Below, one piece after another: positions 1-64,000 of a stretch of DNA of 64,000 bases; within the stretch, counting starts at the first letter, position 1, and each line of letters starts with the position of its first letter. The notes beneath the pieces were generated by a model. That model was given only the letters and a program-made list of their open reading frames with translations. It was not told the DNA's origin and ran no database searches. The translations under genes were made by a program, and so were the position numbers. Source of the stretch: Amphiscolops sp. MND2022 (Eukaryota); the NCBI GenBank assembly GCA_964187785.1, contig OZ076409.1:18230001-18294000 (forward strand), read 5' to 3'.

Positions 1-1002
1 CAACACCTTGTAATAAGGAATGCAATGAACAGTGCATTGTTAACATTTTTGTTATTTGTATTGATGTTAAGTACGTTAGTTATTTGTTTGATGTTAACTC
101 ACGGTCGATGTAAGTTGGGCACGCCGCCTGTCACACCTATAACCACGTGATGTTTGGAATAACATTTGACCTTACTAGGACGAATTCCTGAAAGTCTTTG
201 AGGTGCTAACTATCTAACTGTATGTCGGTCCTCATGACCATTAAGGAATTTGTCGATTACAAATGGAATTTGATCACACTTGTAAGGGTATATATAGCAA
301 TGTTTCCTTGAGGTGATTATTAATTCCATACCGATTGTTCAGATCAGTTGATTTGTTTCGCATTTATAGATTGCAAGACTAGATTACCAAATAAAATATT
401 CAACCTTGAAATCTTGATGCCTACTACAAGGAAACAAAAGAAAGCTAGAAAGTCTAGAGGAATTGAGATGCTTTCTGACTTGGAGAACCTTGACATAATG
501 CTAGGGGAAAACCACTTCAATAGAAATGAAAGGGACGGAAGTGTTAGTAGCAATTTCGGCAGAAGGCCTGGTAGTACCTCTGCAGATGAACTAGGAAGTA
601 ATGGTGAAAACAGGCACTCAGCCACAAGGGACATTGATCCTGCTAATAATGCCGATTATGGTCGAAACTCAATTGGTGGCAACTCTAGTGCTGAGATTAA
701 CAAGTTGTCAAGTGAATTGAACTCTAGATTATCAAGAGAGTTAGATGATATGATGTGTAGTGTCAATTCTCAGATCCAAAGGGCAATTAGTGATGCAATA
801 AGCAACCAAGTACTCCCACAAATCCAATCCGCCCTTAGTGCCGGGTCAGGACACATGACACAAAACAGATGGGACATTCCGTCCGAGAGACCGGAAATAA
901 ATTCCGAAGGACTGCAAAATACTAACCCCAAAGACAGTTCAACTAGCAAGCATAACCATGACCATCAGAATGATGGTGGTATTAATTTAAATGCTTACGA
1001 CA
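1..1002 (+). repeat. 5' LTR of element 1 (truncated by window start)
   Basis: Matches 14347-15347 with only about 3 differences seen (substitutions near 88 and 643, 1-bp indel near 877); ends in CA. Confidence 0.93.
288..297 (+). promoter_or_regulatory. Putative LTR TATA box
   Basis: GTATATATAG about 125 nt upstream of the gag ATG (417); an equivalent GTATATATATG lies near 49706 in element 2; AATAAA at 390-395. Confidence 0.45.
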
Positions 1003-2129
1003 TGGTGACAGGAGACAACGAATCTCCGAATCAAGTTCCTGAGTTTCTCACAGGACGGATTCTATCGCGGAATCATCTTGACCAGTCCTATGAAGACATC
1101 AACCTTAACACGACGATCCCAGCACAAGAAAGACCCGCTCCGGTTGCCGAATCTGATCCAATTACTAGACTGGCAGATGTCTTGACAAACATGCAGAATC
1201 GACCAACAGCCCAACAACTCACCATACGCCCGGTCAACTCAAATACCATGACCTTTGACGGCAAAAGTGAGAAATTTGAACTGTTCGAAGATCTGTTTCA
1301 TACTATGATCAAGATGCAGCCAGAAATGACTGAACAAATGAAGATTAACCATTTCCACTCGCTTTTGAGGAAGAATGCTCTTCAGACGTTCAGAAATATC
1401 AACTCGACCAACCGACAGACTCTTGAAGACGTTTTGGTCATTTTCCGACGAAAATACGTCAAACCCGAGTCACAAGCGACTGCCAAGCACAAATGGCACC
1501 GCTTGGTCTTTGATCCCAACACGATGAAATTACCGGATTTCCTTGAAGAATTGAATCAAGGGGCAGAAAAAGCATTCGGCGATCATGCACAAAAAATGAT
1601 TGACAGCCTATTGTACGCAAAACTGCCTCCGAAACTCAAGCGATCAGTCAACATGGCCAGATTAGAAAATGGCTCTTACGACGAAATAGTTGCTCATTTG
1701 GAGAGGGAACTAGAGCTTAACGCCCTTGAGGAGTCAGATGACCTACCCATGGCAACAATGACCTCCTCATCCTCCAAGACTAAAACCCCTCTGTCCACTA
1801 ATCAAATGTCAGATATAACTTGCAACTACTGCAAGGAAAAGGGCCACATGGTCAAAGACTGTGAAAAACTCAAAAAGAAGAAAGAAAAAGATGCCCAACA
1901 AGGCAAATCGACGGAGAAGAAAACGTACCCTAAATGCGGGACTTGTGGCAAGAAAAATCATCCAGAGGAGCGATGTTGGCAGGGAGCAGGTGCTCACTTG
2001 AAACCCAAACGAACCAGACCTGAAGATTCTTCAGACACCGACAATGACTCCAAGGCACCCAAACCACACAACAAACCAACGTCCTCCAATACCCAATCCT
2101 CATCAAACAAAGATGAGTCAAAAAACTAA
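417..2129 (+). CDS. gag: Gag polyprotein (N-terminal 195 codons inside the LTR; capsid-like core; two CCHC zinc knuckles)
   Basis: ORF 348-2129, first ATG 417 (MPTTRK); FDGKSEKFELFEDLF core; CNYCKEKGHMVKDC and CGTCGKKNHPEERC. Confidence 0.9.
   Translation: MPTTRKQKKARKSRGIEMLSDLENLDIMLGENHFNRNERDGSVSSNFGRRPGSTSADELGSNGENRHSATRDIDPANNADYGRNSIGGNSSAEINKLSSELNSRLSRELDDMMCSVNSQIQRAISDAISNQVLPQIQSALSAGSGHMTQNRWDIPSERPEINSEGLQNTNPKDSSTSKHNHDHQNDGGINLNAYDMVTGDNESPNQVPEFLTGRILSRNHLDQSYEDINLNTTIPAQERPAPVAESDPITRLADVLTNMQNRPTAQQLTIRPVNSNTMTFDGKSEKFELFEDLFHTMIKMQPEMTEQMKINHFHSLLRKNALQTFRNINSTNRQTLEDVLVIFRRKYVKPESQATAKHKWHRLVFDPNTMKLPDFLEELNQGAEKAFGDHAQKMIDSLLYAKLPPKLKRSVNMARLENGSYDEIVAHLERELELNALEESDDLPMATMTSSSSKTKTPLSTNQMSDITCNYCKEKGHMVKDCEKLKKKKEKDAQQGKSTEKKTYPKCGTCGKKNHPEERCWQGAGAHLKPKRTRPEDSSDTDNDSKAPKPHNKPTSSNTQSSSNKDESKN
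1003..1014 (+). promoter_or_regulatory. Primer-binding site of element 1
   Basis: TGGTGACAGGAG immediately after the LTR CA end; the same 12-mer with one mismatch follows the element 2 LTR; the priming tRNA (ending CUCCUGUCACCA, possibly Leu) is not verified. Confidence 0.85.
2120..2126 (+). promoter_or_regulatory. -1 ribosomal frameshift slippery heptamer A AAA AAC at the gag/pol junction
   Basis: Lies directly before the gag stop; the -1 frame is open (KLTSPRLQ...) into pol; same heptamer at 51331-51337. Confidence 0.8.
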
Positions 2130-5100
2130 CTTCGCCACGACTCCAATACAACCAACTAATATCCGTCCGTCAATACATCAGGTCGGATCCTCCGACGAAA
2201 ACTTTCCATGAATACCAACAACAATTGATGGGTTACCCCTCTGTTGTCTGGCAGCAACAGATGGAAAAAGCTACCATTATCACCTATAATAATACCCATT
2301 TGCTCCAAAAACCAATTCCTGTATGGGACCCTGATTACACATCTGCTTTCACTAGCCGATTCAGGCCCATTCCCTTGGTAGACGACTACAACCCTACCTA
2401 CATAGATCCTGACTACGGACGAGATCCCTATTGGGATACCGAACTTTACAACCAGGATTTGTTGCAATTCCAATACGTTATCGATGACATAGAACTCTAT
2501 AACAGATCAGTCCACGACAATCCACCAATCACCCATAACAAGAAAACCAGAGCATTGATTGAAACATGGCAGATGAATGATGGTACAAGACATCCGGTGT
2601 TCCCAAACCCCTTGGGGACCGAAACCTCAGACAAACCAGAAGAAACAATACCACAGTCACTACTTGATGAAAGTCAGTTCCAGAACATCCTCATCACTAG
2701 AGAAGGAGAACCAGACTGTATTCCTCTGTCCACCAGCATAAACTTGAAATGCAAAAAACGCATGCTGTATTTCCCTATGGACTTTGGGGAACTGACCATA
2801 GATGGACTTATTGACACTGGTGCTTTATCCAGTGCAATCCCTGAAATGGACCTCCGGAAAATCAGGCTCCTATCGCCGCAATCAGTCATCCGGGAGGGTC
2901 CACCTCCGAATTTCCAGATAATGGTCGCAAATGGGCAACTAGAAACTCCAAAGAGTACGATAGAGCTCAAATTTGAAGTTGGTGACATAGAGTTCCATGA
3001 AATTTTCATAGTAATGGAACACTTGACAGGACCGATTATAGGACTCATGTTCCTACAGAGAAACCATACAGTTCTGGACATGAGGCAAGGAATACTGAAC
3101 TTTCCATTCTTTTCGATGCAGCTCAAAACAGCTGATCACAAATACTCGAATGTACTCGAACCAATTTTGAATCCTACCGAAATAACCATTCCGTCAAATG
3201 ACAGAGTCCTAATTAGGACCAATTCCCTATTGTACCCTGAAAACACGGTCACAGGGATTTTACAACCGAGCGACCTTCTCCATGAAGAAGGCGACATCAC
3301 ATTCTGTCCAGCCTTGGTCAGTTTGAATGATGGCAATATACAGATACAGGTAAACAATTTCACAGACCACCCTTACAAGCTCAAAAAGGGACTCCATATT
3401 GCCAGTTTCTCAGTCATGACGCCAGAACAGATGAAATACGTTAAACCGGTAGACCCAGCTTCAACCTGGCATTTGCTACAAAATGACCAAGAGCAGGCAG
3501 CCCATTACGTCAGTAGTCTCATCAAGACTAACAAGAATCCATAAAATACCGAAAACTACTGGTTCCCAACCCCAGAGAACCCAGGGAATCCGGAAGAACA
3601 TACACCAATCCAAAAAAGGATACTCCGTGAATTACTAGCCCTACAGGAACTAGAATCACTTGATCCCACAAAGGACGAGGAATCTAGAACAAAATTCCTG
3701 GAAAACTTTGACTGGAAAGACTCCACATTGACACCTGATGAAAAAGAGAAAATCGAACGATTACTAGTGGAGTTCCATGATATTTTTGCGAGACATAGAT
3801 TCGACATAGGCATGAATGAGGAATTCAAAGTGAAGCTGACACCCAAAGATGATTCCCCAGCCTATAGTCAGAGCCTCCCTGCACCGATAAACTTAAAGGA
3901 GGACATATTAGTTGAATTAGCCATGCTCCACAAATATGGCATAATAACTACCTTACCGTTCTCGAAATACGCCAGCCCAATATTCGCACAAAAGAAGCCG
4001 AATGGGAAACTGAGACTTCTGGTTGACTTGAGAAAAATCAACAACCTAATCTCTGATGATTATATTAACAATAATCATCCAGTCAGTACCCTAGTCGATG
4101 CCGCCCAACACATGGCAGGCAAGAAACTCTTTTGCAAGTTAGACTGTTCACAAGCGTATCATTGCCTTCCGATGGCTGACCAACGTTCAATCGAAATGTT
4201 GGCCTTTAACTTTGCAAGCCGCACATTTGCATATAGACGACTGGCACAAGGCCTTAATAGAGCACTGTCCGCATTCTCCAGCTTTATGAGAGAGTACCTT
4301 GACAAAGTCATAAAAGCGGACCAATGTGCACAGTATGTAGACGATATTGGCATCGCAGCCAACGACGCCGATCACCTCATTGCTAACCTGAGAGCAACTT
4401 TCAAATGCATCCAGGAAGCAGGCCTTAAATTGACGATGCACAAGTGCCATTTTGGTGCCACAGAAATCGATTTCCTTGGCAGGACAATAACCGCACAAGG
4501 CGTCAAGCCCCAACGGCAGAATGTTCAGAATTTCCTAGAAAAAACCAAATTTCCGAAGTCGAAAAAGGCTCTACAGAGATATTTGGGTTTCTTGAACTAC
4601 TACCGGAATTATGTCCCAAGACTGTCTGAACGCCTTGCTCCGTTCTACAAGATGCTGAAGAGTGACGAAAAAGTCCTAGTGTCCAAAGAACTGGTTCAAC
4701 AATTTGAGGAAATCAATCGAGCTCTGGACAAATGCTGCGACTTGGCCCTACAACAACCCATCCCGAACAAGCAAATTGCCCTAATGACAGATGCAAGCTT
4801 TGGTGCTGCAGGATATGCAGTACTAATTGAAGATGACCCGAGTCAGAAATTCACGTCAATCCGCAAATCATATGCACCGGTCGCTTATGGTTCAAAAACC
4901 TTCACCCCAGCCCAGATAAAAATGTCGATTTATGCAAAGGAATTCCTCGCGATTTATTTCGCATTCAAAGAATTTGGGCATATTTTCTGGGGAGCGCCGA
5001 AACCGGTCATAATCCTAACTGACAACAAAGCCGTAACGAGATTTTTCCAGACGAAAATCGTACCCCCAGCCCTGTGGAATGCATGCGACTATGTAATTCA

Positions 5101-7333
5101 ATTCAATTTTGTCATCGCGCACATCCCAGGAGCGCAAAATACGGCAGCGGATTATTTATCCCGATTGGAAGCCGATCCGAAAGACAAATTAGTCATGAAA
5201 ATCCGCGAAGATGTACAAACACTGCCAATAGAAATAAACGTCCAATCAGCCGGAGTCTCACAGGAAGAGCAAATCTTCTACACAAATGACGACGATGAGA
5301 CTGAAGAACAATATTGGGCGAGGAAAGAAGCAATCAGGAAAAACCCTGTAACTGAAGAACCTACTGTCACAATACAAACTCTATCTACTAACTTAGTCAA
5401 ACAACAACCTGAAATACAGGTCCGATTGAGGAAAACGAACCAGATAATTATTGAGCAATCCAAAGATACAGTACTGCAACAACTGAAAGCGAAGCTCCTT
5501 CATGAAGAGTACTCAGAAAACATACTGCAACAAGATGCTCGATACAGGCATTACGCTAATAATCTGGAAAGAATTGTCATCAAGGAAGACATACTAACAA
5601 GGCAATATTTTGATGAAACTGGGAATATAAAATACCATCAAATTCTTCTCCCGCAACACTTGCTGCCAGAATTGCTTCAGTCCCTACACGGGACAGCCCA
5701 CAAGCACCCAGGCATTTCAAAGATGCTGCAGGAGATCAGACAGAGATACTATTATCCCAACATGGCGAAACATGTCAAAAAGTGGGTACAAGGGTGTGAA
5801 CAATGTGCAAAGGACAAACGAGTCCCAAATGCAACAATCACGCCCGAACTACTTAACTTGCCGGAATGGGACCTTGGACCCGAAGACGCCATGCAAATCG
5901 ACTTATTGCCGAATCTTCCCCCAAGTGGAGGATACGAAAATGTTTTAACTGCAATTGATGTCTTCTCTCGATACTTGTTTGCTTATCCTCTTACGGACGC
6001 ATCAGCGATCAATGTAGCTAAAGCAATCATTGATATTATGACCAAACATTCTTACCTACCGACGACGCTCATTACGGACAAGGGAACTGCCTTTACCTCC
6101 ACGATCATTGCGGAAATTACACAGATTTTAGGCATTACCCTAAAATGTGCAACGACCAAACACCCGCAAACTATCGGGAAGTTAGAGCGAACACATGCCT
6201 CATTGAAAACGAATTTGAAAATGGCATGTGGAGAATATCGCCGACAATGGCATAAGTATTTGCCTTTAGCAGTTCTCAATCATAACACTAGTTATCATGC
6301 CAGTATCGGATGCGAACCGACAAGAGTGTTCCATGGGAGAATCCCATATAACATCTTGGATCACAAACTTGGAATGAACCCAAATGAGCAAATCCATCCG
6401 ACTACTGAATTCGCAGAAGAAATCCAGAACCGAACCAAACTCCTTATTGACAAGACAAAGCAGAACATCATGCAGTCATATATCAAATATAAGGAGTATT
6501 ACGACAGGAAAGCCAAAGCCGCCCCACTCAAAGAGGGCGATTACTGTTTTGTATTACAACCGAAAGCGGATCATCAAGGATCAAAAATTCCATTTAGGGA
6601 TTATCGTTGGGTTGGACCGTTCATAGTCCAGAAGATTTTACCTAATGAGAACTACATCATCCGCAGGCTTAATACAAATAAAACGCAGATTTTGCATCGA
6701 ATTCGTCTCAAAAAGTTTATTCCGAATCAGCCACTTGAGGACAATTTCCGAGAACAGCGCCTACAGCCGGACGACGAAATAATCATTCCGCAAGACGACT
6801 TGTATGTAATAACGTGGGAAACAAACTTTGGTGAGCAACTAGCTACACGAGGCAACGAGCCGATTCCGGCTAGCCTGACGAATGGCGAGAGGCCGACTAC
6901 GCCAGAAACGAATGTGAATGATGCAAACGAGAATGAAAGTGATTATGTAATCACGACTGATTATCCGAATGACGTCAACGACGCTGTGCGCAGTAGAACC
7001 GAAAGAATGAGAAATGACGTCAGCAATGCTAATGAACCTAGTGAAGCAAATGAGAATGAAAACTCTGATTGGCCGAATCCGGCCGTTTCCACAACGGATC
7101 AAGAAAAACCTGTGCCGAATACGGTTGAAAGACTAAAAGACGATGCGAATTTTCCAGAAAAGAATTTGATGAATGAAAACGATGCACAAAATTCTCCGAA
7201 AAAGGGGGATGATATTATCGTGCCCGAAATATCGCAAAATGATGCTAGAAAAGAGAGCTTGAGCCCCAGAGGAGGGAAATATAATCTCAGGCCTAATCCT
7301 AACCCAAACTACTCAGAAGACTTCAGATACTAG
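2126..7333 (+). CDS. pol: Pol polyprotein (PR, dUTPase-like, RT, RNase H, integrase) interrupted by one in-frame stop at 3542-3544
   Basis: LIDTGALSS protease; QYVDDIG RT; TDASFGAAG and DNKA RNase H; HGTAHKH...CEQC, IDVFSRY, TDKG, ERTH and WVGPF integrase motifs; ORFs 2225-3544 and 3728-7333 are in the same frame. Confidence 0.93.
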
Positions 7334-7585
7334 GAAAAGAGTAAATTGCGTCCAAAAGAACGCTTAGCTCATTTTCTTTTTCCTTTTATTTCTTTTTTTC
7401 TGGCCCCGGAAGCTGAATTTTCAGAATAAACAACAAGGCATTAAAGCAATGATCCCGCACAAGTGAATAAATATGGGATCATGAAACAAAGAAATGATAG
7501 CAGAATACAAATGTGACAACAAAATGAGAAATAAAGAAATCAACAGAGTTTACAGTTTGATGTACATAAATACATATGTACAGAA

Positions 7586-10500
7586 TCAGGATTTAGTAGA
7601 AGAATCCTTACTAGGACTACCAACGACAGAGGATGACGATGATCGGGAAACACTCCTTCCCTTCTTCCGCTTCTTGCTACTGGGGATCCTTACTGCGGAC
7701 TGATCTTCAACGGTACTACTCTCTGCCAAATTGACCTGCGTTGAAACCCTCTTCGGAGCTGAGTCGGCTTTGCGGTGAGTGGACAGGAGAGACTTATAGA
7801 TTCTTGACCGACCGAAAGTGTCAGTATAAACCCAAGGATCGTACTCTGAGGAAAAGGCAGCACGTCCAAAGGACTCAGCTAGAGCAGAGAACTTGGCCAA
7901 GTGGGAGTCTTCACTGCTCCGTAAAACCGATCCGGCAACATTGGCCATGTAACTCTGGCAAGGCAAGACCAGGTCCGTAAATCTGCTTTGCCCTCCTGCA
8001 GTGGTGACCTCTCCAAAGGTGACATCTGGGTAACTTGGGCTGACGGTGGTTGAACACAAACAACTCAATTTGAAGAGATATAACAAGTGTGGACGATCAT
8101 GAAGAAAATCAAGCCCCATCAGGAATTGAATCAAATCGGGTTCCACGCTAGTGATATCAAAGCTGGAACCGAAGGCAGTCTGGAGATGGTCCAGCAACTG
8201 AATATACTGGTCCCGACACTGAGACTCATTTGAATCTTCAACCCAAGATCGAAGTACAAAGGTGTTGTAGAGTACCTCGAAGTGCCGCAAAGCTACATCC
8301 GTGGGTCGCTTCAGCATTATATAAGGATCAAAGGCCGCCAATCCTTTTATGAGGTTGGTGCTGAAAGCTGTCTTCTCGAGTACTCCATTAATCAAAAACT
8401 GGATGTACTGCTGGCTGTCCTTGACGAAATCAGCTTTTACCTTATCGGCAGTGGCCAGGATGGCAGGACGTTCAGTTTTCTGGCCGAAATGGATTCCATC
8501 AGCCTTGACTCTGCTTGCCGTTGCCACTCGATTGCTCATCTTGAGACGAATCAGGTATTCGTCTCCGGGGAGGAAAGTACCCTCACTGGTCTGGAACCGG
8601 AGGAGGAGAAACCAAGCGTTGGCAATTGGGGCAGTGTCCGGAGTATAGATTCGGGAGCAAAGCAGGCTGAGGAAGCGGCTAACTTCTCCGCATAGATAGA
8701 AGGAAGCATCCTGGCGGTATTGCAGATTCACTGTGAAGCTGGAAACGACTAAAAACAAAACTGATGTCCAACTCAAGACAGTTTTCTCTCACGAAAATTG
8801 TACAGGACTACACTCACAGTCATTGACGATCTTGCTGAAGAACTCCAGCTTAACGGTGAAGAATTCGTCACATATCAGTGACCACTCGAAACTTTGTGCC
8901 TGGAACAAACATATGGCCAATTGACGATTGGAAAACGGACCTTTAGTTTGTTTGACGGATAAGGACAACCCAAACCCTTAGGGGCTTAAGTGCAGATAAG
9001 GAAATCTAACCCTTCCTCTGGAGCCAGATCCTTCTTGCAAGGGTGCGTGATTAGTGAGGTAGCGCACCACAGACTTCCACTCGGCAATGAGCTCTCGGCA
9101 AAGAATGGGCAGGGTTGGTACTTCTAGCTTGCAACTGGTTATGGCCTGAAATACCAATTAAACCTGCGTTAGCATGATAGGGATATCTAAACGTCCTGAC
9201 CCAGTTCCCGTTCCCTAGATGAAGATTCTATAAGAAAACTACTCACCTTGGTGAGCTCAGGACTTCTGATGACCCAGTCTTCCATGAGAGAACCGCCCAG
9301 AGAGACCATCAGAGCTTGCAGGACAGAGAAAAAATCTATTTTCCCAAAGACGCTGTAGCTGGTTTTATGCATGAGGCAAGCTAGGGAGAAATGTTCAAAT
9401 CGAGGACAGCTCTGAACCCCTTGGTTGTAATATCCAGACTCATCAATGGTTCTGGGTAGATCTGGATGACATCCCGAACAGGCGACTATTCCGGGCTTTG
9501 TGGACACAGCGGAGAGGAGGCGAGAAAGAGATCCCAGTTCGCCGGTAACATCTGTAGTGAATCGGGAGCTACGACAGACGAACACCCTACAGAGTTCAGA
9601 CCCCTTCCAGAACTTGATGGACATGTGTTTGAAAATTCCTACTGTTTCAAATTCGAGGGAGAAGCACTGTTGGGAGTTGACTTGCTCCGCGATTTCATCA
9701 AGACAACAGATGAAGAAATGTTGGAAAATCGCCTAAAGACAGAAAGCACCTTTTGGACTAAATAGGAAAGAGGAAGACTTAGGAGAGACTGTCAATGAGT
9801 GAAGCGAAAAGTACTTACCGACAATCTTTCTTCACCCCAATCAAAATCGTTGAAACTGCTTTGATGGTTGGTGAACGATCCAATTCGGGACCACAGGTTG
9901 CGCAAGACCATCATATCGCCTTGGGTCCTGATGTAATCCCCAACCAGGCAGAGCTGAGTTTTGAGGCGAGCTTCAGGGGTGTCCATGGTAGTGGTGGAGC
10001 CTTTGACGAAGTCGTCATAAAAAGGAAAGCGCTCACCAATGTCCACTAATTCAACATTCCTGAATTTAGGCAGCTCTCTAGCTAACTCCACCTTGGTCAG
10101 GAGTTTCCCGTTCCCACCTCGGACTCGGTGTTGCGTCTTCCCTGTGACTGGATCGACACTGCGGAGGTGTTCGTATCGCCAACGCTGGTCTCGCCGCAGA
10201 TGACGTGCAGTCCGATGGTGCCTGAGGATTTCGTATGGCCCCTTTGACTTTATGGAAAAATTCTTTTTACAAATGTGGCACCAGACCATGAGTGGATTAT
10301 GAAGAGGATCTGCTGGGCCAGAAATGAAGGATCTCGTCCATCCAATTTTGCTAAAGAATTCCTCCCGCATAGGGACCCCACGTCTGGAGAGGGCCTTGCT
10401 TCCTTTCTTCTTTTTAGTCCCGGAGGATCCAGCGCTGGGTGCGGCTAGAGCTTGATTCCTAACCTCAAGCAACGTATCATCTTGGCTACTGGACTCTGGG

Positions 10501-11810
10501 GCATCAATCTCAACATCCTGTGATATGTCTTGACTGGGAGTTTGCGGTTCAGGAGCGCCTTGACCTTGTGTGACCTTCTTGAAGGACTTGGTTATAAGAT
10601 CCATTTCCGTTGCGCTGTCAGTCTCCCCATAATAGGAGGACTCTCCTGTCATTTCAGTCTCAGTTGATCCAACATCTCTGTCCCCCAGAGTGGCTTCCCT
10701 TTCGGTGTCACTTCCACTGGAATCTCCCATGGCTGCAGGTCCAGGAGTCTGAGCTCGTCTACCCGAGTAGAAATGTGCAGTCCTGGATGGAGCAATGGCT
10801 GGCCTGCCTCGAACCGCATCAATAACCATTTTTTCCATGGTTGAGAAGGACCGTCCTAGAGTCTCATCGGTAAGGACTCTCAACAAGTGATATACTTGCG
10901 GCTCTGTGAAGGTGACGGTGGATTGGCCTACGGGGAACCTCGAGGATGGCGACTCATCGAAATACTCCTTGAGAATTGCCCGACTCCTTCCTGAGAGGTG
11001 TGGTGGTTCTTTCTGAGTTGCGCCTTGCCCGGACGACGGCCCACTGGTACCTGGAACGTGAGGGTCAGGCCCAGTTTCGTCCCCTCCATCTGTTCCAGAG
11101 GCGTGAGAGAAAGGATGACTTCCATATAAAGCTACTGCAGCTATCACGCTGGACTGGTCGGTTGCCCCCTCATCTCCGCTGGGCTCTGTGAGGTATCGAA
11201 CTCTTACTTCCCCACCGGGGAGGGGTGGAGCGTCTCCTACCGAGGAAGCTGCTTCCGTGTCCTGCTGCAGGGTTGGGCTATCTCCAGTGGTGTTGGCTGA
11301 AAGATCAATATCCACAAGTTCAACTAATTGGGATCCGGGTGTCCCGACTACTCGAAAGGCTGACTCTAGAGCAGAAAGGTCAGCACTTGGGGTCTCCCCC
11401 ACATTATCAGAAAGTGGGGTGCTCGCTCTTCTAGGCTCAATGATGGGCGTAATGACAGGATCCTTTGGGGTATCAAGATTGACTTCTGAGAATTGGCCTC
11501 TTTGCTCTGTCTCCTCTTGCGGAAGGCTTGATGTTTGCGCTCCCTCCAACTGACGTACCATATTGTCTGCATATGTAGTAACATCTGGGTCACTATCGGC
11601 GTTATGGGAAGAAGTGGCTTCGTCAATTCGTTGGCCGTGTGATTCTTGGGACGTAGCTGGATGCTGGACCTGCTCAGTCTGTTCAGACAAGGGGTTGCTT
11701 GTCGAAACGCTGTCAGAGGGGTTAGCTGGTGTATTCACAACTTCAGTTGTTTGGTTCTCTAAACGAAAAGAGATAAAATTTGGCGGTATGCTTCCTCGAA
11801 AAGAATCCAT
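7586..11810 (-). CDS. Spliced antisense accessory gene of element 1 (~1285 aa; Zn finger plus hAT-transposase-like body). Exons 11810-9819, 9732-9247, 9145-9011, 8899-8818, 8748-7586
   Basis: Four GT-AG introns (86, 101, 111, 69 bp) whose removal gives one open frame colinear with the uninterrupted C-terminal part of ORF 57373-60135; true start uncertain (strong acceptor at 11759-11760). Confidence 0.85.
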
Positions 11811-12873
11811 ATTACCGCGTTAGAAATCTTCCGGAAGTATCTTAGACTTGAACAAAACGTGTTATCACGTGCCTATTAGTGGAAACAGGAAGCGCTGTAC
11901 GAACGAAATTTAGCCCTGATCAAGCTAAGCTAGTTCAACATGTGAAAACCAGACCAACCTGTACTCGAAGACATGCTTCTCCAGTATCGTTAGTCCAAAG
12001 TAGAAGAATGAGGAACAACGAAGGGACTGTGTGATTGAGCCAATCTCGGCTGGGGAAGGAAGGAACCAGAGATTCTCTGAGAGGGAGATGCCACTCGTGA
12101 TGAGAGGAAAGGACGTCGTAATAGCAAAGTGTAACGAATATGCAAATGTGTTGAATTTGAGTGGAGACAAATGGAAGTTAGATGGAATTGAAAATGTAAC
12201 AATCAGATAGGATCGGAGAGTTGGAGTTCGTGGCTGAAGATTTACCAGACTAATATTATTCGATTATCTACATATTTAAAACTGTACACGGAGTCTGCCA
12301 GCGAAATGTACAGAAAATTCCTCGTTATTTATAACTTCGTTAGTTGAGTGGCCGATTACGGCCTTTTACCCTACTTACCTTTACCGTTTTGTTCCGTTGC
12401 CTTTATTACCCTTAGTTAGAAATCGCCATTTTAGAATAGTCAAAATTATTATTTTTCGCCATTTTATTTATTAATTTTTCATTTTATCAACGGGTAATTC
12501 TGATTGGCTAACGCCATGTTGAGAAAGAGCTACGACGAGCGCAGTTAATTACCTTCAAGCGACCTGTTAATTACCCACTTGAAAATAGTGAAGTTGGTTT
12601 TGATGACTCGAGTGTTATTCACATCTCTCCAAGCGGTGTAGTAGATGGGGGGTAAACATTGGATTATCAAAGGCAGCCAACTAATTATGGAATTCCATTC
12701 AAGAATGTTTATGTCGGATTGGGAGATTCGACTGAGGAATTCTACCGCCACAACGAATTGCCGGGAAAAGACCGAACTCGGCTAATACCCTAAGTTTGAT
12801 AAATTCATTCAATCTCATATTTCATCGACAAACAGTTGACTTGCCTAGACTCAAAATTGCAAAGAAATACATA

Positions 12874-13658
12874 ATGAGCAAATTTAACCTCTCAAGGAAA
12901 TTATTTGATCTTGAAGGTTGCGACTCAGATGAATCTACTGATTCAGTAATCTACATCTCTAGCGACGAAGAAGAGTCCTCATACTGGGAATCGGACTGTT
13001 CTACCGACACGGAACAATTAATCGCCCGCATAGAGAAAGAGGTTACGTCGAGCCCAATGCTGATCGCAGGACGAATTATGACGGTGGACACAACGGAAAA
13101 TGATATGGTGGCTGGACCAAGCACGTCAAAGACGGACACTGAGATGACACCTAAACTGGATCACAGGTATTTCGACATAGACAGGTGCTACGCCCCCCCC
13201 CGAAGAAGGCCGGAAAATCAAAAATCGAGATTTGTAGTACGATTTTGCCAGTTTTGGAGTCGCCCCTATCTCCCCCGGATCACGAAAAGGGCCCAAGCAA
13301 AGACACCCCTTTGGTCCAATCAACTAGTGGGAGCTTCCGTGCCTCATATCATATTCAGAACTCGAGGCCCTACGACGATATAAGCAGACAACGGTGTACT
13401 AGTTGCATGGTCTGCGGGAGAGCAGTAGATGAAATCAAAGAGGAAAAAATCAAGTGGTATATGGACAGATCGACCCCCAGAGGAGAGCCTGAGTACATCA
13501 CCAAATTGAGGCGGGAAGCGTACGTGAACGGTCTTAACGCCGGCAGCTTACTTTTCATTGCACCCGCAGTGTCGCAGGCTGCCGCCTGTGATGGCAACAA
13601 CTATACGACCTCGGGATACGGACAAGAAATTACCCCAGGTACATTACCCATTTATTAA
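12874..13658 (+). CDS. Small acidic accessory ORF3 of element 1, split by a frameshift in a C9 run (13193-13201)
   Basis: ORFs 12796-13383 and 13185-13658 join to ~261 aa with one extra C; contains VIYISSDEEE and CTSCMVC; positional counterpart of 61440-62036. Confidence 0.6.
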
Positions 13659-15347
13659 ACTCAAAACTGCAATTGCCAAGACTCGCTTTAACTATTTTAG
13701 TTTATTTATCCAAACTGAATATTAGTCTGTTAAGTACAATTTGGAATTGTCCAAATTGGGATGTTTTATGTTGCAAATGTGTTGAATACAATTACAGCAG
13801 AGCAATGTAATATAAAGCAACTGTAAGGCAGTATAGGAAACGTGTTCAAGTGATGCTAAGCGCTGATCCAAAAGCGTCACTTGAGCGCATTGTCTTATCC
13901 AATCAGAGCGCTGTATTTGTTGTGCTATATTAGCTTTGTTGCTATCATGGCCTAATTAGGCCTATTTCCTAAATAACGCTTGCTGTACTGTATTACTTGG
14001 TCAAACGGCCGGTTCCGGCCATTTTGTACAAATAGTTAATTGACGTTGCTTTGATAGTAATAACCGGACCTATTATTTCAAATTCACTTTAGTCCACTTG
14101 TTGATGCTATAATTATACTCCCCCTCTGCCTAAATGTGAGAAATGAGCATAATAATAATTGCAGTTGGAATGAAGCCTCTCCCCACCTTTTCCCAGTGCA
14201 AGACTGAAACCCCGGACATGGCCAGTTTCGGCCTCGTGAAAATAACTTGCACCAATTTCACTGCTGCGTTTGTTGATCATGATTTATTCAATTTGATACG
14301 TGAATTAGACGGCACATGGCAAGCCGCGTGGCAGCACGTGCTGTCTCAACACCTTGTAATAAGGAATGCAATGAACAGTGCATTGTTAACATTTTTGTTA
14401 TTTGTATTGATGTTAAGTACGTTAGTTATTTGTTAGATGTTAACTCACGGTCGATGTAAGTTGGGCACGCCGCCTGTCACACCTATAACCACGTGATGTT
14501 TGGAATAACATTTGACCTTACTAGGACGAATTCCTGAAAGTCTTTGAGGTGCTAACTATCTAACTGTATGTCGGTCCTCATGACCATTAAGGAATTTGTC
14601 GATTACAAATGGAATTTGATCACACTTGTAAGGGTATATATAGCAATGTTTCCTTGAGGTGATTATTAATTCCATACCGATTGTTCAGATCAGTTGATTT
14701 GTTTCGCATTTATAGATTGCAAGACTAGATTACCAAATAAAATATTCAACCTTGAAATCTTGATGCCTACTACAAGGAAACAAAAGAAAGCTAGAAAGTC
14801 TAGAGGAATTGAGATGCTTTCTGACTTGGAGAACCTTGACATAATGCTAGGGGAAAACCACTTCAATAGAAATGAAAGGGACGGAAGTGTTAGTAGCAAT
14901 TTCGGCAGAAGGCCTGGTAGTACCTCTGCAGATGAACTAGGAAGTAATGGTGAAAACAGGCACTCAGCCACAAGGGACATTGATCCTGGTAATAATGCCG
15001 ATTATGGTCGAAACTCAATTGGTGGCAACTCTAGTGCTGAGATTAACAAGTTGTCAAGTGAATTGAACTCTAGATTATCAAGAGAGTTAGATGATATGAT
15101 GTGTAGTGTCAATTCTCAGATCCAAAGGGCAATTAGTGATGCAATAAGCAACCAAGTACTCCCACAAATCCAATCCGCCCTTAGTGCCGGGTCAGGACAC
15201 ATGACACAAAACAGATGGGACATCCGTCCGAGAGACCGGAAATAAATTCCGAAGGACTGCAAAATACTAACCCCAAAGACAGTTCAACTAGCAAGCATAA
15301 CCATGACCATCAGAATGATGGTGGTATTAATTTAAATGCTTACGACA
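13570..15347 (+). repeat. 3' LTR of element 1 (right end firm, left end inferred)
   Basis: 14347-15347 matches 1-1002; candidate start TGTCGCAG at 13570 is inverted to the terminal CGACA and resembles the element 2 start TGTCACAG, but no clear PPT precedes it. Confidence 0.7.
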
Positions 15348-15466
15348 GCCTAAGATTTGACTTGGTGTGCTAATCAAAATTGAAAGTGAGAGCAAATAAG
15401 TCATTCTGATTGGCTGATAACGACGCTCAACGCATAAGGAGTCGATTTCTTAATCACAATATTGTA

Positions 15467-15545
15467 CCGTATTTCTTCGAATACAGACCGCGGCTTGTAA
15501 GTTTTTCCCGTAGTAATTTCGCGGCCTATATTCGAAGAAATACGG
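15467..15545. repeat. 17-bp perfect inverted repeat starting CCGTA after TA (Tc2/pogo-like MITE end)
   Basis: CCGTATTTCTTCGAATA at 15467-15483 and TATTCGAAGAAATACGG at 15529-15545. Confidence 0.6.
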
Positions 15546-15581
15546 GAAGCTTTGGTTTTGGGATAAAACTTTCATGCTTGA

Positions 15582-16421
15582 TGCGGCTTCTAATCGGGGC
15601 GGCCTAAATTCGGGGCGGCCTATATTCAGCGCGGCCTATATTCGGGGCGGCCTATATTCGAGGCGGTCTATATTCGGGGCGGCCTATATTCGGAGGGGCC
15701 TATAATCGGGCGGCCTATATACGGGGCGGCCTATATTCGGGGCGGCCTATATTCGGGGCGACCTATATTCGGGGCGGCCTATATTCGGGGCGGCCTATAT
15801 TCGGGCGGCCTATATTCGGGCGGCCTATATTCGGGGCGGCCTATATTCGGGGCGGCCTATATTAGGGGCGGCCTATATTCGGGGCGGCCTATATTCGTGG
15901 CGGCCTATATTCGAGGCGATCTATATTCGGGGCGGCCTATATTCGGAGGGGCCTATAATCGGGCGGCCTATATACGGGGCGGCCTATATTCGGGGCGGCC
16001 TATATTCGGGGCGACCTATATTCGGGGCGGCCTATATTCGGGCGGCCTATATTCGGGCGGCCTATATTCGGGGCGGCCTATATTCGGGGCGGCCTATATT
16101 CAGCGCGGCCTATATTCGGGGCGGCCTATATTCGAGGCGGTCTATATTCGGGGCGGCCTATATTCGGAGGGGCCTATAATCGGGCGGCCTATATACGGGG
16201 CGGCCTATATTCGGGGCGGCCTATATTCGGGGCGACCTATATTCGGGGCGGCTTATATTCGGGCGGCCTATATTAGGGGCGGCCTATATTCGGGGTGGCC
16301 TATATTCGGGGCGGCCTATATTCGGGGCGGCCTATATTCGGGGCAGCCTATATTCGGGGCGGCCTATATTCGGGGCGGCCTTTATTCGGGGCGGCCTATA
16401 TTCGGGGGCGGTCTATATTCG
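15582..16421. repeat. G-rich minisatellite, 16-17 bp unit TATATTCGGGGCGGCC, roughly 50 copies
   Basis: Directly visible tandem array with recurring variant units. Confidence 0.95.
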
Positions 16422-16439
16422 GTATATCCAATCTTTTCG

Positions 16440-18582
16440 TTCTCACTTTTTATGTGTGAAATCTTTCGCTTCTAAAAAAATGCTCAATTGGATGATTGAC
16501 AGCAAGTTTCAAGTTGTTTTGAAACGTTTGTTGACAACTATTTGCAATTTTGAGAGCTCGAAAGTTATTTGGTTCACAGAGTACAGTACTGTGATTAAGA
16601 AAACGTCCCCCGTTTTCTCGAAATCGGTTGAGAATTTTGAAAAACATCAGAGATAAAAGTTTCTTAGAATTTAATCTAGTTTATATTAGCGTTTATTAAA
16701 TTTTTCTGTGACAAAAATTGAGAAAGTTACAAATGGCTGATTTTGAGCAAATTTGGTACTTTTTTCAGTTTTTATATATTTTGACCGTTTTATCCACAGT
16801 TGGTTTGGAAAGTTTTATGCTCAAACAACTCCCTCAAATCTACTGAATATATTGATGTAATTTGATTTCAAAATAGATTGACCGTTTCCGATTTATCAGG
16901 CTCAAAAGGTAAAATTTCCAAAATTTACGTGAATTTCACTTGATGCGCCAATCAGAATTGAAAGTGAGACCAAATAAACGATTTTGATTGGTTGAGAACG
17001 TCAAAGGGGGACGATTTCTTATTCACAGTACTGTACGTAGACAGACTTTCTTTTTGATTGAACCTACTTTGATACCGCTTCACTTGAATGGGTTGCATAT
17101 TCGTATTTGAATCATTCAGTGACGTGAGAAAACAGTGACAACACTGATAACACCTCAGTATGTTCGAAATGAAAACTTTTGACAGCTGTCAAAACTGCTA
17201 GCTGTCAATCAAGGGTTTAAATTCAGAAAAAGCATCAGTTTGCACAGTTAGCAAAGTTAGATATGGTATGCACATTTTGCTGTGTAAACTAGCAAAACTG
17301 CAGTTTCAACAAAAACAGCATGAAATATGTTTTATTCACAGCAAGAATTTCATCGCGGGATGCAAAAACTACAAGTCATGAAGAGATTGTTCTGCCATCG
17401 GAAAAACAACAAGCAAATCACAGTATGCTTTTATCTTGAGAAGTCCATGAAACGAACTTTTCGGGAGTTTTGGGAGATAAAATGAGAGGCGTCATGACGA
17501 CACGTGTTGTTCTCACTTTTTATGTGTGAAATCTTTCGCTTCTAAAAAAATGCTCAATTGGATGATTGACAGCAAGTTTCAAGTTGTTTTGAAACGTTTG
17601 TTGACAACTATTTGCAATTTTGAGAGCTCGAAAGTTATTTGGTTCACAGAGTACAGTACTGTGATTAAGAAAACGTCCCCCGTTTTCTCTAAATCGGTTG
17701 AGAATTTTGAAAAACAACAGAGATAAAAGTTTCTTAGAATTTAATCTAGTTTATATTAGTGTTTATGAAATTTTTCTGTGACAAAAATTGAGAAATTTAC
17801 AAATGGCTGATTTTGAGCAAATTTGGTACTTTTTTCAGTTTTTATATATTTTGACCGTTTTATCCACAGTTGTTTTGGAAAGTTTTATGCTCAAACAACT
17901 CCCTCAAATCTACTAAATATATTGATGTATTTTGATTTCAAAATAGATTGACCGTTTCCGATTTATCAGGCTCAAAAGGTAAAATTTCCAAAATTTACGT
18001 GAATTTCACTTGATGCGCCAATCAGAATTGAAAGTGAGACCAAATAAACGATTTTGATTGGTTGAGAACGTCAAAGGGGGACGATTTCTTATTCACAGTA
18101 CTGTACGTAGACAGACTTTCTTTTTGAATGAACCTACTTTGATACCGCTTCACTTGAATGGGTTGCATATTCGTATTTGAATCATTCAGTGACGTGAGAA
18201 AACAGTGACAACACTGATAACACCTCAGTATTTTCGAAATGAAAACTTTTGACAGCTGTCAAAACTGCTAGCTGTCAATCAAGGGTTTAAATTCAGAAAA
18301 AGCATCAGTTTGCACAGTTAGCAAAGTTAGATATGGTATGCACATTTTGCTGTGTAAACTAGCAAAACTGCAGTTTCAACAAAAACAGCATGAAATATGT
18401 TTTATTCACAGCAAGAATTTCATCGCGGGATGCAAAAACTACAAGTCATGAAGAGATTGTTCTGCCATCGGAAAAACAACAAGCAAATCACAGTATGGTT
18501 TTATCTTGAGAAGTCCATGAAACGAACTTTTCGGGAGTTTTGGGAGATAAAATGAGAGGCGTCATGACGACACGTGTTGTTC
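16440..18582. repeat. 1070-bp tandem segmental duplication (16440-17509 and 17510-18582)
   Basis: Near-identical copies offset by exactly 1070 bp; duplicated ORFs 16450/17520 and 16456/17526. Confidence 0.95.
16584..17033. mobile_element. Tc1/mariner-type MITE (second copy 17654-18103; right end of a relative at 15348-15464)
   Basis: TA|CAGTACTGTGATTAAGAAAACGTCCCC ... GGGGACGATTTCTTATTCACAGTACTG|TA. Confidence 0.8.
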
Positions 18583-19427
18583 TTGGAGCAGCATTTGTTA
18601 CCAAATGACAATCTCGCAAAGTTGGTACTTTTGGCGACATGAAATGAAAAACACGATATGGTTTCCGCAGCGCCATTTTCCCATAAAGCTCCTTTGGAGA
18701 TGAGACTTCTGTGGTTCATGTACGTGATGGTACCACCACAGAGAGGGAGTCAGAATTGCCATGGTGATAAATATGCATCTGTTCCTAATTAACGAGGCAT
18801 GAAATCTTATTGACGTCTACTATTTGAACGCTTGTTGCTTTAATCTCGAGCCGTCGTCAAAACGCCAACTAAATCCAACTCCGAAACAATTCCAGAGATC
18901 AACTCCTCTTTCATAGTCAACTTCTACCAATCAACGTCAGTCTGTGAACTCACACAAAAGAGCATCTATTACGGGTCAACAAGTTCTATGTTCAAACTCT
19001 CTAAACTTCAAAAAAGATTGTTTCGAAACAATGTAGTTGAATTCATTGAAGATTGACCTAACATTTTTTGCCACCTTTAAAAGTTTCCTCTGGTGGTATT
19101 TTTTTTAATTTTTAAAATTTACGTCACCAATGTCAGATCTGTGGCAACTTTGTGACACGACCTCAACGAAAAAAAACGACTGCGCAAACACTAGCAGACT
19201 TATTTACAGCGCACGCTCAATGCAGAGTTCTAATGTTTCAAAAACTAAATCGCTCGAACCCGCATTTTGAAAAACCCGCAATTAGATTTGTTGATTCTTC
19301 TCGTCATTTTTGTTTGAAACGATTTTTGGTAAAATTTGATTTTTGCCACGAACAGGGGCAAATTTTGCTGAACGTTTGACCCAAACAGTCTAAAAATACT
19401 CTTTTGTAACAGTTATTCGGTGTTGAA

Positions 19428-19607
19428 ATGATGTTTTGGCAAGTGGTCATTCTAGTTTTCAGTCTCCAAACGGCTTCGATTGAGGCTATCAGTATGACTT
19501 CGGTCCAGCTGTGTCAAACTTATTCGAGTTATGACACAAACGCAGATGGCAAGATTACAAAAAGCAGCCCCAACGAAATGGAACCTCTCTTCTACTATCT
19601 CACTTCA
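19428..19607 (+). CDS. Possible first exon of a small secreted EF-hand-like protein
   Basis: Signal-peptide-like MMFWQVVILVFSLQTASIEA, EF-loop-like YDTNADGKIT, phase-0 GTAAGT donor at 19608. Confidence 0.45.
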
Positions 19608-20158
19608 GTAAGTTCGATATTCGATTACACCTTTACCAAAAGCCCCCACTAATGTTCTTCAGCTTTTTCTGTTATATTACAGCTAAAATCGTTTCAAAAT
19701 TTTATAACATTAAGTTTAAAAAATTGAAGCTCAACTTCTGATAATACTAACTGTCAAAAATCAGTATTAACTCAGTGACTGATTGCTCTACTAGACTGGG
19801 ATCTAAACCCTCTCCGATAAAAAAACTTCAGCTGCGATCATGTCAAAGTTTTGTTTTGTGAGAAATTGCATGCTTGAATCGCATGCTTTTGATAGATTTT
19901 CACGTATAAGAATTAGTTTACAAAATAGGAAGTAGGCCGAAAGAACACAAATGAAGTTATTTCTTACTTTGTTTTCGATTTAATTTGACAATCGCTAACG
20001 ATACAGAAGGTACTGCTTCAATTGCTGCTCAGCGTCCGAGAGTTTCGTCATTCAAAATTGTGAAACCTGATCGAGAATCCGACTTCGAAACTTGGAAGGT
20101 GATATTATTGATTGGAGTATCTCAAGTCCCGCAAAGAATCACATGATTCCACGATTAC

Positions 20159-20862
20159 CAGAAATTTCGTCGTCGGAAATTTCGTCATCAGAAATTTCGT
20201 CGTCAGAATTTTCGTCGTCGGTGATTAGGTTCTATAAAACATCGCATTTTCTTCAATCTATTAGGAATTGCTTTATTATTGAATCTTAATAATTATCGAT
20301 AATTGTGCAATTATTACTATCATTGACTACTTTTACTTATGGTTTTGAGAGAAAAAGTTTCAGACCTTATCCCCCCAGATACACCTTGTTTCTCATTCCT
20401 CAACACGAAGTTGTTTCGACACTTAAAGCAAAAATTACCAGGATTTTTTGATGATTTTCTGGCGAAAAAGCAAAAATTCCTCCCGAAACAAGCTTGAATT
20501 GTGTTCCACCTGTAGAACTGAAAATATACCATTGCTCAATAAGCGTCTTGATGAGTTGATTGAATGCAATTAACCTTTTGACTCAATTTTGGTGTCAAAA
20601 TGAAACTTGTTCCTAAGATCTCATTTTAATAATTAAATGATTGAATAATTCAAATGATACCTTTTGGTGAACGCTGTTATTCTAATCAATACGGCAACAT
20701 TTCTGACGACGAAATTTCTGGATTTGCTAATACGACGAAATTTCGTACGACGAAATTTCGTACGACGAAATTTCGTACGACGAAATTTCGTACGACGAAA
20801 TTTCTGACGACGAAAGTTCTGGCGACGGAAGTTCTGGCGACGAAAATTCTGGCGACGAAAGT
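20159..20862. repeat. Two oppositely oriented arrays of a 15-bp unit (GAAATTTCGTCGTCA / CGACGAAATTTCGTA), likely foldback or MITE subterminal repeats
   Basis: About 4 units at 20159-20220 and about 10 inverted units at 20700-20862. Confidence 0.75.
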
Positions 20863-21133
20863 TCCGCCTCCCTGGTTCCACATATTAAAAAACGTCTCAG
20901 CGTTCGCGTACTGGAACTTCATCGGCAATGTGGTAGCCACCAATAGAGACAATTTCGGGAAAATTTTTGAAAGTTGCTTTCCGAAAGTTGCAGTCACGAA
21001 AGTAAAAAAGCGGACTTTTTCAAAGTGAGCGCTGTGCTGTGGAGAAAAAAAACTAGTCTTGGCAAGAATCGGGAACATTTCCTACAAAATCCATCAACTG
21101 AAAACATAGGAAGCTGTATCCTGAATGTCTTCA

Positions 21134-22233
21134 CCCTGGTTGGAACTGCTCGAACTTTTTACAAGTTTTTGTAGGATACCAAGCTAATTTTTCATGATGT
21201 TATGAAATTCTCAAGGAAACCTCCATGCATTAAAACTTCACTGATGCAATTTAAATTTATCAAGCTGCCTATAAGATTCATCCTAAATTTGGCGGCAATT
21301 CTGAGCCGCGAAGTTTTGCAAGTTTCATAGAGACGCAGTTCTAATTTTGAAAGCTGCTGAGACCTTCGTCAATTCTACAGCGGTTTCAATGCAAATAAAT
21401 TTCTGTCATATTATAACCCTAGTCGAGAATGCTTGAACTTTTTACATGCTGCATGGAAACATGCAGGCTAATTTTTTACAAAACATTGAAATTTCCGGGA
21501 GCCTGCATGAAAACATTTTGTAGTATTACAATTCAGCCTCCACTATTTGAATTAAAACTGTAAACATTTCCACTTCTTCACCACCGCGATCACTTTGTTT
21601 TCACGCGTAAGTTTCTCAAATAAGTACCTTATGTAATCACCGTTAGTCAAATAGCACGCTGAATATGACGCCACTTTGAAACTTATAATCTGACTGAAGT
21701 TTATTTGCATTGAAAGCGCGGTAAAAATGATGACGGTCTCTGCTGCTTTGAAAATTATATCGGCGTCTTAATGAAACCTGCAAAACTTTGCGGCGCAAAA
21801 TTGACGCTAAATTTAGGATGCATTTTATAGGCAGCTTGATAAAATTAAATCGAATCAGTGAAGTTTTGTTGCATGGACATTTCTTTGAGAATTTTATAAA
21901 ATCATGGAAAATTAGGCGGTAACTAAAAAAAAACATGTAAAAAGTTCAAGCAGTTCCAACCAGTGAAGGTTCAAAGTAGCGTCATATTCAGCGTGCTATT
22001 TGACTAACGGTGTTTACATAAGGTTCTTACTTGAGAAACTTACGCGTGAAAATAAAGTGATCGTGGTGATGAAGAAGTGGAAATGTTTTCAGTTTTAACT
22101 CAAATAAGGAAAGGTGCAAAGTTTTCCTACAAAATGTTTCCATGCATGGTCCCTGAATTTTCCATGTTTTATAAAAAATTAGCCGGCATTTTTTGAAGGT
22201 GCCTGTAAAACTTTGCGGCAATTTCGACTAGGG
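21134..22233. mobile_element. Nested pair of ~550-bp CCC...GGG MITEs (inner copy 21417-21965 in opposite orientation)
   Basis: TIRs CCCTAGTCGAGA.TGCTTGAACTTTT / AAAAGTTCAAGCAGTTCCAACCAG; inner copy flanked by AA/AA; outer halves rejoin to match the intact copy 37918-38459. Confidence 0.8.
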
Positions 22234-22963
22234 CTTCCAAATAAACTTCTTAGTTACATTTTTTGTTAGTAGCAGCGATATAGTATACTCTTTAGAGAGC
22301 ATTCTACAGGATATTTTACTTCGAACGTGACTACAGTATCCTTTCTATCTATGTGGACAGCAATCAGATCCCACAAAATAAGTAAAGAAGCTTTTAATTG
22401 AATTTTTAAATGAACTTCTGTAAAAGAACCCTCTTTTTTCTTCTGCCCATAATTTCATTGTGCCATGCCGCTTTTTTATACCAAAACTATGGAAGTCCTT
22501 TCAAAGATTCCAAACGCCATAAAAATGGGTTCGTTTCATCTGTTGAGATAACTGAAATTTTTGGAAGTCATTAAAATGACAGTAAAAACATCCGAAAAAA
22601 TTAGTATTGACACTTCTATGCAGTTTTAGACAGTTTTTAAACTTTTTAGCAATTTGGTGGGTAAAAATTTCAAAAATAAAACGTTTTTAAGCCTCAAAAG
22701 AACCACAAAAAGATAAGTCTCTAATTTTTCCAAGTTTTCCACTATTCATTCGAAAGTTTTAAAGTTTTGCATAGTAATTACTTGGCACCCTCTTATAAAT
22801 GACACTTCACGTTTTCTACTTTTAAATGCTCTAAAAGGCCCAGAAGAAACGTAAAAGCTTGAAAATGACTTTTTGACTTCGGGAAAAAGAGTATACTCGA
22901 AAGCGGTATCATCAGAAATCAAATGAAAAAATATTGATGCTGAATGCGAGTGTGTTTTGAACT

Positions 22964-23500
22964 CCCTTGTTGAAACTGCTTGAACTTTTTGCATGTACTT
23001 TAATGTTGCCAGCAACTTTTATTATGATTTTCTAAAACTCTTACGGAAGCTTTCATGCAAAAATATTTACCTGTTGTATTCGACTTTTATCAAGCTCCTT
23101 GAAAGATTTAAAGTTTTAACGACAATCTTTAGCAATGAAGTTTTGCAGGTTCCATTAAGAAGCAGTTCTAGTTTTAAAAGCAAATAAATCGCTCTCAGTT
23201 TAACATGCAAAATATCTTCAGTCACGTAATAAACTGCAACTTAGCGTCATCTTTAGCGTTCTATTGGAGAGGCGGTGATCCCATCAGATGAATAGTCGGA
23301 AAACAAAGTGTAAATACAAAGTGATTGTGTCGGTGATGACGTGGTATTTGTTTTCAAATTTAATTGCAGTAGTGGAAAATGCAGTGTAATTTTACAAGAT
23401 TTACCACCTGAATTACCACTGAATTTTCTAGGTTTTATAAAACAAATTTCCTGCATGCAGGCCTGCAGCATGTAAAACGTTCCTGCAGTCTCAAGTAGGG
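22964..23500. mobile_element. CCC...GGG MITE, same broad family, 2-bp TSD CT (EnSpm/CACTA-like by termini)
   Basis: CT|CCCTTGTTGAAACTGC ... GCAGTCTCAAGTAGGG|CT; similar to 47993-48426. Confidence 0.75.
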
Positions 23501-25899
23501 CTCACACGCTGATTGAACGATTCATTGAGATAGAATTTTGAAACAAGATCGTACAATAGGAAATATTTTCCTAGAGTGCGTAAAAAAGGTTTTCATTGAA
23601 AAACACCTTTCAAAAAACCGGTATTTGTGATTCGCTCCGAAAAAGGCGCATAGTGGCAAAAGTTTGGTACTTTGGGCTCGAAAAATGAGTTTTTATTAGT
23701 GAAAACATGTTGAAAAACTGAATCAGGGAACATCTAGTAAAAAGGGAAAAAATCATGAAAAGTAGCACAGAAACAAAAAACAGAGAATTCTTTAGATATG
23801 ATAAAAAACAATTTTTAGTAAACTCTCAACAGTCCCATAATACCAAAACATAACCAGAGCTTACCCTTGTGACTCGGAAAACAGTTGATCTCAACAGAAA
23901 ACATCAACAACGCATATTATAAAACAACTACTCGATAAAATTATTCAGAAAAAAGCCTTACAGAAAAACCAGTCACGAGTACCAAGTCGAAGCTGTAAAA
24001 TTTTGTTTAAGCGGTGATTGAGACCCAGCATTTTAGTATGGAGCGTAGTATATTGGAACTAAACCAGAAAGTATGATATCCAGTGCTGTGTCTTTGAACA
24101 AGCCGGGAAGTCGACGCACTCATAGGCCCGAATAAGAGTAAGGGCACTTCTAAGCGTCAAGGCATCGTTTTTCAAAACAACTCAACTTCATAACGTAAAA
24201 CAAGTCGGCGCTATACCTAAGTCTCAAAAAGCGCAAAGCGTTCAAAATGTGCCCAGAACGTTTTCATGAAAAACTCAGAAAACACTTTCAAAACCTCCAA
24301 AGGGTGCCTTTCGTTCTCAGAAAACGCTTCAGAAGTTCATATGTAGCGTGCTAAGACAAATACGAGCGCTTTTCTGATCCTACGCGCCTCCTCCTCAGTA
24401 AAAAGCACTATAATTCGAGTATAACGAAACCTAATTTCAGGCCAAAAATGAGAATTTTGAAACAGTTTCAGAGTGCCGAAAATGAAAAGGGGGATCCTTT
24501 GGGATTATCAACATCCATTCTATTGCAAAATCTCAAAAATTAAAAAGGGGACCCTTTAGAAACATGTGAAAAAAATTCCGAAAAAACCCTCACCGTCCCG
24601 AAAAAATTGGAAGGGGGATCCTGTAGTCTCGTTCAGTCTTGTATTTTACGTTACAAAAAAGAAAACATGAAAGGGGACTTTGACCTAAATTTCTGCTGGC
24701 CGGATTTGGCCGGTCTGTTGTTTAGTAGTTTTAGTAGTTTCTGAAAAAATTGGACCTTTCAGTGTGAGGTCTGTGGTTTGGAAAACGCTGCACAAAAATC
24801 ACGGACTAAAAGACACGAAGTATGCTTTTTTCGGACTGAAAATACACACCAGAAAATACATCTTTTTCCCCTTTTATCATCATCAGAAACAGCAGAGAAC
24901 CAGAACAAAACTCTTATTGTGAAACAAACGTTTTCAGGAAAAAAGTCGCGCAGTGGCAAAAAAAGGAAGGGTGATCCTTTGGGTGTAAAAAGTATCAAAA
25001 CCAAAACTTCTTCTAGAAGAATAGTTTTTTAACAAATTGCACAGTTTAGAGCTTCTAGAATAATAATGGTTTCTTCCTCTGGACTGAAAAACAAGACAGA
25101 AAGACAATAAGATGAAAAATAAAAGAAAATTAAACCCCTCCATTCTACTGAATGAACCCAGCAGCAATAAGTTTTACAGAAGTTCCGTTACTTGATTATC
25201 TGAATATTGCTACCATTGTTCGGGGCGAATGGGGGGAAAGATCCCACGCTTTTACCTTGGCTACTGCAATAGTTGCTACTGCCTACTGAAGAAGCAGTGA
25301 AAGATGCTCTGTTGAATCGTAGTAGTCGCCATTTATGGTTGAACCATTTACAAACTGAAAGTTTCAAAACCAAATGGCTTGAACCGTTTTGGAGCTCGTT
25401 TTGGTTTTTAACCAAAAGAAATTAACAGTTTGGCACTACAGTTACTCTACTGACTTATCGGTAAAGGTCATTATAAGAAACGAATCAGAGTCTGCGGTAC
25501 AAGATCCCCCTGCAGTACGCTTCATGGACAAGACTCACATTCCAAGTTGTGAGAACAAGTGTTTCGAACTTAGCTCCCTCAATGAAACGAGAATTTCAGA
25601 TATGCTCCAGCAAATCATCTGATGAGAAATCGATCAATGCGGCTATCTTTCGAGTAAAATGGCAGCTGGAAATCTCATCACAGACAGCAATCCAAACAGT
25701 GATCGAAACAGCCCTAGTATGAATGAAAGATGAAGTGAATAAAGACTTGTTGGGTGAACTCGAGGTCTTTCGTAAAATTTCAGAACACAAGATGTGACGT
25801 GATTTTGAGCCTTTCGAAAATTACGACAGAACCATTGAACTTGCGTTTTTAACCGGAAACAAGTTGAGACTACTGTTATTCAGAAGGAAACAGGGTGAA

Positions 25900-26050
25900 G
25901 CCACATATCGATGCAGACAGTCCTGACAATGGCTAACAAGCTGGAAGTCAACGTGACAGCTTCAGCTATCCTAATAGCTCACCGAGTCCCTTCCAACCCG
26001 CAATGAGTCGAAGTCCATTGTTGTAAAATTTTGTCGACAAGTCGCTTGAA
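25900..26050 (+). pseudogene. Decayed LINE ORF1-like fragment
   Basis: Translates as QTVLTMANKLEVNVTASAILIAHRVPS...SIVVKF, matching the AHR...IVKF pattern of LINE ORF1p; frame disrupted. Confidence 0.45.
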
Positions 26051-27258
26051 TAGGTTGTTTCAAGAAGAAGAAGAAGCTTTCACAAGACCCTCCCGACATA
26101 AGTAATGTTTAAAAAATTGAAGTGTCACTGTCACGAGAATCCATTTCATCAAAATGATGGGAGACAATGGTCCAGTAGACTCTGTCTGTACACGGGATGT
26201 TGTCATAAATTTCAAGTCCACGGTCGATGCAAAAGTATATACAATCAAGAGCCTGTACGACGGTGGTTGTCAACACGAGTACAATGTCAATGTCATGAAA
26301 ACATTTGAGTGAAAACAAAATCAAATTTGAACATTTTCACTGTTACATGGGGAACTGAATTTTCGTCCAGTGAACGTTTTGAAACCCCAACAATTCGAGT
26401 TATCGAACGTTTAGTCGTTGTGGAATGTAGTAGAGTTTTGTGACCCAACTCAAACCTCGCAGCACTGTCAGGCCTATCGCGTTGAAATAATAGCGCAATT
26501 GTACGAAAACATGCTTGGAGGGTCAATTCGGTATTTAAACCAATCCGAATGCAATGTAAACGCTGTTTCACGTCATGACTAGTGTCCATCCGGCTCAGTT
26601 CGAACACGATTAAAAGGAAAAAAGCGGGAAATTTTTCATCATACAATCCTGTTTGAACGTAACAATCAATTTTTTGAGAATTATTGGAATCTCTCGCAAA
26701 GAAATGTGCGAAAAAAAAATCGAAATTGTTTTCGTTAGGACTCATGTTATACCTTCGGAAGCTTCTGCCAACTGTTTATGTAAAGTAACTGAATGTAAAA
26801 ACTAAACTATTCAGTACATATGTACATCTCATGAGCCATGTAATGTCATACAATCACTTCGGTAGATAATAGCCATATATAGCCACCTATGGAAAATGTC
26901 ATTAGAAGTTTGTATCCTTCGACTGAGCTGTAAGTAGTTTCACAACCAGCAACCTAGGGAGAATTGGAGTACAAAAAAAAGAAATTGAAGAGAATTATGA
27001 ATAGTCGTCTTAACATATATGGTATTTCGATTGATTTTTTTTCGAAAGTGTAATGTTTCGTTTCTGTATTTCTGATCTGATCGTAATTTTTTTTCGAAGT
27101 TAATGGCTGAAAACTAAATCATACAGAGTTTCAAAAGGTACGAATGCTTTCCGTATTGATTTCCGTTTTATTGTTTGACTGTTCAATGAAAGTGATTTCA
27201 ATGACAAGACGTTTTCGAAACAACCAGAGTCTGCTTTATTTTCTTAGAAAGTATTGTT

Positions 27259-27571
27259 AGATCTCTTTCACTATATCCCCCCTACAGCAAAAAGGGGGGA
27301 CATAGTGAAACGCTATTAAATGCATGTAATGCACATTCTAATAGCGCAGATCTGATCTTATCTAACAACGCTTCTGATTGGCTGAGTGGTGATTTTGATA
27401 AAAAGAACCAATAAAAAGTGTCGTTAGTTATGACGACATCAATTGATTGACAGAATAGCATGAGAGATTAGCCAATAGGAAATAAATATAAATAGGCCAC
27501 AAACATTTATTTTCTCTAGGGGGGACATAGTGTAACGAGTGATGTAGGGGGGGACATAGTGAAAGAGATCC
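27259..27571. mobile_element. MITE with 8-bp TSD
   Basis: GTATTGTT on both sides; TIR GATCTCTTTCACTAT.TCCCCCC. Confidence 0.8.
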
Positions 27572-27928
27572 GTATTGTTCAAACAAATAACAACGATTGA
27601 TTCAGTGACTTTTTGCATTCTGAAATAACGCAACTTCATTCACGCAATAAGCTGAATTGTAAATCTAAATGATCAAAAGCTGCTACACAATCAACTGTCA
27701 CAACCTTCCGAGAGCTGCCATGAACACAACATTGTAATGAACATCACAAACCAATGCGCAGTATTTACACAACAATGTGTTAACATGATAATTACAGTGT
27801 AGGAAGCTGAAAATTTGCAAAACGACATTCAATTTTGTTTTACAAAATCAGCGTGCTTTCAGCATCTTGATTTTGATTGGCTAAACAAATAAAATAGACA
27901 TTTCAATCACCTACGAAATCATCATAAT

Positions 27929-28171
27929 GTGCGAAAATTGCCACCATGGTCGCCAATGTTTAATCCTATCGAAGAAGCTTTTTCAATTTGGAAATTTGAA
28001 ATTAAACGAATTCTTGCCGAAGCCGACGTAAGGAATGAGCTGATGAATTTGGGTGATAATCGTCAAGTTACTATGATACAATGGCGAAAAAATATTTTGA
28101 AAAAAGAAGGCCTGTCTGCTTTGGGAGTGATAACTCAGGCGAAATGTTCGCGATTTTACAATCACTCATAA
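27929..28171 (+). pseudogene. IS630/Tc1-family transposase C-terminal remnant
   Basis: LPPWSPMFNPIEEAFSIWK matches the LPxYSPxLNPIE motif; no upstream DD region found. Confidence 0.7.
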
Positions 28172-29724
28172 TTGTTTCTATACAAAGCAATCCGTGAAAT
28201 TGATTTGTAAAATTGAATGTCGAATTGTTAAATTTGAATGTCTATTTATTGAATTCAAGTTTTCATCTGATTGGTTGAGGAGTTTTGAATGTCGTTTTGC
28301 AAATTTTCAACGTCCGGCACTGTATTACTGTAAAGTAAAGCAGTCAATTACCAGGCAAAGAGCCAGCGTATTGACTGAAAATAAACAGTGAGCACGGGGA
28401 CTGGAGTGCTGCCTCTGTGACAACACAGAGTATTACCAACCATAGTTAGATAACAATTCAACCAATCAGCTCAGACCGTATGTGAGTGAACACAGCTGAA
28501 AAGTAGATGTCCCAGGCAGCCTACCAGGTAAATATACTTCAATCAGCGGCCTAGTTAACAATCCCATTGACTCAAAATTTCTTGTGATTTAATCAACTTT
28601 CCAATGTGCCAATTTTCATTATTTAATGACTTAAACCAATCGAAAACGTTAAATAAAGGGCCAAATTAGGCAAAAAATGTATCTGTTATCACTTCATTAG
28701 TACACGTGCAGTTTGAAGTTATAATACGTTGAGTCAACGCCCTACTAACAAAACAGGCAGCCTACTAAAACTTGTTGACAGAATAGCTCTCCCAGTCCTT
28801 ATACTAGCTGATATGCACAAATAAAAAACGTGACATTGCCAATATTGATGGTAAACATTTGGTGTAGTTTCGACAACTCGTTTAACAAACCACGCTTTTT
28901 GATAAATATGGCCCTGTTGGTGATTCATTTAGGTTTCTCGATGATTTAAACATGTACCAACAGAATGCCTCACAAACCGTAACATGGGACTGTTCACCAG
29001 GCTTATGACCTATAATTTATTTGTCTTTTACTATTGTTTCTATTTTTCTTGAAGTATTCCTCCATTTTTTCATTGTTTGTTATTACTTGAATTGAAAATC
29101 AAAATATTTTGCCATATAACCCATTATGAAGTTTTGAAATTCTTCAAGTTTGTTTACACCTTCTTGATGGAGAATACTTTTTACCGCGTTAGTTAGCTGG
29201 GGTTTTGTACTTCAGTGCAACTTCGGCTCAGCATGATGAATTGACGGGAATTGAAGAGTAGGGGACCCAGAATTACAATTAAACTAAGAAGTTCACTTCC
29301 ATTTTAGTTTGAATTGTGATGAACTGGAAAGCATAAATCACAAGAAAGCTTTCCTTTTTGTGTTTTCCGACCTCGAAAGGACGCCGAGTTAAACAAAGTG
29401 TGCAGTACACGTACGGAATTTTTTCCGCTGGCCTTGTACAAAAGTTTGATACCTGACGCGGTACCAAAAAATTTGAATATTTAAATAGTTTTGAAGGCTT
29501 TGTAAGCTTTAATACTTTCATTTTGATTCGTTTCATCGAAATTCCTAAATCTCCATTCAACTATTCAACTCAGTAAAACTTGAGAAAACGCAGCTAGAAG
29601 ACAGTTAAAATCAGTAACGAAATTCAACTTTTCACTATCTCATCACTTTTCCCTAGATTAAGCCTGACAAGACAAACTAAGAACTGAGAGGAAGTCGAAG
29701 TAGTAAATCACTCCGGCGAAAAGT

Positions 29725-29845
29725 GAGAAGGACATTGAGGAGTTAACCAACAAGATTCAAAATCGAGTCTCTGAAAGGCTCAACGACACGGAAATGGGCC
29801 AGATGGAAATCTCAAGGCTAATTGAGAATTAATCTTCCAGAAAGG
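29725..29845 (+). pseudogene. Relic of an LTR-encoded Gag N-terminus related to element 2
   Basis: EELTNKIQNRVSERLNDTEMGQMEISRLIEN*SS versus element 2 ADLTQKIEKSVNKRIKDTETGQRELLKLIENLSS. Confidence 0.6.
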
Positions 29846-30927
29846 ACAGTCTATCAGTCTCTCAGATCCGTGTGAATCTCTAGAGGAACATCCCAACAAA
29901 GTACAACTGAATTGCCTCTTTTCATTTTTGAGGCTTTTTCTGTGAATTTTGAGTTTCAGTGAACTTGAGTGCGAATTTCAGACCAAGTTTTTTGGAAGTT
30001 ACCCGCGAAATTACGTCCATCTCTAATCACACGTGCTTTTTTCAGCACTTTGTTTTAATTAGCTTCCATCATTAGTTACAACCAGAATTATAGAAAAACT
30101 GGCCGGGTTATCGACATCGGTCCATGCACAATACAAAAGTGAGGTGTTTTTATAGCGACACAAAATCCATTTCCCACGGATCAAAACATACACTGATCAA
30201 TGTTTTTTTTCAACAAATAACAATGACCAAAGAACTTAAAAGTGTGTCCCAAAAAAGGTAAATTGTAATAACCAAACTCAAAAAGTCAAGTAGTAAATTT
30301 CAAGCAATTTTCTCTCTTTGAAAGCCATAAAAATTGAAAACGAAATCTCTTTCGACACTAAGTTTTATCAAGACAACAGCAGAAACAGTTACCTCATTTG
30401 TTTTTTGTTCGTTTTTGGACACGGAAGTTTTGCTTCTGAGCCCATTATTACCAAAAAGAATCAAGGCCCCTTTCAACCCTGACGACTCGATTCGCATGTT
30501 TTCTAAAGTTTTCAGCCATAATCCTGATACTGTAAACGAACTAATGGACGTTGAAGAAACAACACGCCAGTTGCAGAACGAATCAGGTATCAGAAAAGGA
30601 AGGAAACAACTTGAGGGCAAGAGCTTCTTGCTGTTTCCACGCTTCTGAAAAACAATTCGATGACTTCGTGTAAGAACGAATGCAATCATGAAAAACGGCA
30701 TAAAGTTTTCCACAATTGAATAATTCGGTTCATCTTTCTATACTTATTTGTTTGGCTTCAGCAAACAGTTACTTGTTATCTTTTTAAGTGAAACCCTGCA
30801 GAATACTACTTTGTTTTATCAATACTGCACTGTAAAATAAGTCATCTCTACACAGTGGAGTCCATCTATCTAACTAACTGAATGCCCTCCACAAACCGAT
30901 CATCTCCAAGCGGAAATTAATGCTAAT

Positions 30928-32431
30928 GGTTACATGACATTTCGTCCTATACACTACCGGGTTGTGACCCTCTTACTAGCATCTTGGCTGTCTTGGCAAG
31001 ATCTTGCCAAATTCTTACTACATCTTGGCAACCATGGATCCCATGGCAAGATTCTTATTAAGATCTTACTAAGATAATACTTATTCCAAGATCGTACCTT
31101 ATCACGATGGACAAAATTGTTAGGTTATAAAAAAACACTATACCTTCGGTACAAGCAGCCGAGACTCAATCTAAAGGCTCATTTCACCCAACAACGACTA
31201 TTTCTACTCGTTTCCTTAATCAAAATGCTTAAACCTGCTGAAAAAAAAATTTGCATGCAAAAATGCGTGAAAAATTACGATAACGTAGTCTGGCTTCCAA
31301 AACTTTGACGAAAATCCTAATAACTGCTCACCTGTTTAGGACTGAGAAATGCGAATGTACCAAATGAAAGGTTATTTCAAGGGCTTTCCAAAACTTGTAA
31401 TGTATCACTCCTGTCGATTCCAGAGGCGGAGAAATATGCTCTCAAACGTCCAGACCCACTATCGGAAAGTTACAAAGGAAAGACCTTAAAATCTTGAAAC
31501 TTTTGAAAAAATTATATTTCCAGCTTTCATTGAGCTTGTTTCAGCAGCCTTATTACTGTTAGAAACGGCGGTCATTGCTCTAATTTGGGTAATGATTCAG
31601 CTCAAGGCTTTTCTGACGCCGTTGTTGGCGACAGTTTTGCAATTGAAAGAACAGTATCGATATCGAAATGGTTGTAAAAATCATTCACTAATTTTGTTTT
31701 GAGTGATGTCTAGATTATTTTTCCATAACTCTTAATTTAATGGTTTTCTGATTCTACTTTTTCTCGATATCGAGCAGTTCGTAGCAATTTTTTTCTTGCC
31801 ATATTCGCCTTCTTAGTTAGATTTTTCTTGCCATATTAGGCTTCTTAGTAAGATTTTTCTTGGAAACATGGCTCTCTTAATAAGATCTTACCATGGCATC
31901 TTGCAATTCTTAGCAATATCTTGTCACGATCTTAGCTAAGATTTTTCCAAGATCTTGGCAAGATCTTGCCAAGATCTTACTAAGATATCCATGGAGGGTC
32001 GACCCGGGCTTTCAACCTATGCAATTTCAACCGTTGCCATTTCAACCGCTCACAATTTCAACCTATTGCATTTTCAACCGTCCGCAATTTCAACGTAAAC
32101 AAATTTTGGCTATTTAGTCTTAATTCGGTTGAGCTGTTATCTCAGTACAATATTTACTAATGAGTCAAACAGCCTTAATTTATGGTAATTTTTCATGAAG
32201 AAGCCAAAACGTATCAACACTGGCGAAAAAATTAGCACATTTGAATTTAGAAATGTATGAAAGCTAAAACCAAAATAATTATGTATCTAATTATGATCCA
32301 TTAGCCGAAATTAGTATAGGTCGAAATTGCGGACAGTTGAAAATGCAATAGGTTGAAATTGCGAGCGGTTGAAATGGCAACGGTTGAAAGTGCATAGGTT
32401 GAAATTGCATAGGATAAAATGTCCTGACACC
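30928..32431. mobile_element. Foldback/Mutator-like MITE with 9-bp TSD AATGCTAAT, interrupted by a second element
   Basis: TSD at 30919-30927 and 32432-32440; inverted TTCAACC / GGTTGAA repeat arrays. Confidence 0.8.
30956..32008. mobile_element. Nested non-autonomous element with CAAGATCTT subterminal repeats, 2-bp TSD CT
   Basis: CT|ACCGGGTTGTGACCCTC ... GAGGGTCGACCCGGG|CT. Confidence 0.7.
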
Positions 32432-33926
32432 AATGCTAATAGGGGTACCGGTATTAGGCACTGTTAAAGTTTAATTGAGTTCATTTTCAGTCTACGTTTT
32501 CCACACTGGGAGCTTTTCGACTGTAGTTCACGGCATAAAAATTCGTCACAGATGTATCCAAGATATCAGCATAAGAATTACCATGCAGAAGAAATTCTGA
32601 CAGTAGCGATGGGATAAAAACATTTGCCAAGAGTTTTTTCAAACTGGCATTCATATTTCGTGATGAGACTGTAACTAACCACTCCCTTATCAAGATGATA
32701 ACACATGTTTGAACATGTAATGAATGTGTACTGAATCTATGAAAAACTTGTCTGTGGGGGGTGGGGGATAGAAAAATTTGTTGCTGTAACAGACGGTTCT
32801 CTGACTTGCCGAACTTTCTTGACAATCGAGGGGTTCCCCGGTAACATACCCCTGGTGCTTACCATTGAAGGATGGTACCAACAATTGACGTGACTCATGA
32901 CTGTAAATTCAACATCTCGAGTCGAGTGAACTCTTGCCAATCCGTAGCCGCCACTTGTTACAACAACATCTTTAGAGCGGCTCAGAATCAAAGGAGGCGA
33001 GAGAACTTTTCCAGATTGTTCAATTTCCCAACTATATACTTTTATATAAATCAATCAACGGAAAAAACTTTTCACGATGGGAAACTACAGTCGCTCTTAC
33101 ATGTTTCGTAACACTAAACCTACATAGTGTGAAATATAGCATGGTTTTGTAAAATGGAAGCTTATACTGAACAAAAGTTGAAATTTTGTAGCACCCGTAA
33201 TGAAAACACAGGTATCAGCTGAAGAAACTTTATTTTGAAGAGTGCATACTGGCTTCAAAACAAGGAAAACCAAGAAGTTAATGGCACTGCGGTGTTTTTC
33301 ATATGCTCTTACAAGATGCCTCGACATATTTTTCTATTAATATGTAACTAAAAGTGGTTCGAAGCTCTTCAGATCCCAATTCAACATGATCTGACATCAA
33401 AAACTGAATAATCACGAAAATTTCTGCAGCTGTTTTGTCCGAGACATACTTTTGCTAAAAATTGATGTGTAAAAAGTAACTGTATGTACTTGGCTCCATT
33501 CGACAAGAATCAAAACTCTCCACAAACAGCCCGTACTGGCACTCCACAGCCAACCACCGGTGGCCATCAATGAAGACACTTTCGGGCTGCCAGTTTCGTT
33601 TCCACCGGAGGAGATCTTATCCCCTTTTTCTTTTAGTTCTTATTCTTTAGATCTTATTAACCTCTTTCTGGTTGAAAGCTTCGGCCCAAACATCTTGAGT
33701 CTGGCTAACTATACAAAAACAGTGGAAGAAATCACTTGATGGAACTTGAGGAGAAAAATTACAGGGCCTTTTTTCACTTTTCGTTACATCTCCAAAAAAT
33801 CACCCAAAGTTCCATAATTTGGAATTGGAATAGCTCATCTTTTGTTCGAATTCGGAAACCTAGAAATGCTTCAACTTCTAACTGTGAAGTTTTGACGCTG
33901 ATACTGAGTTTGGACTTTTGTTTCAG

Positions 33927-33977
33927 GACATGTCAATGAAAGATAGTCAACGAGAGGCATTTGTTTCCATGCTCATG
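33927..33977 (+). CDS. Candidate 51-bp internal exon (DMSMKDSQREAFVSMLM)
   Basis: TTTTGTTTCAG acceptor and GTAAGT donor; open only in phase 0. Confidence 0.3.
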
Positions 33978-34084
33978 GTAAGTTTCTCTCACCGTTAAAA
34001 ACTGGAGTCGGATTTTTAAAACCTTTTCTTTTACAAAAACTTTTCTCAAAGTTTTACCACGAAAATTTTAAGATGATAGTTTAA

Positions 34085-34819
34085 CCCATACAAACCGACC
34101 CATTTGAAGAATTTGTTTGCTAAGCCCCAGCACAATAAACTCCCAAGGTTTGTTCACTTTTTAGCCTGATGTATTGTATTCATCAATACTGCTTCATTTT
34201 TCTAATTTAAATAATCCGTGTTCATTTTCCCGACGCGTCGTAAATTCACCCGCGTAGCTATCAACGTACCCTAAGGTACCAAAAAGCTAGACATTCAATT
34301 TGGCTATCGAAATTTTTCAAACCGCAGTATCTATTAAAATATTTATTTTACCAGAAGAGCCCAGGAGCAAAAAGCTTTCTAAATTTGATCAGATTTGAAC
34401 AATTCTATTTTGTTTTGAAGTCAAATCAGATTTTCAAAACTTATATCTCATTGTAATTTTTCGGACTTTATCACGCAATATTGACTTCAAAACAAAATAA
34501 AATTGGTCAAATCTGATCAAATTTTGAAAGCTTTTTGCTCCTGGGCTCTTCTGGTAAAGTAAATATTTTAATAGATATTGCGGTTTGATAATTTTCCTTA
34601 GCCAAATTGAATGTCTAGCTTTTCGGTACCTTAGGGTACGTTGATAGCTACCTGGGTGAATTTACGACGCGTCGGGAAAATCAACAGGGATTATTTAAAT
34701 TGGAAAAATGAAACAGTATTGATGAATATAATACATCAGGCTAAAAAGTGAACAAACCTTGGGGGTTTATTGTGTTGGGGCTTACCAAAAAATTCTTCAA
34801 ATGGCTCGGTTTGTATGGG
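34085..34819. mobile_element. Almost fully palindromic piggyBac-type MITE
   Basis: TTAA|CCCATACAAACC ... GGTTTGTATGGG|TTAA; about 340-bp inverted arms. Confidence 0.9.
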
Positions 34820-36081
34820 TTAAATTATTATCTTAAATTTATACTTATATTTTTATCTATACTTTTATCTTATATATTTTGACTTATATCTTGAATCTTA
34901 AGGCATATGCCTTAAAAATACTGGTCAGAAGGAAAACGTCTTTTACTAATTTTTGTAGCAATGACACTGTTCTTCCTGAATGTGTAATGATTCATTGCGA
35001 TTTGAACTTTTTTGTCAGCGACTTCGAGTGCTTTTAGCTTTTTGTTACCCTAGTGTATCATTAATTCTCTAATATTTTCATAAGATTCACAAGGGTCAGT
35101 AAAAAGTTACGTAAGAGAGTTTGAGCTAAAGAATTTAATTCAATTGTTTTAGGCGAACATGGGTGACGAAATGCACTATTTCCACGTAGCGCAACAAGTT
35201 AAGATGTTGAAAAACCGACTGTCGGAGTTCGCGGCTGGCGAAGTTACCGCCACTTATCTCTTCAGTTACTATGACAGCAACGCAAATGGTAAAATAGAAA
35301 ATAACGAATTCGGTTAGTAGAAGATTATTCATTGTCCCCCAAATTTGCAATGAAGTAAAATTTAGCTGAAACGGACAAAAAATACAGATTGCCAAAGTTC
35401 ATGTTTAATTACAAAAGTTTGGTATTCATATATCTATTGATTGGAAAAAGTGCAAATGAAAGCTGCAAAAACTAAGTCAATAGAAAATCGCCGAAACTGG
35501 AAATGCTTAAATTTTTTGAAGCTTTTCAAGGTTGCCAACAGTTTTTCTAGAAGTCTTACGTAGACTTTTATGCAATGATACTTTCCTGTTACATTCGACT
35601 TATATCATGTTGCTCGAAGGGTTCATTAAAAATTTGCCGTAATTCGGAACCACATACAGAGAAAATTTCTCAATTAGGCGTCCCTTGACTTTTTGGGAAT
35701 CTTTTCGATTTTTTTTCGGGAAGACTGCGAAAATATATGCCATTCAGCGTGAGCTCCGTTGTCTGAAGAAGAACACTAGTCACTGTAGTAATATGGCAAG
35801 TGCCTTTACAGAATACAAACAATCATATGAAAAAAGGTTTAAAAACTTAGACAAGTTAAATTGAAGATTCTCGTTTTTTTTCATCGTGAGTTTCAAACTG
35901 ATGAAATGGAGTTTTACGCGAAGGTGTTTTTAAGATGCAGCTTTGCTGCAGACCAAATGTGCTCCCGATTAAACTTCAGTCTTTCTTGGAATTTGTTGAG
36001 TTCCGTTGATGGTAATTGAACAGTTGGTTCAAACTATTATTACCTTTTTAAATCATTTTGTTCTCTTGGTTGTTTTTTCAG

Positions 36082-36245
36082 CACCGATAATCTACGACTC
36101 TTACGACCACGAGGGCCAACAGAGCATGACGACTTGGTACAACATCGTGAACGGGGTGGACGATTTGCATATTGAGTTCCCAACTGGCATCTCCACCGTG
36201 GCAGCCCTGAAGACCTATCTGGAAACCAACGTCCAGGGAGTGTAG
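36082..36245 (+). CDS. Candidate terminal exon of an unidentified host gene
   Basis: Pyrimidine-rich acceptor followed by a GC-richer coding-like frame PIIYDSYDHEGQQSMTTWYNIVNGVDDL...QGV*. Confidence 0.4.
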
Positions 36246-36564
36246 AATTTAACAACGCAGCTCTGAATTAGAGTTCCAGACACAGTTCCAGAAAAATCCT
36301 ATCATCTGAAAATGGATCTAAATAGCTTCAAGACTTGCCTGGTGAAGGGTGTTTCTCTGATTGGAATTGCTTATTAATGAATTGCACATTGCACGAATCT
36401 TTTCGCGTAGATTTTTTTGCTGAAATTTGTGGGAAAGTGTAACAGGAAATCACGCACTGAGAGTGAGCCTTACCTAAAAAATGATGCTAGGGAATCCTGA
36501 ACCTTGTGCTTTTCTCTAATCGCCATAAAGTCTGAAGAAAGAACTAGTTAGCACAATTGTTGGT

Positions 36565-37043
36565 TGGGCGACAAATCGTCCCAAGCGGCAATTCGTCCCA
36601 AATTCCCAAAAGCGACAATTCGTCCCAAGCGACAATTCGTCCCAAATTCCAAAAAGCGACAATTCATTCCAAGCGGCAGTTCGTCCCATTTTGAAGAGGC
36701 GACAATTCGTCGCATTTGTAAACAACGACAAATCGTCCCAAATTGTTCAATTGATCAGCTAATTGCCAATCTCTTGAGCATTAAAAATCAAACAATGAAT
36801 TGAAACAAGAATTGAACAAATAGACTACAAACGATTACATTTAATCGTTAATTTACATTACATTTAAGCCCTAGGGTGGCTGTTAATTGTTGGTACCTGG
36901 CTCTAAATGTAATCCTTCTGGATTCATTATTACAAAGGTATTAATTGGAAATTAAATTGGGGACGAATTGCAGCTTTTAATAATTGGGACGAATTGTCGC
37001 TTTCTCAAAATGGGACGAATTGCCGCTTGGGACGAATTGTCGC
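36565..37043. repeat. Foldback-like element with inverted arrays of GCGACAATTCGTCCCA
   Basis: Direct units at 36565-36740, inverted units at 36959-37043. Confidence 0.7.
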
Positions 37044-37456
37044 TTTACGAGCACATTTAGCTCTGACATTGAAAATTCTTTCACTTCAATAATTGCCATA
37101 AATCATCCGTCCATTACCGATGCAATGCGACTCGCTCAAAGTTTTGCATAAACTAAATCACTGAAGTTTCGGATGTCTCACCGTAATCGTGATCGTTTCT
37201 CTAATTGTAACTATCAATGACTCTGATGTAAGAAATTGCAGAGAGACAGACGCTCTGTTTCTAGAATCAGCAAAAGGATCAATCGATTAATTGTTACCCA
37301 AACTTTCCTAGGCTTGATTATCCCGGCTAGAAAGTGAATTTTTCAAAAGATTCCTTTGTATTTAGTTGTATAAATTTAATAAGTTCACAGCATATAACTA
37401 ACGCCCACTTATAATTACGCAAGTTTGAGGTAGCATGCTTTTGGTAATGACTGACA

Positions 37457-40400
37457 TCAAACATCTATGACCATCTTTTTGTGCACATCCAAGGAGCCAA
37501 CGACCTGAAACAAATGCACTGGAAGTAAAAAAATTCGGATATTAGATGTTGATCCCCCCTACCCCCACAGTAAGCGCGGAAAATTTTTATTCCCTCCCAA
37601 TATGACAGGCGAGTTCCAGTTGCCGTAAGAGCTATAAAATACTGCAATTTGATTGGTTGTTACTTATAATTCATAGATAATTTCACTTGACCACTTAAGT
37701 AGGAGGGGGTTGTTAAATTGGCGAAGAGAGGAGTTCATTAAGAAAAAGAATCCATTTATTTTTTCCTCTGATCGTTGTTTGTGCGGGCGCGTTTTTTTCT
37801 CAACTTCTAAGTTCGGCATGAAAATTTTTTGAGATTCTCGTTTTCGCATTTAGTTTAAACGTTTTGTTGGCCTTCGTGAAATCGAATTTTTGTCTATTTT
37901 TTATCGAAAACTGTCCTCCTTAGTCGAGATTGCTTGAACTTTGTACATGCTGCATGGAACTATGCAGGCTATTTTTTTTTACAAAACATGGAAAATTCCG
38001 GAAGCCTGCATGGAAACATTTTGTAGGATTACAATGCAGCTTCCACTATTTCAATTAAAACTGAAAACATTTCCACTTGTTCACCACCGCAATCACTTTG
38101 TTTTCACGCGTAAGTTTCTCAAGTAAGTGCCTTATGTAATCACCGTTAGTCAAATAGCACGCTGAATATGACGCTACTTTGAAACTTATAATGTGACTGA
38201 AATTTATTTGCATTTAAAGCGCGGTAAAAATGATGACGGTCTCAGCTGCTTTCAAAATTAGAACGGCGTCCTAATGAAACCTGCAAAACTTTGCGGCGCA
38301 AAATTGCCGCCAAATTTACGATGCATTTTATAGGCAGCTTGATAAAATTAAATGGAATCAGTGAAGTTTTGTTGCATGGACGTTTCTTTGAGAATTTTAT
38401 AAAATCATGGAAAATTAGGTTGGTAACCTACAAAAACATGTAAAAAGTTCCAACCAGGGTTAGCTTAATTGGTACGGCCAATAAGTCGATTTCAAAAAAC
38501 TTTTTTGCTGGTGACAGTGACTTTTCATTAGACGTACATTAAACGAATTAAACAAGGTTGTAAACAATTTAACCCTAAATGGACCATGGTACGATTTGGT
38601 ACCAGTTGAATTCTGCAAACTTCTAAACGCACCAGCTGACCGTATGGTGAAGAAATCGTTTCTGGCCCTTTTATCTCACTGGTATCAAGATTGGGTCAAA
38701 ATGAAACATGCTGAAATGCAATCAGAGACACGAGGCGTGCAAAGTTTTGGCGCAAAGCCCGGAGCCCAGTACTTCAAAAATCAAATTGAAAGCCCTGATT
38801 GTCTTCTTTCGAACGCGCTATGAATTGTTTGTCGGATTTGAATAGTTTAGGAGATATTGCGGTTTAAAGTTTAAACACCAGATTTTTGAATGGATCCGTA
38901 AATGTCCTGGTCCATTTAGGGTTAATAGATATTTGGATTATAAATAAGTTGATAAACTGCTGAAACCATTTTCAAAATAGTTACATTTGGAAGTTTTCTT
39001 CAAATAGTTCAGAATAACCTTCTTTCATTTTACAAAAACAATCACTACCATAACTTCCGGTACTAATGCAGTATTGGAGGACGCAGTGACTACTAACGGC
39101 GCAGAACTCTTCGAAGTTGATTTTTCCGTCTCCGTCCTTGTCTGCGAAGAAGATGGTCTTATCCACGATTTGCTGCAGCTGAGTGTCTGTGAGGTTAGTG
39201 CCCACCATCATCTTCAACACTTGGAACAATTCCCCATTCGAGATGAAGCCATCTTTGTCCATGTCGTAGATCTTGAAGGCAACTGAACAAAATAAGATAT
39301 CAACTCATTTCACTCACGCGCGTGAACAAACGCCTCATACAAACCTTCGATTGTGCGAGCCCTCCTCTTTTTTGAAATAGAATGTAGCAGATTATTGTAG
39401 TTGTTTTTTAAATTTATAAACATATACATTTATGAAGCTTTTATGAGAGCTTTTAAAAGTGGTTGAAAATTGTCAGTGACTTAAATCCGTTATTTTTTCT
39501 ATCAGGTGAGTTTAGTCAATTGATGTTATCTTTTTGAGGAGAGAAAAGAAGTTAGTCTGATATCGAGTCTTTAGTTAGCGCATTTGATATACCCAAATAT
39601 AAAATACAACCAATTTTAACGGCGAATGAGTCTCGCTAATTTTCTTGAAGGTTCCATTAAAATATGAAACGAGTTAACGTGTTCAGTGATCCGTCAGTTA
39701 GGACAATTTGTGCGCTCATCTCCCACTAAAACAAATTAAATACTTCTGTACTGTCGCTCACATACAAATGACAAACTTCATTCACATATGACGTTGACTC
39801 GTATCTACTCCAAGTCATCTTGTCTTTAGAGATTGATTCGATAGATTTCAACCACTTGTTTGCTTGTCTGTTTTCAACCAAGTTTGGTTTAAGTAAAATG
39901 AAGTTATATGTAGAAGGCAGTAATCCCAGCTTCCGGTACCAGGTCTCGTAATAGTATGCATTGTCAGTTTGCTGGTTCCGCTGTAGAGGAGATGTGTTTT
40001 TTATTTGTTTCAATTGTTCCATCCAAAATTCGTCAAGAAAAATTCAAAACTGTTAACAATCCAAGGTATTCGAAATAGCTGGAACGCTGACGTTCGTTCT
40101 CTGATTAAAATAGCCCTCAGAAAGGGTCTTCGAGCCTGTTTAATTCAAAGTAAACTTGAGTTGAAAATTGCATTTCTAATTTTAATTGTACTCCAATTTT
40201 CTACAGATTTTCTGTTTCCATTTGGTTTCTTTGGAGCAAACTTCTCCACACTTTTCATGAACGCGTATGCCAGATTAAATATATCTCAAGTAATCCGGAT
40301 GTTTTCACTTTTTGCAGCTTGTTGATCGAGAAGAAGCAAAAAATTACCGTTATGTCTACATTACCATTGATATTTCTTGTATCTTGCAAAAGCTCCTGAA

Positions 40401-43400
40401 GTCCTTCATTTTCAGTGCTTCTAAATGGAAGCTTTGCTAACACAGTGTTGGTCACTAGGTTGAATATGATAACTGGTTGTTACTTGGTTTGTCAATATGG
40501 GCACACCGACACTTTATTAGTAGGCCCTTTTCTTTAGAAAAGAGCGACTAGTCATGGTTTTTTGTCAGTTTTCGATACAACTCAACTAGCCGAAATAGTT
40601 CTACAAAAAGCTCTTCAAATTTGACAATGCCAGTCGCTGTAAAAGTAGCAGAAGACCAAAAAGTCCTTTACAATTTTTTCGGCATTATGCGATTTTTTTC
40701 AGATGTTTTTTTCAAACCTAAACTCCTTTCCTCAAGTTCCTGCAGAAACAAAGCGTTATGCGAGCAGAGATGGCCATGTTTAATATTTTTGGTACAATGC
40801 GACTGACAGAAGTAAAAAATGTTTCTCAAACAATTTCGAAAATGTCTTAATTTATGGTTCGTTTGAGGTTTTTATGGAGCAAACAGGTTTCCCAAGTTTT
40901 GCGGTTGACCTCTTTGTGACTTTTTGATCCTGTGGAACTGATGAGTTTTCTTAATGATTGTGTAGAAGACCTAGTTTAGGCATTTTCGGCTCTGTGCGTC
41001 TTTTTTCCGAAACTTTCATCTGGTCAAAGTGTAGTACCTTCGCTGTCATACCTCTCTCAGCACCATGAGGTTTTTCCGCAAACAAAATTCGAAAAGAAAA
41101 CAATTTTCGGAAACTGGATTTTTTGTTTCCAGTTGGGGAAAAAGTGGTTTCCCAGACTTCTGCGTATCCCTTGGGGGTATTTTTCGGCACTGAGAAACTT
41201 GAGGCAACTATTTTTGGTTTGATTTGAAAACTATCTACGTCCATTAGCAACTCATTGAATATGATGTTTGACAATAACTGGTTCTTGTTTGTTTCTCAAT
41301 CAAGTTAATGTCTTGTCTAGTGGTCAGCGGTTAACAGTGTTTCAACACCTTCCAATGGTTCACTTTTGTCATGCTGCAAGGGGTTCATTTGCTCCAACAT
41401 TGACGAATTTGTAACGGGGGAATATTTTGGGGGAGGCCTTTTCATAGCAGGTGCGTGAATTTCTTTAGGAAGGATTTTTTGATTGGGTGGGCGTACCATT
41501 GTTTTGGTTTTGTCAATTCGTTCAAGTCTTCAATATTCATGATTGACTGAGTCTTTACATTACCTTCAACTTCTTTTGTTAGTACTTACGGTTGACTTGA
41601 TGATATCGTAATCCTGCTACTTTTAGAGGAAGTTTTTTTCAGCATCATGATTTCGAAATTGTCTGAAGATATATCTCAGGAACTCTAGGCCTTTTCAAGC
41701 ATGCACTTGTTCAATATTTCCCAAGTTATCTTTTCTCTACTTACATTTGAGTTTCGAAGTCTTGTCTCCTTTCACACTGAACTGCGACATACCGTCTATG
41801 AACTCTGAAACACTTCAGAATGAAGTTGTTTTCAAACAGACAAACAATAGAAAGTGATCTTGAATTTTAAAAATTATCGAAGCATACATTCTTTGGAAAT
41901 CCATAAAACGTCCATTCATGATGCATAATTATCCATGAATCAACTCTTTAAAACAAAAGGTTTATTTTGCACTATTAACACCAATGTATCATGTCATTGC
42001 TGAGCGTGAACAGCATCGCCACGAATTCATTCCCTAAACAAAAATTTCCATAGAAGGAAATTGACTAAGATGATTTTATTCGTAATAAATGAACTTATCG
42101 TACTAATATAAGAAAAATCCTCATCAATATCAGTGTTGTAGCGATGGCAATTGGAAGAAAATGGCGTCGTTGAAAAATTACTTAGAATTATTTTTTTGCC
42201 ATTTCAATAAGATGAAAAAACAATTATATATTTCTTTTGGTTATTTCAAAACATATGATTCATGGCTCGCAATGCCATGGTCCTTATCATGAAAATCTAT
42301 GCAACGTTCACTGTCCATGGATAAAAATCCATGGAATAATTTGAAAAACCACAGGGAAGTTGTCGAAATGGAACTTCAAACGCTGAAAAATCACGCGGTT
42401 CCACGGTGCATAAACCAATTGGTGTACTTAGTATCTACACTATGGTATCAAAAAGCTACGTACACCAACTTTTTTTTAAAAAAAACTCAGAACAGAGTTT
42501 TTGAAACAACTGCTGAAACAAATCATAAATCAAAATCCCGTCAAATTTCCATGGTTTTTGATTACCTTCACCAGGCGATTCCCATACGATAAGTACAAGT
42601 TGCGAACAACTTCAGGGTTTATGTTGTTCCACGCTTCCATAACCTTTTCTTCTAAATTCTCCCAGCTAACAATCTGACCTCGCAAGATTTTTTTTTAAAT
42701 GGCTCAAAGATTTTCAAAAGGATTCAGGTCAGGACTGTAAGCTGGCCAATCCAGCACCTCCCGTTGCTTTCGGGCTAGAAAATTGCGAACAACTTCACTT
42801 TTGTGTACTGGGGCGTTGTCTTGCTGGAACACCAATTCCTGTATGATCAAATGTCGATCGTATTGCTTTAAAGTCTCCAATTATCCGTAACTGTTAAGTG
42901 TTGCTGGACATTTAAGTAGCATTTTCCTGCCATCTGATCTGATGCCCCCTCAAACATCATAGATCTTCTGCCTGTGCTTAGTTCTTGGGTGTTTTTGGGG
43001 CAAAAGCGACGACCAGTTTTCTTGAACACGCGCACAACGCCGTCACTATTCAAGCGCACACGAGTTTCGTCTGAAAATACGACGTTTTCCCAGAAGCCTA
43101 GTTTCCATCCAACCAAAACTCAGAACGAAAATGCAAAATTTCGAGTGAAAAAAAACAACATTCTTCAAGTTTACAGTATCACCCAAATCTGGGCAGCGAA
43201 AATGCATCTAACGTAGTGCAGAGGGTCCCCCCTCTCATTTCTCCTTTTTTAACGTAACATACGAAACCGATTGTGACTAAAAGGCCCCCTTTCAAATTTT
43301 GTGATATTTTGGTGTTTCGAAGTTTTTTGTCTTTTCATAAAAGTCCCTAGCAGATTTTCTAAACTTTGCGCTTTTTGAGCCTTAGGTTAGCGCCGACGTT

Positions 43401-46400
43401 CGATTTTCCCGTTTTGTATCATTGGGAGCGCCATCAAAAGCTCTATCAGTTCACTATGAAAGTGATTGGTTTGATGAAACTTTTTATTTCGTTTTGGTTT
43501 TTCCGGCAATTTGAGATTTTTTTCAATTATTTTTTTTCAAAAAATTCCAAATCTTTTTCTCATTTTCGGTGGAAAATTGAAGCTGGATAAAAACCAAGGG
43601 GCTTTTTCACCATACTCGAGCACCAACGTTTTCTGATCAGTCTTTGTGTTTTGTTCAAGTTGATCTTTTTTGCGGCTTTTCTAGAAACAATTCCGTACTT
43701 CTTCAGGATTCTTCGAATTGTACGTCTTGTTGTTGACGTTGAAAAAGATTTGCAGTACTCTTACTCGTTCTAATGTTGTTTTTGGGTCTTTTCCACTCTT
43801 CAAAATATTAGTCTTCGCTCTTTTTTGCTGAGCTTTTCTGGCCGGCCTGGAGGTTTTTTCGCCACATAAGAGTTCGTTCTCAAAAACGCTGATAAGCTGT
43901 TTGAGCTGTCGATCGAGATTTAAGGCCCAACTTTTCTTTAATTTCTTTGATAAACCCCTTTCGCGAAGTGTAACGATTTTGCAAACAACGTATGAATCCA
44001 ATGGTTTGACCATTTTCAACAATGTTTAAATCAAGAGTGATTGATTTCACTTCCGGTTGAGAATGAAAATGAAAAGTTCTTCACAAACTGAATAAGATTT
44101 GATTTTCAGCTGTACGTCGCTTTTTGCTTCCATAGTGTAAAATCTACAGAGAAACTTCGCAAAAATCAATTATAGTCTTAGAGGAGATTGTAAAATTGAC
44201 AAAACACAAATTTCTCATTCAATTTCAGCTGAAACTTGAGGACAGTTTTTCAGTTTGACTGTAAAATAAGGCAATATTGTGGTTGGTAAACTGAAAATTG
44301 CAAATTTGCAAATATAATCTTTCTAAGAATTATAAGCTTCCGCTCTCAACGCATTCAATTTGCAAATTCAGTATTTCAGAGAAATGAAGATGGCAATATG
44401 CAATTATGTCTTTTGCGAATTTTTGACCAATTATGGAAATTTCCCATATAGTTTCTGTGTTTGCATGGAAATCCATTTTTTGGTTCAAATGCAATGAACA
44501 TTCCTTAGACATTTTCGGCTGTTACTCTTTCGAAATTCAATTCGCGAAAAAGTCTTTGCGCTTACATAGCGATTGTCTTCCCGAATTGGCCCCTGTACGG
44601 TTACACTCATGAAGTAAACACTCGAAGTTTTCCCCGAAGTTTCAACGAAGTTGCGAACGTTATTGTAAAAATTAAGATATAATCACTGTTAACTGTTGTA
44701 AAAGTTCCCGTTCGTAACAAGATTCAAAATAACTCATTTTGTGAACAATGAACGTTATGATTAGGGCATTCCTTGAGACGGTGATGAAATACAGGGATAA
44801 AAGATATCCCTCGAGTTTTCATATATTTGCTTTGTTGTTTTGACATGCTGTAGAATTATAATATAGTAATTATAATTAATATTATTATAACCATCGTATC
44901 ATGTTCTAACCGATGATGGTCGATTATTTCACCGCTTTGAACTTTTAGAACTAAAAAAATTTTAAAAATCAGTAGTTTGCATCATCAATTTCTTCATCAT
45001 CGCTTTATCTTTCTGACCATTGAGAAAAACAGTTTTCAGAAAAAATATAGAAAATGCCTCGTAATTGCAATTTCCAGTATATGAAAAACAGCTACCAATT
45101 TTCCTCAAAAACTGTCCATACTATTTTAAATAAAATTTAGCTTAGCCATTCTACACCCAAAGGTATTCCTGTGTGCAAAGATGGCATCAAAATCGTATGA
45201 CTCGGATCTGAGAAACATCTGATCTGAGACCAAATTAAGTTCAAAAATGAACAAATTACAGTAAAGTAGGTTATTTGTTTTTCAATAATTTAATCCGTTT
45301 CCGACTCCTTTACAGCACTTGCGGGCGGCTCTAGTTTCAGAATCTTGCTCTCTCAAAAATCTAGAACGCACTTCCAGTGAAAAATAATCGGAGTAATTAT
45401 TTCGTGACTTGAAAATTTGGGCTACTTCAAAGATGTACAGTGAACTCCTTACCGAGATTATTACTGAAAACGAGGATGAACTTGAAGCTAATGGAAGTTC
45501 TAATTAATTTTCAAGTGCAATTGCGCTCGCTGCGAATTATATTGAGTGATTATAATAATATAAATCTATAATATTATTCATTCTCTCAAACTTTTCAGAT
45601 TGCTGCATTTTTAGCATGTTAAGTTTTTTAGGGGCATGATTTGAAGATGAAAGCAGTGTTGTACAAATTAACCAATCATTTAAATGATCATTTAAATGAT
45701 CATATAAATATTAATATATATAAGCCCAATTCATTTAAATGAAAATCATTTAAATGATTAATATAAATAAAAGGTTTTCATTTAAATGATTTTTAACCTT
45801 TACCTCGACAAAACAAATTCCGGTGAAAAACAAAATAGTAATTTGAGTCGAAACAAAATCAAATTGAATTGCTTTGCAAGCGAGCAGCAAATCAAACTGT
45901 AACTACCAATCATTTCAATTTCCATTTAACCCTAACTGGACCAGGCAATTTCCGGATCCATCCAAAAATCTGGTGTTTAAACTTTGAACCACAATATCCA
46001 CAGGTTAAGCTGTTTATAGGGTTACCATTTAAATGAGTCATATAAATATTGTTTATATGATTTCCATATTTTCAATCGTATTTTGACAGTTTATATGTAC
46101 AACACTGGATGAAAGCATCCCTTGAATTGTAGTCAAACTGTCAAGGTGTACATCAGCCACACTGTCTTTTCGGTGTCCTCCGGATTCGATCGATTCGCTA
46201 TCGACAGGATGCCAAAAAGATGAACACACTCAATTTCGCTGACAAAAAAATCAAATCGCAATAAATTTTCACTTTTCCAATAACACAGAAGTCCTAGGTG
46301 AAAAACTTTCGCAAATTTCGATCAGAATTACATGGGTATTTTTTGATTTAAAATCTAACCAAAATTCCAGAAGTTATAACACTTGGCAATATCTCGGAAA

Positions 46401-47620
46401 CCGCTTTCAGTAACTAATCATGCTAGAAATGCGTTTTGCTCTTGAGACATTTTTGTAGAACCAATGTTTTAAAAGATATTGCGCCTTGAAAATTTTCGGC
46501 AGCGAAATCTTAAATCAAAAGTGTAATTGAAAATGCCAGTTGTTGTTGGCAAGTAATATCATTGCAACGGTCACTTGTTTGGTTTAAAAAAAACGAAAAA
46601 AAAACATGAAAAATTGTCTAAAATTCATAAATTGCAAAATTAAATGGTGTGTACGGAAAATTCTTTTCTTACAAATAAAGTCGGACTTTTGCTACGAAAA
46701 TATTTTGTTTGAAAAGTTTGCAAACTTTTCAAAATATTTTCGTAGCAAAAGTCCGACTTTATCCGCATGCGCTCCATCTTAATGCACGGGAAGGTGACTA
46801 TTCAAATCGTAGAATATTCAAACCGTCGAAAAAATCAAAGCTATTCAAAGCGTCGAAAGAATTCCATAGCAGCGATTATTTTCAGGTTATAATTTGAAGA
46901 GGTTAGCATATTTGTTGTATGGCTCGGTCGCTTCGCTCCTTTCGCCAAGTAGCAACATTGAGGCATGGCCATATGGCACGTCGCTTCGCTCCTGCATTTA
47001 TGGCACTAGGAGTATGTGGACATAGCTGACGTTATCGTAATTAGTTCGTCGCTTGTGCTGTATTCATTTTACTGAATTTGATTGGTTCATTGAATGAAAG
47101 TTTGGCCACGTGACTATGACGCGCAGTATTTACTGCGTGTAAACTGCTTTCGACGCTTTGAATATTCTACGATTTGAACTGTCCCCGCACGGGAAGTAGT
47201 GAAAACTACATTGGACGACTCTTAAGTAACAACGTCTATTAATTGGTTGAATAACAATCAATTCTACTTGCAATTTCGTCACGCAGCAGTGTTGCAGAGT
47301 TTCAAAAAAGTATTCGTCAGGAAAACTATATTTATGGCAATCAAGTCTTCCTATTATTTATCAAATTGGATTTTTGTGTTTCATTGAATGTTCTAGTTAC
47401 TATTCTAGTTGTGATATAGTTGTACGTGCATGCATGTTGGTACCTTTGAAATCGATTTCTCCACTCTCGTCACTGTCAAATATGTCGAGGACTCTCTGCA
47501 CTAGGGGATTCTGTCTCAGCTCCGGGAGAGACATGAACTCCTCCAGACTCAAGGTGCCAGAATTGTCCAGATCTAGTTTCTGGAAGCGTTTTCCCAGTCG
47601 CTTGATCTCCTCAGCGTCGA
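37457..47620 (-). CDS. PPP3R1: Calcineurin subunit B, last four coding exons: 47620-47444, 41804-41745, 39282-39098, 37504-37457
   Basis: Spliced translation [21 protein letters not shown]...[44 protein letters not shown]...[21 protein letters not shown]; four EF hands; all introns GT-AG and in phase; N-terminal exons not found in the window. Confidence 0.97.
37918..38459. mobile_element. CCC...GGG MITE copy in a calcineurin B intron
   Basis: Closely matches 21417-21965. Confidence 0.85.
38573..38921. mobile_element. piggyBac-type MITE (partial relative near 45930-46000)
   Basis: TTAA|CCCTAAATGGACCA ... TGGTCCATTTAGGG|TTAA. Confidence 0.85.
42438..44137 (-). mobile_element. Decayed Tc1-family DNA transposon
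   Basis: TA|CACTATGG...CCATAGTG|TA TIRs; fragmented transposase with [17 protein letters not shown] and [13 protein letters not shown]. Confidence 0.88.
46675..46762. repeat. Short hairpin with ~33-bp inverted arms
   Basis: ATAAAGTCGGACTTTTGCTACGAAAATATTTTG and its reverse complement. Confidence 0.75.
46793..47186. mobile_element. MITE with 9-bp TSD GCACGGGAA (Mutator-like)
   Basis: TSD at 46784-46792 and 47187-47195; TIR core TTCAAATCGTAGAATATTCAAA. Confidence 0.8.
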
Positions 47621-47992
47621 CTGTAAAAAATTGGATGAAGAGTGTTATAAAAAAATTCAAATGTTGATCAAGTTTGACAGTTTACTTGCTTTATAGACCA
47701 AAGAGGTTTGATAAATACCATAAATAATTTTTTGCCAGCAAGCCTTTACAACGGAACTCAATCAACTCACAGACTATACATATAAATGCATTAAAAACAT
47801 GATTTGAATTCAACTTTTATTTAATCGAAAACAAAGTTTTCGGAATTTTTCCAGGGCCGGTGGTTTATTGTTCACTTCTCGTACTTTTCTGCTGATACTG
47901 GATATCTAGCAACAGAATACTGATGTATCTCTAAAACCAATCAACTAACTTCGAGAGGAAGAGTGAACAAATCAAACTTAGGTTTGTGACTG

Positions 47993-48426
47993 CCCTAGTT
48001 GAGACTGCTGGAACTTTTTACATGCTGCAGGCCTGTATGCAGGGTAATTTTTTATAACACCTAGAAAATTCAGTAAGGTTCCGGTGGTAAATCTTGTAGA
48101 ATTACACTGCATTTTCTACTACTGCAATTGAATTTTAAAATAGTTCCCACTTCTTTTACAGACACGATCACGTTGTATTCACACATTGATTTCTCAAATA
48201 CTCATCTGATTAAATCACCGCGTCTCAAATTGGACGCTGAAGATGACGCTAGTTTGCTGTTTACATTGTGAATGAATTTAATTTGCATTAAAATGGCGGC
48301 AAAACTTTTGAGGTCTCAGCTGCATTTAAAATTAGAACTGATGCATATTGAAACTTGTAGAACTTCACGGCTTGAAACTGCCACCAAAACTTTGATGATT
48401 CTTTAAAGCAGCTTGATAAAAGTTGG
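47993..48426. mobile_element. CCC...GGG MITE split by element 2 (continues at 63917-64000)
   Basis: Joined halves match the reverse complement of 22964-23500. Confidence 0.8.
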
Positions 48427-48819
48427 TGTCACAGCCCCACTTGAGCTGTGAGTATTGCAGCAGAGTCAACCCAGTCTTCGAAGAATAAATTAGGAAATGG
48501 AAGAAGGAGAAATTAAAACAGAAAACCAGAAAACAATCAGTCCAATCCATATAACCTGAAACAATGGCGATAAATAATATGTACAACATAATTGATTAAA
48601 AAAATATATGTTTACATATNNNNNNNNNNNNNNNNNNNNNNNNNNNNNNNNNNNNNNNNNNNNNNNNNNNNNNNNNNNNNNNNNNNNNNNNNNNNNNNNN
48701 NNNNNNNNNNNNNNNNNNNNNNNNNNNNNNNNNNNNNNNNNNNNNNNNNNNNNNNNNNNNNNNNNNNNNNNNNNNNNNNNNNNNNNNNNNNNNNNNNNNN
48801 NNNNNNNNNNNNNNNNNNN

Positions 48820-48868
<49 letters not shown>

Positions 48869-50227
48869 CCGCGGCCTGGGATGCGGCCTGAGAATGATTA
48901 TGCACCAAGTTGATTATAAAAGCAGTAAACGCTGATGTTATTACGTATTTTTGTTCAGGAATAAACATGGAGCTTATTAATTGTGTTCATGAAAGATGTT
49001 GTCGGTTAAATTTTACATATAATGATTTTTTGCATGTAAATAGTGATTGATTATTAAACAAGCCTGGACCTCAGCCTGGGCCCAAGATTTAGTTGTACAC
49101 CTTAATAACATGTATTTCCTATTCCCCGAACCCGTTGCTGTTGAATTATGTTGACCATCGCCCAAGATGGTGCTTTTCATAAATATTCGTCACCAGAATT
49201 TATTCTTTACCTCCTGAAGTAAATTTGTCCGTCCCGGACTGTGGCCTGGGACTAATGCCTCACAGTTCTCAGTCAAATCAGCCTTGTAAACTTCGCATGA
49301 ACTGTCCTATCTACTCATTTACTTTCCTGTGCGCGATTTTGTTAGTCTAAAGCTAGAACGATGCTATCTTTATCAATCTAAGGAATATTTTTGTAAAATA
49401 TTGACTGTCATTCTTTTTCCAAATTCTCATATTCAATTTGCAGTACTCTTGATGATTCACCGCTCTCAATTTCGCCAAGTTCAGCTTCGGCGTCTTGAAA
49501 GAGAGGGAAATTGGAGGCGAAGGGAAGCGGAGTCGCAACTCAGACAGGAAGTGGACGCGTGCTTTCTTCGGAAAGCATGAACAAGCTGAAGGTCTGAGTT
49601 CGACAAAGCGGAACTGAACTTCCGGTTTCCCCGCTTGGGATGGACGCCGGGCTGAACGGCATGTGAAATATTGTTGTGTTTTCCCCGCTCTTCGGAGAGT
49701 GAAAGGTATATATATGCTGAAATTTGGGAGCCATTAGTAGTTGAAATTTTGTTTCGTTGCGAATTAATAACTTGCTAATTAAACGACAGTTAACATTTTT
49801 CAATCTGCATTTTCTTTGTTCATCAATCAGTTTGAATTATTTCTTAAGAAATTTGAGATCAATCCAAACAGCATGCCTGAGCGAAGTTCTGAGAGGAAAG
49901 CCAGAAGTGAATCAATCACAAGTTCAGTAGATGAGCCAGAGAGTTCGAGCATGAGGACGGGCAATGTCCCCAGCATTTCCGACAAAGATTTTGCTGACTT
50001 GACACAAAAAATTGAAAAGTCGGTGAATAAGCGGATTAAGGACACAGAAACCGGACAACGAGAATTACTGAAATTGATAGAAAATTTGTCTTCTAAAATA
50101 ATTTCGTTGACTGACAAAACGTCTTGCGATTTGAATCAAGGATTGAATGGAGTAAACTCTGAAAACGTAATACTAGAGAATAGACTCATAGAATTAAACG
50201 AATTCCATCAAGATGTCAGTCAACACA
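48427..50227 (+). repeat. 5' LTR of element 2 (contains assembly gap 48620-48819 and a (TA)n run)
   Basis: Both sides of the gap match 61975-63916. Confidence 0.93.
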
Positions 50228-51340
50228 TTGTGACAGGAGTATCTCCCCAACCAGAAAAACCGCCCCGGTCATCAAGCTTGCCGCCCCCCAACCAGAAATA
50301 CCCGGACCACATAGTAGACAAATTACTCGAATCGCTCCAGAATGTCACCCAACAGAACATCGGACTTCCCCGACTACCGAAGGCATTGTCAACAACTATG
50401 CCCACCATCAACGGACGAAATGACAAATTCGAGCATTTCGAAGACCTCTTCACGACAAGCCTCAAGGTATACCCTAACATCTCTGAGGAAGAACAAATCC
50501 TATACTTCCACTCCCTACTCAGGGATGAAGCACCCCAAACATATCTTAATATGACCGACACAAATCGTGCCAGCTTAGAGGACATCATTGCCACATCCCG
50601 ACGCAGATATGTACGCCCCCAATCCATCTCAACAGCCAGATGCAATGGGAGCAACTCCACTTTGATCCCTCACGACAAACATTCCAAGACTTTTTGGATT
50701 AATATCAAAAATTGGCGCAAGAGGCATACGGAGAAGACGCCCCAAAATTCATAGAAACATCTTTCTATGCCAAAATGCCGATCCACTTAAAACGAGTTCT
50801 CAACCAAGCAAGGTTAGAAACAGAATCTTACGATTTAATGGTCCAACAGTTGGAGAGGAAAATGGAATTAAACGGACTGTTGGCCCCCAACAAAACCAAC
50901 ATAACAGGTATACACCAAATCGAAGTACAAGAAACACAACAAGCCCCAAACCCTCCCAAACCGACAGGCCCATGCTACGGATGCGGACAAGCTGGCCACG
51001 TCGTCAAAAATTGTCGAAAAGTAGCCCGCGAAGCCCGCAATAGAGGCAACAGAGTACCTAACAAAATCGTCGACCCATGCGAAACATGTGGCAAGAAGAG
51101 CCACTCAACGCAGGATTGCTATTCAGGCACAAACTGGCGAACCGACCACAATGGTGGAAAACCCCAAAAACTACGCCTCCGAACAACATCCCGATAACCC
51201 CACAACAAGGTCAGTACATAAAAGAAAACTCACAATTAACCCAACCCCAATATCAAAACCAGACAACCGGCCAAATGGGCTACCTAGCCCCACCCCAATT
51301 GACAGCTCAATCTCACGAACAAACCCAGCCAAAAAACTAG
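49873..51340 (+). pseudogene. gag: gag of element 2, frameshifted; starts inside the LTR
   Basis: ORF pieces 49816-50754, 50712-51197, 51077-51340; NGRNDKFEHFEDLF; CYGCGQAGHVVKNC and CETCGKKSHSTQDC. Confidence 0.9.
50228..50239 (+). promoter_or_regulatory. Primer-binding site of element 2 (TGG mutated to TTG)
   Basis: TTGTGACAGGAG directly after the LTR end. Confidence 0.8.
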
Positions 51341-54300
51341 TTTCGCCACATCTTCAGTTTGGGGAAATTGTCGAAACCCGACATTTCACAACATCGGAGC
51401 CCCCAAACACGTACGATCAAGAAGAACCCAATGAGCGCTGTGAACAACCATCTCTCGACTGGCAGCGATGATGGCAAATTCACAAGCTCCACAAATACAA
51501 CCGTCAAACTACGACCAAAAAAGACTACCCACAATGGGACATTGACAACCCGACCGACTACAAAACTCCAAAACGACCCTTACCAGAAAACACCTCCCCT
51601 GAAACCTACATTCATGACCCCGACTTCAATTGCGATCCGTACCACAATCCCCAATTTTACGACAGAGAAACATTAACCTTTAAACAGAGAGAGAGTGCAC
51701 GCCATTTGAGGAATACATCAAGAAAACGGAAATGAACATCTCAACAGAGCCACGTCACAGACCAAAAATTGCCCAACCTGTACCAGATTACGACCAAGAT
51801 GTAGAACGTGTGTCAGAAATATTAGTCGATAACCCCACTAACAGACCCAAGTCCATACTAAACAATCAGGGATCTCAAATCACGGCCCCCCAATCACCAC
51901 CAAAAGACCAACAAGTCAACCCTATCAGAGCCGGAATCATACGATCCCCAACAATGGACGTGGCACCCGACTGCCACCAACACGAAAACATCACCTGCAG
52001 GAACACGACTGAAGCCGTGGACCTGGCCCAACCCACAATCAACAAGAAGACAACACCCTCCAAACTAACAACAAGGAGGATCAAGAGGTCTCTACTTTTA
52101 GAGCCCCCCACCTCAATAGTCAGCCGCAAGATGAAGTTGAACTCACCCAACCCATTATGGCTGACGCAACTAACATGCAGTCTGAATCCCAACCAGGTGT
52201 TGCAAACAGCACACCTCAACAGGACAGCCCCAGGTCCTACCCTTCAAAGCAGACTGCAGAATACCCGAGGCAAAACCATAGGGCCAGGGGAACTCCCAGT
52301 TCCCTCTTCCAAAACGACAGTCAGTCTGAAAACCGCCACAGGACGAACCCCAGTCCTACCCTACGGCCCAGATTGCAGAATACCTCACAAGGGACCCCGT
52401 GACCAACGAGCATTGCATCCCAATTTTCTCAGCAGTAACACTCAAGAAGAAGAAGAAAAAGCTATTTGCTCCAATGGATTTCCAGGACCTAACCCTGGAT
52501 GCCCTCATAGACTCCGGCGCCCTTGTTAACTGCATTTCAGAAACAGACTACAACAAAATCCTCCAAATGTCTCCCAAGGACATAGTTAAAGAATTGGAAC
52601 CACCCACCTTCAAACTTCAAGTCGCAAATGGCGACATCGAAACACCAACCAAGACAATCATCCTCAAATTCGAAATAGGGGACTGGAACTTTAAAGAAAC
52701 ATTCATTGTTGCCAAACGACTGACAGGTCCAATACACGGCCTCACCTTCCTCAAGAACAATAGCGCCATTCTGGATGTGAGTCAGGGCCTGCTCCACTTC
52801 CCTCATCTCACATATTCCATCTAAACTGATGAGTATACCCGCAACAGGAAGCTCTATAAAGTCCAAATAATGAACCCATTCACCATTCCTCCCGAGACAA
52901 CGCAGACAATCACTGGCTACACGGACATATCATCCAGCATCGACACAACCGGTGTCATCAACCCAGCCACCAATCACTGTAGCGGTGACCCCCTGGTGGT
53001 AGCCAGCTCAATATCAACGGCCTCGAACCGCAAGATCGACGTCAGGGTGACCAACACCACCACCACACCCTACACCATAAAAAAGAATTCGACGATAGCG
53101 GAGTTCAAAATTATGTCGCCAGAAGAAGCCAAAGAACTCAAACCACTCAACACAGCAGCACTCAAAGTGCTCACTGAAGATGATTCAGAAGACGCAATAG
53201 TCTATATCAATGAACTTCTAAAAACTTCTGACAAAGCCTCCAACAACCAAAACTTTTGATTCCCCACGCCAAATGACCCCGGGGATCCTTCTACCCACAC
53301 GCCGATCCAAGGCCGAATATTGCGAGAAATAAAAGAACTGGAAGAGATTCAGAAACTAAACCCTACCAACAGCGATGAAGAAAGGGAGGCATTCCTCAAA
53401 AACTTCAAATGGGATGACACACAACAGTCAGCAGACGACCAAAAAGACATCGAAGAAATACTCATCGAATTTACCGATCTTTTTGCCAGGCATCAACTAG
53501 ACATTGGAATCAACCACGATTTCAAAATCAAACTCACGCCGAAAACAGATGAACCAGTCTACTCACAGAGCTTGCCCTGTCCTATCAACGTAAAAGAAGA
53601 CTTGACAGTGGAACTGGCATTAATGCACTACTTCGGGATCATAACAACCCTCCCATTCAGCAAATACGCCAGCCCGATCTTTGCCCAGCGCAAACCGAAT
53701 GGTCGACTGCGCCTACTAGTGGACCTCAGAAAGATCAATAACTTGATCTCGGACGATTACATAAACAACAATCATCCGGTCAGCACATTAACCGATGCCG
53801 CGCAACACCTCGCTTGCAAGAAGTTATTTTGTAAGCTTGACTGCTCACAAGCGTACCACGTACTGTAGATGGCAGACCAGAAGTCCGTTCAACTCCTCGC
53901 CTTCAACTTTGTCAGCAGAACTTTCGCGTACCTCGGACTGGCCCAAGGACTGAGCCGATCACTATCGTCCTTCTCAAGCTTCATGCGAGAATACCCGGAC
54001 AAGGCCATAAAGGCGGACAATTGCGCCCAATACGTGGATGACATTGGAATTGCCACAAACACTCCCGAAGAGTTGAAGAACATTTTGAGAGAGGTCTTCC
54101 AGTGCATCCGCGCAGCAGGACTCCGACTTACAATGGCCAAATGTCAGTTCGGTGCCAAGGAAGTCGAGTTCCTTGGGCGAACAATCTCTCCATCGGGTGT
54201 GGCGCCCCAGAGCCACAAAATCCAGAAGTACTTGCAAACGCTCAAATTCCCCCGAACAAAGAAAGGACTTCAAAGATACATCGGATTTGTAAATTATTAC

Positions 54301-56981
54301 AGAAACTATATCCCCCGATTATCAGAGAAGATCGCTCCTTTCCACGAACTCATAAAATCTGACAAGCCAGCAAAAATCGACCAAGAACTTATATCCAACT
54401 TCGAAGCCATCAACAAGTCATTGGACAACGCGTGCGGACTTTGGCTCAAACAACCACTGTCAAACCGACATTACGTCTTGATGACTGACGCCAACTTTAA
54501 AAACGCCGGATACGCCCTAATGACCGAGGAGGACCCAGAACAGAAGATCACTTCCACCAAGTAAACCTATGCCCCTGTAGCATTTGGATCCAAAACTTTC
54601 TCCCCGTCACAATTGAAAATGTCAATTTATGCCAAGGAGTTTTTGGCCATCTACTTTGCCTTCATGGAGTATAGCCATATCTTGTGGGGGACCACCAAAC
54701 CAATCATTGTCCTCACAGACAACAAGTCAGTCACGAGGTTTTTCCAAACCAAAATGATCCCACCCTCCCTGTGGAACACCTGCCATTTCGTACTCCAATT
54801 CCACTTCAAAATCGCCCATGTACCAGGACGGATGAACACGGCGGCCGATTTCCTCTCCCGATTGGACATCAGCCCCAAAGAAAAAGTCCTTCTCCAAATC
54901 AGAGAAGACATCCAAACAACACCCATTCAGGTGAACATTCAGTCCTCCGACATTCATGAGGAAGACCAGTTCTACTTTTTACCGGAAGACGACTCCGAGA
55001 CAGAAGAAGATATCTGGGAGCGAAAACAAAGAGCACGCAAGAAAATATACAACCCCCAAGAACACCAAACTGACTCACCAGCCGCGACAAATGAGACAAT
55101 CTCTCGAACGGAGAACTTACCATTAGTCTGCAATAATATCCAAGACCCAGAACAAGAACAAAGGCGAGAACAAACCAACTTCACAGTGACTCAAGCTTCC
55201 CACGCAGTCTGAGGCTGCACCAGGACCAGGACCCCGTCCTCCGAAATCTCAAACTGAGAATGTTAAAGGAGCCGTACGACACCCAACTTCTGAACGACGA
55301 TCCCAGAGCAGCCAAATACTTAACCCAAGAAGACAGAATCATCATCAAAGATGGGCTACTGTACAGACAATACTTCGGAGACAATGGGAAAGTGAAATAC
55401 TTACAGGTGCTACTTCCTCAACAGCTGGTCGACGAATTCATCCAACACCATCATGGAAAATATGGCAAACACCCAGGGATAGCCAAAACCATCCAACAAT
55501 GCCGTGAAAAGTACTGTTTTCCAGGACTCGCTGCCAAAATAGCCAACCACACCCCTTTCTGCAAAGAATGCGTCCAAACAAAGAGAACTTCAAACAGTAG
55601 CATCACACCACCTTTAATTGATATGTCACAACTAGCACTGGGACCTGAGGATGCGCTTCAAATGGACATAGTCCCATTTGACGACCCATCAGGAGGATAC
55701 AATGCGGTTATTACAGCAATGGATGTCTTCTCACGATACCTATTTGCATACAGTGTTGCTGGATTTGATTCCAGAACCGTCACCCGAGTCCTAATAGACA
55801 TCATTACTCGACACAGCTACCTCACCACAACCATCATTACTGATAAAGGGTCCCAATTTGTAGCAGAATCCATGCAACAAATCACTACAGCTCTGGGAAT
55901 CCAATTTAGGCATGCTACAACAAAACATGCCCAAACGATAGGCATCCTGGAACGAACTCACGCATCACTGAAAGAGAGTCTCAAAATTATGACAGGGGAA
56001 AGGCGTACAATGTGGCATTAATTTTTACCAATGTCGGTATTAAACTACAATACCTCATATCACACGTCCCCGGGCTGTGAGCCCAGCAGAGTGTTCCACG
56101 GAAGAGTCCCCTACAATGTACTTGGTTTGAAATACGGACTCAAAACACAAAATCCTGCCCCAACCAACAGTGAAATTGCTGAAGGAGTGCTCCGACAGAC
56201 AAAAGAAATCGTTGAGCAGACACAACAGTCACTGATGCAGGCCTACGTTTGCCATAAACTCTATTACGACAAGAAGGCCTCCGCCAACCCCTTGGTAGTA
56301 AACGACTACTGCTATGCATTGCATCCAAAGGCGCATAGCCAATCGACAAAACTGCCGTTTAGGGACTACCTTTGGACGGGACCATACATCGTGGTCGAGA
56401 CTTTACCAAACAACAATTATCTAGTTCGAAAACTTCAGACAAATCTCACACAGATCCTACATAGAATCAGGCTCAGACCATTTAAGAGTACACACAAACT
56501 GCCTGACATCTCCACACCCCTCAAGGATTTCCAGCAAGATAACGAAGTTATTATACAACATGACGACCTATACGCCTTAGCTTGGCAAGAGTTTTACCAA
56601 AAAGACCCTACCCATCTCGGAAACAGCCCGTCACCCGAACCCAAATTGATACCGCCAAACACGGAAACAGCCGACGAAACCACCCACCCCGACACAATAC
56701 CCGAACCTGAAAACATCAGCAATCACCCGGAAGCCCAGGCAGATGACCTAACCCTAGACATAGCCGATGAACCCGAAGATCCCGCACCCACCCCTAAATC
56801 CCCCCGAAAATCAAAGTACAATCTTCGACAAAATCCGACATCAAATTTGAAGCCGGATTTCGCTTACTACAACCCTATAGAAGTCAATCCAAACAACTCG
56901 ATAATCCTGAATCACGGGCCAGACGACAGCCCAGAAACACAAGTTTTAGCGGACCTCGGCCCTGACGGTGGCCTGAGATAA
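51337..56981 (+). pseudogene. pol: pol of element 2 with multiple stops and frameshifts
   Basis: LIDSGALV, QYVDDIG, TDANFKNAG, HHGKYGKH...CKEC, MDVFSRY, WTGPY; stops ending at 52824, 53259, 53868, 54564, 56021. Confidence 0.93.
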
Positions 56982-57372
56982 GAAAACTGAAAAGGTCCCA
57001 GGCGCTAGCCTGAACAGCTATACTGTGACTCAAATTCAAATCTCCTCAACTCATAATAGCTCTTTTTCTCTCTTACACTCTATTACTTCCTACTCTTCCT
57101 ACTCTATTACTCTTCCTACTCTAGTACTTGGATGAAAACAATACAGAGGCTAAATACTAAATTGATTGACCCAACGGACCATTGGGTTGCCTCAAATTTT
57201 TTCTTTGCTCCATAATACCAGAGCATTCTTATCTCGATTTTCTATCTATTTTATTTTCTAAGACGGAACCGACTAGCGGAACCCTATAACATCAGAACAA
57301 TGGGTACACAATAAAGAGAAACAACAAAGAAATTAAATCAAAGCAGTTCATCAACGTGCAGTTTCAAATAAT

Positions 57373-60300
57373 TCAACATGACTTCTCTTGACGAGATCCT
57401 TTCTTCGACACCGTTCTCTTCTTTTGCACCGACGAACTCGTAGAGGCCTGCACTGGCTCGGATGCCTCAACCACAGAAACAGTCTCAGCAGCAGACGTAG
57501 TACCAGACGGCACACCACGGGATGACCGCCCACCAGCCATCCGAGATCTCCACCTCTCAACCTGACCAGTGTAGTAGGCGGTGTAACATCGAAACAAACT
57601 CTCCAAAACCTCCATCCAAGCATGACGACTGATATCCACGAATTGATCGAAAGAGGTGCGCGCCAAGAACTGATGCCCCACAGGCAAATTCACCTTTAAC
57701 TCCTCCAAACACTCCACGGTCAGTAAATCATTCGAGACAATTTTGGGATGGAGAACAAACGACTGCACCGCACTGATCCCTGAACGGATAGCAGCTGTAG
57801 GAAGATCAACTCCACTACTTGAAATATCCACCGGAGGCATGGTATTTAGCCCAGAACACACCATCACTCGCAACAGACGAACCACTTGTTTGACGTAGCC
57901 CCGGCACTGATAAACATCACTAGCTTCCAAGAATCCGAATACATCACAAATTTGTTCAGGATCAGAAGACCGTTGACGCAGCTCTACAACTAGAGACTTG
58001 AATTCATTTACAGAAGCCTCCCGGTCAACTCCACTCAGGAAGCTAGCACCATGTAAACAGCTCACCAGATCTTGAAACAAATCTACCACATACTCAGCAT
58101 CTCCACACAGTAGCATATCTACACTCAAACAGCTGAGCGAACGGGCCACACGGGAACTACAATAAGCTGAAGATCCAAGCCGTTTCAACAACTCAAGCAA
58201 AGACCCCTGACATTCTTGCAGGAAGGTGCGGCGAGGAGCGTCATCGAAACCCCGCAACGCCGTCATGATGCTGGGCTCAGACTGCAAACATTCCCCAGCG
58301 GTAACATTTGCCCAATCGTTCAGAGGCTGATCGATATACTCGAACCAATTATCCACAGACGGCAACTGACTAACTTTCTTCACCTTGCCCAAAAGACTCC
58401 AGTAAAAGAAGCAAAAGTCAGTAAAATTGTGGCACGCGTAATCCCGAACCTTCGGATCCTGCTGCCTCCTGAAGTTCGAATTGTAGCACAGCAACACAAC
58501 GTGCAAAAAGGCAAAGCGCGGCAAGACTAAACGGTCAGCACACAGAAGAGAATCTAGATCTACAACATTCGCTGACTTCTTCATCAATAGCACATTGTTC
58601 GATAAGCACAGCTTCACGTCAGCCCAATTATCCAGAAGTTCCTGCAGAACCCCACACAAAGACGCAAAGGGCACGACTCCGGTTTCCAAACATAGACGCA
58701 ATTGAGGCAGATTTAAAAACCATGCCTGATGACGCACCCGCTTGAGACGCTGAACCAAATTCTCCAGAGCTGAGAACGGATCCACAGACCCCACACACAC
58801 AATACTGGACTCATTGATTAGACGCCGCAACAAATCGAAAGCCATAGCAACAACAGGCACAGGACGACCAACGGTCTGACACCAGTCGATATATCCATTA
58901 AATAGAACAGGTGGGCAGTTCAAAACTGACGCAGGTCCACGAATGGTCGACACAAGGGACAGAACACGTGCTAGACACCGCATCTCAGACTCACAGGATG
59001 TCTCACCATGAGGTTCTTCAAAGAGGTGTACCTCGCGAAGACAGTCATCGGGGCAGCATCGGACGATACACTTCACACCGGAGTATGAAGACTGCAGCGC
59101 CAAGCTAAACGGGCCGTCCCCAAGCCATGATTTCACACGACGAAGCACACGCGGATAGAGAGTCGGCACAAGGACCACTAATGTTTCAGTCTTACTCCAA
59201 GTAACTGAAGCGTATGGACTCTCGACTGGCAAAGTAGTCCGGAACTGGTTCCACAGCCGACGTAAGAACAACTGGGACCCTCCACTTTTCAGCAGCTCCA
59301 ACAAGCATCCCACAAAAGTCGTTGGGGGCACATTGGATGGGACGCCAACCAGTGCGTCCACTTCGTCTTCTAAAAACTTGTTCATGCGCCCCAATACCAC
59401 AGGAGGAGTTTCCTCAATCTCGGCACGTTGTTCAGCAGTCAGGTCAGCAACTCGGACGGGATCAAACTTCTCCGTATAAATCACATCCTCGTGGTCGTAA
59501 CGGTACCGACGATCTTTGAGGTAGTGACCCTTGCACTTGAAATGCCGCCAGATTCCTCGTGCACCCCGAGACAGAAAGGAAACATCTTTCTTGCAAATCG
59601 AGCAGTTGAACCCATTCGGACTCTTGTCATCCCGTCGACTGACAAACAACCGGGGAATCGCATGGTCACTCATGGCTTTTGTCAACATATGACGCTCCGT
59701 CTGCATTTTTGCCCGTTCTTCATCCCGACCCAACATATTCGCTTTCTTCGCCTCCAGAGGATCCAGCACTCGTCCAGGGTTATCAGCGTCAATGCCTTTC
59801 CCTTTCAGGAGCCAAGACAACTCCTCAAATTCTAAACATAACAACAAGTAGTCAAACAAATGACAGCATACGACAACACTCCATACAAATATCCAAGAGA
59901 TAGAGGCAAACAAAACAACCCGAAAGAAACCATCGAAACAGTCAAGAAAGCCAAGCAACAGAACAACAACAATACACTTACGCTTTGCCAGGCTTTTAGT
60001 TTCTTTAAGAGACTCAGTCCGTTCAGCTCGGGCAGCACTTCGGGCCAGCAACACACACTGCTCCGCGGACATCATCATTGGTGAACCACTAGGAACTGCA
60101 TCCAGACCAGCTGGCAACAAGCGAGCAAGTTTCACAACACTATAAACTGACGTTAAACCGCACCACGAGCAAAATTACACAACACGAAGAGGGCATGAAG
60201 AGCGGAATGAAAAGAAAATTCAACATATCATTTTCCCAGTCATTGTACACAACTGAGGCCTCCACGCCAACAGCGACTCGTCCGTGCTGAGTCCTGCCAC

Positions 60301-61221
60301 GCTTGGACGACACACCGGGTAGCTCTGAGACAGCATCACTGACAGGGGCAGGAGTATCACCCGCCACCTCACACACAAATACATCACTGTCTTCGGAAGA
60401 CTCAGTTCCCGGCCCAGGCACTGCTCCAGCAACTATAATACAACCAAGGTATGAACAACAGGAAATGCAGAACAAGTGTCCCTACAAGCATTACATGAAC
60501 CCATTTCTTTGTACATGACACCCTTAGAAAGAGAAAGAGAAAGAATACCTACTTTCAAGAGTCCGAGAAACAGAAATCATGGGGGGCACATGGTCATCTC
60601 CCGAACTGTCATGAGCAGAGGGCGGCCTGGTAATCGAGCCAGAAATGACATCCGCCAATCGAACCCGTTTCGCAGACTGCACACTGGTAGTTGACAACAT
60701 TCGACTAGCCCTTGCCTTCTTCTTACTTTGGGACCTCGTACTACGGATCGGGACATAATCCTCATCAGATCCATCATCGGTAGCTACAGAAAGTAGATGA
60801 ATAGAACGCGTTCAAAGAAACCTAGAAAAGGCTGGCCACCTATTAATTTCTAGAAGAGATTACCTTTCTTCCGTGCCAAGTAATCAATGTCATGCCGATC
60901 TTCACTTGTGGCAGAATGGAAAGATCCAGTTGCGATAACACTCTATGCTCTCCGCTACTGCCATCACTGGAATCTGCTTTGTCACCAACGCCTGGCACAC
61001 GTCCCTCTGCTTGCTCAACCGACACACCAGCTTCCTACTGAACGTCGCCACCACTCGCCTCTCCATTTTCATCATCACCCCCACATCCACTAGTTCTTTC
61101 CTCTCCACGGACAACTGACTCAACCACAGACTCAACTTCCGCTCCACTCTCGACTAATTCCGCTTCTCGACTGCGGTGCAACAATGCACTATCTTCTTCA
61201 GTGGAACACATAATCAATTCT
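57373..61221 (-). CDS. Spliced antisense accessory gene of element 2 (homologue of 7586-11810). Long last exon 59831-57373; intron 59981-59832; further 5' exons up to ~61220 only partly resolved
   Basis: CSICKKDVSFLSRGARGIWRHFKCKGH aligns with CHICKKNFSIKSKGPYEILRHHRTARH; phase-1 GTAAGT...TTTAG intron; acidic low-complexity 5' exons, one with a stop at 61035-61037. Confidence 0.8.
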
Positions 61222-61439
61222 CTGAAAATAACAAACCATGAAACATAAAAAAGAAGATGTGGCGTAAAATCAATGGAAATATTAATACTAAAAGTTATCT
61301 ACTATAAAAGGAGAGTTGTTCAGTCTGCCAGCTCAACAATTCAACAAGCTCAACACAAATGGTGTGAACAGATTTTCAGGACGCGGATTAGTCAGTTATA
61401 TTCCTAATCAACTGACAATCAGCTTGCTACTCAAACAAA

Positions 61440-62036
61440 ATGCAAAATTCCAACTCCAGCGATCAAACGAACGAAGACGTCTTTATTCTCGACCGAGATC
61501 AGCCAGCACAGCCAAGACAAAGGCCCAATACACCGCCGCCTAATTATAATATTATCAATCCAACGCAGCTTACTATTACTTATGAAATAAGTAAAACAGA
61601 AGATCTACACGTCGTCTTCGTCCATGACCAACTGCTCGAGAATGCAATTAACGCTGAAAACGAACAAGGAGTAATACGAAGATTTACTACAGACAATCCG
61701 GTTATACCAGATGATGAATTCGTGAGCCCAATCAGACGGTTCAATCAAGCAGACCAATACAGCCCTGATTATATTTTCGACAGCCCTATGAGCCCGATCA
61801 GTGAGACCGACAGCAGCTCAGAAGGCTACTGGTCAGGCAGCAGTTGGGAAAGCAGCTCTTCATGGCGATCATACGATTCAATGAGAGATGACCTCACTAC
61901 TTTGTTTGATACACCGATACGATCCATTTCCCAATTTCTCCTTCTTGGGGGAACTGGGCAAAGAAGCCGAGGACTGTCACAGCCCCACTTGAGCTGTGAG
62001 TATTGCAGCAGAGTCAACCCAGTCTTCGAAGAATAA
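61440..62036 (+). CDS. Small acidic/Ser-rich accessory ORF3 of element 2, ending inside the 3' LTR
   Basis: 198-aa ATG ORF; EDVFILD, DSSSEGYWSGSSWESS and CEYC; last 20 codons lie in the LTR; TATAAAA at 61303. Confidence 0.7.
   Translation: MQNSNSSDQTNEDVFILDRDQPAQPRQRPNTPPPNYNIINPTQLTITYEISKTEDLHVVFVHDQLLENAINAENEQGVIRRFTTDNPVIPDDEFVSPIRRFNQADQYSPDYIFDSPMSPISETDSSSEGYWSGSSWESSSSWRSYDSMRDDLTTLFDTPIRSISQFLLLGGTGQRSRGLSQPHLSCEYCSRVNPVFEE
61956..61974 (+). promoter_or_regulatory. Putative polypurine tract
   Basis: GGGCAAAGAAGCCGAGGAC directly before the LTR start. Confidence 0.55.
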
Positions 62037-63916
62037 ATTAGGTAATGGAAGAAGGAGAATTGAAAACAGAAAACCAGAAAACAATCAGTCCAATCCATAT
62101 AACTTGAAACAATGGCGATAAATAATATGTACAACATGATTGAACAAATAAATATATACTTACATATACATTAGTACTTTTATTCATTTATACACACACA
62201 TATATATACACGTACTTACATCATAACGGGGCTATGGTGCAATTAATAATAATAATAATAATAATACAGTGCTACAGCTAACAATATGCGAACCACCGCC
62301 TAACGAGTGACCAAACAATTTTATAGTAAGACTGCGGCCTGGCAGCCGGCCTCAAATTCAGACCGTGAAGCGCCGGCCTGGGACGCGGCCTGAGAATGAA
62401 CCACGCTGCTAAGCACAATGCGCTGAATTAAGAGTGCTAATGAATACATGTAAACGTTTTAATACCCTCTGCAGTAACTAAATGACGACATGAGTGCAAT
62501 TGTCCTAATAATAGACCTTTCACATCAAATGCACTAAATACGATGAACCGCGGCCTGGGATACGGCCTGAGAATGATTATGCACCAAGTTAATTATAAAA
62601 GCAGTAAACGCTGATGTTATTTCGTATTTTTGTTCAAGAATAAACATGGAGCTTATTAATTGTGTTCATGAATGATGTTGTCGGTTAAATATTACATTTA
62701 TTGATTTTTTGCATGTAAATAGTGATTGATTAATAAACAAGCCTGGACCTCAGCCTGGGCCCAAGCTTTAGTTGTACACATTAATAACTTGTAGTTCCTA
62801 TTCCCCAAACCCGTTGCTGTTGAATTATGTTAACCATCGCCCAAGATGGTGCTTCTCATAAACATTAGTCACCAGTATTTATTCTTTACCTCCTGAAGTA
62901 AATTTGTCCGTCCCGGACTGTGGCCTGGGACTAATGCCTCACAGTTCTCTCACAGTTCTCAGTCAAATCAGCCTTGTAAACATCGCATGAACTGTCCTAT
63001 CTACTCATTTACTTTTCTGTGCGCGATTTTGTTAGTCTAAAGCTAGAACGATGCTATCTTTATTAATCTAAGGAATATTTTTGTAAAATATTGACTGTCA
63101 TTCTTTTTCCAAATTCTCACATTCAATTTGCAGTACTCTTGATGATTCACCACTCTCAATTTCGCCAAGTTCAGCTTCGGCGTCTTAAAAGAGCGGGAAA
63201 TTGGAGGCGAATGGAAGCGGAGTCGCAACTCAGACTAGAAGTGGACGCGTGTTTTCTTCGGAAAGCATGAACAAGCTGAAGGTCTGAGTTCGACAAAGCG
63301 GAACTGAACTTCCGGTTTCCCCGCTTAGGATGGACGCCGGGTTGAACGGCATGTGAAATATTGTTGTGTTTTCCCCGCTCTTCGGAGAGTGAAAATTATA
63401 TATATGCTGAAATTTGGGAGCCATTAGTAGTTGAAATTTTGTTTCGTTGCGAATTATTAACTTGCTAATTGAACGACAATTAACATTTTGCAATCTGCAT
63501 TTTCTTTGTTCATCAATCAGTTTGAACTATTTCTTAAGAAATTTGAGATCAATCCAAACAGCATGCCTGAGCGAAGTTCTAAGGGGAAAGCCAGACGTGA
63601 ATCAATCACAAGTTCAGTAGATGAGCCAGAGTGTTCGAGCATGAGGACGGGCAATGTCCCCAGCATTTCCGACAAAGATTTTGCGGACTTGACAGAAAAA
63701 ATCTAAAAGTCGGTGAATACGCGGATTAAGGACACAGAAACCGGACAACGAGAAATACTAAAAATGATAGAAAATTTGTCTTCTAAAATAGACTCGTTGA
63801 CTGACAAAACGTCTTGCGATTTGAATCAAGGATTGAATGGAGTAAACTCTGAAAACGTAATACTAGAGAATAGACCCATTAATTAAACGAATTCCATCAA
63901 GATGTCAGTCAACACA
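61975..63916 (+). repeat. 3' LTR of element 2 (1942 bp)
   Basis: TGTCACAG...CAACACA followed by the TSD; a few percent divergent from the 5' LTR by eye. Confidence 0.95.
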
Positions 63917-64000
63917 GTTGGTGACAACAGGAAAATATTAACGCAATAAAGTTTCCGTAAGATATTTAGATTATCATGATAAAAGTTGCTGGCAACATTA

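Follow-up and report, generated by a model that had tools for sequence, protein, structure and literature searches.

Long Gypsy-type retrotransposons of Amphiscolops sp. MND2022 carry an intron-containing antisense gene whose product has a predicted Hermes-like fold

The window analysed, a 64,000-nt stretch of the Amphiscolops sp. MND2022 genome (GCA_964187785.1, contig OZ076409.1, 18,230,001-18,294,000 of the forward strand), contains two LTR retrotransposons separated by 30 kb (15.3-48.4 kb) of host DNA and other repeats that lie outside the present finding. Element 1 begins 777 bases upstream of the window start and has a total length of 16,124 bp, with LTRs of 1779 and 1778 bp that differ by 3 mismatches and 1 gap, and with GCCTA as target duplication. 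The forward strand carries the last 1002 bp of its 5' LTR (1-1002; the preceding GCCTA is outside the window), a 12-nt primer-binding site (PBS; 1003-1014) complementary to the 3' end of a host tRNA-Leu(CAG), and a gag gene of 570 aa with CCHC knuckle(s) (417-2129), whose first ~195 codons are within the LTR and whose frame includes the PBS. A slippery heptamer A-AAA-AAC (2120-2126) is located before the gag stop, and pol (2117-7333), in the -1 frame, encodes protease, a weak dUTPase-like region, reverse transcriptase (RT), RNase H, and integrase. The in-frame pol stop at 3542-3544 is private to the element 1 copy, 8 of 8 siblings being open at that position, and does not therefore represent a programmed stop separating protease from RT. 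On the reverse strand, five exons of the antisense gene join into one 1285-aa frame, i.e. exon 1 (9819-11810), with an acidic Ser/Thr-rich N terminus and a CCHH zinc finger, exon 2 (9247-9732), with RNase H-like strands, exons 3 (9011-9145) and 4 (8818-8899), and exon 5 (7586-8748), with the C-terminal part of the hAT-like fold and a basic tail; a model with three instead of four introns gave no open frame. ORF3 (12874-13658, forward strand), acidic, Ser-rich, and 260 aa long in siblings, is frameshifted near 13200 in the window copy and reaches 88 nt into the 3' LTR (13570-15347), which is followed by GCCTA.

Element 2 (48427-63916) spans 15,490 bp as assembled, and its LTRs are ~95% identical and flanked by a GTTGG duplication. 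Its forward strand contains the 5' LTR (48427-50227, preceded by GTTGG and with an N gap at 48620-48819), the PBS (50228-50239), a gag gene broken by frameshifts and a stop (49873-51340; slip heptamer at 51331-51337), and a broken pol (51331-56981) with 5 stops and 1 frameshift from the protease on, further breaks being present in gag and the linker. The last exon of the antisense gene (57373-59831, reverse strand) is open and contains the zinc finger and the entire hAT-like fold; the four short 5' exons and four introns (59832-61211, same strand) were placed approximately by sibling alignment, and one splice donor is damaged. The suggestion that this exon was selectively spared was discarded, since its 818 codons contain 0 stops where, with 5 in 1550 for comparison, ~2-3 are expected, a non-significant difference. 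An open ORF3 of 198 aa (61440-62036, forward strand) extends 61 nt into the 3' LTR (1942 bp, 61975-63916), after which GTTGG is repeated. Neither of the two window copies is intact.

The four-gene, bidirectional plan that the first-pass annotation had attributed to two LTR retrotransposons of 15-16 kb is thus present in both elements, with some corrections and with 5-bp target duplications. The gag start inside the LTR (ATG at 417 and 49873) and the heptamer ahead of the gag stop, the latter also in 8/8 siblings, were correctly identified, and the LTRs are, as proposed, unrelated as DNA (best blastn match between the elements, 15 nt, E 0.43; none by tblastx). The PBS, described as conserved, follows the LTR in both elements, but the copy in element 2 has one mismatch with respect to the site of the clade. 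As to the accessory proteins, considered only weakly alignable, the antisense proteins are clearly homologous (21.7% identity over ~440 aa, E 2.6e-20), whereas the ORF3 pair cannot be aligned by blastp and has in common position, composition, and the overlap with the LTR start. The intron positions of the antisense gene also differ between the two elements.

Both elements are genuine LTR retrotransposons of one abundant and recently active clade. TGT...ACA ends and a perfect 5-bp duplication were observed in 24 of 24 elements, a set chosen for clean LTR pairs, and the PR-RT-RH-IN order of pol is that of Ty3/Gypsy. The PBS matches over 12 nt the 3' end of tRNA-Leu(CAG) genes of the same genome (2 of 6 loci were called as tRNA genes), and the 15 positions before the 3' LTR contain 10-12 purines in the element-2 group but only 5-8 in the other two groups. 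The best PDB scores of the RT were tied among foamy-type, Ty3, and 8r0s entries (97-101 bits), and the clade RT is 23-37% identical to other Gypsy RTs of the genome. There are 49 copies with an RT core identical to that of element 1, and several LTR pairs are 99.5-100% identical. The RNA 3' of the slip site showed no stable structure (z -0.4 and -1.6), metagenome and viral collections yielded no confirmed related loci, and a search for longer relatives of the distant fragment P0178 found none.

The accessory module had been proposed to be selected and lineage-defining, and the data agree with this proposal. When the RTs of 31 module-bearing copies were analyzed together with 6 outgroups drawn from 30 non-clade Gypsy loci (used as the RT outgroup source only), all 31 fell on a single 100/100 branch. 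All 52 copies selected by their RT contained the antisense gene, which was convergent to pol at the 18 of 18 divergent antisense-picked loci examined. Instead of neutral decay, the antisense gene and ORF3 show purifying selection, with omega values of 0.03-0.24 for those comparisons within the element-1 group that have unsaturated synonymous sites, and of 0.09-0.12 in the element-2 group. Synonymous sites are otherwise saturated, yet the frames persist, as do the GT-AG splice sites, which are conserved while the introns diverge. The antisense tree and the RT tree have the same three main groups. Cassettes have been exchanged between pol backbones, with RTs 93-98% identical at the nucleotide level accompanied by antisense regions of 55-66% identity.

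The antisense protein had no match in Pfam, including hAT, BED, and TRP28 (PF04195) domains, sequence and profile searches of the PDB gave nothing significant, and a profile-profile comparison with six hAT transposases of the same genome was negative. The DUF4371 search of the genome, with no match anywhere, was uninformative. The alignment-based AlphaFold model of the element 2 last exon, in contrast to a single-sequence fold (pLDDT 38), reached a pLDDT of 91 and a pTM of 0.79. In a Foldseek search of the PDB, Hermes occupied each of the top 10 rows (best E 6.2e-5), and the following row among those listed, at rank 13, had an E of 0.055; the TM-scores were modest (0.30-0.37 by query length). 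The VIA match to Hermes had a Z of 13.2 and an rmsd of 5.1 over 399 residues, the next Z being 6.3, and model residues after ~656, which form an extra C-terminal helical part, were not aligned to Hermes. The sole significant match in a viral-library search was a hAT protein (E 1.1e-5), and the ESM Atlas neighbours, to be taken as leads only, were hAT-derived ZBED5/FAM200/GTF2IRD2 clusters (0.85-0.90). These data suggest that the antisense protein is very probably a derivative of a hAT transposase, an origin that, given the negative sequence-level searches, rests on the predicted structure.

The catalytic register was deduced from secondary structure, with no residue-level superposition on Hermes, and the residue roles were those given in the available part of PMC2533014. 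In this register a conserved DDE triad is absent, as are the CxxH and RW motifs; the end of strand 1, corresponding to the first DDE position, is acidic in 7% of 42 alignment rows, the pair of columns that could represent the end of strand 4 is acidic in 5% and 10% of 40 rows, and the segment expected to hold the Glu helix is non-helical in the model. The protein is thus quite probably non-catalytic, despite a Glu at the first position throughout the element-1 group and a column 625 that is acidic in 72% of 64 rows. The zinc ligands C, C, H, and H are kept in 40/41, 37/40, 38/38, and 38/39 rows, respectively, and the finger, with no Pfam BED match, sits at the N-terminal place expected for a BED finger; in Hermes the N-terminal zinc finger binds subterminal repeats, according to the accessible text of PMC10368747. 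What appears to be new is an antisense protein without a Pfam match that is predicted to combine a Hermes-like fold and an invariant CCHH finger with the lack of a conserved DDE triad, of terminal inverted repeats, and of free copies.

We moderately favor an explanation in which a hAT gene was captured once, in antisense orientation, its product now serving the element as a DNA-binding regulator without catalytic activity. The anatomy shows ordinary replication, with tRNA-Leu priming, a -1 gag-pol frameshift, integrase, and 5-bp duplications. An ancestor would have acquired the transposase gene between pol and the 3' LTR, in what was presumably a single capture. Because the gene is antisense to the genomic RNA, its introns should be invisible there to the spliceosome and would be copied along through retrotransposition, as expected from splicing logic. 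The gene has lost its inverted repeats and DDE triad, still encodes the zinc finger on a transposase scaffold, and has since been held by purifying selection. A divergent internal promoter would most likely drive both the antisense gene and ORF3, and the antisense protein would be nuclear and bind specific sequences in its own LTR or promoter, aiding expression of the element or countering its silencing, with ORF3 as a possible acidic cofactor. The antisense protein may well regulate transcription or silencing of its own element, and there is precedent in anti-silencing proteins that are encoded by TEs and whose target repeats co-evolve (available part of PMC5735166). Candidate targets are subfamily-specific repeated 7-mers, which 7 of the 9 LTRs examined contain at levels reached by ≤2 of 100 shuffles; the LTR of element 1 itself and one other have no enriched repeat. 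LTR identity to element 1 is similar (64-75%) whether the antisense cassette of a copy is close or distant, which gives no sign of co-variation of protein and LTR. A more detailed version, in which the retrotransposon domesticated a dead hAT transposase as an exchangeable module that recognizes the element's own LTR motifs and, together with a SUMO-binding-like ORF3, activates or shields the element, can be put forward only tentatively.

The same hAT origin could also serve an opposite role, a dead transposase on the LTRs repressing its own family through copy-number control or exclusion of related elements. The fold, zinc-finger, and selection evidence fits this as well, swappable and deeply diverged cassettes on a near-identical RT would suit an immunity-type specificity, and host transposase-derived repressors of LTR elements exist, as exemplified by the fission-yeast CENP-B proteins on Tf2. 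Such repression is nevertheless unlikely, considering the great abundance and recent activity of the clade and that a cost of 4-5 kb should lead to loss of the cassette by cheating copies, yet 52 of 52 copies keep it. A role at integration, with the protein binding cDNA ends or target DNA and tethering or steering integrase, would agree with the ability of transposase folds to bind element ends and target DNA, and self-targeting might be reflected in the recurrent head-to-tail pairs whose spacing equals the length of an element less one LTR (4 such pairs in 104 hits, and also one triple). However, recombination or circular intermediates can also give tandem copies, the integrase is intact and highly conserved, no common sequence was found in the target duplications (n = 24), and the antisense gene is separately oriented and unfused to pol, which makes this role rather improbable. 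It is highly unlikely that the protein is still an enzyme whose active site was remodelled, a nuclease or recombinase acting, for example, in cDNA processing or in plus-strand primer making without a polypurine tract. Although the first catalytic position is Glu in 13/13 copies of the element-1 group, acidic residues are also conserved in several further columns, and the element-1 and 'a' groups have only 5-8 purines in the 15 positions before the 3' LTR, the first acidic residue is missing in the element-2 group, the second and third positions have no acidic residue conserved across groups, and the degenerate tract is explicable by the coding constraint of ORF3. Finally, passive carriage of an ordinary hAT transposon that had inserted into a single Gypsy copy can practically be dismissed, since, even if nested insertions are common and ordinary hATs occur in this genome (150 scored matches), there are no convincing terminal inverted repeats around the gene (only weak chance-like inverted pairs) and 0 free copies among 42 fetched loci, its frames and splice sites outlast synonymous saturation, and its tree and that of the RT share their main groups.

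If the antisense protein is indeed a captured hAT derivative that regulates the element, one kind of jumping gene would have turned the enzyme of another into its own tool. Transposase domestication is usually told as hosts taming transposons; here a transposon of a different class seems to have been the taker of the transposase, and it has retained the gene long enough for synonymous saturation and turnover of intron positions. Like Hermes, ZBED5, FAM200, GTF2IRD2, EPM2AIP1, and SLEEPER, the protein has the common predicted fold with an N-terminal zinc finger. It differs from hAT transposases in lacking inverted repeats, the DDE triad, and a Pfam hAT match and in its extra C-terminal helical part, and from hAT-derived host proteins in that its gene is not fixed in the host but moves as part of a retrotransposon.

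The combination of features, suspected in the first-pass annotation to be undescribed, was not found in any family in the literature searched, nor was any report of a hAT-derived antisense accessory ORF (Repbase, Dfam, and GyDB were outside this comparison). The layout alone is not new, because plant and fungal Gypsy elements are known to have accessory ORFs in antisense between pol and the 3' LTR. According to the portions available of PMC7264820 and PMC11963269, plant Retand/Grande/RIRE2 and fungal Boty likewise have a long region there, in which an antisense ORF is conserved whose product has been proposed to act as a regulator in the nucleus, and gene23 of Grande has its own promoter; a nested-TE origin of these ORFs is unsupported by similarity to other TEs, and their origin and function are stated as open questions. 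The antisense ORFs of the Retand/Grande type contain TRP28 (PF04195) or nothing recognisable, in contrast to the predicted full hAT-like fold and zinc finger of the TRP28-lacking Amphiscolops protein, which is paired with a divergent ORF3; introns are not mentioned in the part of PMC11963269 consulted, and the Amphiscolops gene is predicted to be spliced. In the Amphiscolops family the origin of the antisense ORF may be readable from structure, and its function is testable, since there are numerous near-identical copies, cassettes that were naturally exchanged on one and the same RT, and candidate LTR target repeats. Such genes escape Pfam and profile searches, and other orphan retrotransposon ORFs may hide similar captures.

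As a functional model only, with no homology implied, VANC of VANDAL is an accessory protein that is encoded by a TE, diverges rapidly, and has target repeats specific to its family (available part of PMC5735166), although the TE concerned is a DNA transposon and VANC is similar to MAIN, a host protein (available part of PMC13547354). The Amphiscolops protein, if it acts as proposed, would correspond to VANC in an animal, with a transposase as its starting material, and might account in part for the abundance of the clade in the genome. Planarian Burro and rotifer Vesta, Juno, and TelKA are also large or have extra ORFs, and they have a dUTPase-like region between protease and RT, which is weak in Amphiscolops (E 0.038; precomputed PF00692 on 2 of 120 homologues), but their extra ORFs are of the env, GDSL, DEDDy, or BIR types, unlike the Amphiscolops cassette; a transposase and introns are not mentioned in the available part of PMC5408684, nor antisense genes in that of PMC6431247. 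Odin is likewise a divergent invertebrate LTR lineage without env, but, according to the part of PMC9040795 available, it has gag and pol only and a dual RNase H, whereas the Amphiscolops clade has two extra genes and one RNase H region detected by Pfam.

The two Gypsy-type elements of the window were found to share one anatomy. Element 1 (16,124 bp in total) has its first 777 bases outside the window and its end at 15347; between its two LTRs, 3 mismatches and 1 gap were counted over 1779 bp, and it lies within a 5-bp target duplication. The LTRs of element 2 (48427-63916) show about 95% identity, and this element is flanked by a 5-bp duplication of its own. In both elements the gag start lies within the LTR, the primer site lies within gag, the heptamer A-AAA-AAC is located upstream of the gag stop, and pol, which is read in the -1 frame, encodes protease, RT, RNase H and integrase; the elements of the clade work like Ty3/Gypsy elements. 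In the host genome, tRNA-Leu(CAG) genes match the primer site with their 3' ends. Lesions are present in both window copies. Their RT domains share 74% identity, and the LTRs are unrelated at the DNA level, as the first-pass annotation had stated; the four-gene plan that it had ascribed to both elements is real.

Some features of pol and of the 3' end were also observed. A weak dUTPase-like match (window 3170-3420, E 0.038) lies between protease and RT of element 1, the position of a dUTPase-like region in Burro and rotifer elements. Element-2-type pol contains a long Pro/Thr/Gln-rich linker from the slip site to the protease (window 51337-52330), and an open sibling frame of this type spans 1950 aa, versus 1738 aa in element-1 siblings. 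The purine-rich tract before the 3' LTR (window 13555-13569 and equivalents) is absent in two of the three groups of the clade, because ORF3, the small ORF divergent from the antisense gene, passes through that place.

Many copies of the clade were detected in the host genome (1.07 Gb). With one antisense exon as query, 104 of 7296 candidates were scored, 40 of them at 98% or above and 64 at 76-81%, and the RT core was identical to that of element 1 over 167 aa in 49 of the 150 best RT matches. The first 52 of these 150, all of the nearest RT subgroup, were used as linkage sample: the exon search gave an antisense match at the expected distance for 37, and inspection of the sequence revealed both the antisense gene and ORF3 in all of the remaining 15, so that linkage to RT within this subgroup was complete (52/52). 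At loci found by divergent antisense queries, RT, RNase H and integrase were convergent to the antisense gene in 18 of 18 cases, 17 with an LTR pair, and nine of nine further loci picked by the element-1 exon lay within elements, one with pol deleted. All 24 clean-ended elements (14.7-16.6 kb) had TGT...ACA termini and 5-bp duplications. In an RT tree whose bootstrap was not fully converged, and for which 2 loci gave no usable RT, the 31 clade RTs formed one very long branch (100/100) with respect to six other Gypsy RTs and split into an element-1 group, an element-2 group and a third group; a FastTree of the antisense gene recovered the same three groups. This single branch and the 52/52 linkage support the proposal that the accessory module is lineage-defining, and the architecture itself is real. 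Some database fragments match the host genome at just 30-45%, a hint that relatives occur elsewhere.

The antisense gene was analyzed in an alignment of element 1 and 11 siblings. Its four introns (predicted in element 1 at 9818-9733, 9246-9146, 9010-8900 and 8817-8749, minus strand) have conserved GT and AG ends and diverged, gapped interiors; the exons are codon-like, and the five exons of element 1 join into a single open frame of 1285 aa. The element 2 gene has introns in its N-terminal part and a one-exon core, and no intron position is common to both elements. At another locus (L114, host contig C2:37179070-37186069) intron 3, retained in siblings, is precisely missing. Taken together, these last two observations indicate that introns were gained or lost inside the retrotransposon. 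Many pairs with element 1 were saturated at synonymous sites; where measurable, omega was 0.03-0.15 for the core exons, and it was 0.10-0.24 for the low-complexity N-terminus. In the element-2 group it was 0.09-0.12 (2 of 7 pairs measurable), and in the third group each of the 10 pairs was saturated. Judged from sequence, the antisense gene is a spliced gene under selection. ORF3, which is acidic and Ser-rich, has the same position in each of the three groups, overlapping the LTR start, with an omega of 0.08-0.37 (6 of 16 pairs measurable); the low values in measurable pairs of both genes bear out the earlier suggestion of a selected accessory module. A SUMO-interacting-like motif was found in 13 of 24 ORF3s versus 2.6 expected, counts that are non-independent owing to near-copies; it occurs in two of the three groups and is absent from that of element 2.

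Sequence methods (Pfam, PDB profile, and profile-profile comparison with hATs of the genome) gave no significant match for the antisense protein. Its model, built from 97 aligned sequences, is confident (pLDDT 91, pTM 0.79) and comprises a zinc finger at the N-terminus, a domain of helices, a sheet of the RNase H-like type and a large insertion that is also helical. The ten best Foldseek matches were all Hermes, and an independent structure aligner gave Hermes at Z 13.2 (rmsd 5.1, 399 residues) and ISCth4, RAG1 and Tn5 at Z 5-6. The only significant match in a viral library was a hAT protein, and language-model neighbours, taken as leads only, were hAT-derived families. The catalytic triad of Hermes is D180, D248 and E572 (PMC2533014, excerpt), and in ordinary hATs of the genome an Asp follows each of strands 1 and 4 and a Glu lies in a late helix. 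In a register inferred rather than superposed, the first and second places of the antisense family are acidic in 7% (n = 42) and 5-10% (n = 40) of sequences, respectively, and the third falls in a segment that is non-helical in the model. In the element-1 group the inferred first place is Glu in 13 of 13 and the second Ser in 12 of 13, with no conserved residue at the third. CxxH is absent from the aligned family, hAT RW reads P-F there, and the four zinc ligands hardly vary. The genome also contains ordinary hAT transposases (L096-L113) with DDE and RW intact and open frames of 600-700 aa, none with detectable sequence similarity to the antisense protein.

In six copies the RT-region DNA was 93-98% identical to element 1 and the antisense region just 55-66%; in four others the values were 83% and 66-79%. 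Synonymous divergence agreed, with RT pS down to 0.014-0.028 next to saturated antisense exons. This mismatch indicates that the cassette has been exchanged by recombination. A subfamily-specific repeated 7-mer exceeded shuffles in seven of nine LTRs tested; that of element 1 had none above shuffles.

Beyond the anatomy and mosaicism, the linkage and selection, the conserved splice sites and the predicted fold, all of which the analysis shows, we propose that a hAT gene was captured once, anciently, by a retrotransposon, in an antisense orientation that would let its introns survive reverse transcription. The captured protein would have lost catalysis, its gene would be expressed together with ORF3 from a divergent promoter, and its zinc finger may bind the element's own DNA, by analogy with the Hermes finger, which binds subterminal repeats (PMC10368747, excerpt). 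For such a protein, a role in activation or anti-silencing is favored as somewhat more likely than not. Self-repression is doubtful, and action at integration slightly more so. A remodelled enzyme is improbable. Passive nesting of a hAT within a Gypsy element is scarcely credible; no inverted repeats bounding the antisense gene were found. What would be unusual about the clade is that a retrotransposon has retained a DNA transposase in disarmed form.

The plan is paralleled by the antisense-ORF layout of plant Retand/Grande elements, whose antisense ORFs are of unknown origin and function in the accessible text (PMC7264820, PMC11963269), and differs from those of Burro, rotifer and Odin elements as excerpted (PMC6431247, PMC5408684, PMC9040795). 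The available portion of a paper on plant transposable elements with host-derived accessory domains does not contain the word hAT (PMC13547354), and genome papers on LTR-rich marine worms give, in the sections seen, repeat totals only (PMC9911081, PMC6451197). In the openly accessible literature that was searched, no LTR retrotransposon was found to carry a gene derived from a hAT; the clade may already have been described in subscription journals, Repbase, Dfam or GyDB.

Directly after element 1 lie a GC-rich 16-bp satellite of about 53 copies (window 15583-16422) and, next to it, a 1075-bp tandem duplication with 99% identity (16439-18583). Several dispersed repeats, which are MITE-like and have long inverted arms, occupy 20158-20864, 21093-23506, 32010-32404, 34064-34840, 37918-38450 and 47985-48423, and an exon between both elements (38984-39304, minus strand) encodes an EF-hand motif pair (E 1.8e-14) and is part of a host calcium-binding gene. 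Elsewhere in the genome, a large tandem array of tRNA-like sequences (C8:35.59-35.65 Mb, units mostly about 296 bp) has 3' ends that match the primer site of the clade, a site with 810 matches genome-wide. Same-strand matches recur at distances of 13.6-14.5 kb, roughly the length of an element less one LTR: four pairs were seen among the 104 scored antisense-exon matches (C5:67769767/67784112, C6:27809329/27823671, C12:14843707/14858172 and C3:21647701/21661941), and a separate search gave a triple (C10:2574432/2588071/2601710). This spacing suggests head-to-tail tandem elements with a common LTR.

Follow-up and report, generated by a model that had tools for sequence, protein, structure and literature searches.

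Two Gypsy-type LTR retrotransposons carry, antisense between pol and the 3′ LTR, a gene that almost certainly descends from a transposase of the hAT superfamily and has lost the catalytic residues. With the same near certainty, a class I element has here domesticated a class II enzyme. The encoded protein is very probably made and useful to its element, and there is about an even chance that it serves its own element family as an activator or anti-silencing factor that binds DNA in the nucleus. A slightly more tentative, wider reading describes the gene as a trans-acting sequence-specific factor of one Gypsy clade, carried as an intron-bearing antisense cassette whose alleles are swapped between subfamilies and which forms, together with a second accessory gene (ORF3), a regulatory layer resembling that of complex retroviruses.

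The window analyzed here is a 64-kb stretch of a 1.07-Gb eukaryotic assembly. It contains two complete Gypsy-type LTR retrotransposons, elements 1 and 2, each flanked by a 5-bp TSD (table 1). The assignment to Ty3/Gypsy is based on paired LTRs with TG...CA ends, the 5-bp TSD, and the order protease-RT-RNase H-integrase. The Pfam domains are arranged as gag, protease, RT, RNase H, and integrase (in element 1 DUF1759, zf-CCHC, gag-asp_proteas, RVT_1, RT_RNaseH, Integrase_H2C2, and rve). The two LTRs of element 1 are 99.8% identical across 1779 columns, and an in-frame stop at 3542–3544 sets its protease frame apart from the RT frame. Both elements share a common layout in which pol is followed by a long minus-strand gene and then by a short sense ORF3 that enters the 3′ LTR. 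ORF3 is conserved in relatives and is a second accessory gene of the carrier elements; no significant Pfam match was found for it (best zf-C2H2_12, E = 0.023, in one frame). By its position, the spacer from which the antisense gene and ORF3 diverge is a putative internal promoter region. The observed/expected ratio of CpG (0.64–0.97 within the elements vs. 0.96 in the flank) is not decisive.

Table 1. Coordinates of the features of elements 1 and 2 within the 64-kb window.
Feature	Position	Strand	Basis and remarks
Element 1 5′ LTR	1..1002	+	Starts 777 bases ahead of the window; TG...CA; TSD GCCTA
Element 1 gag, protease/dUTPase-like, RT-RNase H-integrase	324..7333	+	ORFs and Pfam; gag begins within the LTR
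Element 1 antisense gene, exon 5	7586..8748	-	Helical domain, C-terminal hAT-like block without ERxFS motif, Ser/Lys/Arg-rich tail
Element 1 antisense gene, exon 4	8818..8899	-	Comparison with relatives, spliced frame
Element 1 antisense gene, exon 3	9011..9145	-	Helical insertion domain begins
Element 1 antisense gene, exon 2	9247..9732	-	RNase H-like core; first catalytic Asp position is Glu, second is Ser
Element 1 antisense gene, exon 1	9819..11810	-	Low-complexity arm (~465 aa), then C2H2 finger and N-terminal helical part; donor conserved in relatives
C2H2 (BED-like) zinc finger, CxxC-x16-H-x5-H	10200..10280	-	Aligns with the finger of DDE-intact relatives
Spacer between divergent starts of antisense gene and ORF3	11811..12876		Position only
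Element 1 sense ORF3	12736..13658	+	ORFs; acidic, CxxC, runs into 3′ LTR; two overlapping frames in this copy
Element 1 3′ LTR	13570..15347	+	Pairs with 5′ LTR
Element 2 5′ LTR	48427..50227	+	Contains a 200-base N run; TSD GTTGG
Element 2 gag-pol	49783..56981	+	ORFs and Pfam; split by stops into several frames
Element 2 antisense gene	57373..59831	-	One exon spanning the whole hAT-homologous part
Element 2 sense ORF3	61416..62036	+	ORFs; runs into 3′ LTR
Element 2 3′ LTR	61975..63916	+	~95% identity to 5′ LTR

Several further features of the elements and their surroundings were recorded. ORF3 is acidic and Ser-rich, has a pair of Cys near its end, and in each of the three family lineages (including loci L254, L262, and L237) overlaps with the beginning of the 3′ LTR. 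The gag gene starts within the 5′ LTR in both elements (324–1030 and 49783–50260) and reads across the LTR end and the primer-binding site, so that each 3′ LTR carries a copy of the gag start; gag likewise starts inside the LTR in L296–L298. A weak dUTPase-like region is located between protease and RT in both elements (2117–3544, Pfam E = 0.038; 52825–53259, E = 0.054). No purine-rich tract is present ahead of the 3′ LTR of element 1 (13545–13569), though its family is young. A 16-base unit is repeated 53 times in an array (15583–16422) 235 bases downstream of element 1. The window also contains several MITE-like inverted-repeat elements and dispersed repeats (20155–23500, 32010–32404, 34064–34840, 36653–37046, 37918–38450, and 47993–48421), and element 2 appears to be inserted within one of them.

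The antisense gene of element 1 consists of five predicted exons (11810–7586, minus strand) that join into a single open frame of 1285 aa and are separated by four GT-AG introns of 69–111 bases each. The predicted splicing is based on a comparison of relatives. In an alignment of the element 1 gene with three relatives the splice sites are conserved, the intron interiors have diverged with indels, and most exon differences fall on third positions. When 40 family loci were aligned with splicing allowed, introns fell at three shared profile positions, in 33, 31, and 32 loci respectively, and the core introns are absent in six of the 40, as they are in element 2. These loci are a non-random sample chosen from the hits of three queries, and the second-round profile took in first-round models. 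The original prediction had placed the gene at 7586..10350: the end at 7586 stands, but the start is now located beyond that range, at 11810, and the added part includes the low-complexity arm of ~465 aa. This N-terminal arm of the element 1 protein is mildly acidic (D+E 15%), and a KKRKK stretch in the exon 5 tail (7675–7661) is a possible nuclear signal.

In element 2, a splice acceptor is located ahead of 59831, where the antisense exon starts, and the first ~115 codons of the 933-aa frame are probably intron read-through. The element 2 family profile matched the exon frames of element 1 at 95.3%, 82.9%, and 65.2% and the spliced element 1 protein with E = 4e-35. Judged by these comparisons of sequence, the two antisense proteins are homologous along their full length. 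The motifs quoted in the original prediction were all recovered on the minus strand, in element 1 as CHIC (10280–10269), RHHRTARH (10223–10200), FSLEFET (9663–9643), and FLHDRPH (8107–8087), and in element 2 as CSIC (59604–59593), RHFKCKGH (59547–59524), FSLALQSS (59109–59086), and a C-terminal block (57915–57865).

The hAT origin of the gene is supported by a fold match and by profile comparison. A structure was predicted for the element 2 protein (pLDDT 71) and shows an RNase H-like fold of the Hermes type that contains a large helical insertion; the zinc finger is poorly modeled (pLDDT ~47–58). In a Foldseek search against the PDB all of the ranks 1–10 were Hermes transposase (best E = 2.1e-4, next family 0.045), and a VIA comparison with Hermes gave Z = 13.1 (rmsd 5.4, 405 aligned; next match Z = 6.6). 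The profile comparison used cleaned alignments of 31 family proteins (16 seeds and the 15 out of 40 models that were free of stops and whose introns were all conserved) and of 77 transposase pieces. The latter represent a DDE-intact subgroup that was reached via a transposase motif, which retrieved 121 metagenome stretches of this other transposase group, and the antisense family profile hit these with E values down to 3e-10 among 1224 frames. Family and subgroup profiles matched at 98.3% (E = 1.4e-14) over 619 columns that extend from finger to C-terminus, with 98.5% in a second comparison and 1.7% in a reversed control. The subgroup itself reached 95.2% against Ac-type hATs, with the D, D, CxxH, RW, and E positions all in register, and its fold matches Hermes. 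The Ac-type hATs of this genome were considered as a direct source and rejected (family profile match of just 0.5%).

The DDE-intact hAT-like subgroup (L192–L210 and L072–L191) occurs both in this genome and in numerous metagenome contigs. A protein query identified 19 matches in this genome that are largely fragmented, and the C-terminal motif had no match in the genome as an exact pattern. The Pfam hAT models do not recognize the subgroup, zf-BED reaching only E = 0.025–0.05 in two of 20 intact relatives.

A check against the zf-BED and Dimer_Tnp_hAT profiles had been proposed with the original prediction, and neither profile, nor any other hAT family in Pfam, matches the two antisense proteins or 75 family members. 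Dimer_Tnp_hAT is equally unmatched in the intact relatives, and the C-terminal region aligns by profile and by fold. PDB sequence searches returned nothing relevant, whether they were started from the antisense protein and its family profile or from an intact relative and the corresponding profile, and an Atlas query with exon 2 alone gave no usable match. A genome search for PF14291 gave no match, with an equally empty control. By features, the nearest named Atlas clusters were ZBED5, GTF2IRD2, FAM200, and ZNF862 (score 0.85–0.90), which is a weak lead. The predicted derivation from a DNA transposase of the hAT type is borne out by the Hermes match and the profile comparison, and so is the N-terminal BED-like finger, whose ligands are kept in all 31 family proteins and align with the finger of the intact relatives, although Pfam zf-BED itself is unmatched. 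As for the label "hAT/Buster-type", the source is a Pfam-unrecognized subgroup and not the Ac-type hATs of this genome; the direct comparison covered the Ac type.

Within the DDE-intact transposases, the three catalytic positions are occupied by D (18/19), D (14/18), and E (55/57). Not one of the 31 antisense family proteins carries Asp at the first or at the second position, where residues vary freely (Q7, E7, R7, V5, K2, T2, and H1 at the first), none has acidic residues at both, and the ERxFS motif was found in none of them. At the third position, for which the mapping is uncertain, 17 of 31 have D or E. The CxxH motif is limited to element 1 (1/31), and its Cys is not kept in three close relatives. 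All 31 proteins keep the four zinc ligands and the RW-motif Trp of the catalytic pocket; the equivalent Trp and a His of Hermes are described as essential for its transposition (PMC5225508). The profile alignment puts the FSL motif at the site of the first catalytic Asp, as predicted. The accompanying claim that this Asp was replaced by E or Q is correct in that the Asp is gone, but the whole active site is lost and E or Q is not a family-wide replacement. The antisense protein is a hAT descendant, yet it stands outside the active hAT transposons.

The gene could also be a nested hAT insertion, active or decaying, that is carried along without function, and hAT transposons of the source subgroup do exist in the genome. 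This was one of the refuting cases named with the original prediction, and it is itself refuted to the point of retaining hardly any probability: the catalytic triad is missing, a scan around the antisense gene of both elements (up to two mismatches allowed) gave no candidate TIRs with an 8-bp TSD, the gene has conserved splice sites and is under purifying selection, and its placement is identical in 39 out of 40 loci. Among the DDE-intact relatives, 12 loci were scanned for TIRs and TSDs; none was convincing, and an 8-bp TSD is unsupported there.

The identical placement consists of an integrase that adjoins the antisense gene tail-to-tail on the opposite strand (39 of 40 family loci). At 20 loci picked by Pfam rve alone, no antisense gene was found beside the integrase. 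A quick integrase tree, based on cores of sufficient length from 12 of the 20 rve-only loci and 38 of the 40 family loci, places all gene-bearing elements in one clade (SH-aLRT 96). The antisense gene falls into three deep lineages that match the three integrase sub-lineages, and the identities of gene and integrase are correlated (Spearman 0.89, 105 non-independent pairs). First looks by genome search gave 9170 and 6939 candidates, figures that do not represent copy numbers, and 780 representative proteins match the family at E up to 0.001. Two divergent representative proteins have their best matches in this genome at just ~30–39%, and the family therefore probably reaches other species.

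The dN/dS of the antisense gene is 0.066–0.22 in seven of ten pairs (the other three are saturated), and that of exon 5 of element 1 is 0.05 and 0.07 against two relatives (two of three pairs); both sets are rough values with high dS, and the zinc-finger block of exon 1 was left out. On these estimates the gene is under purifying selection with a dN/dS of ~0.05–0.2. For integrase, the pair L239–L254 gave an unreliable value of 0.64.

The subfamily of element 1 is young and expanding. Among 126 matches, 40 are 98–100% identical, all 14 copies that were compared share at least 99.7% identity across 4 kb, and 36 dispersed sites on the 13 large contigs and one small contig are represented by 71 exact LTR ends, with no evident clustering of these sites. 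Two internally deleted copies have lost ~5 kb of gag-pol and kept the last antisense exon. Tandem elements with three LTR ends spaced 14.3 kb apart, i.e., two elements with one common LTR, were observed at G000:C5:67763160-67791869 and G000:C6:27802771-27831475. The expansion bears on the idea of a self-limiting repressor, in which the antisense protein or the antisense RNA would dampen the expression of the element itself. The anatomy would be identical to that of an activator, and silencing via double-stranded RNA is possible for antisense transcripts (PMC7264820). However, the family is expanding, exon 5 stops ~250 bases short of pol (7586 vs. 7333), and protein-level selection excludes a role of the RNA alone, which makes a repressor rather improbable.

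The rooted protein tree, whose root connects long branches and is uncertain, shows the intron-free lineage nested among intron-bearing ones, which suggests that the introns were precisely lost through spliced mRNA. A further feature is seen in 26 pairs of loci with integrase cores at least 93% alike: in 14 of these pairs the antisense genes are just 71–78% alike, the 14 pairs comprising three alleles distributed over seven loci of a single subfamily. Only the antisense gene with its 5′ part shows this drop in identity; pol and the LTR side are mostly 81–98% alike. The silent divergence of the alleles exceeds that of integrase about tenfold or more. The limited drop and the high silent divergence point to an old cassette exchanged by recombination, and the gene appears to have been swapped in this way between otherwise near-identical elements.

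The persistence of several old alleles in one subfamily with near-identical pol and LTR-side DNA resembles an arms race. Such a pattern could mean that the protein does not act on element DNA and instead binds a host silencing factor or poisons competitors by forming mixed multimers with hAT transposases, and related DDE-bearing transposons are indeed present in the genome. However, most differences between the alleles are silent (dN/dS ~0.07), the zinc finger is invariant, and the genomic DDE-bearing copies examined are fragmented, so that either form of interference is considered unlikely.

A role in integration has a minor but real chance. The dead transposase would then bind chromatin or cDNA ends together with integrase and steer or help insertion, in agreement with hAT scaffolds that bind DNA ends and multimerize (PMC10368747), with an invariant Trp equivalent to the Hermes residue that positions flanking DNA (PMC5225508), and with three antisense-gene lineages that parallel the integrase lineages. 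However, the Trp may be structural, antisense alleles have been exchanged while integrase is still 93–99% alike across the loci concerned, and the 36 sites of the youngest family form no evident cluster.

A DNA-binding or scaffolding function is favored because the selected protein keeps the finger and the scaffold without the chemistry, and an activator or anti-silencing factor is preferred within this range because of precedents. The BED domains of Hermes bind subterminal repeats (PMC10368747), and VANC is an anti-silencing gene that is kept by its mobile element (PMC5735166). A preprint, which does not mention retrotransposons, reports that transposases activate cognate copies and act as sequence-specific regulators and that TnpA is transposase-derived (10.64898/2026.08.24.746577). 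Other observations speak against an activator or anti-silencing role: the N-terminal arm is just mildly acidic, the finger is poorly modeled and unmatched by Pfam zf-BED, and 17 of 31 proteins have D or E at the uncertainly mapped third catalytic position, in addition to the following results on target motifs and alleles. A search of seven non-coding regions for a repeated target motif found none above the best-of-many background. The best 6-mer in the element 2 LTR occurs six times vs. 0.3 expected, and the best count in resampled sequences is also ~6. Tandem arrays are absent from the antisense genes and spacers. The three antisense alleles (71–78% alike) adjoin LTR-side DNA that is mostly 81–98% alike, with no distinct LTRs per allele, a pattern that does not look like the allele-to-target matching of the VANC type. 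A short GC-rich motif that is found about six times in the element 2 LTR (62335–62930) is a candidate binding site that lies within the best-of-many background.

Under the activator or anti-silencing reading, the history and action of the gene may be outlined as follows. A hAT transposon would have entered the ancestor of the clade in a single event, in reverse orientation between pol and the 3′ LTR, and then lost its ends and its active site. The antisense orientation would let the introns of the gene survive reverse transcription, since splicing of the genomic RNA does not remove antisense introns. An internal promoter between the antisense gene and ORF3 would give rise to a spliced mRNA, the basic tail would carry the protein into the nucleus, and the finger on the hAT scaffold would bind sites of the element and promote or protect transcription in trans. 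One lineage would have shed its internal introns by recombination with a copy of the spliced mRNA, and template switching would move the cassette between subfamilies. The conserved introns may show how a spliced gene can persist within a retroelement. The large family with its very young subfamily offers natural alleles and matching LTRs, along with one folded protein, with which silencing evasion or target choice by such genes can be tested.

No hAT-derived gene within an LTR element was described in the literature searched, the scope of which did not extend to Repbase or to subscription journals. Accessory domains described for plant elements include host-derived ones and, in the part of that work concerned, none from hAT (PMC13547354). 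Compared with the hAT transposases (Hermes and the DDE-intact subgroup), the antisense protein is alike in fold, domain order, zinc finger, and catalytic-pocket Trp, whereas the gene differs by having no DDE triad, conserved CxxH, TIR, or 8-bp TSD and by traveling only inside an LTR retrotransposon. ZBED5, GTF2IRD2, FAM200, and ZNF862 are host genes that are likewise transposase-derived, whereas the antisense gene is the multicopy cargo of a retroelement; here, a mobile element has done what hosts do and domesticated an enzyme from another class. TnpA (Spm/CACTA) and VANC (VANDAL) are also accessory genes kept by a mobile element, but they are located in DNA transposons, whereas donor and carrier belong to different classes in the present case and no arrays of target repeats were found.

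The closest parallel in position is provided by the antisense ORFs of plant Ty3/Gypsy elements (Retand/Grande, TRP28 PF04195, and GENE23), which lie between pol and the 3′ LTR in nearly all members (PMC11963269; PMC7264820). For the Grande ORF, a promoter of its own and a nuclear protein have been reported and a regulatory role has been proposed (PMC11963269; PMC7264820). A review finds no similarity of the plant ORFs to other TEs and describes their origin as unknown and their function as open (PMC7264820). Pfam detected no TRP28/PF04195 in either antisense protein or in the 75 family members. The gene described here resembles the plant ORFs in its antisense position and its constancy but differs in having introns and in that its source can be traced to a hAT transposase, which provides a traceable origin for an antisense accessory gene of a kind known in plants without one.
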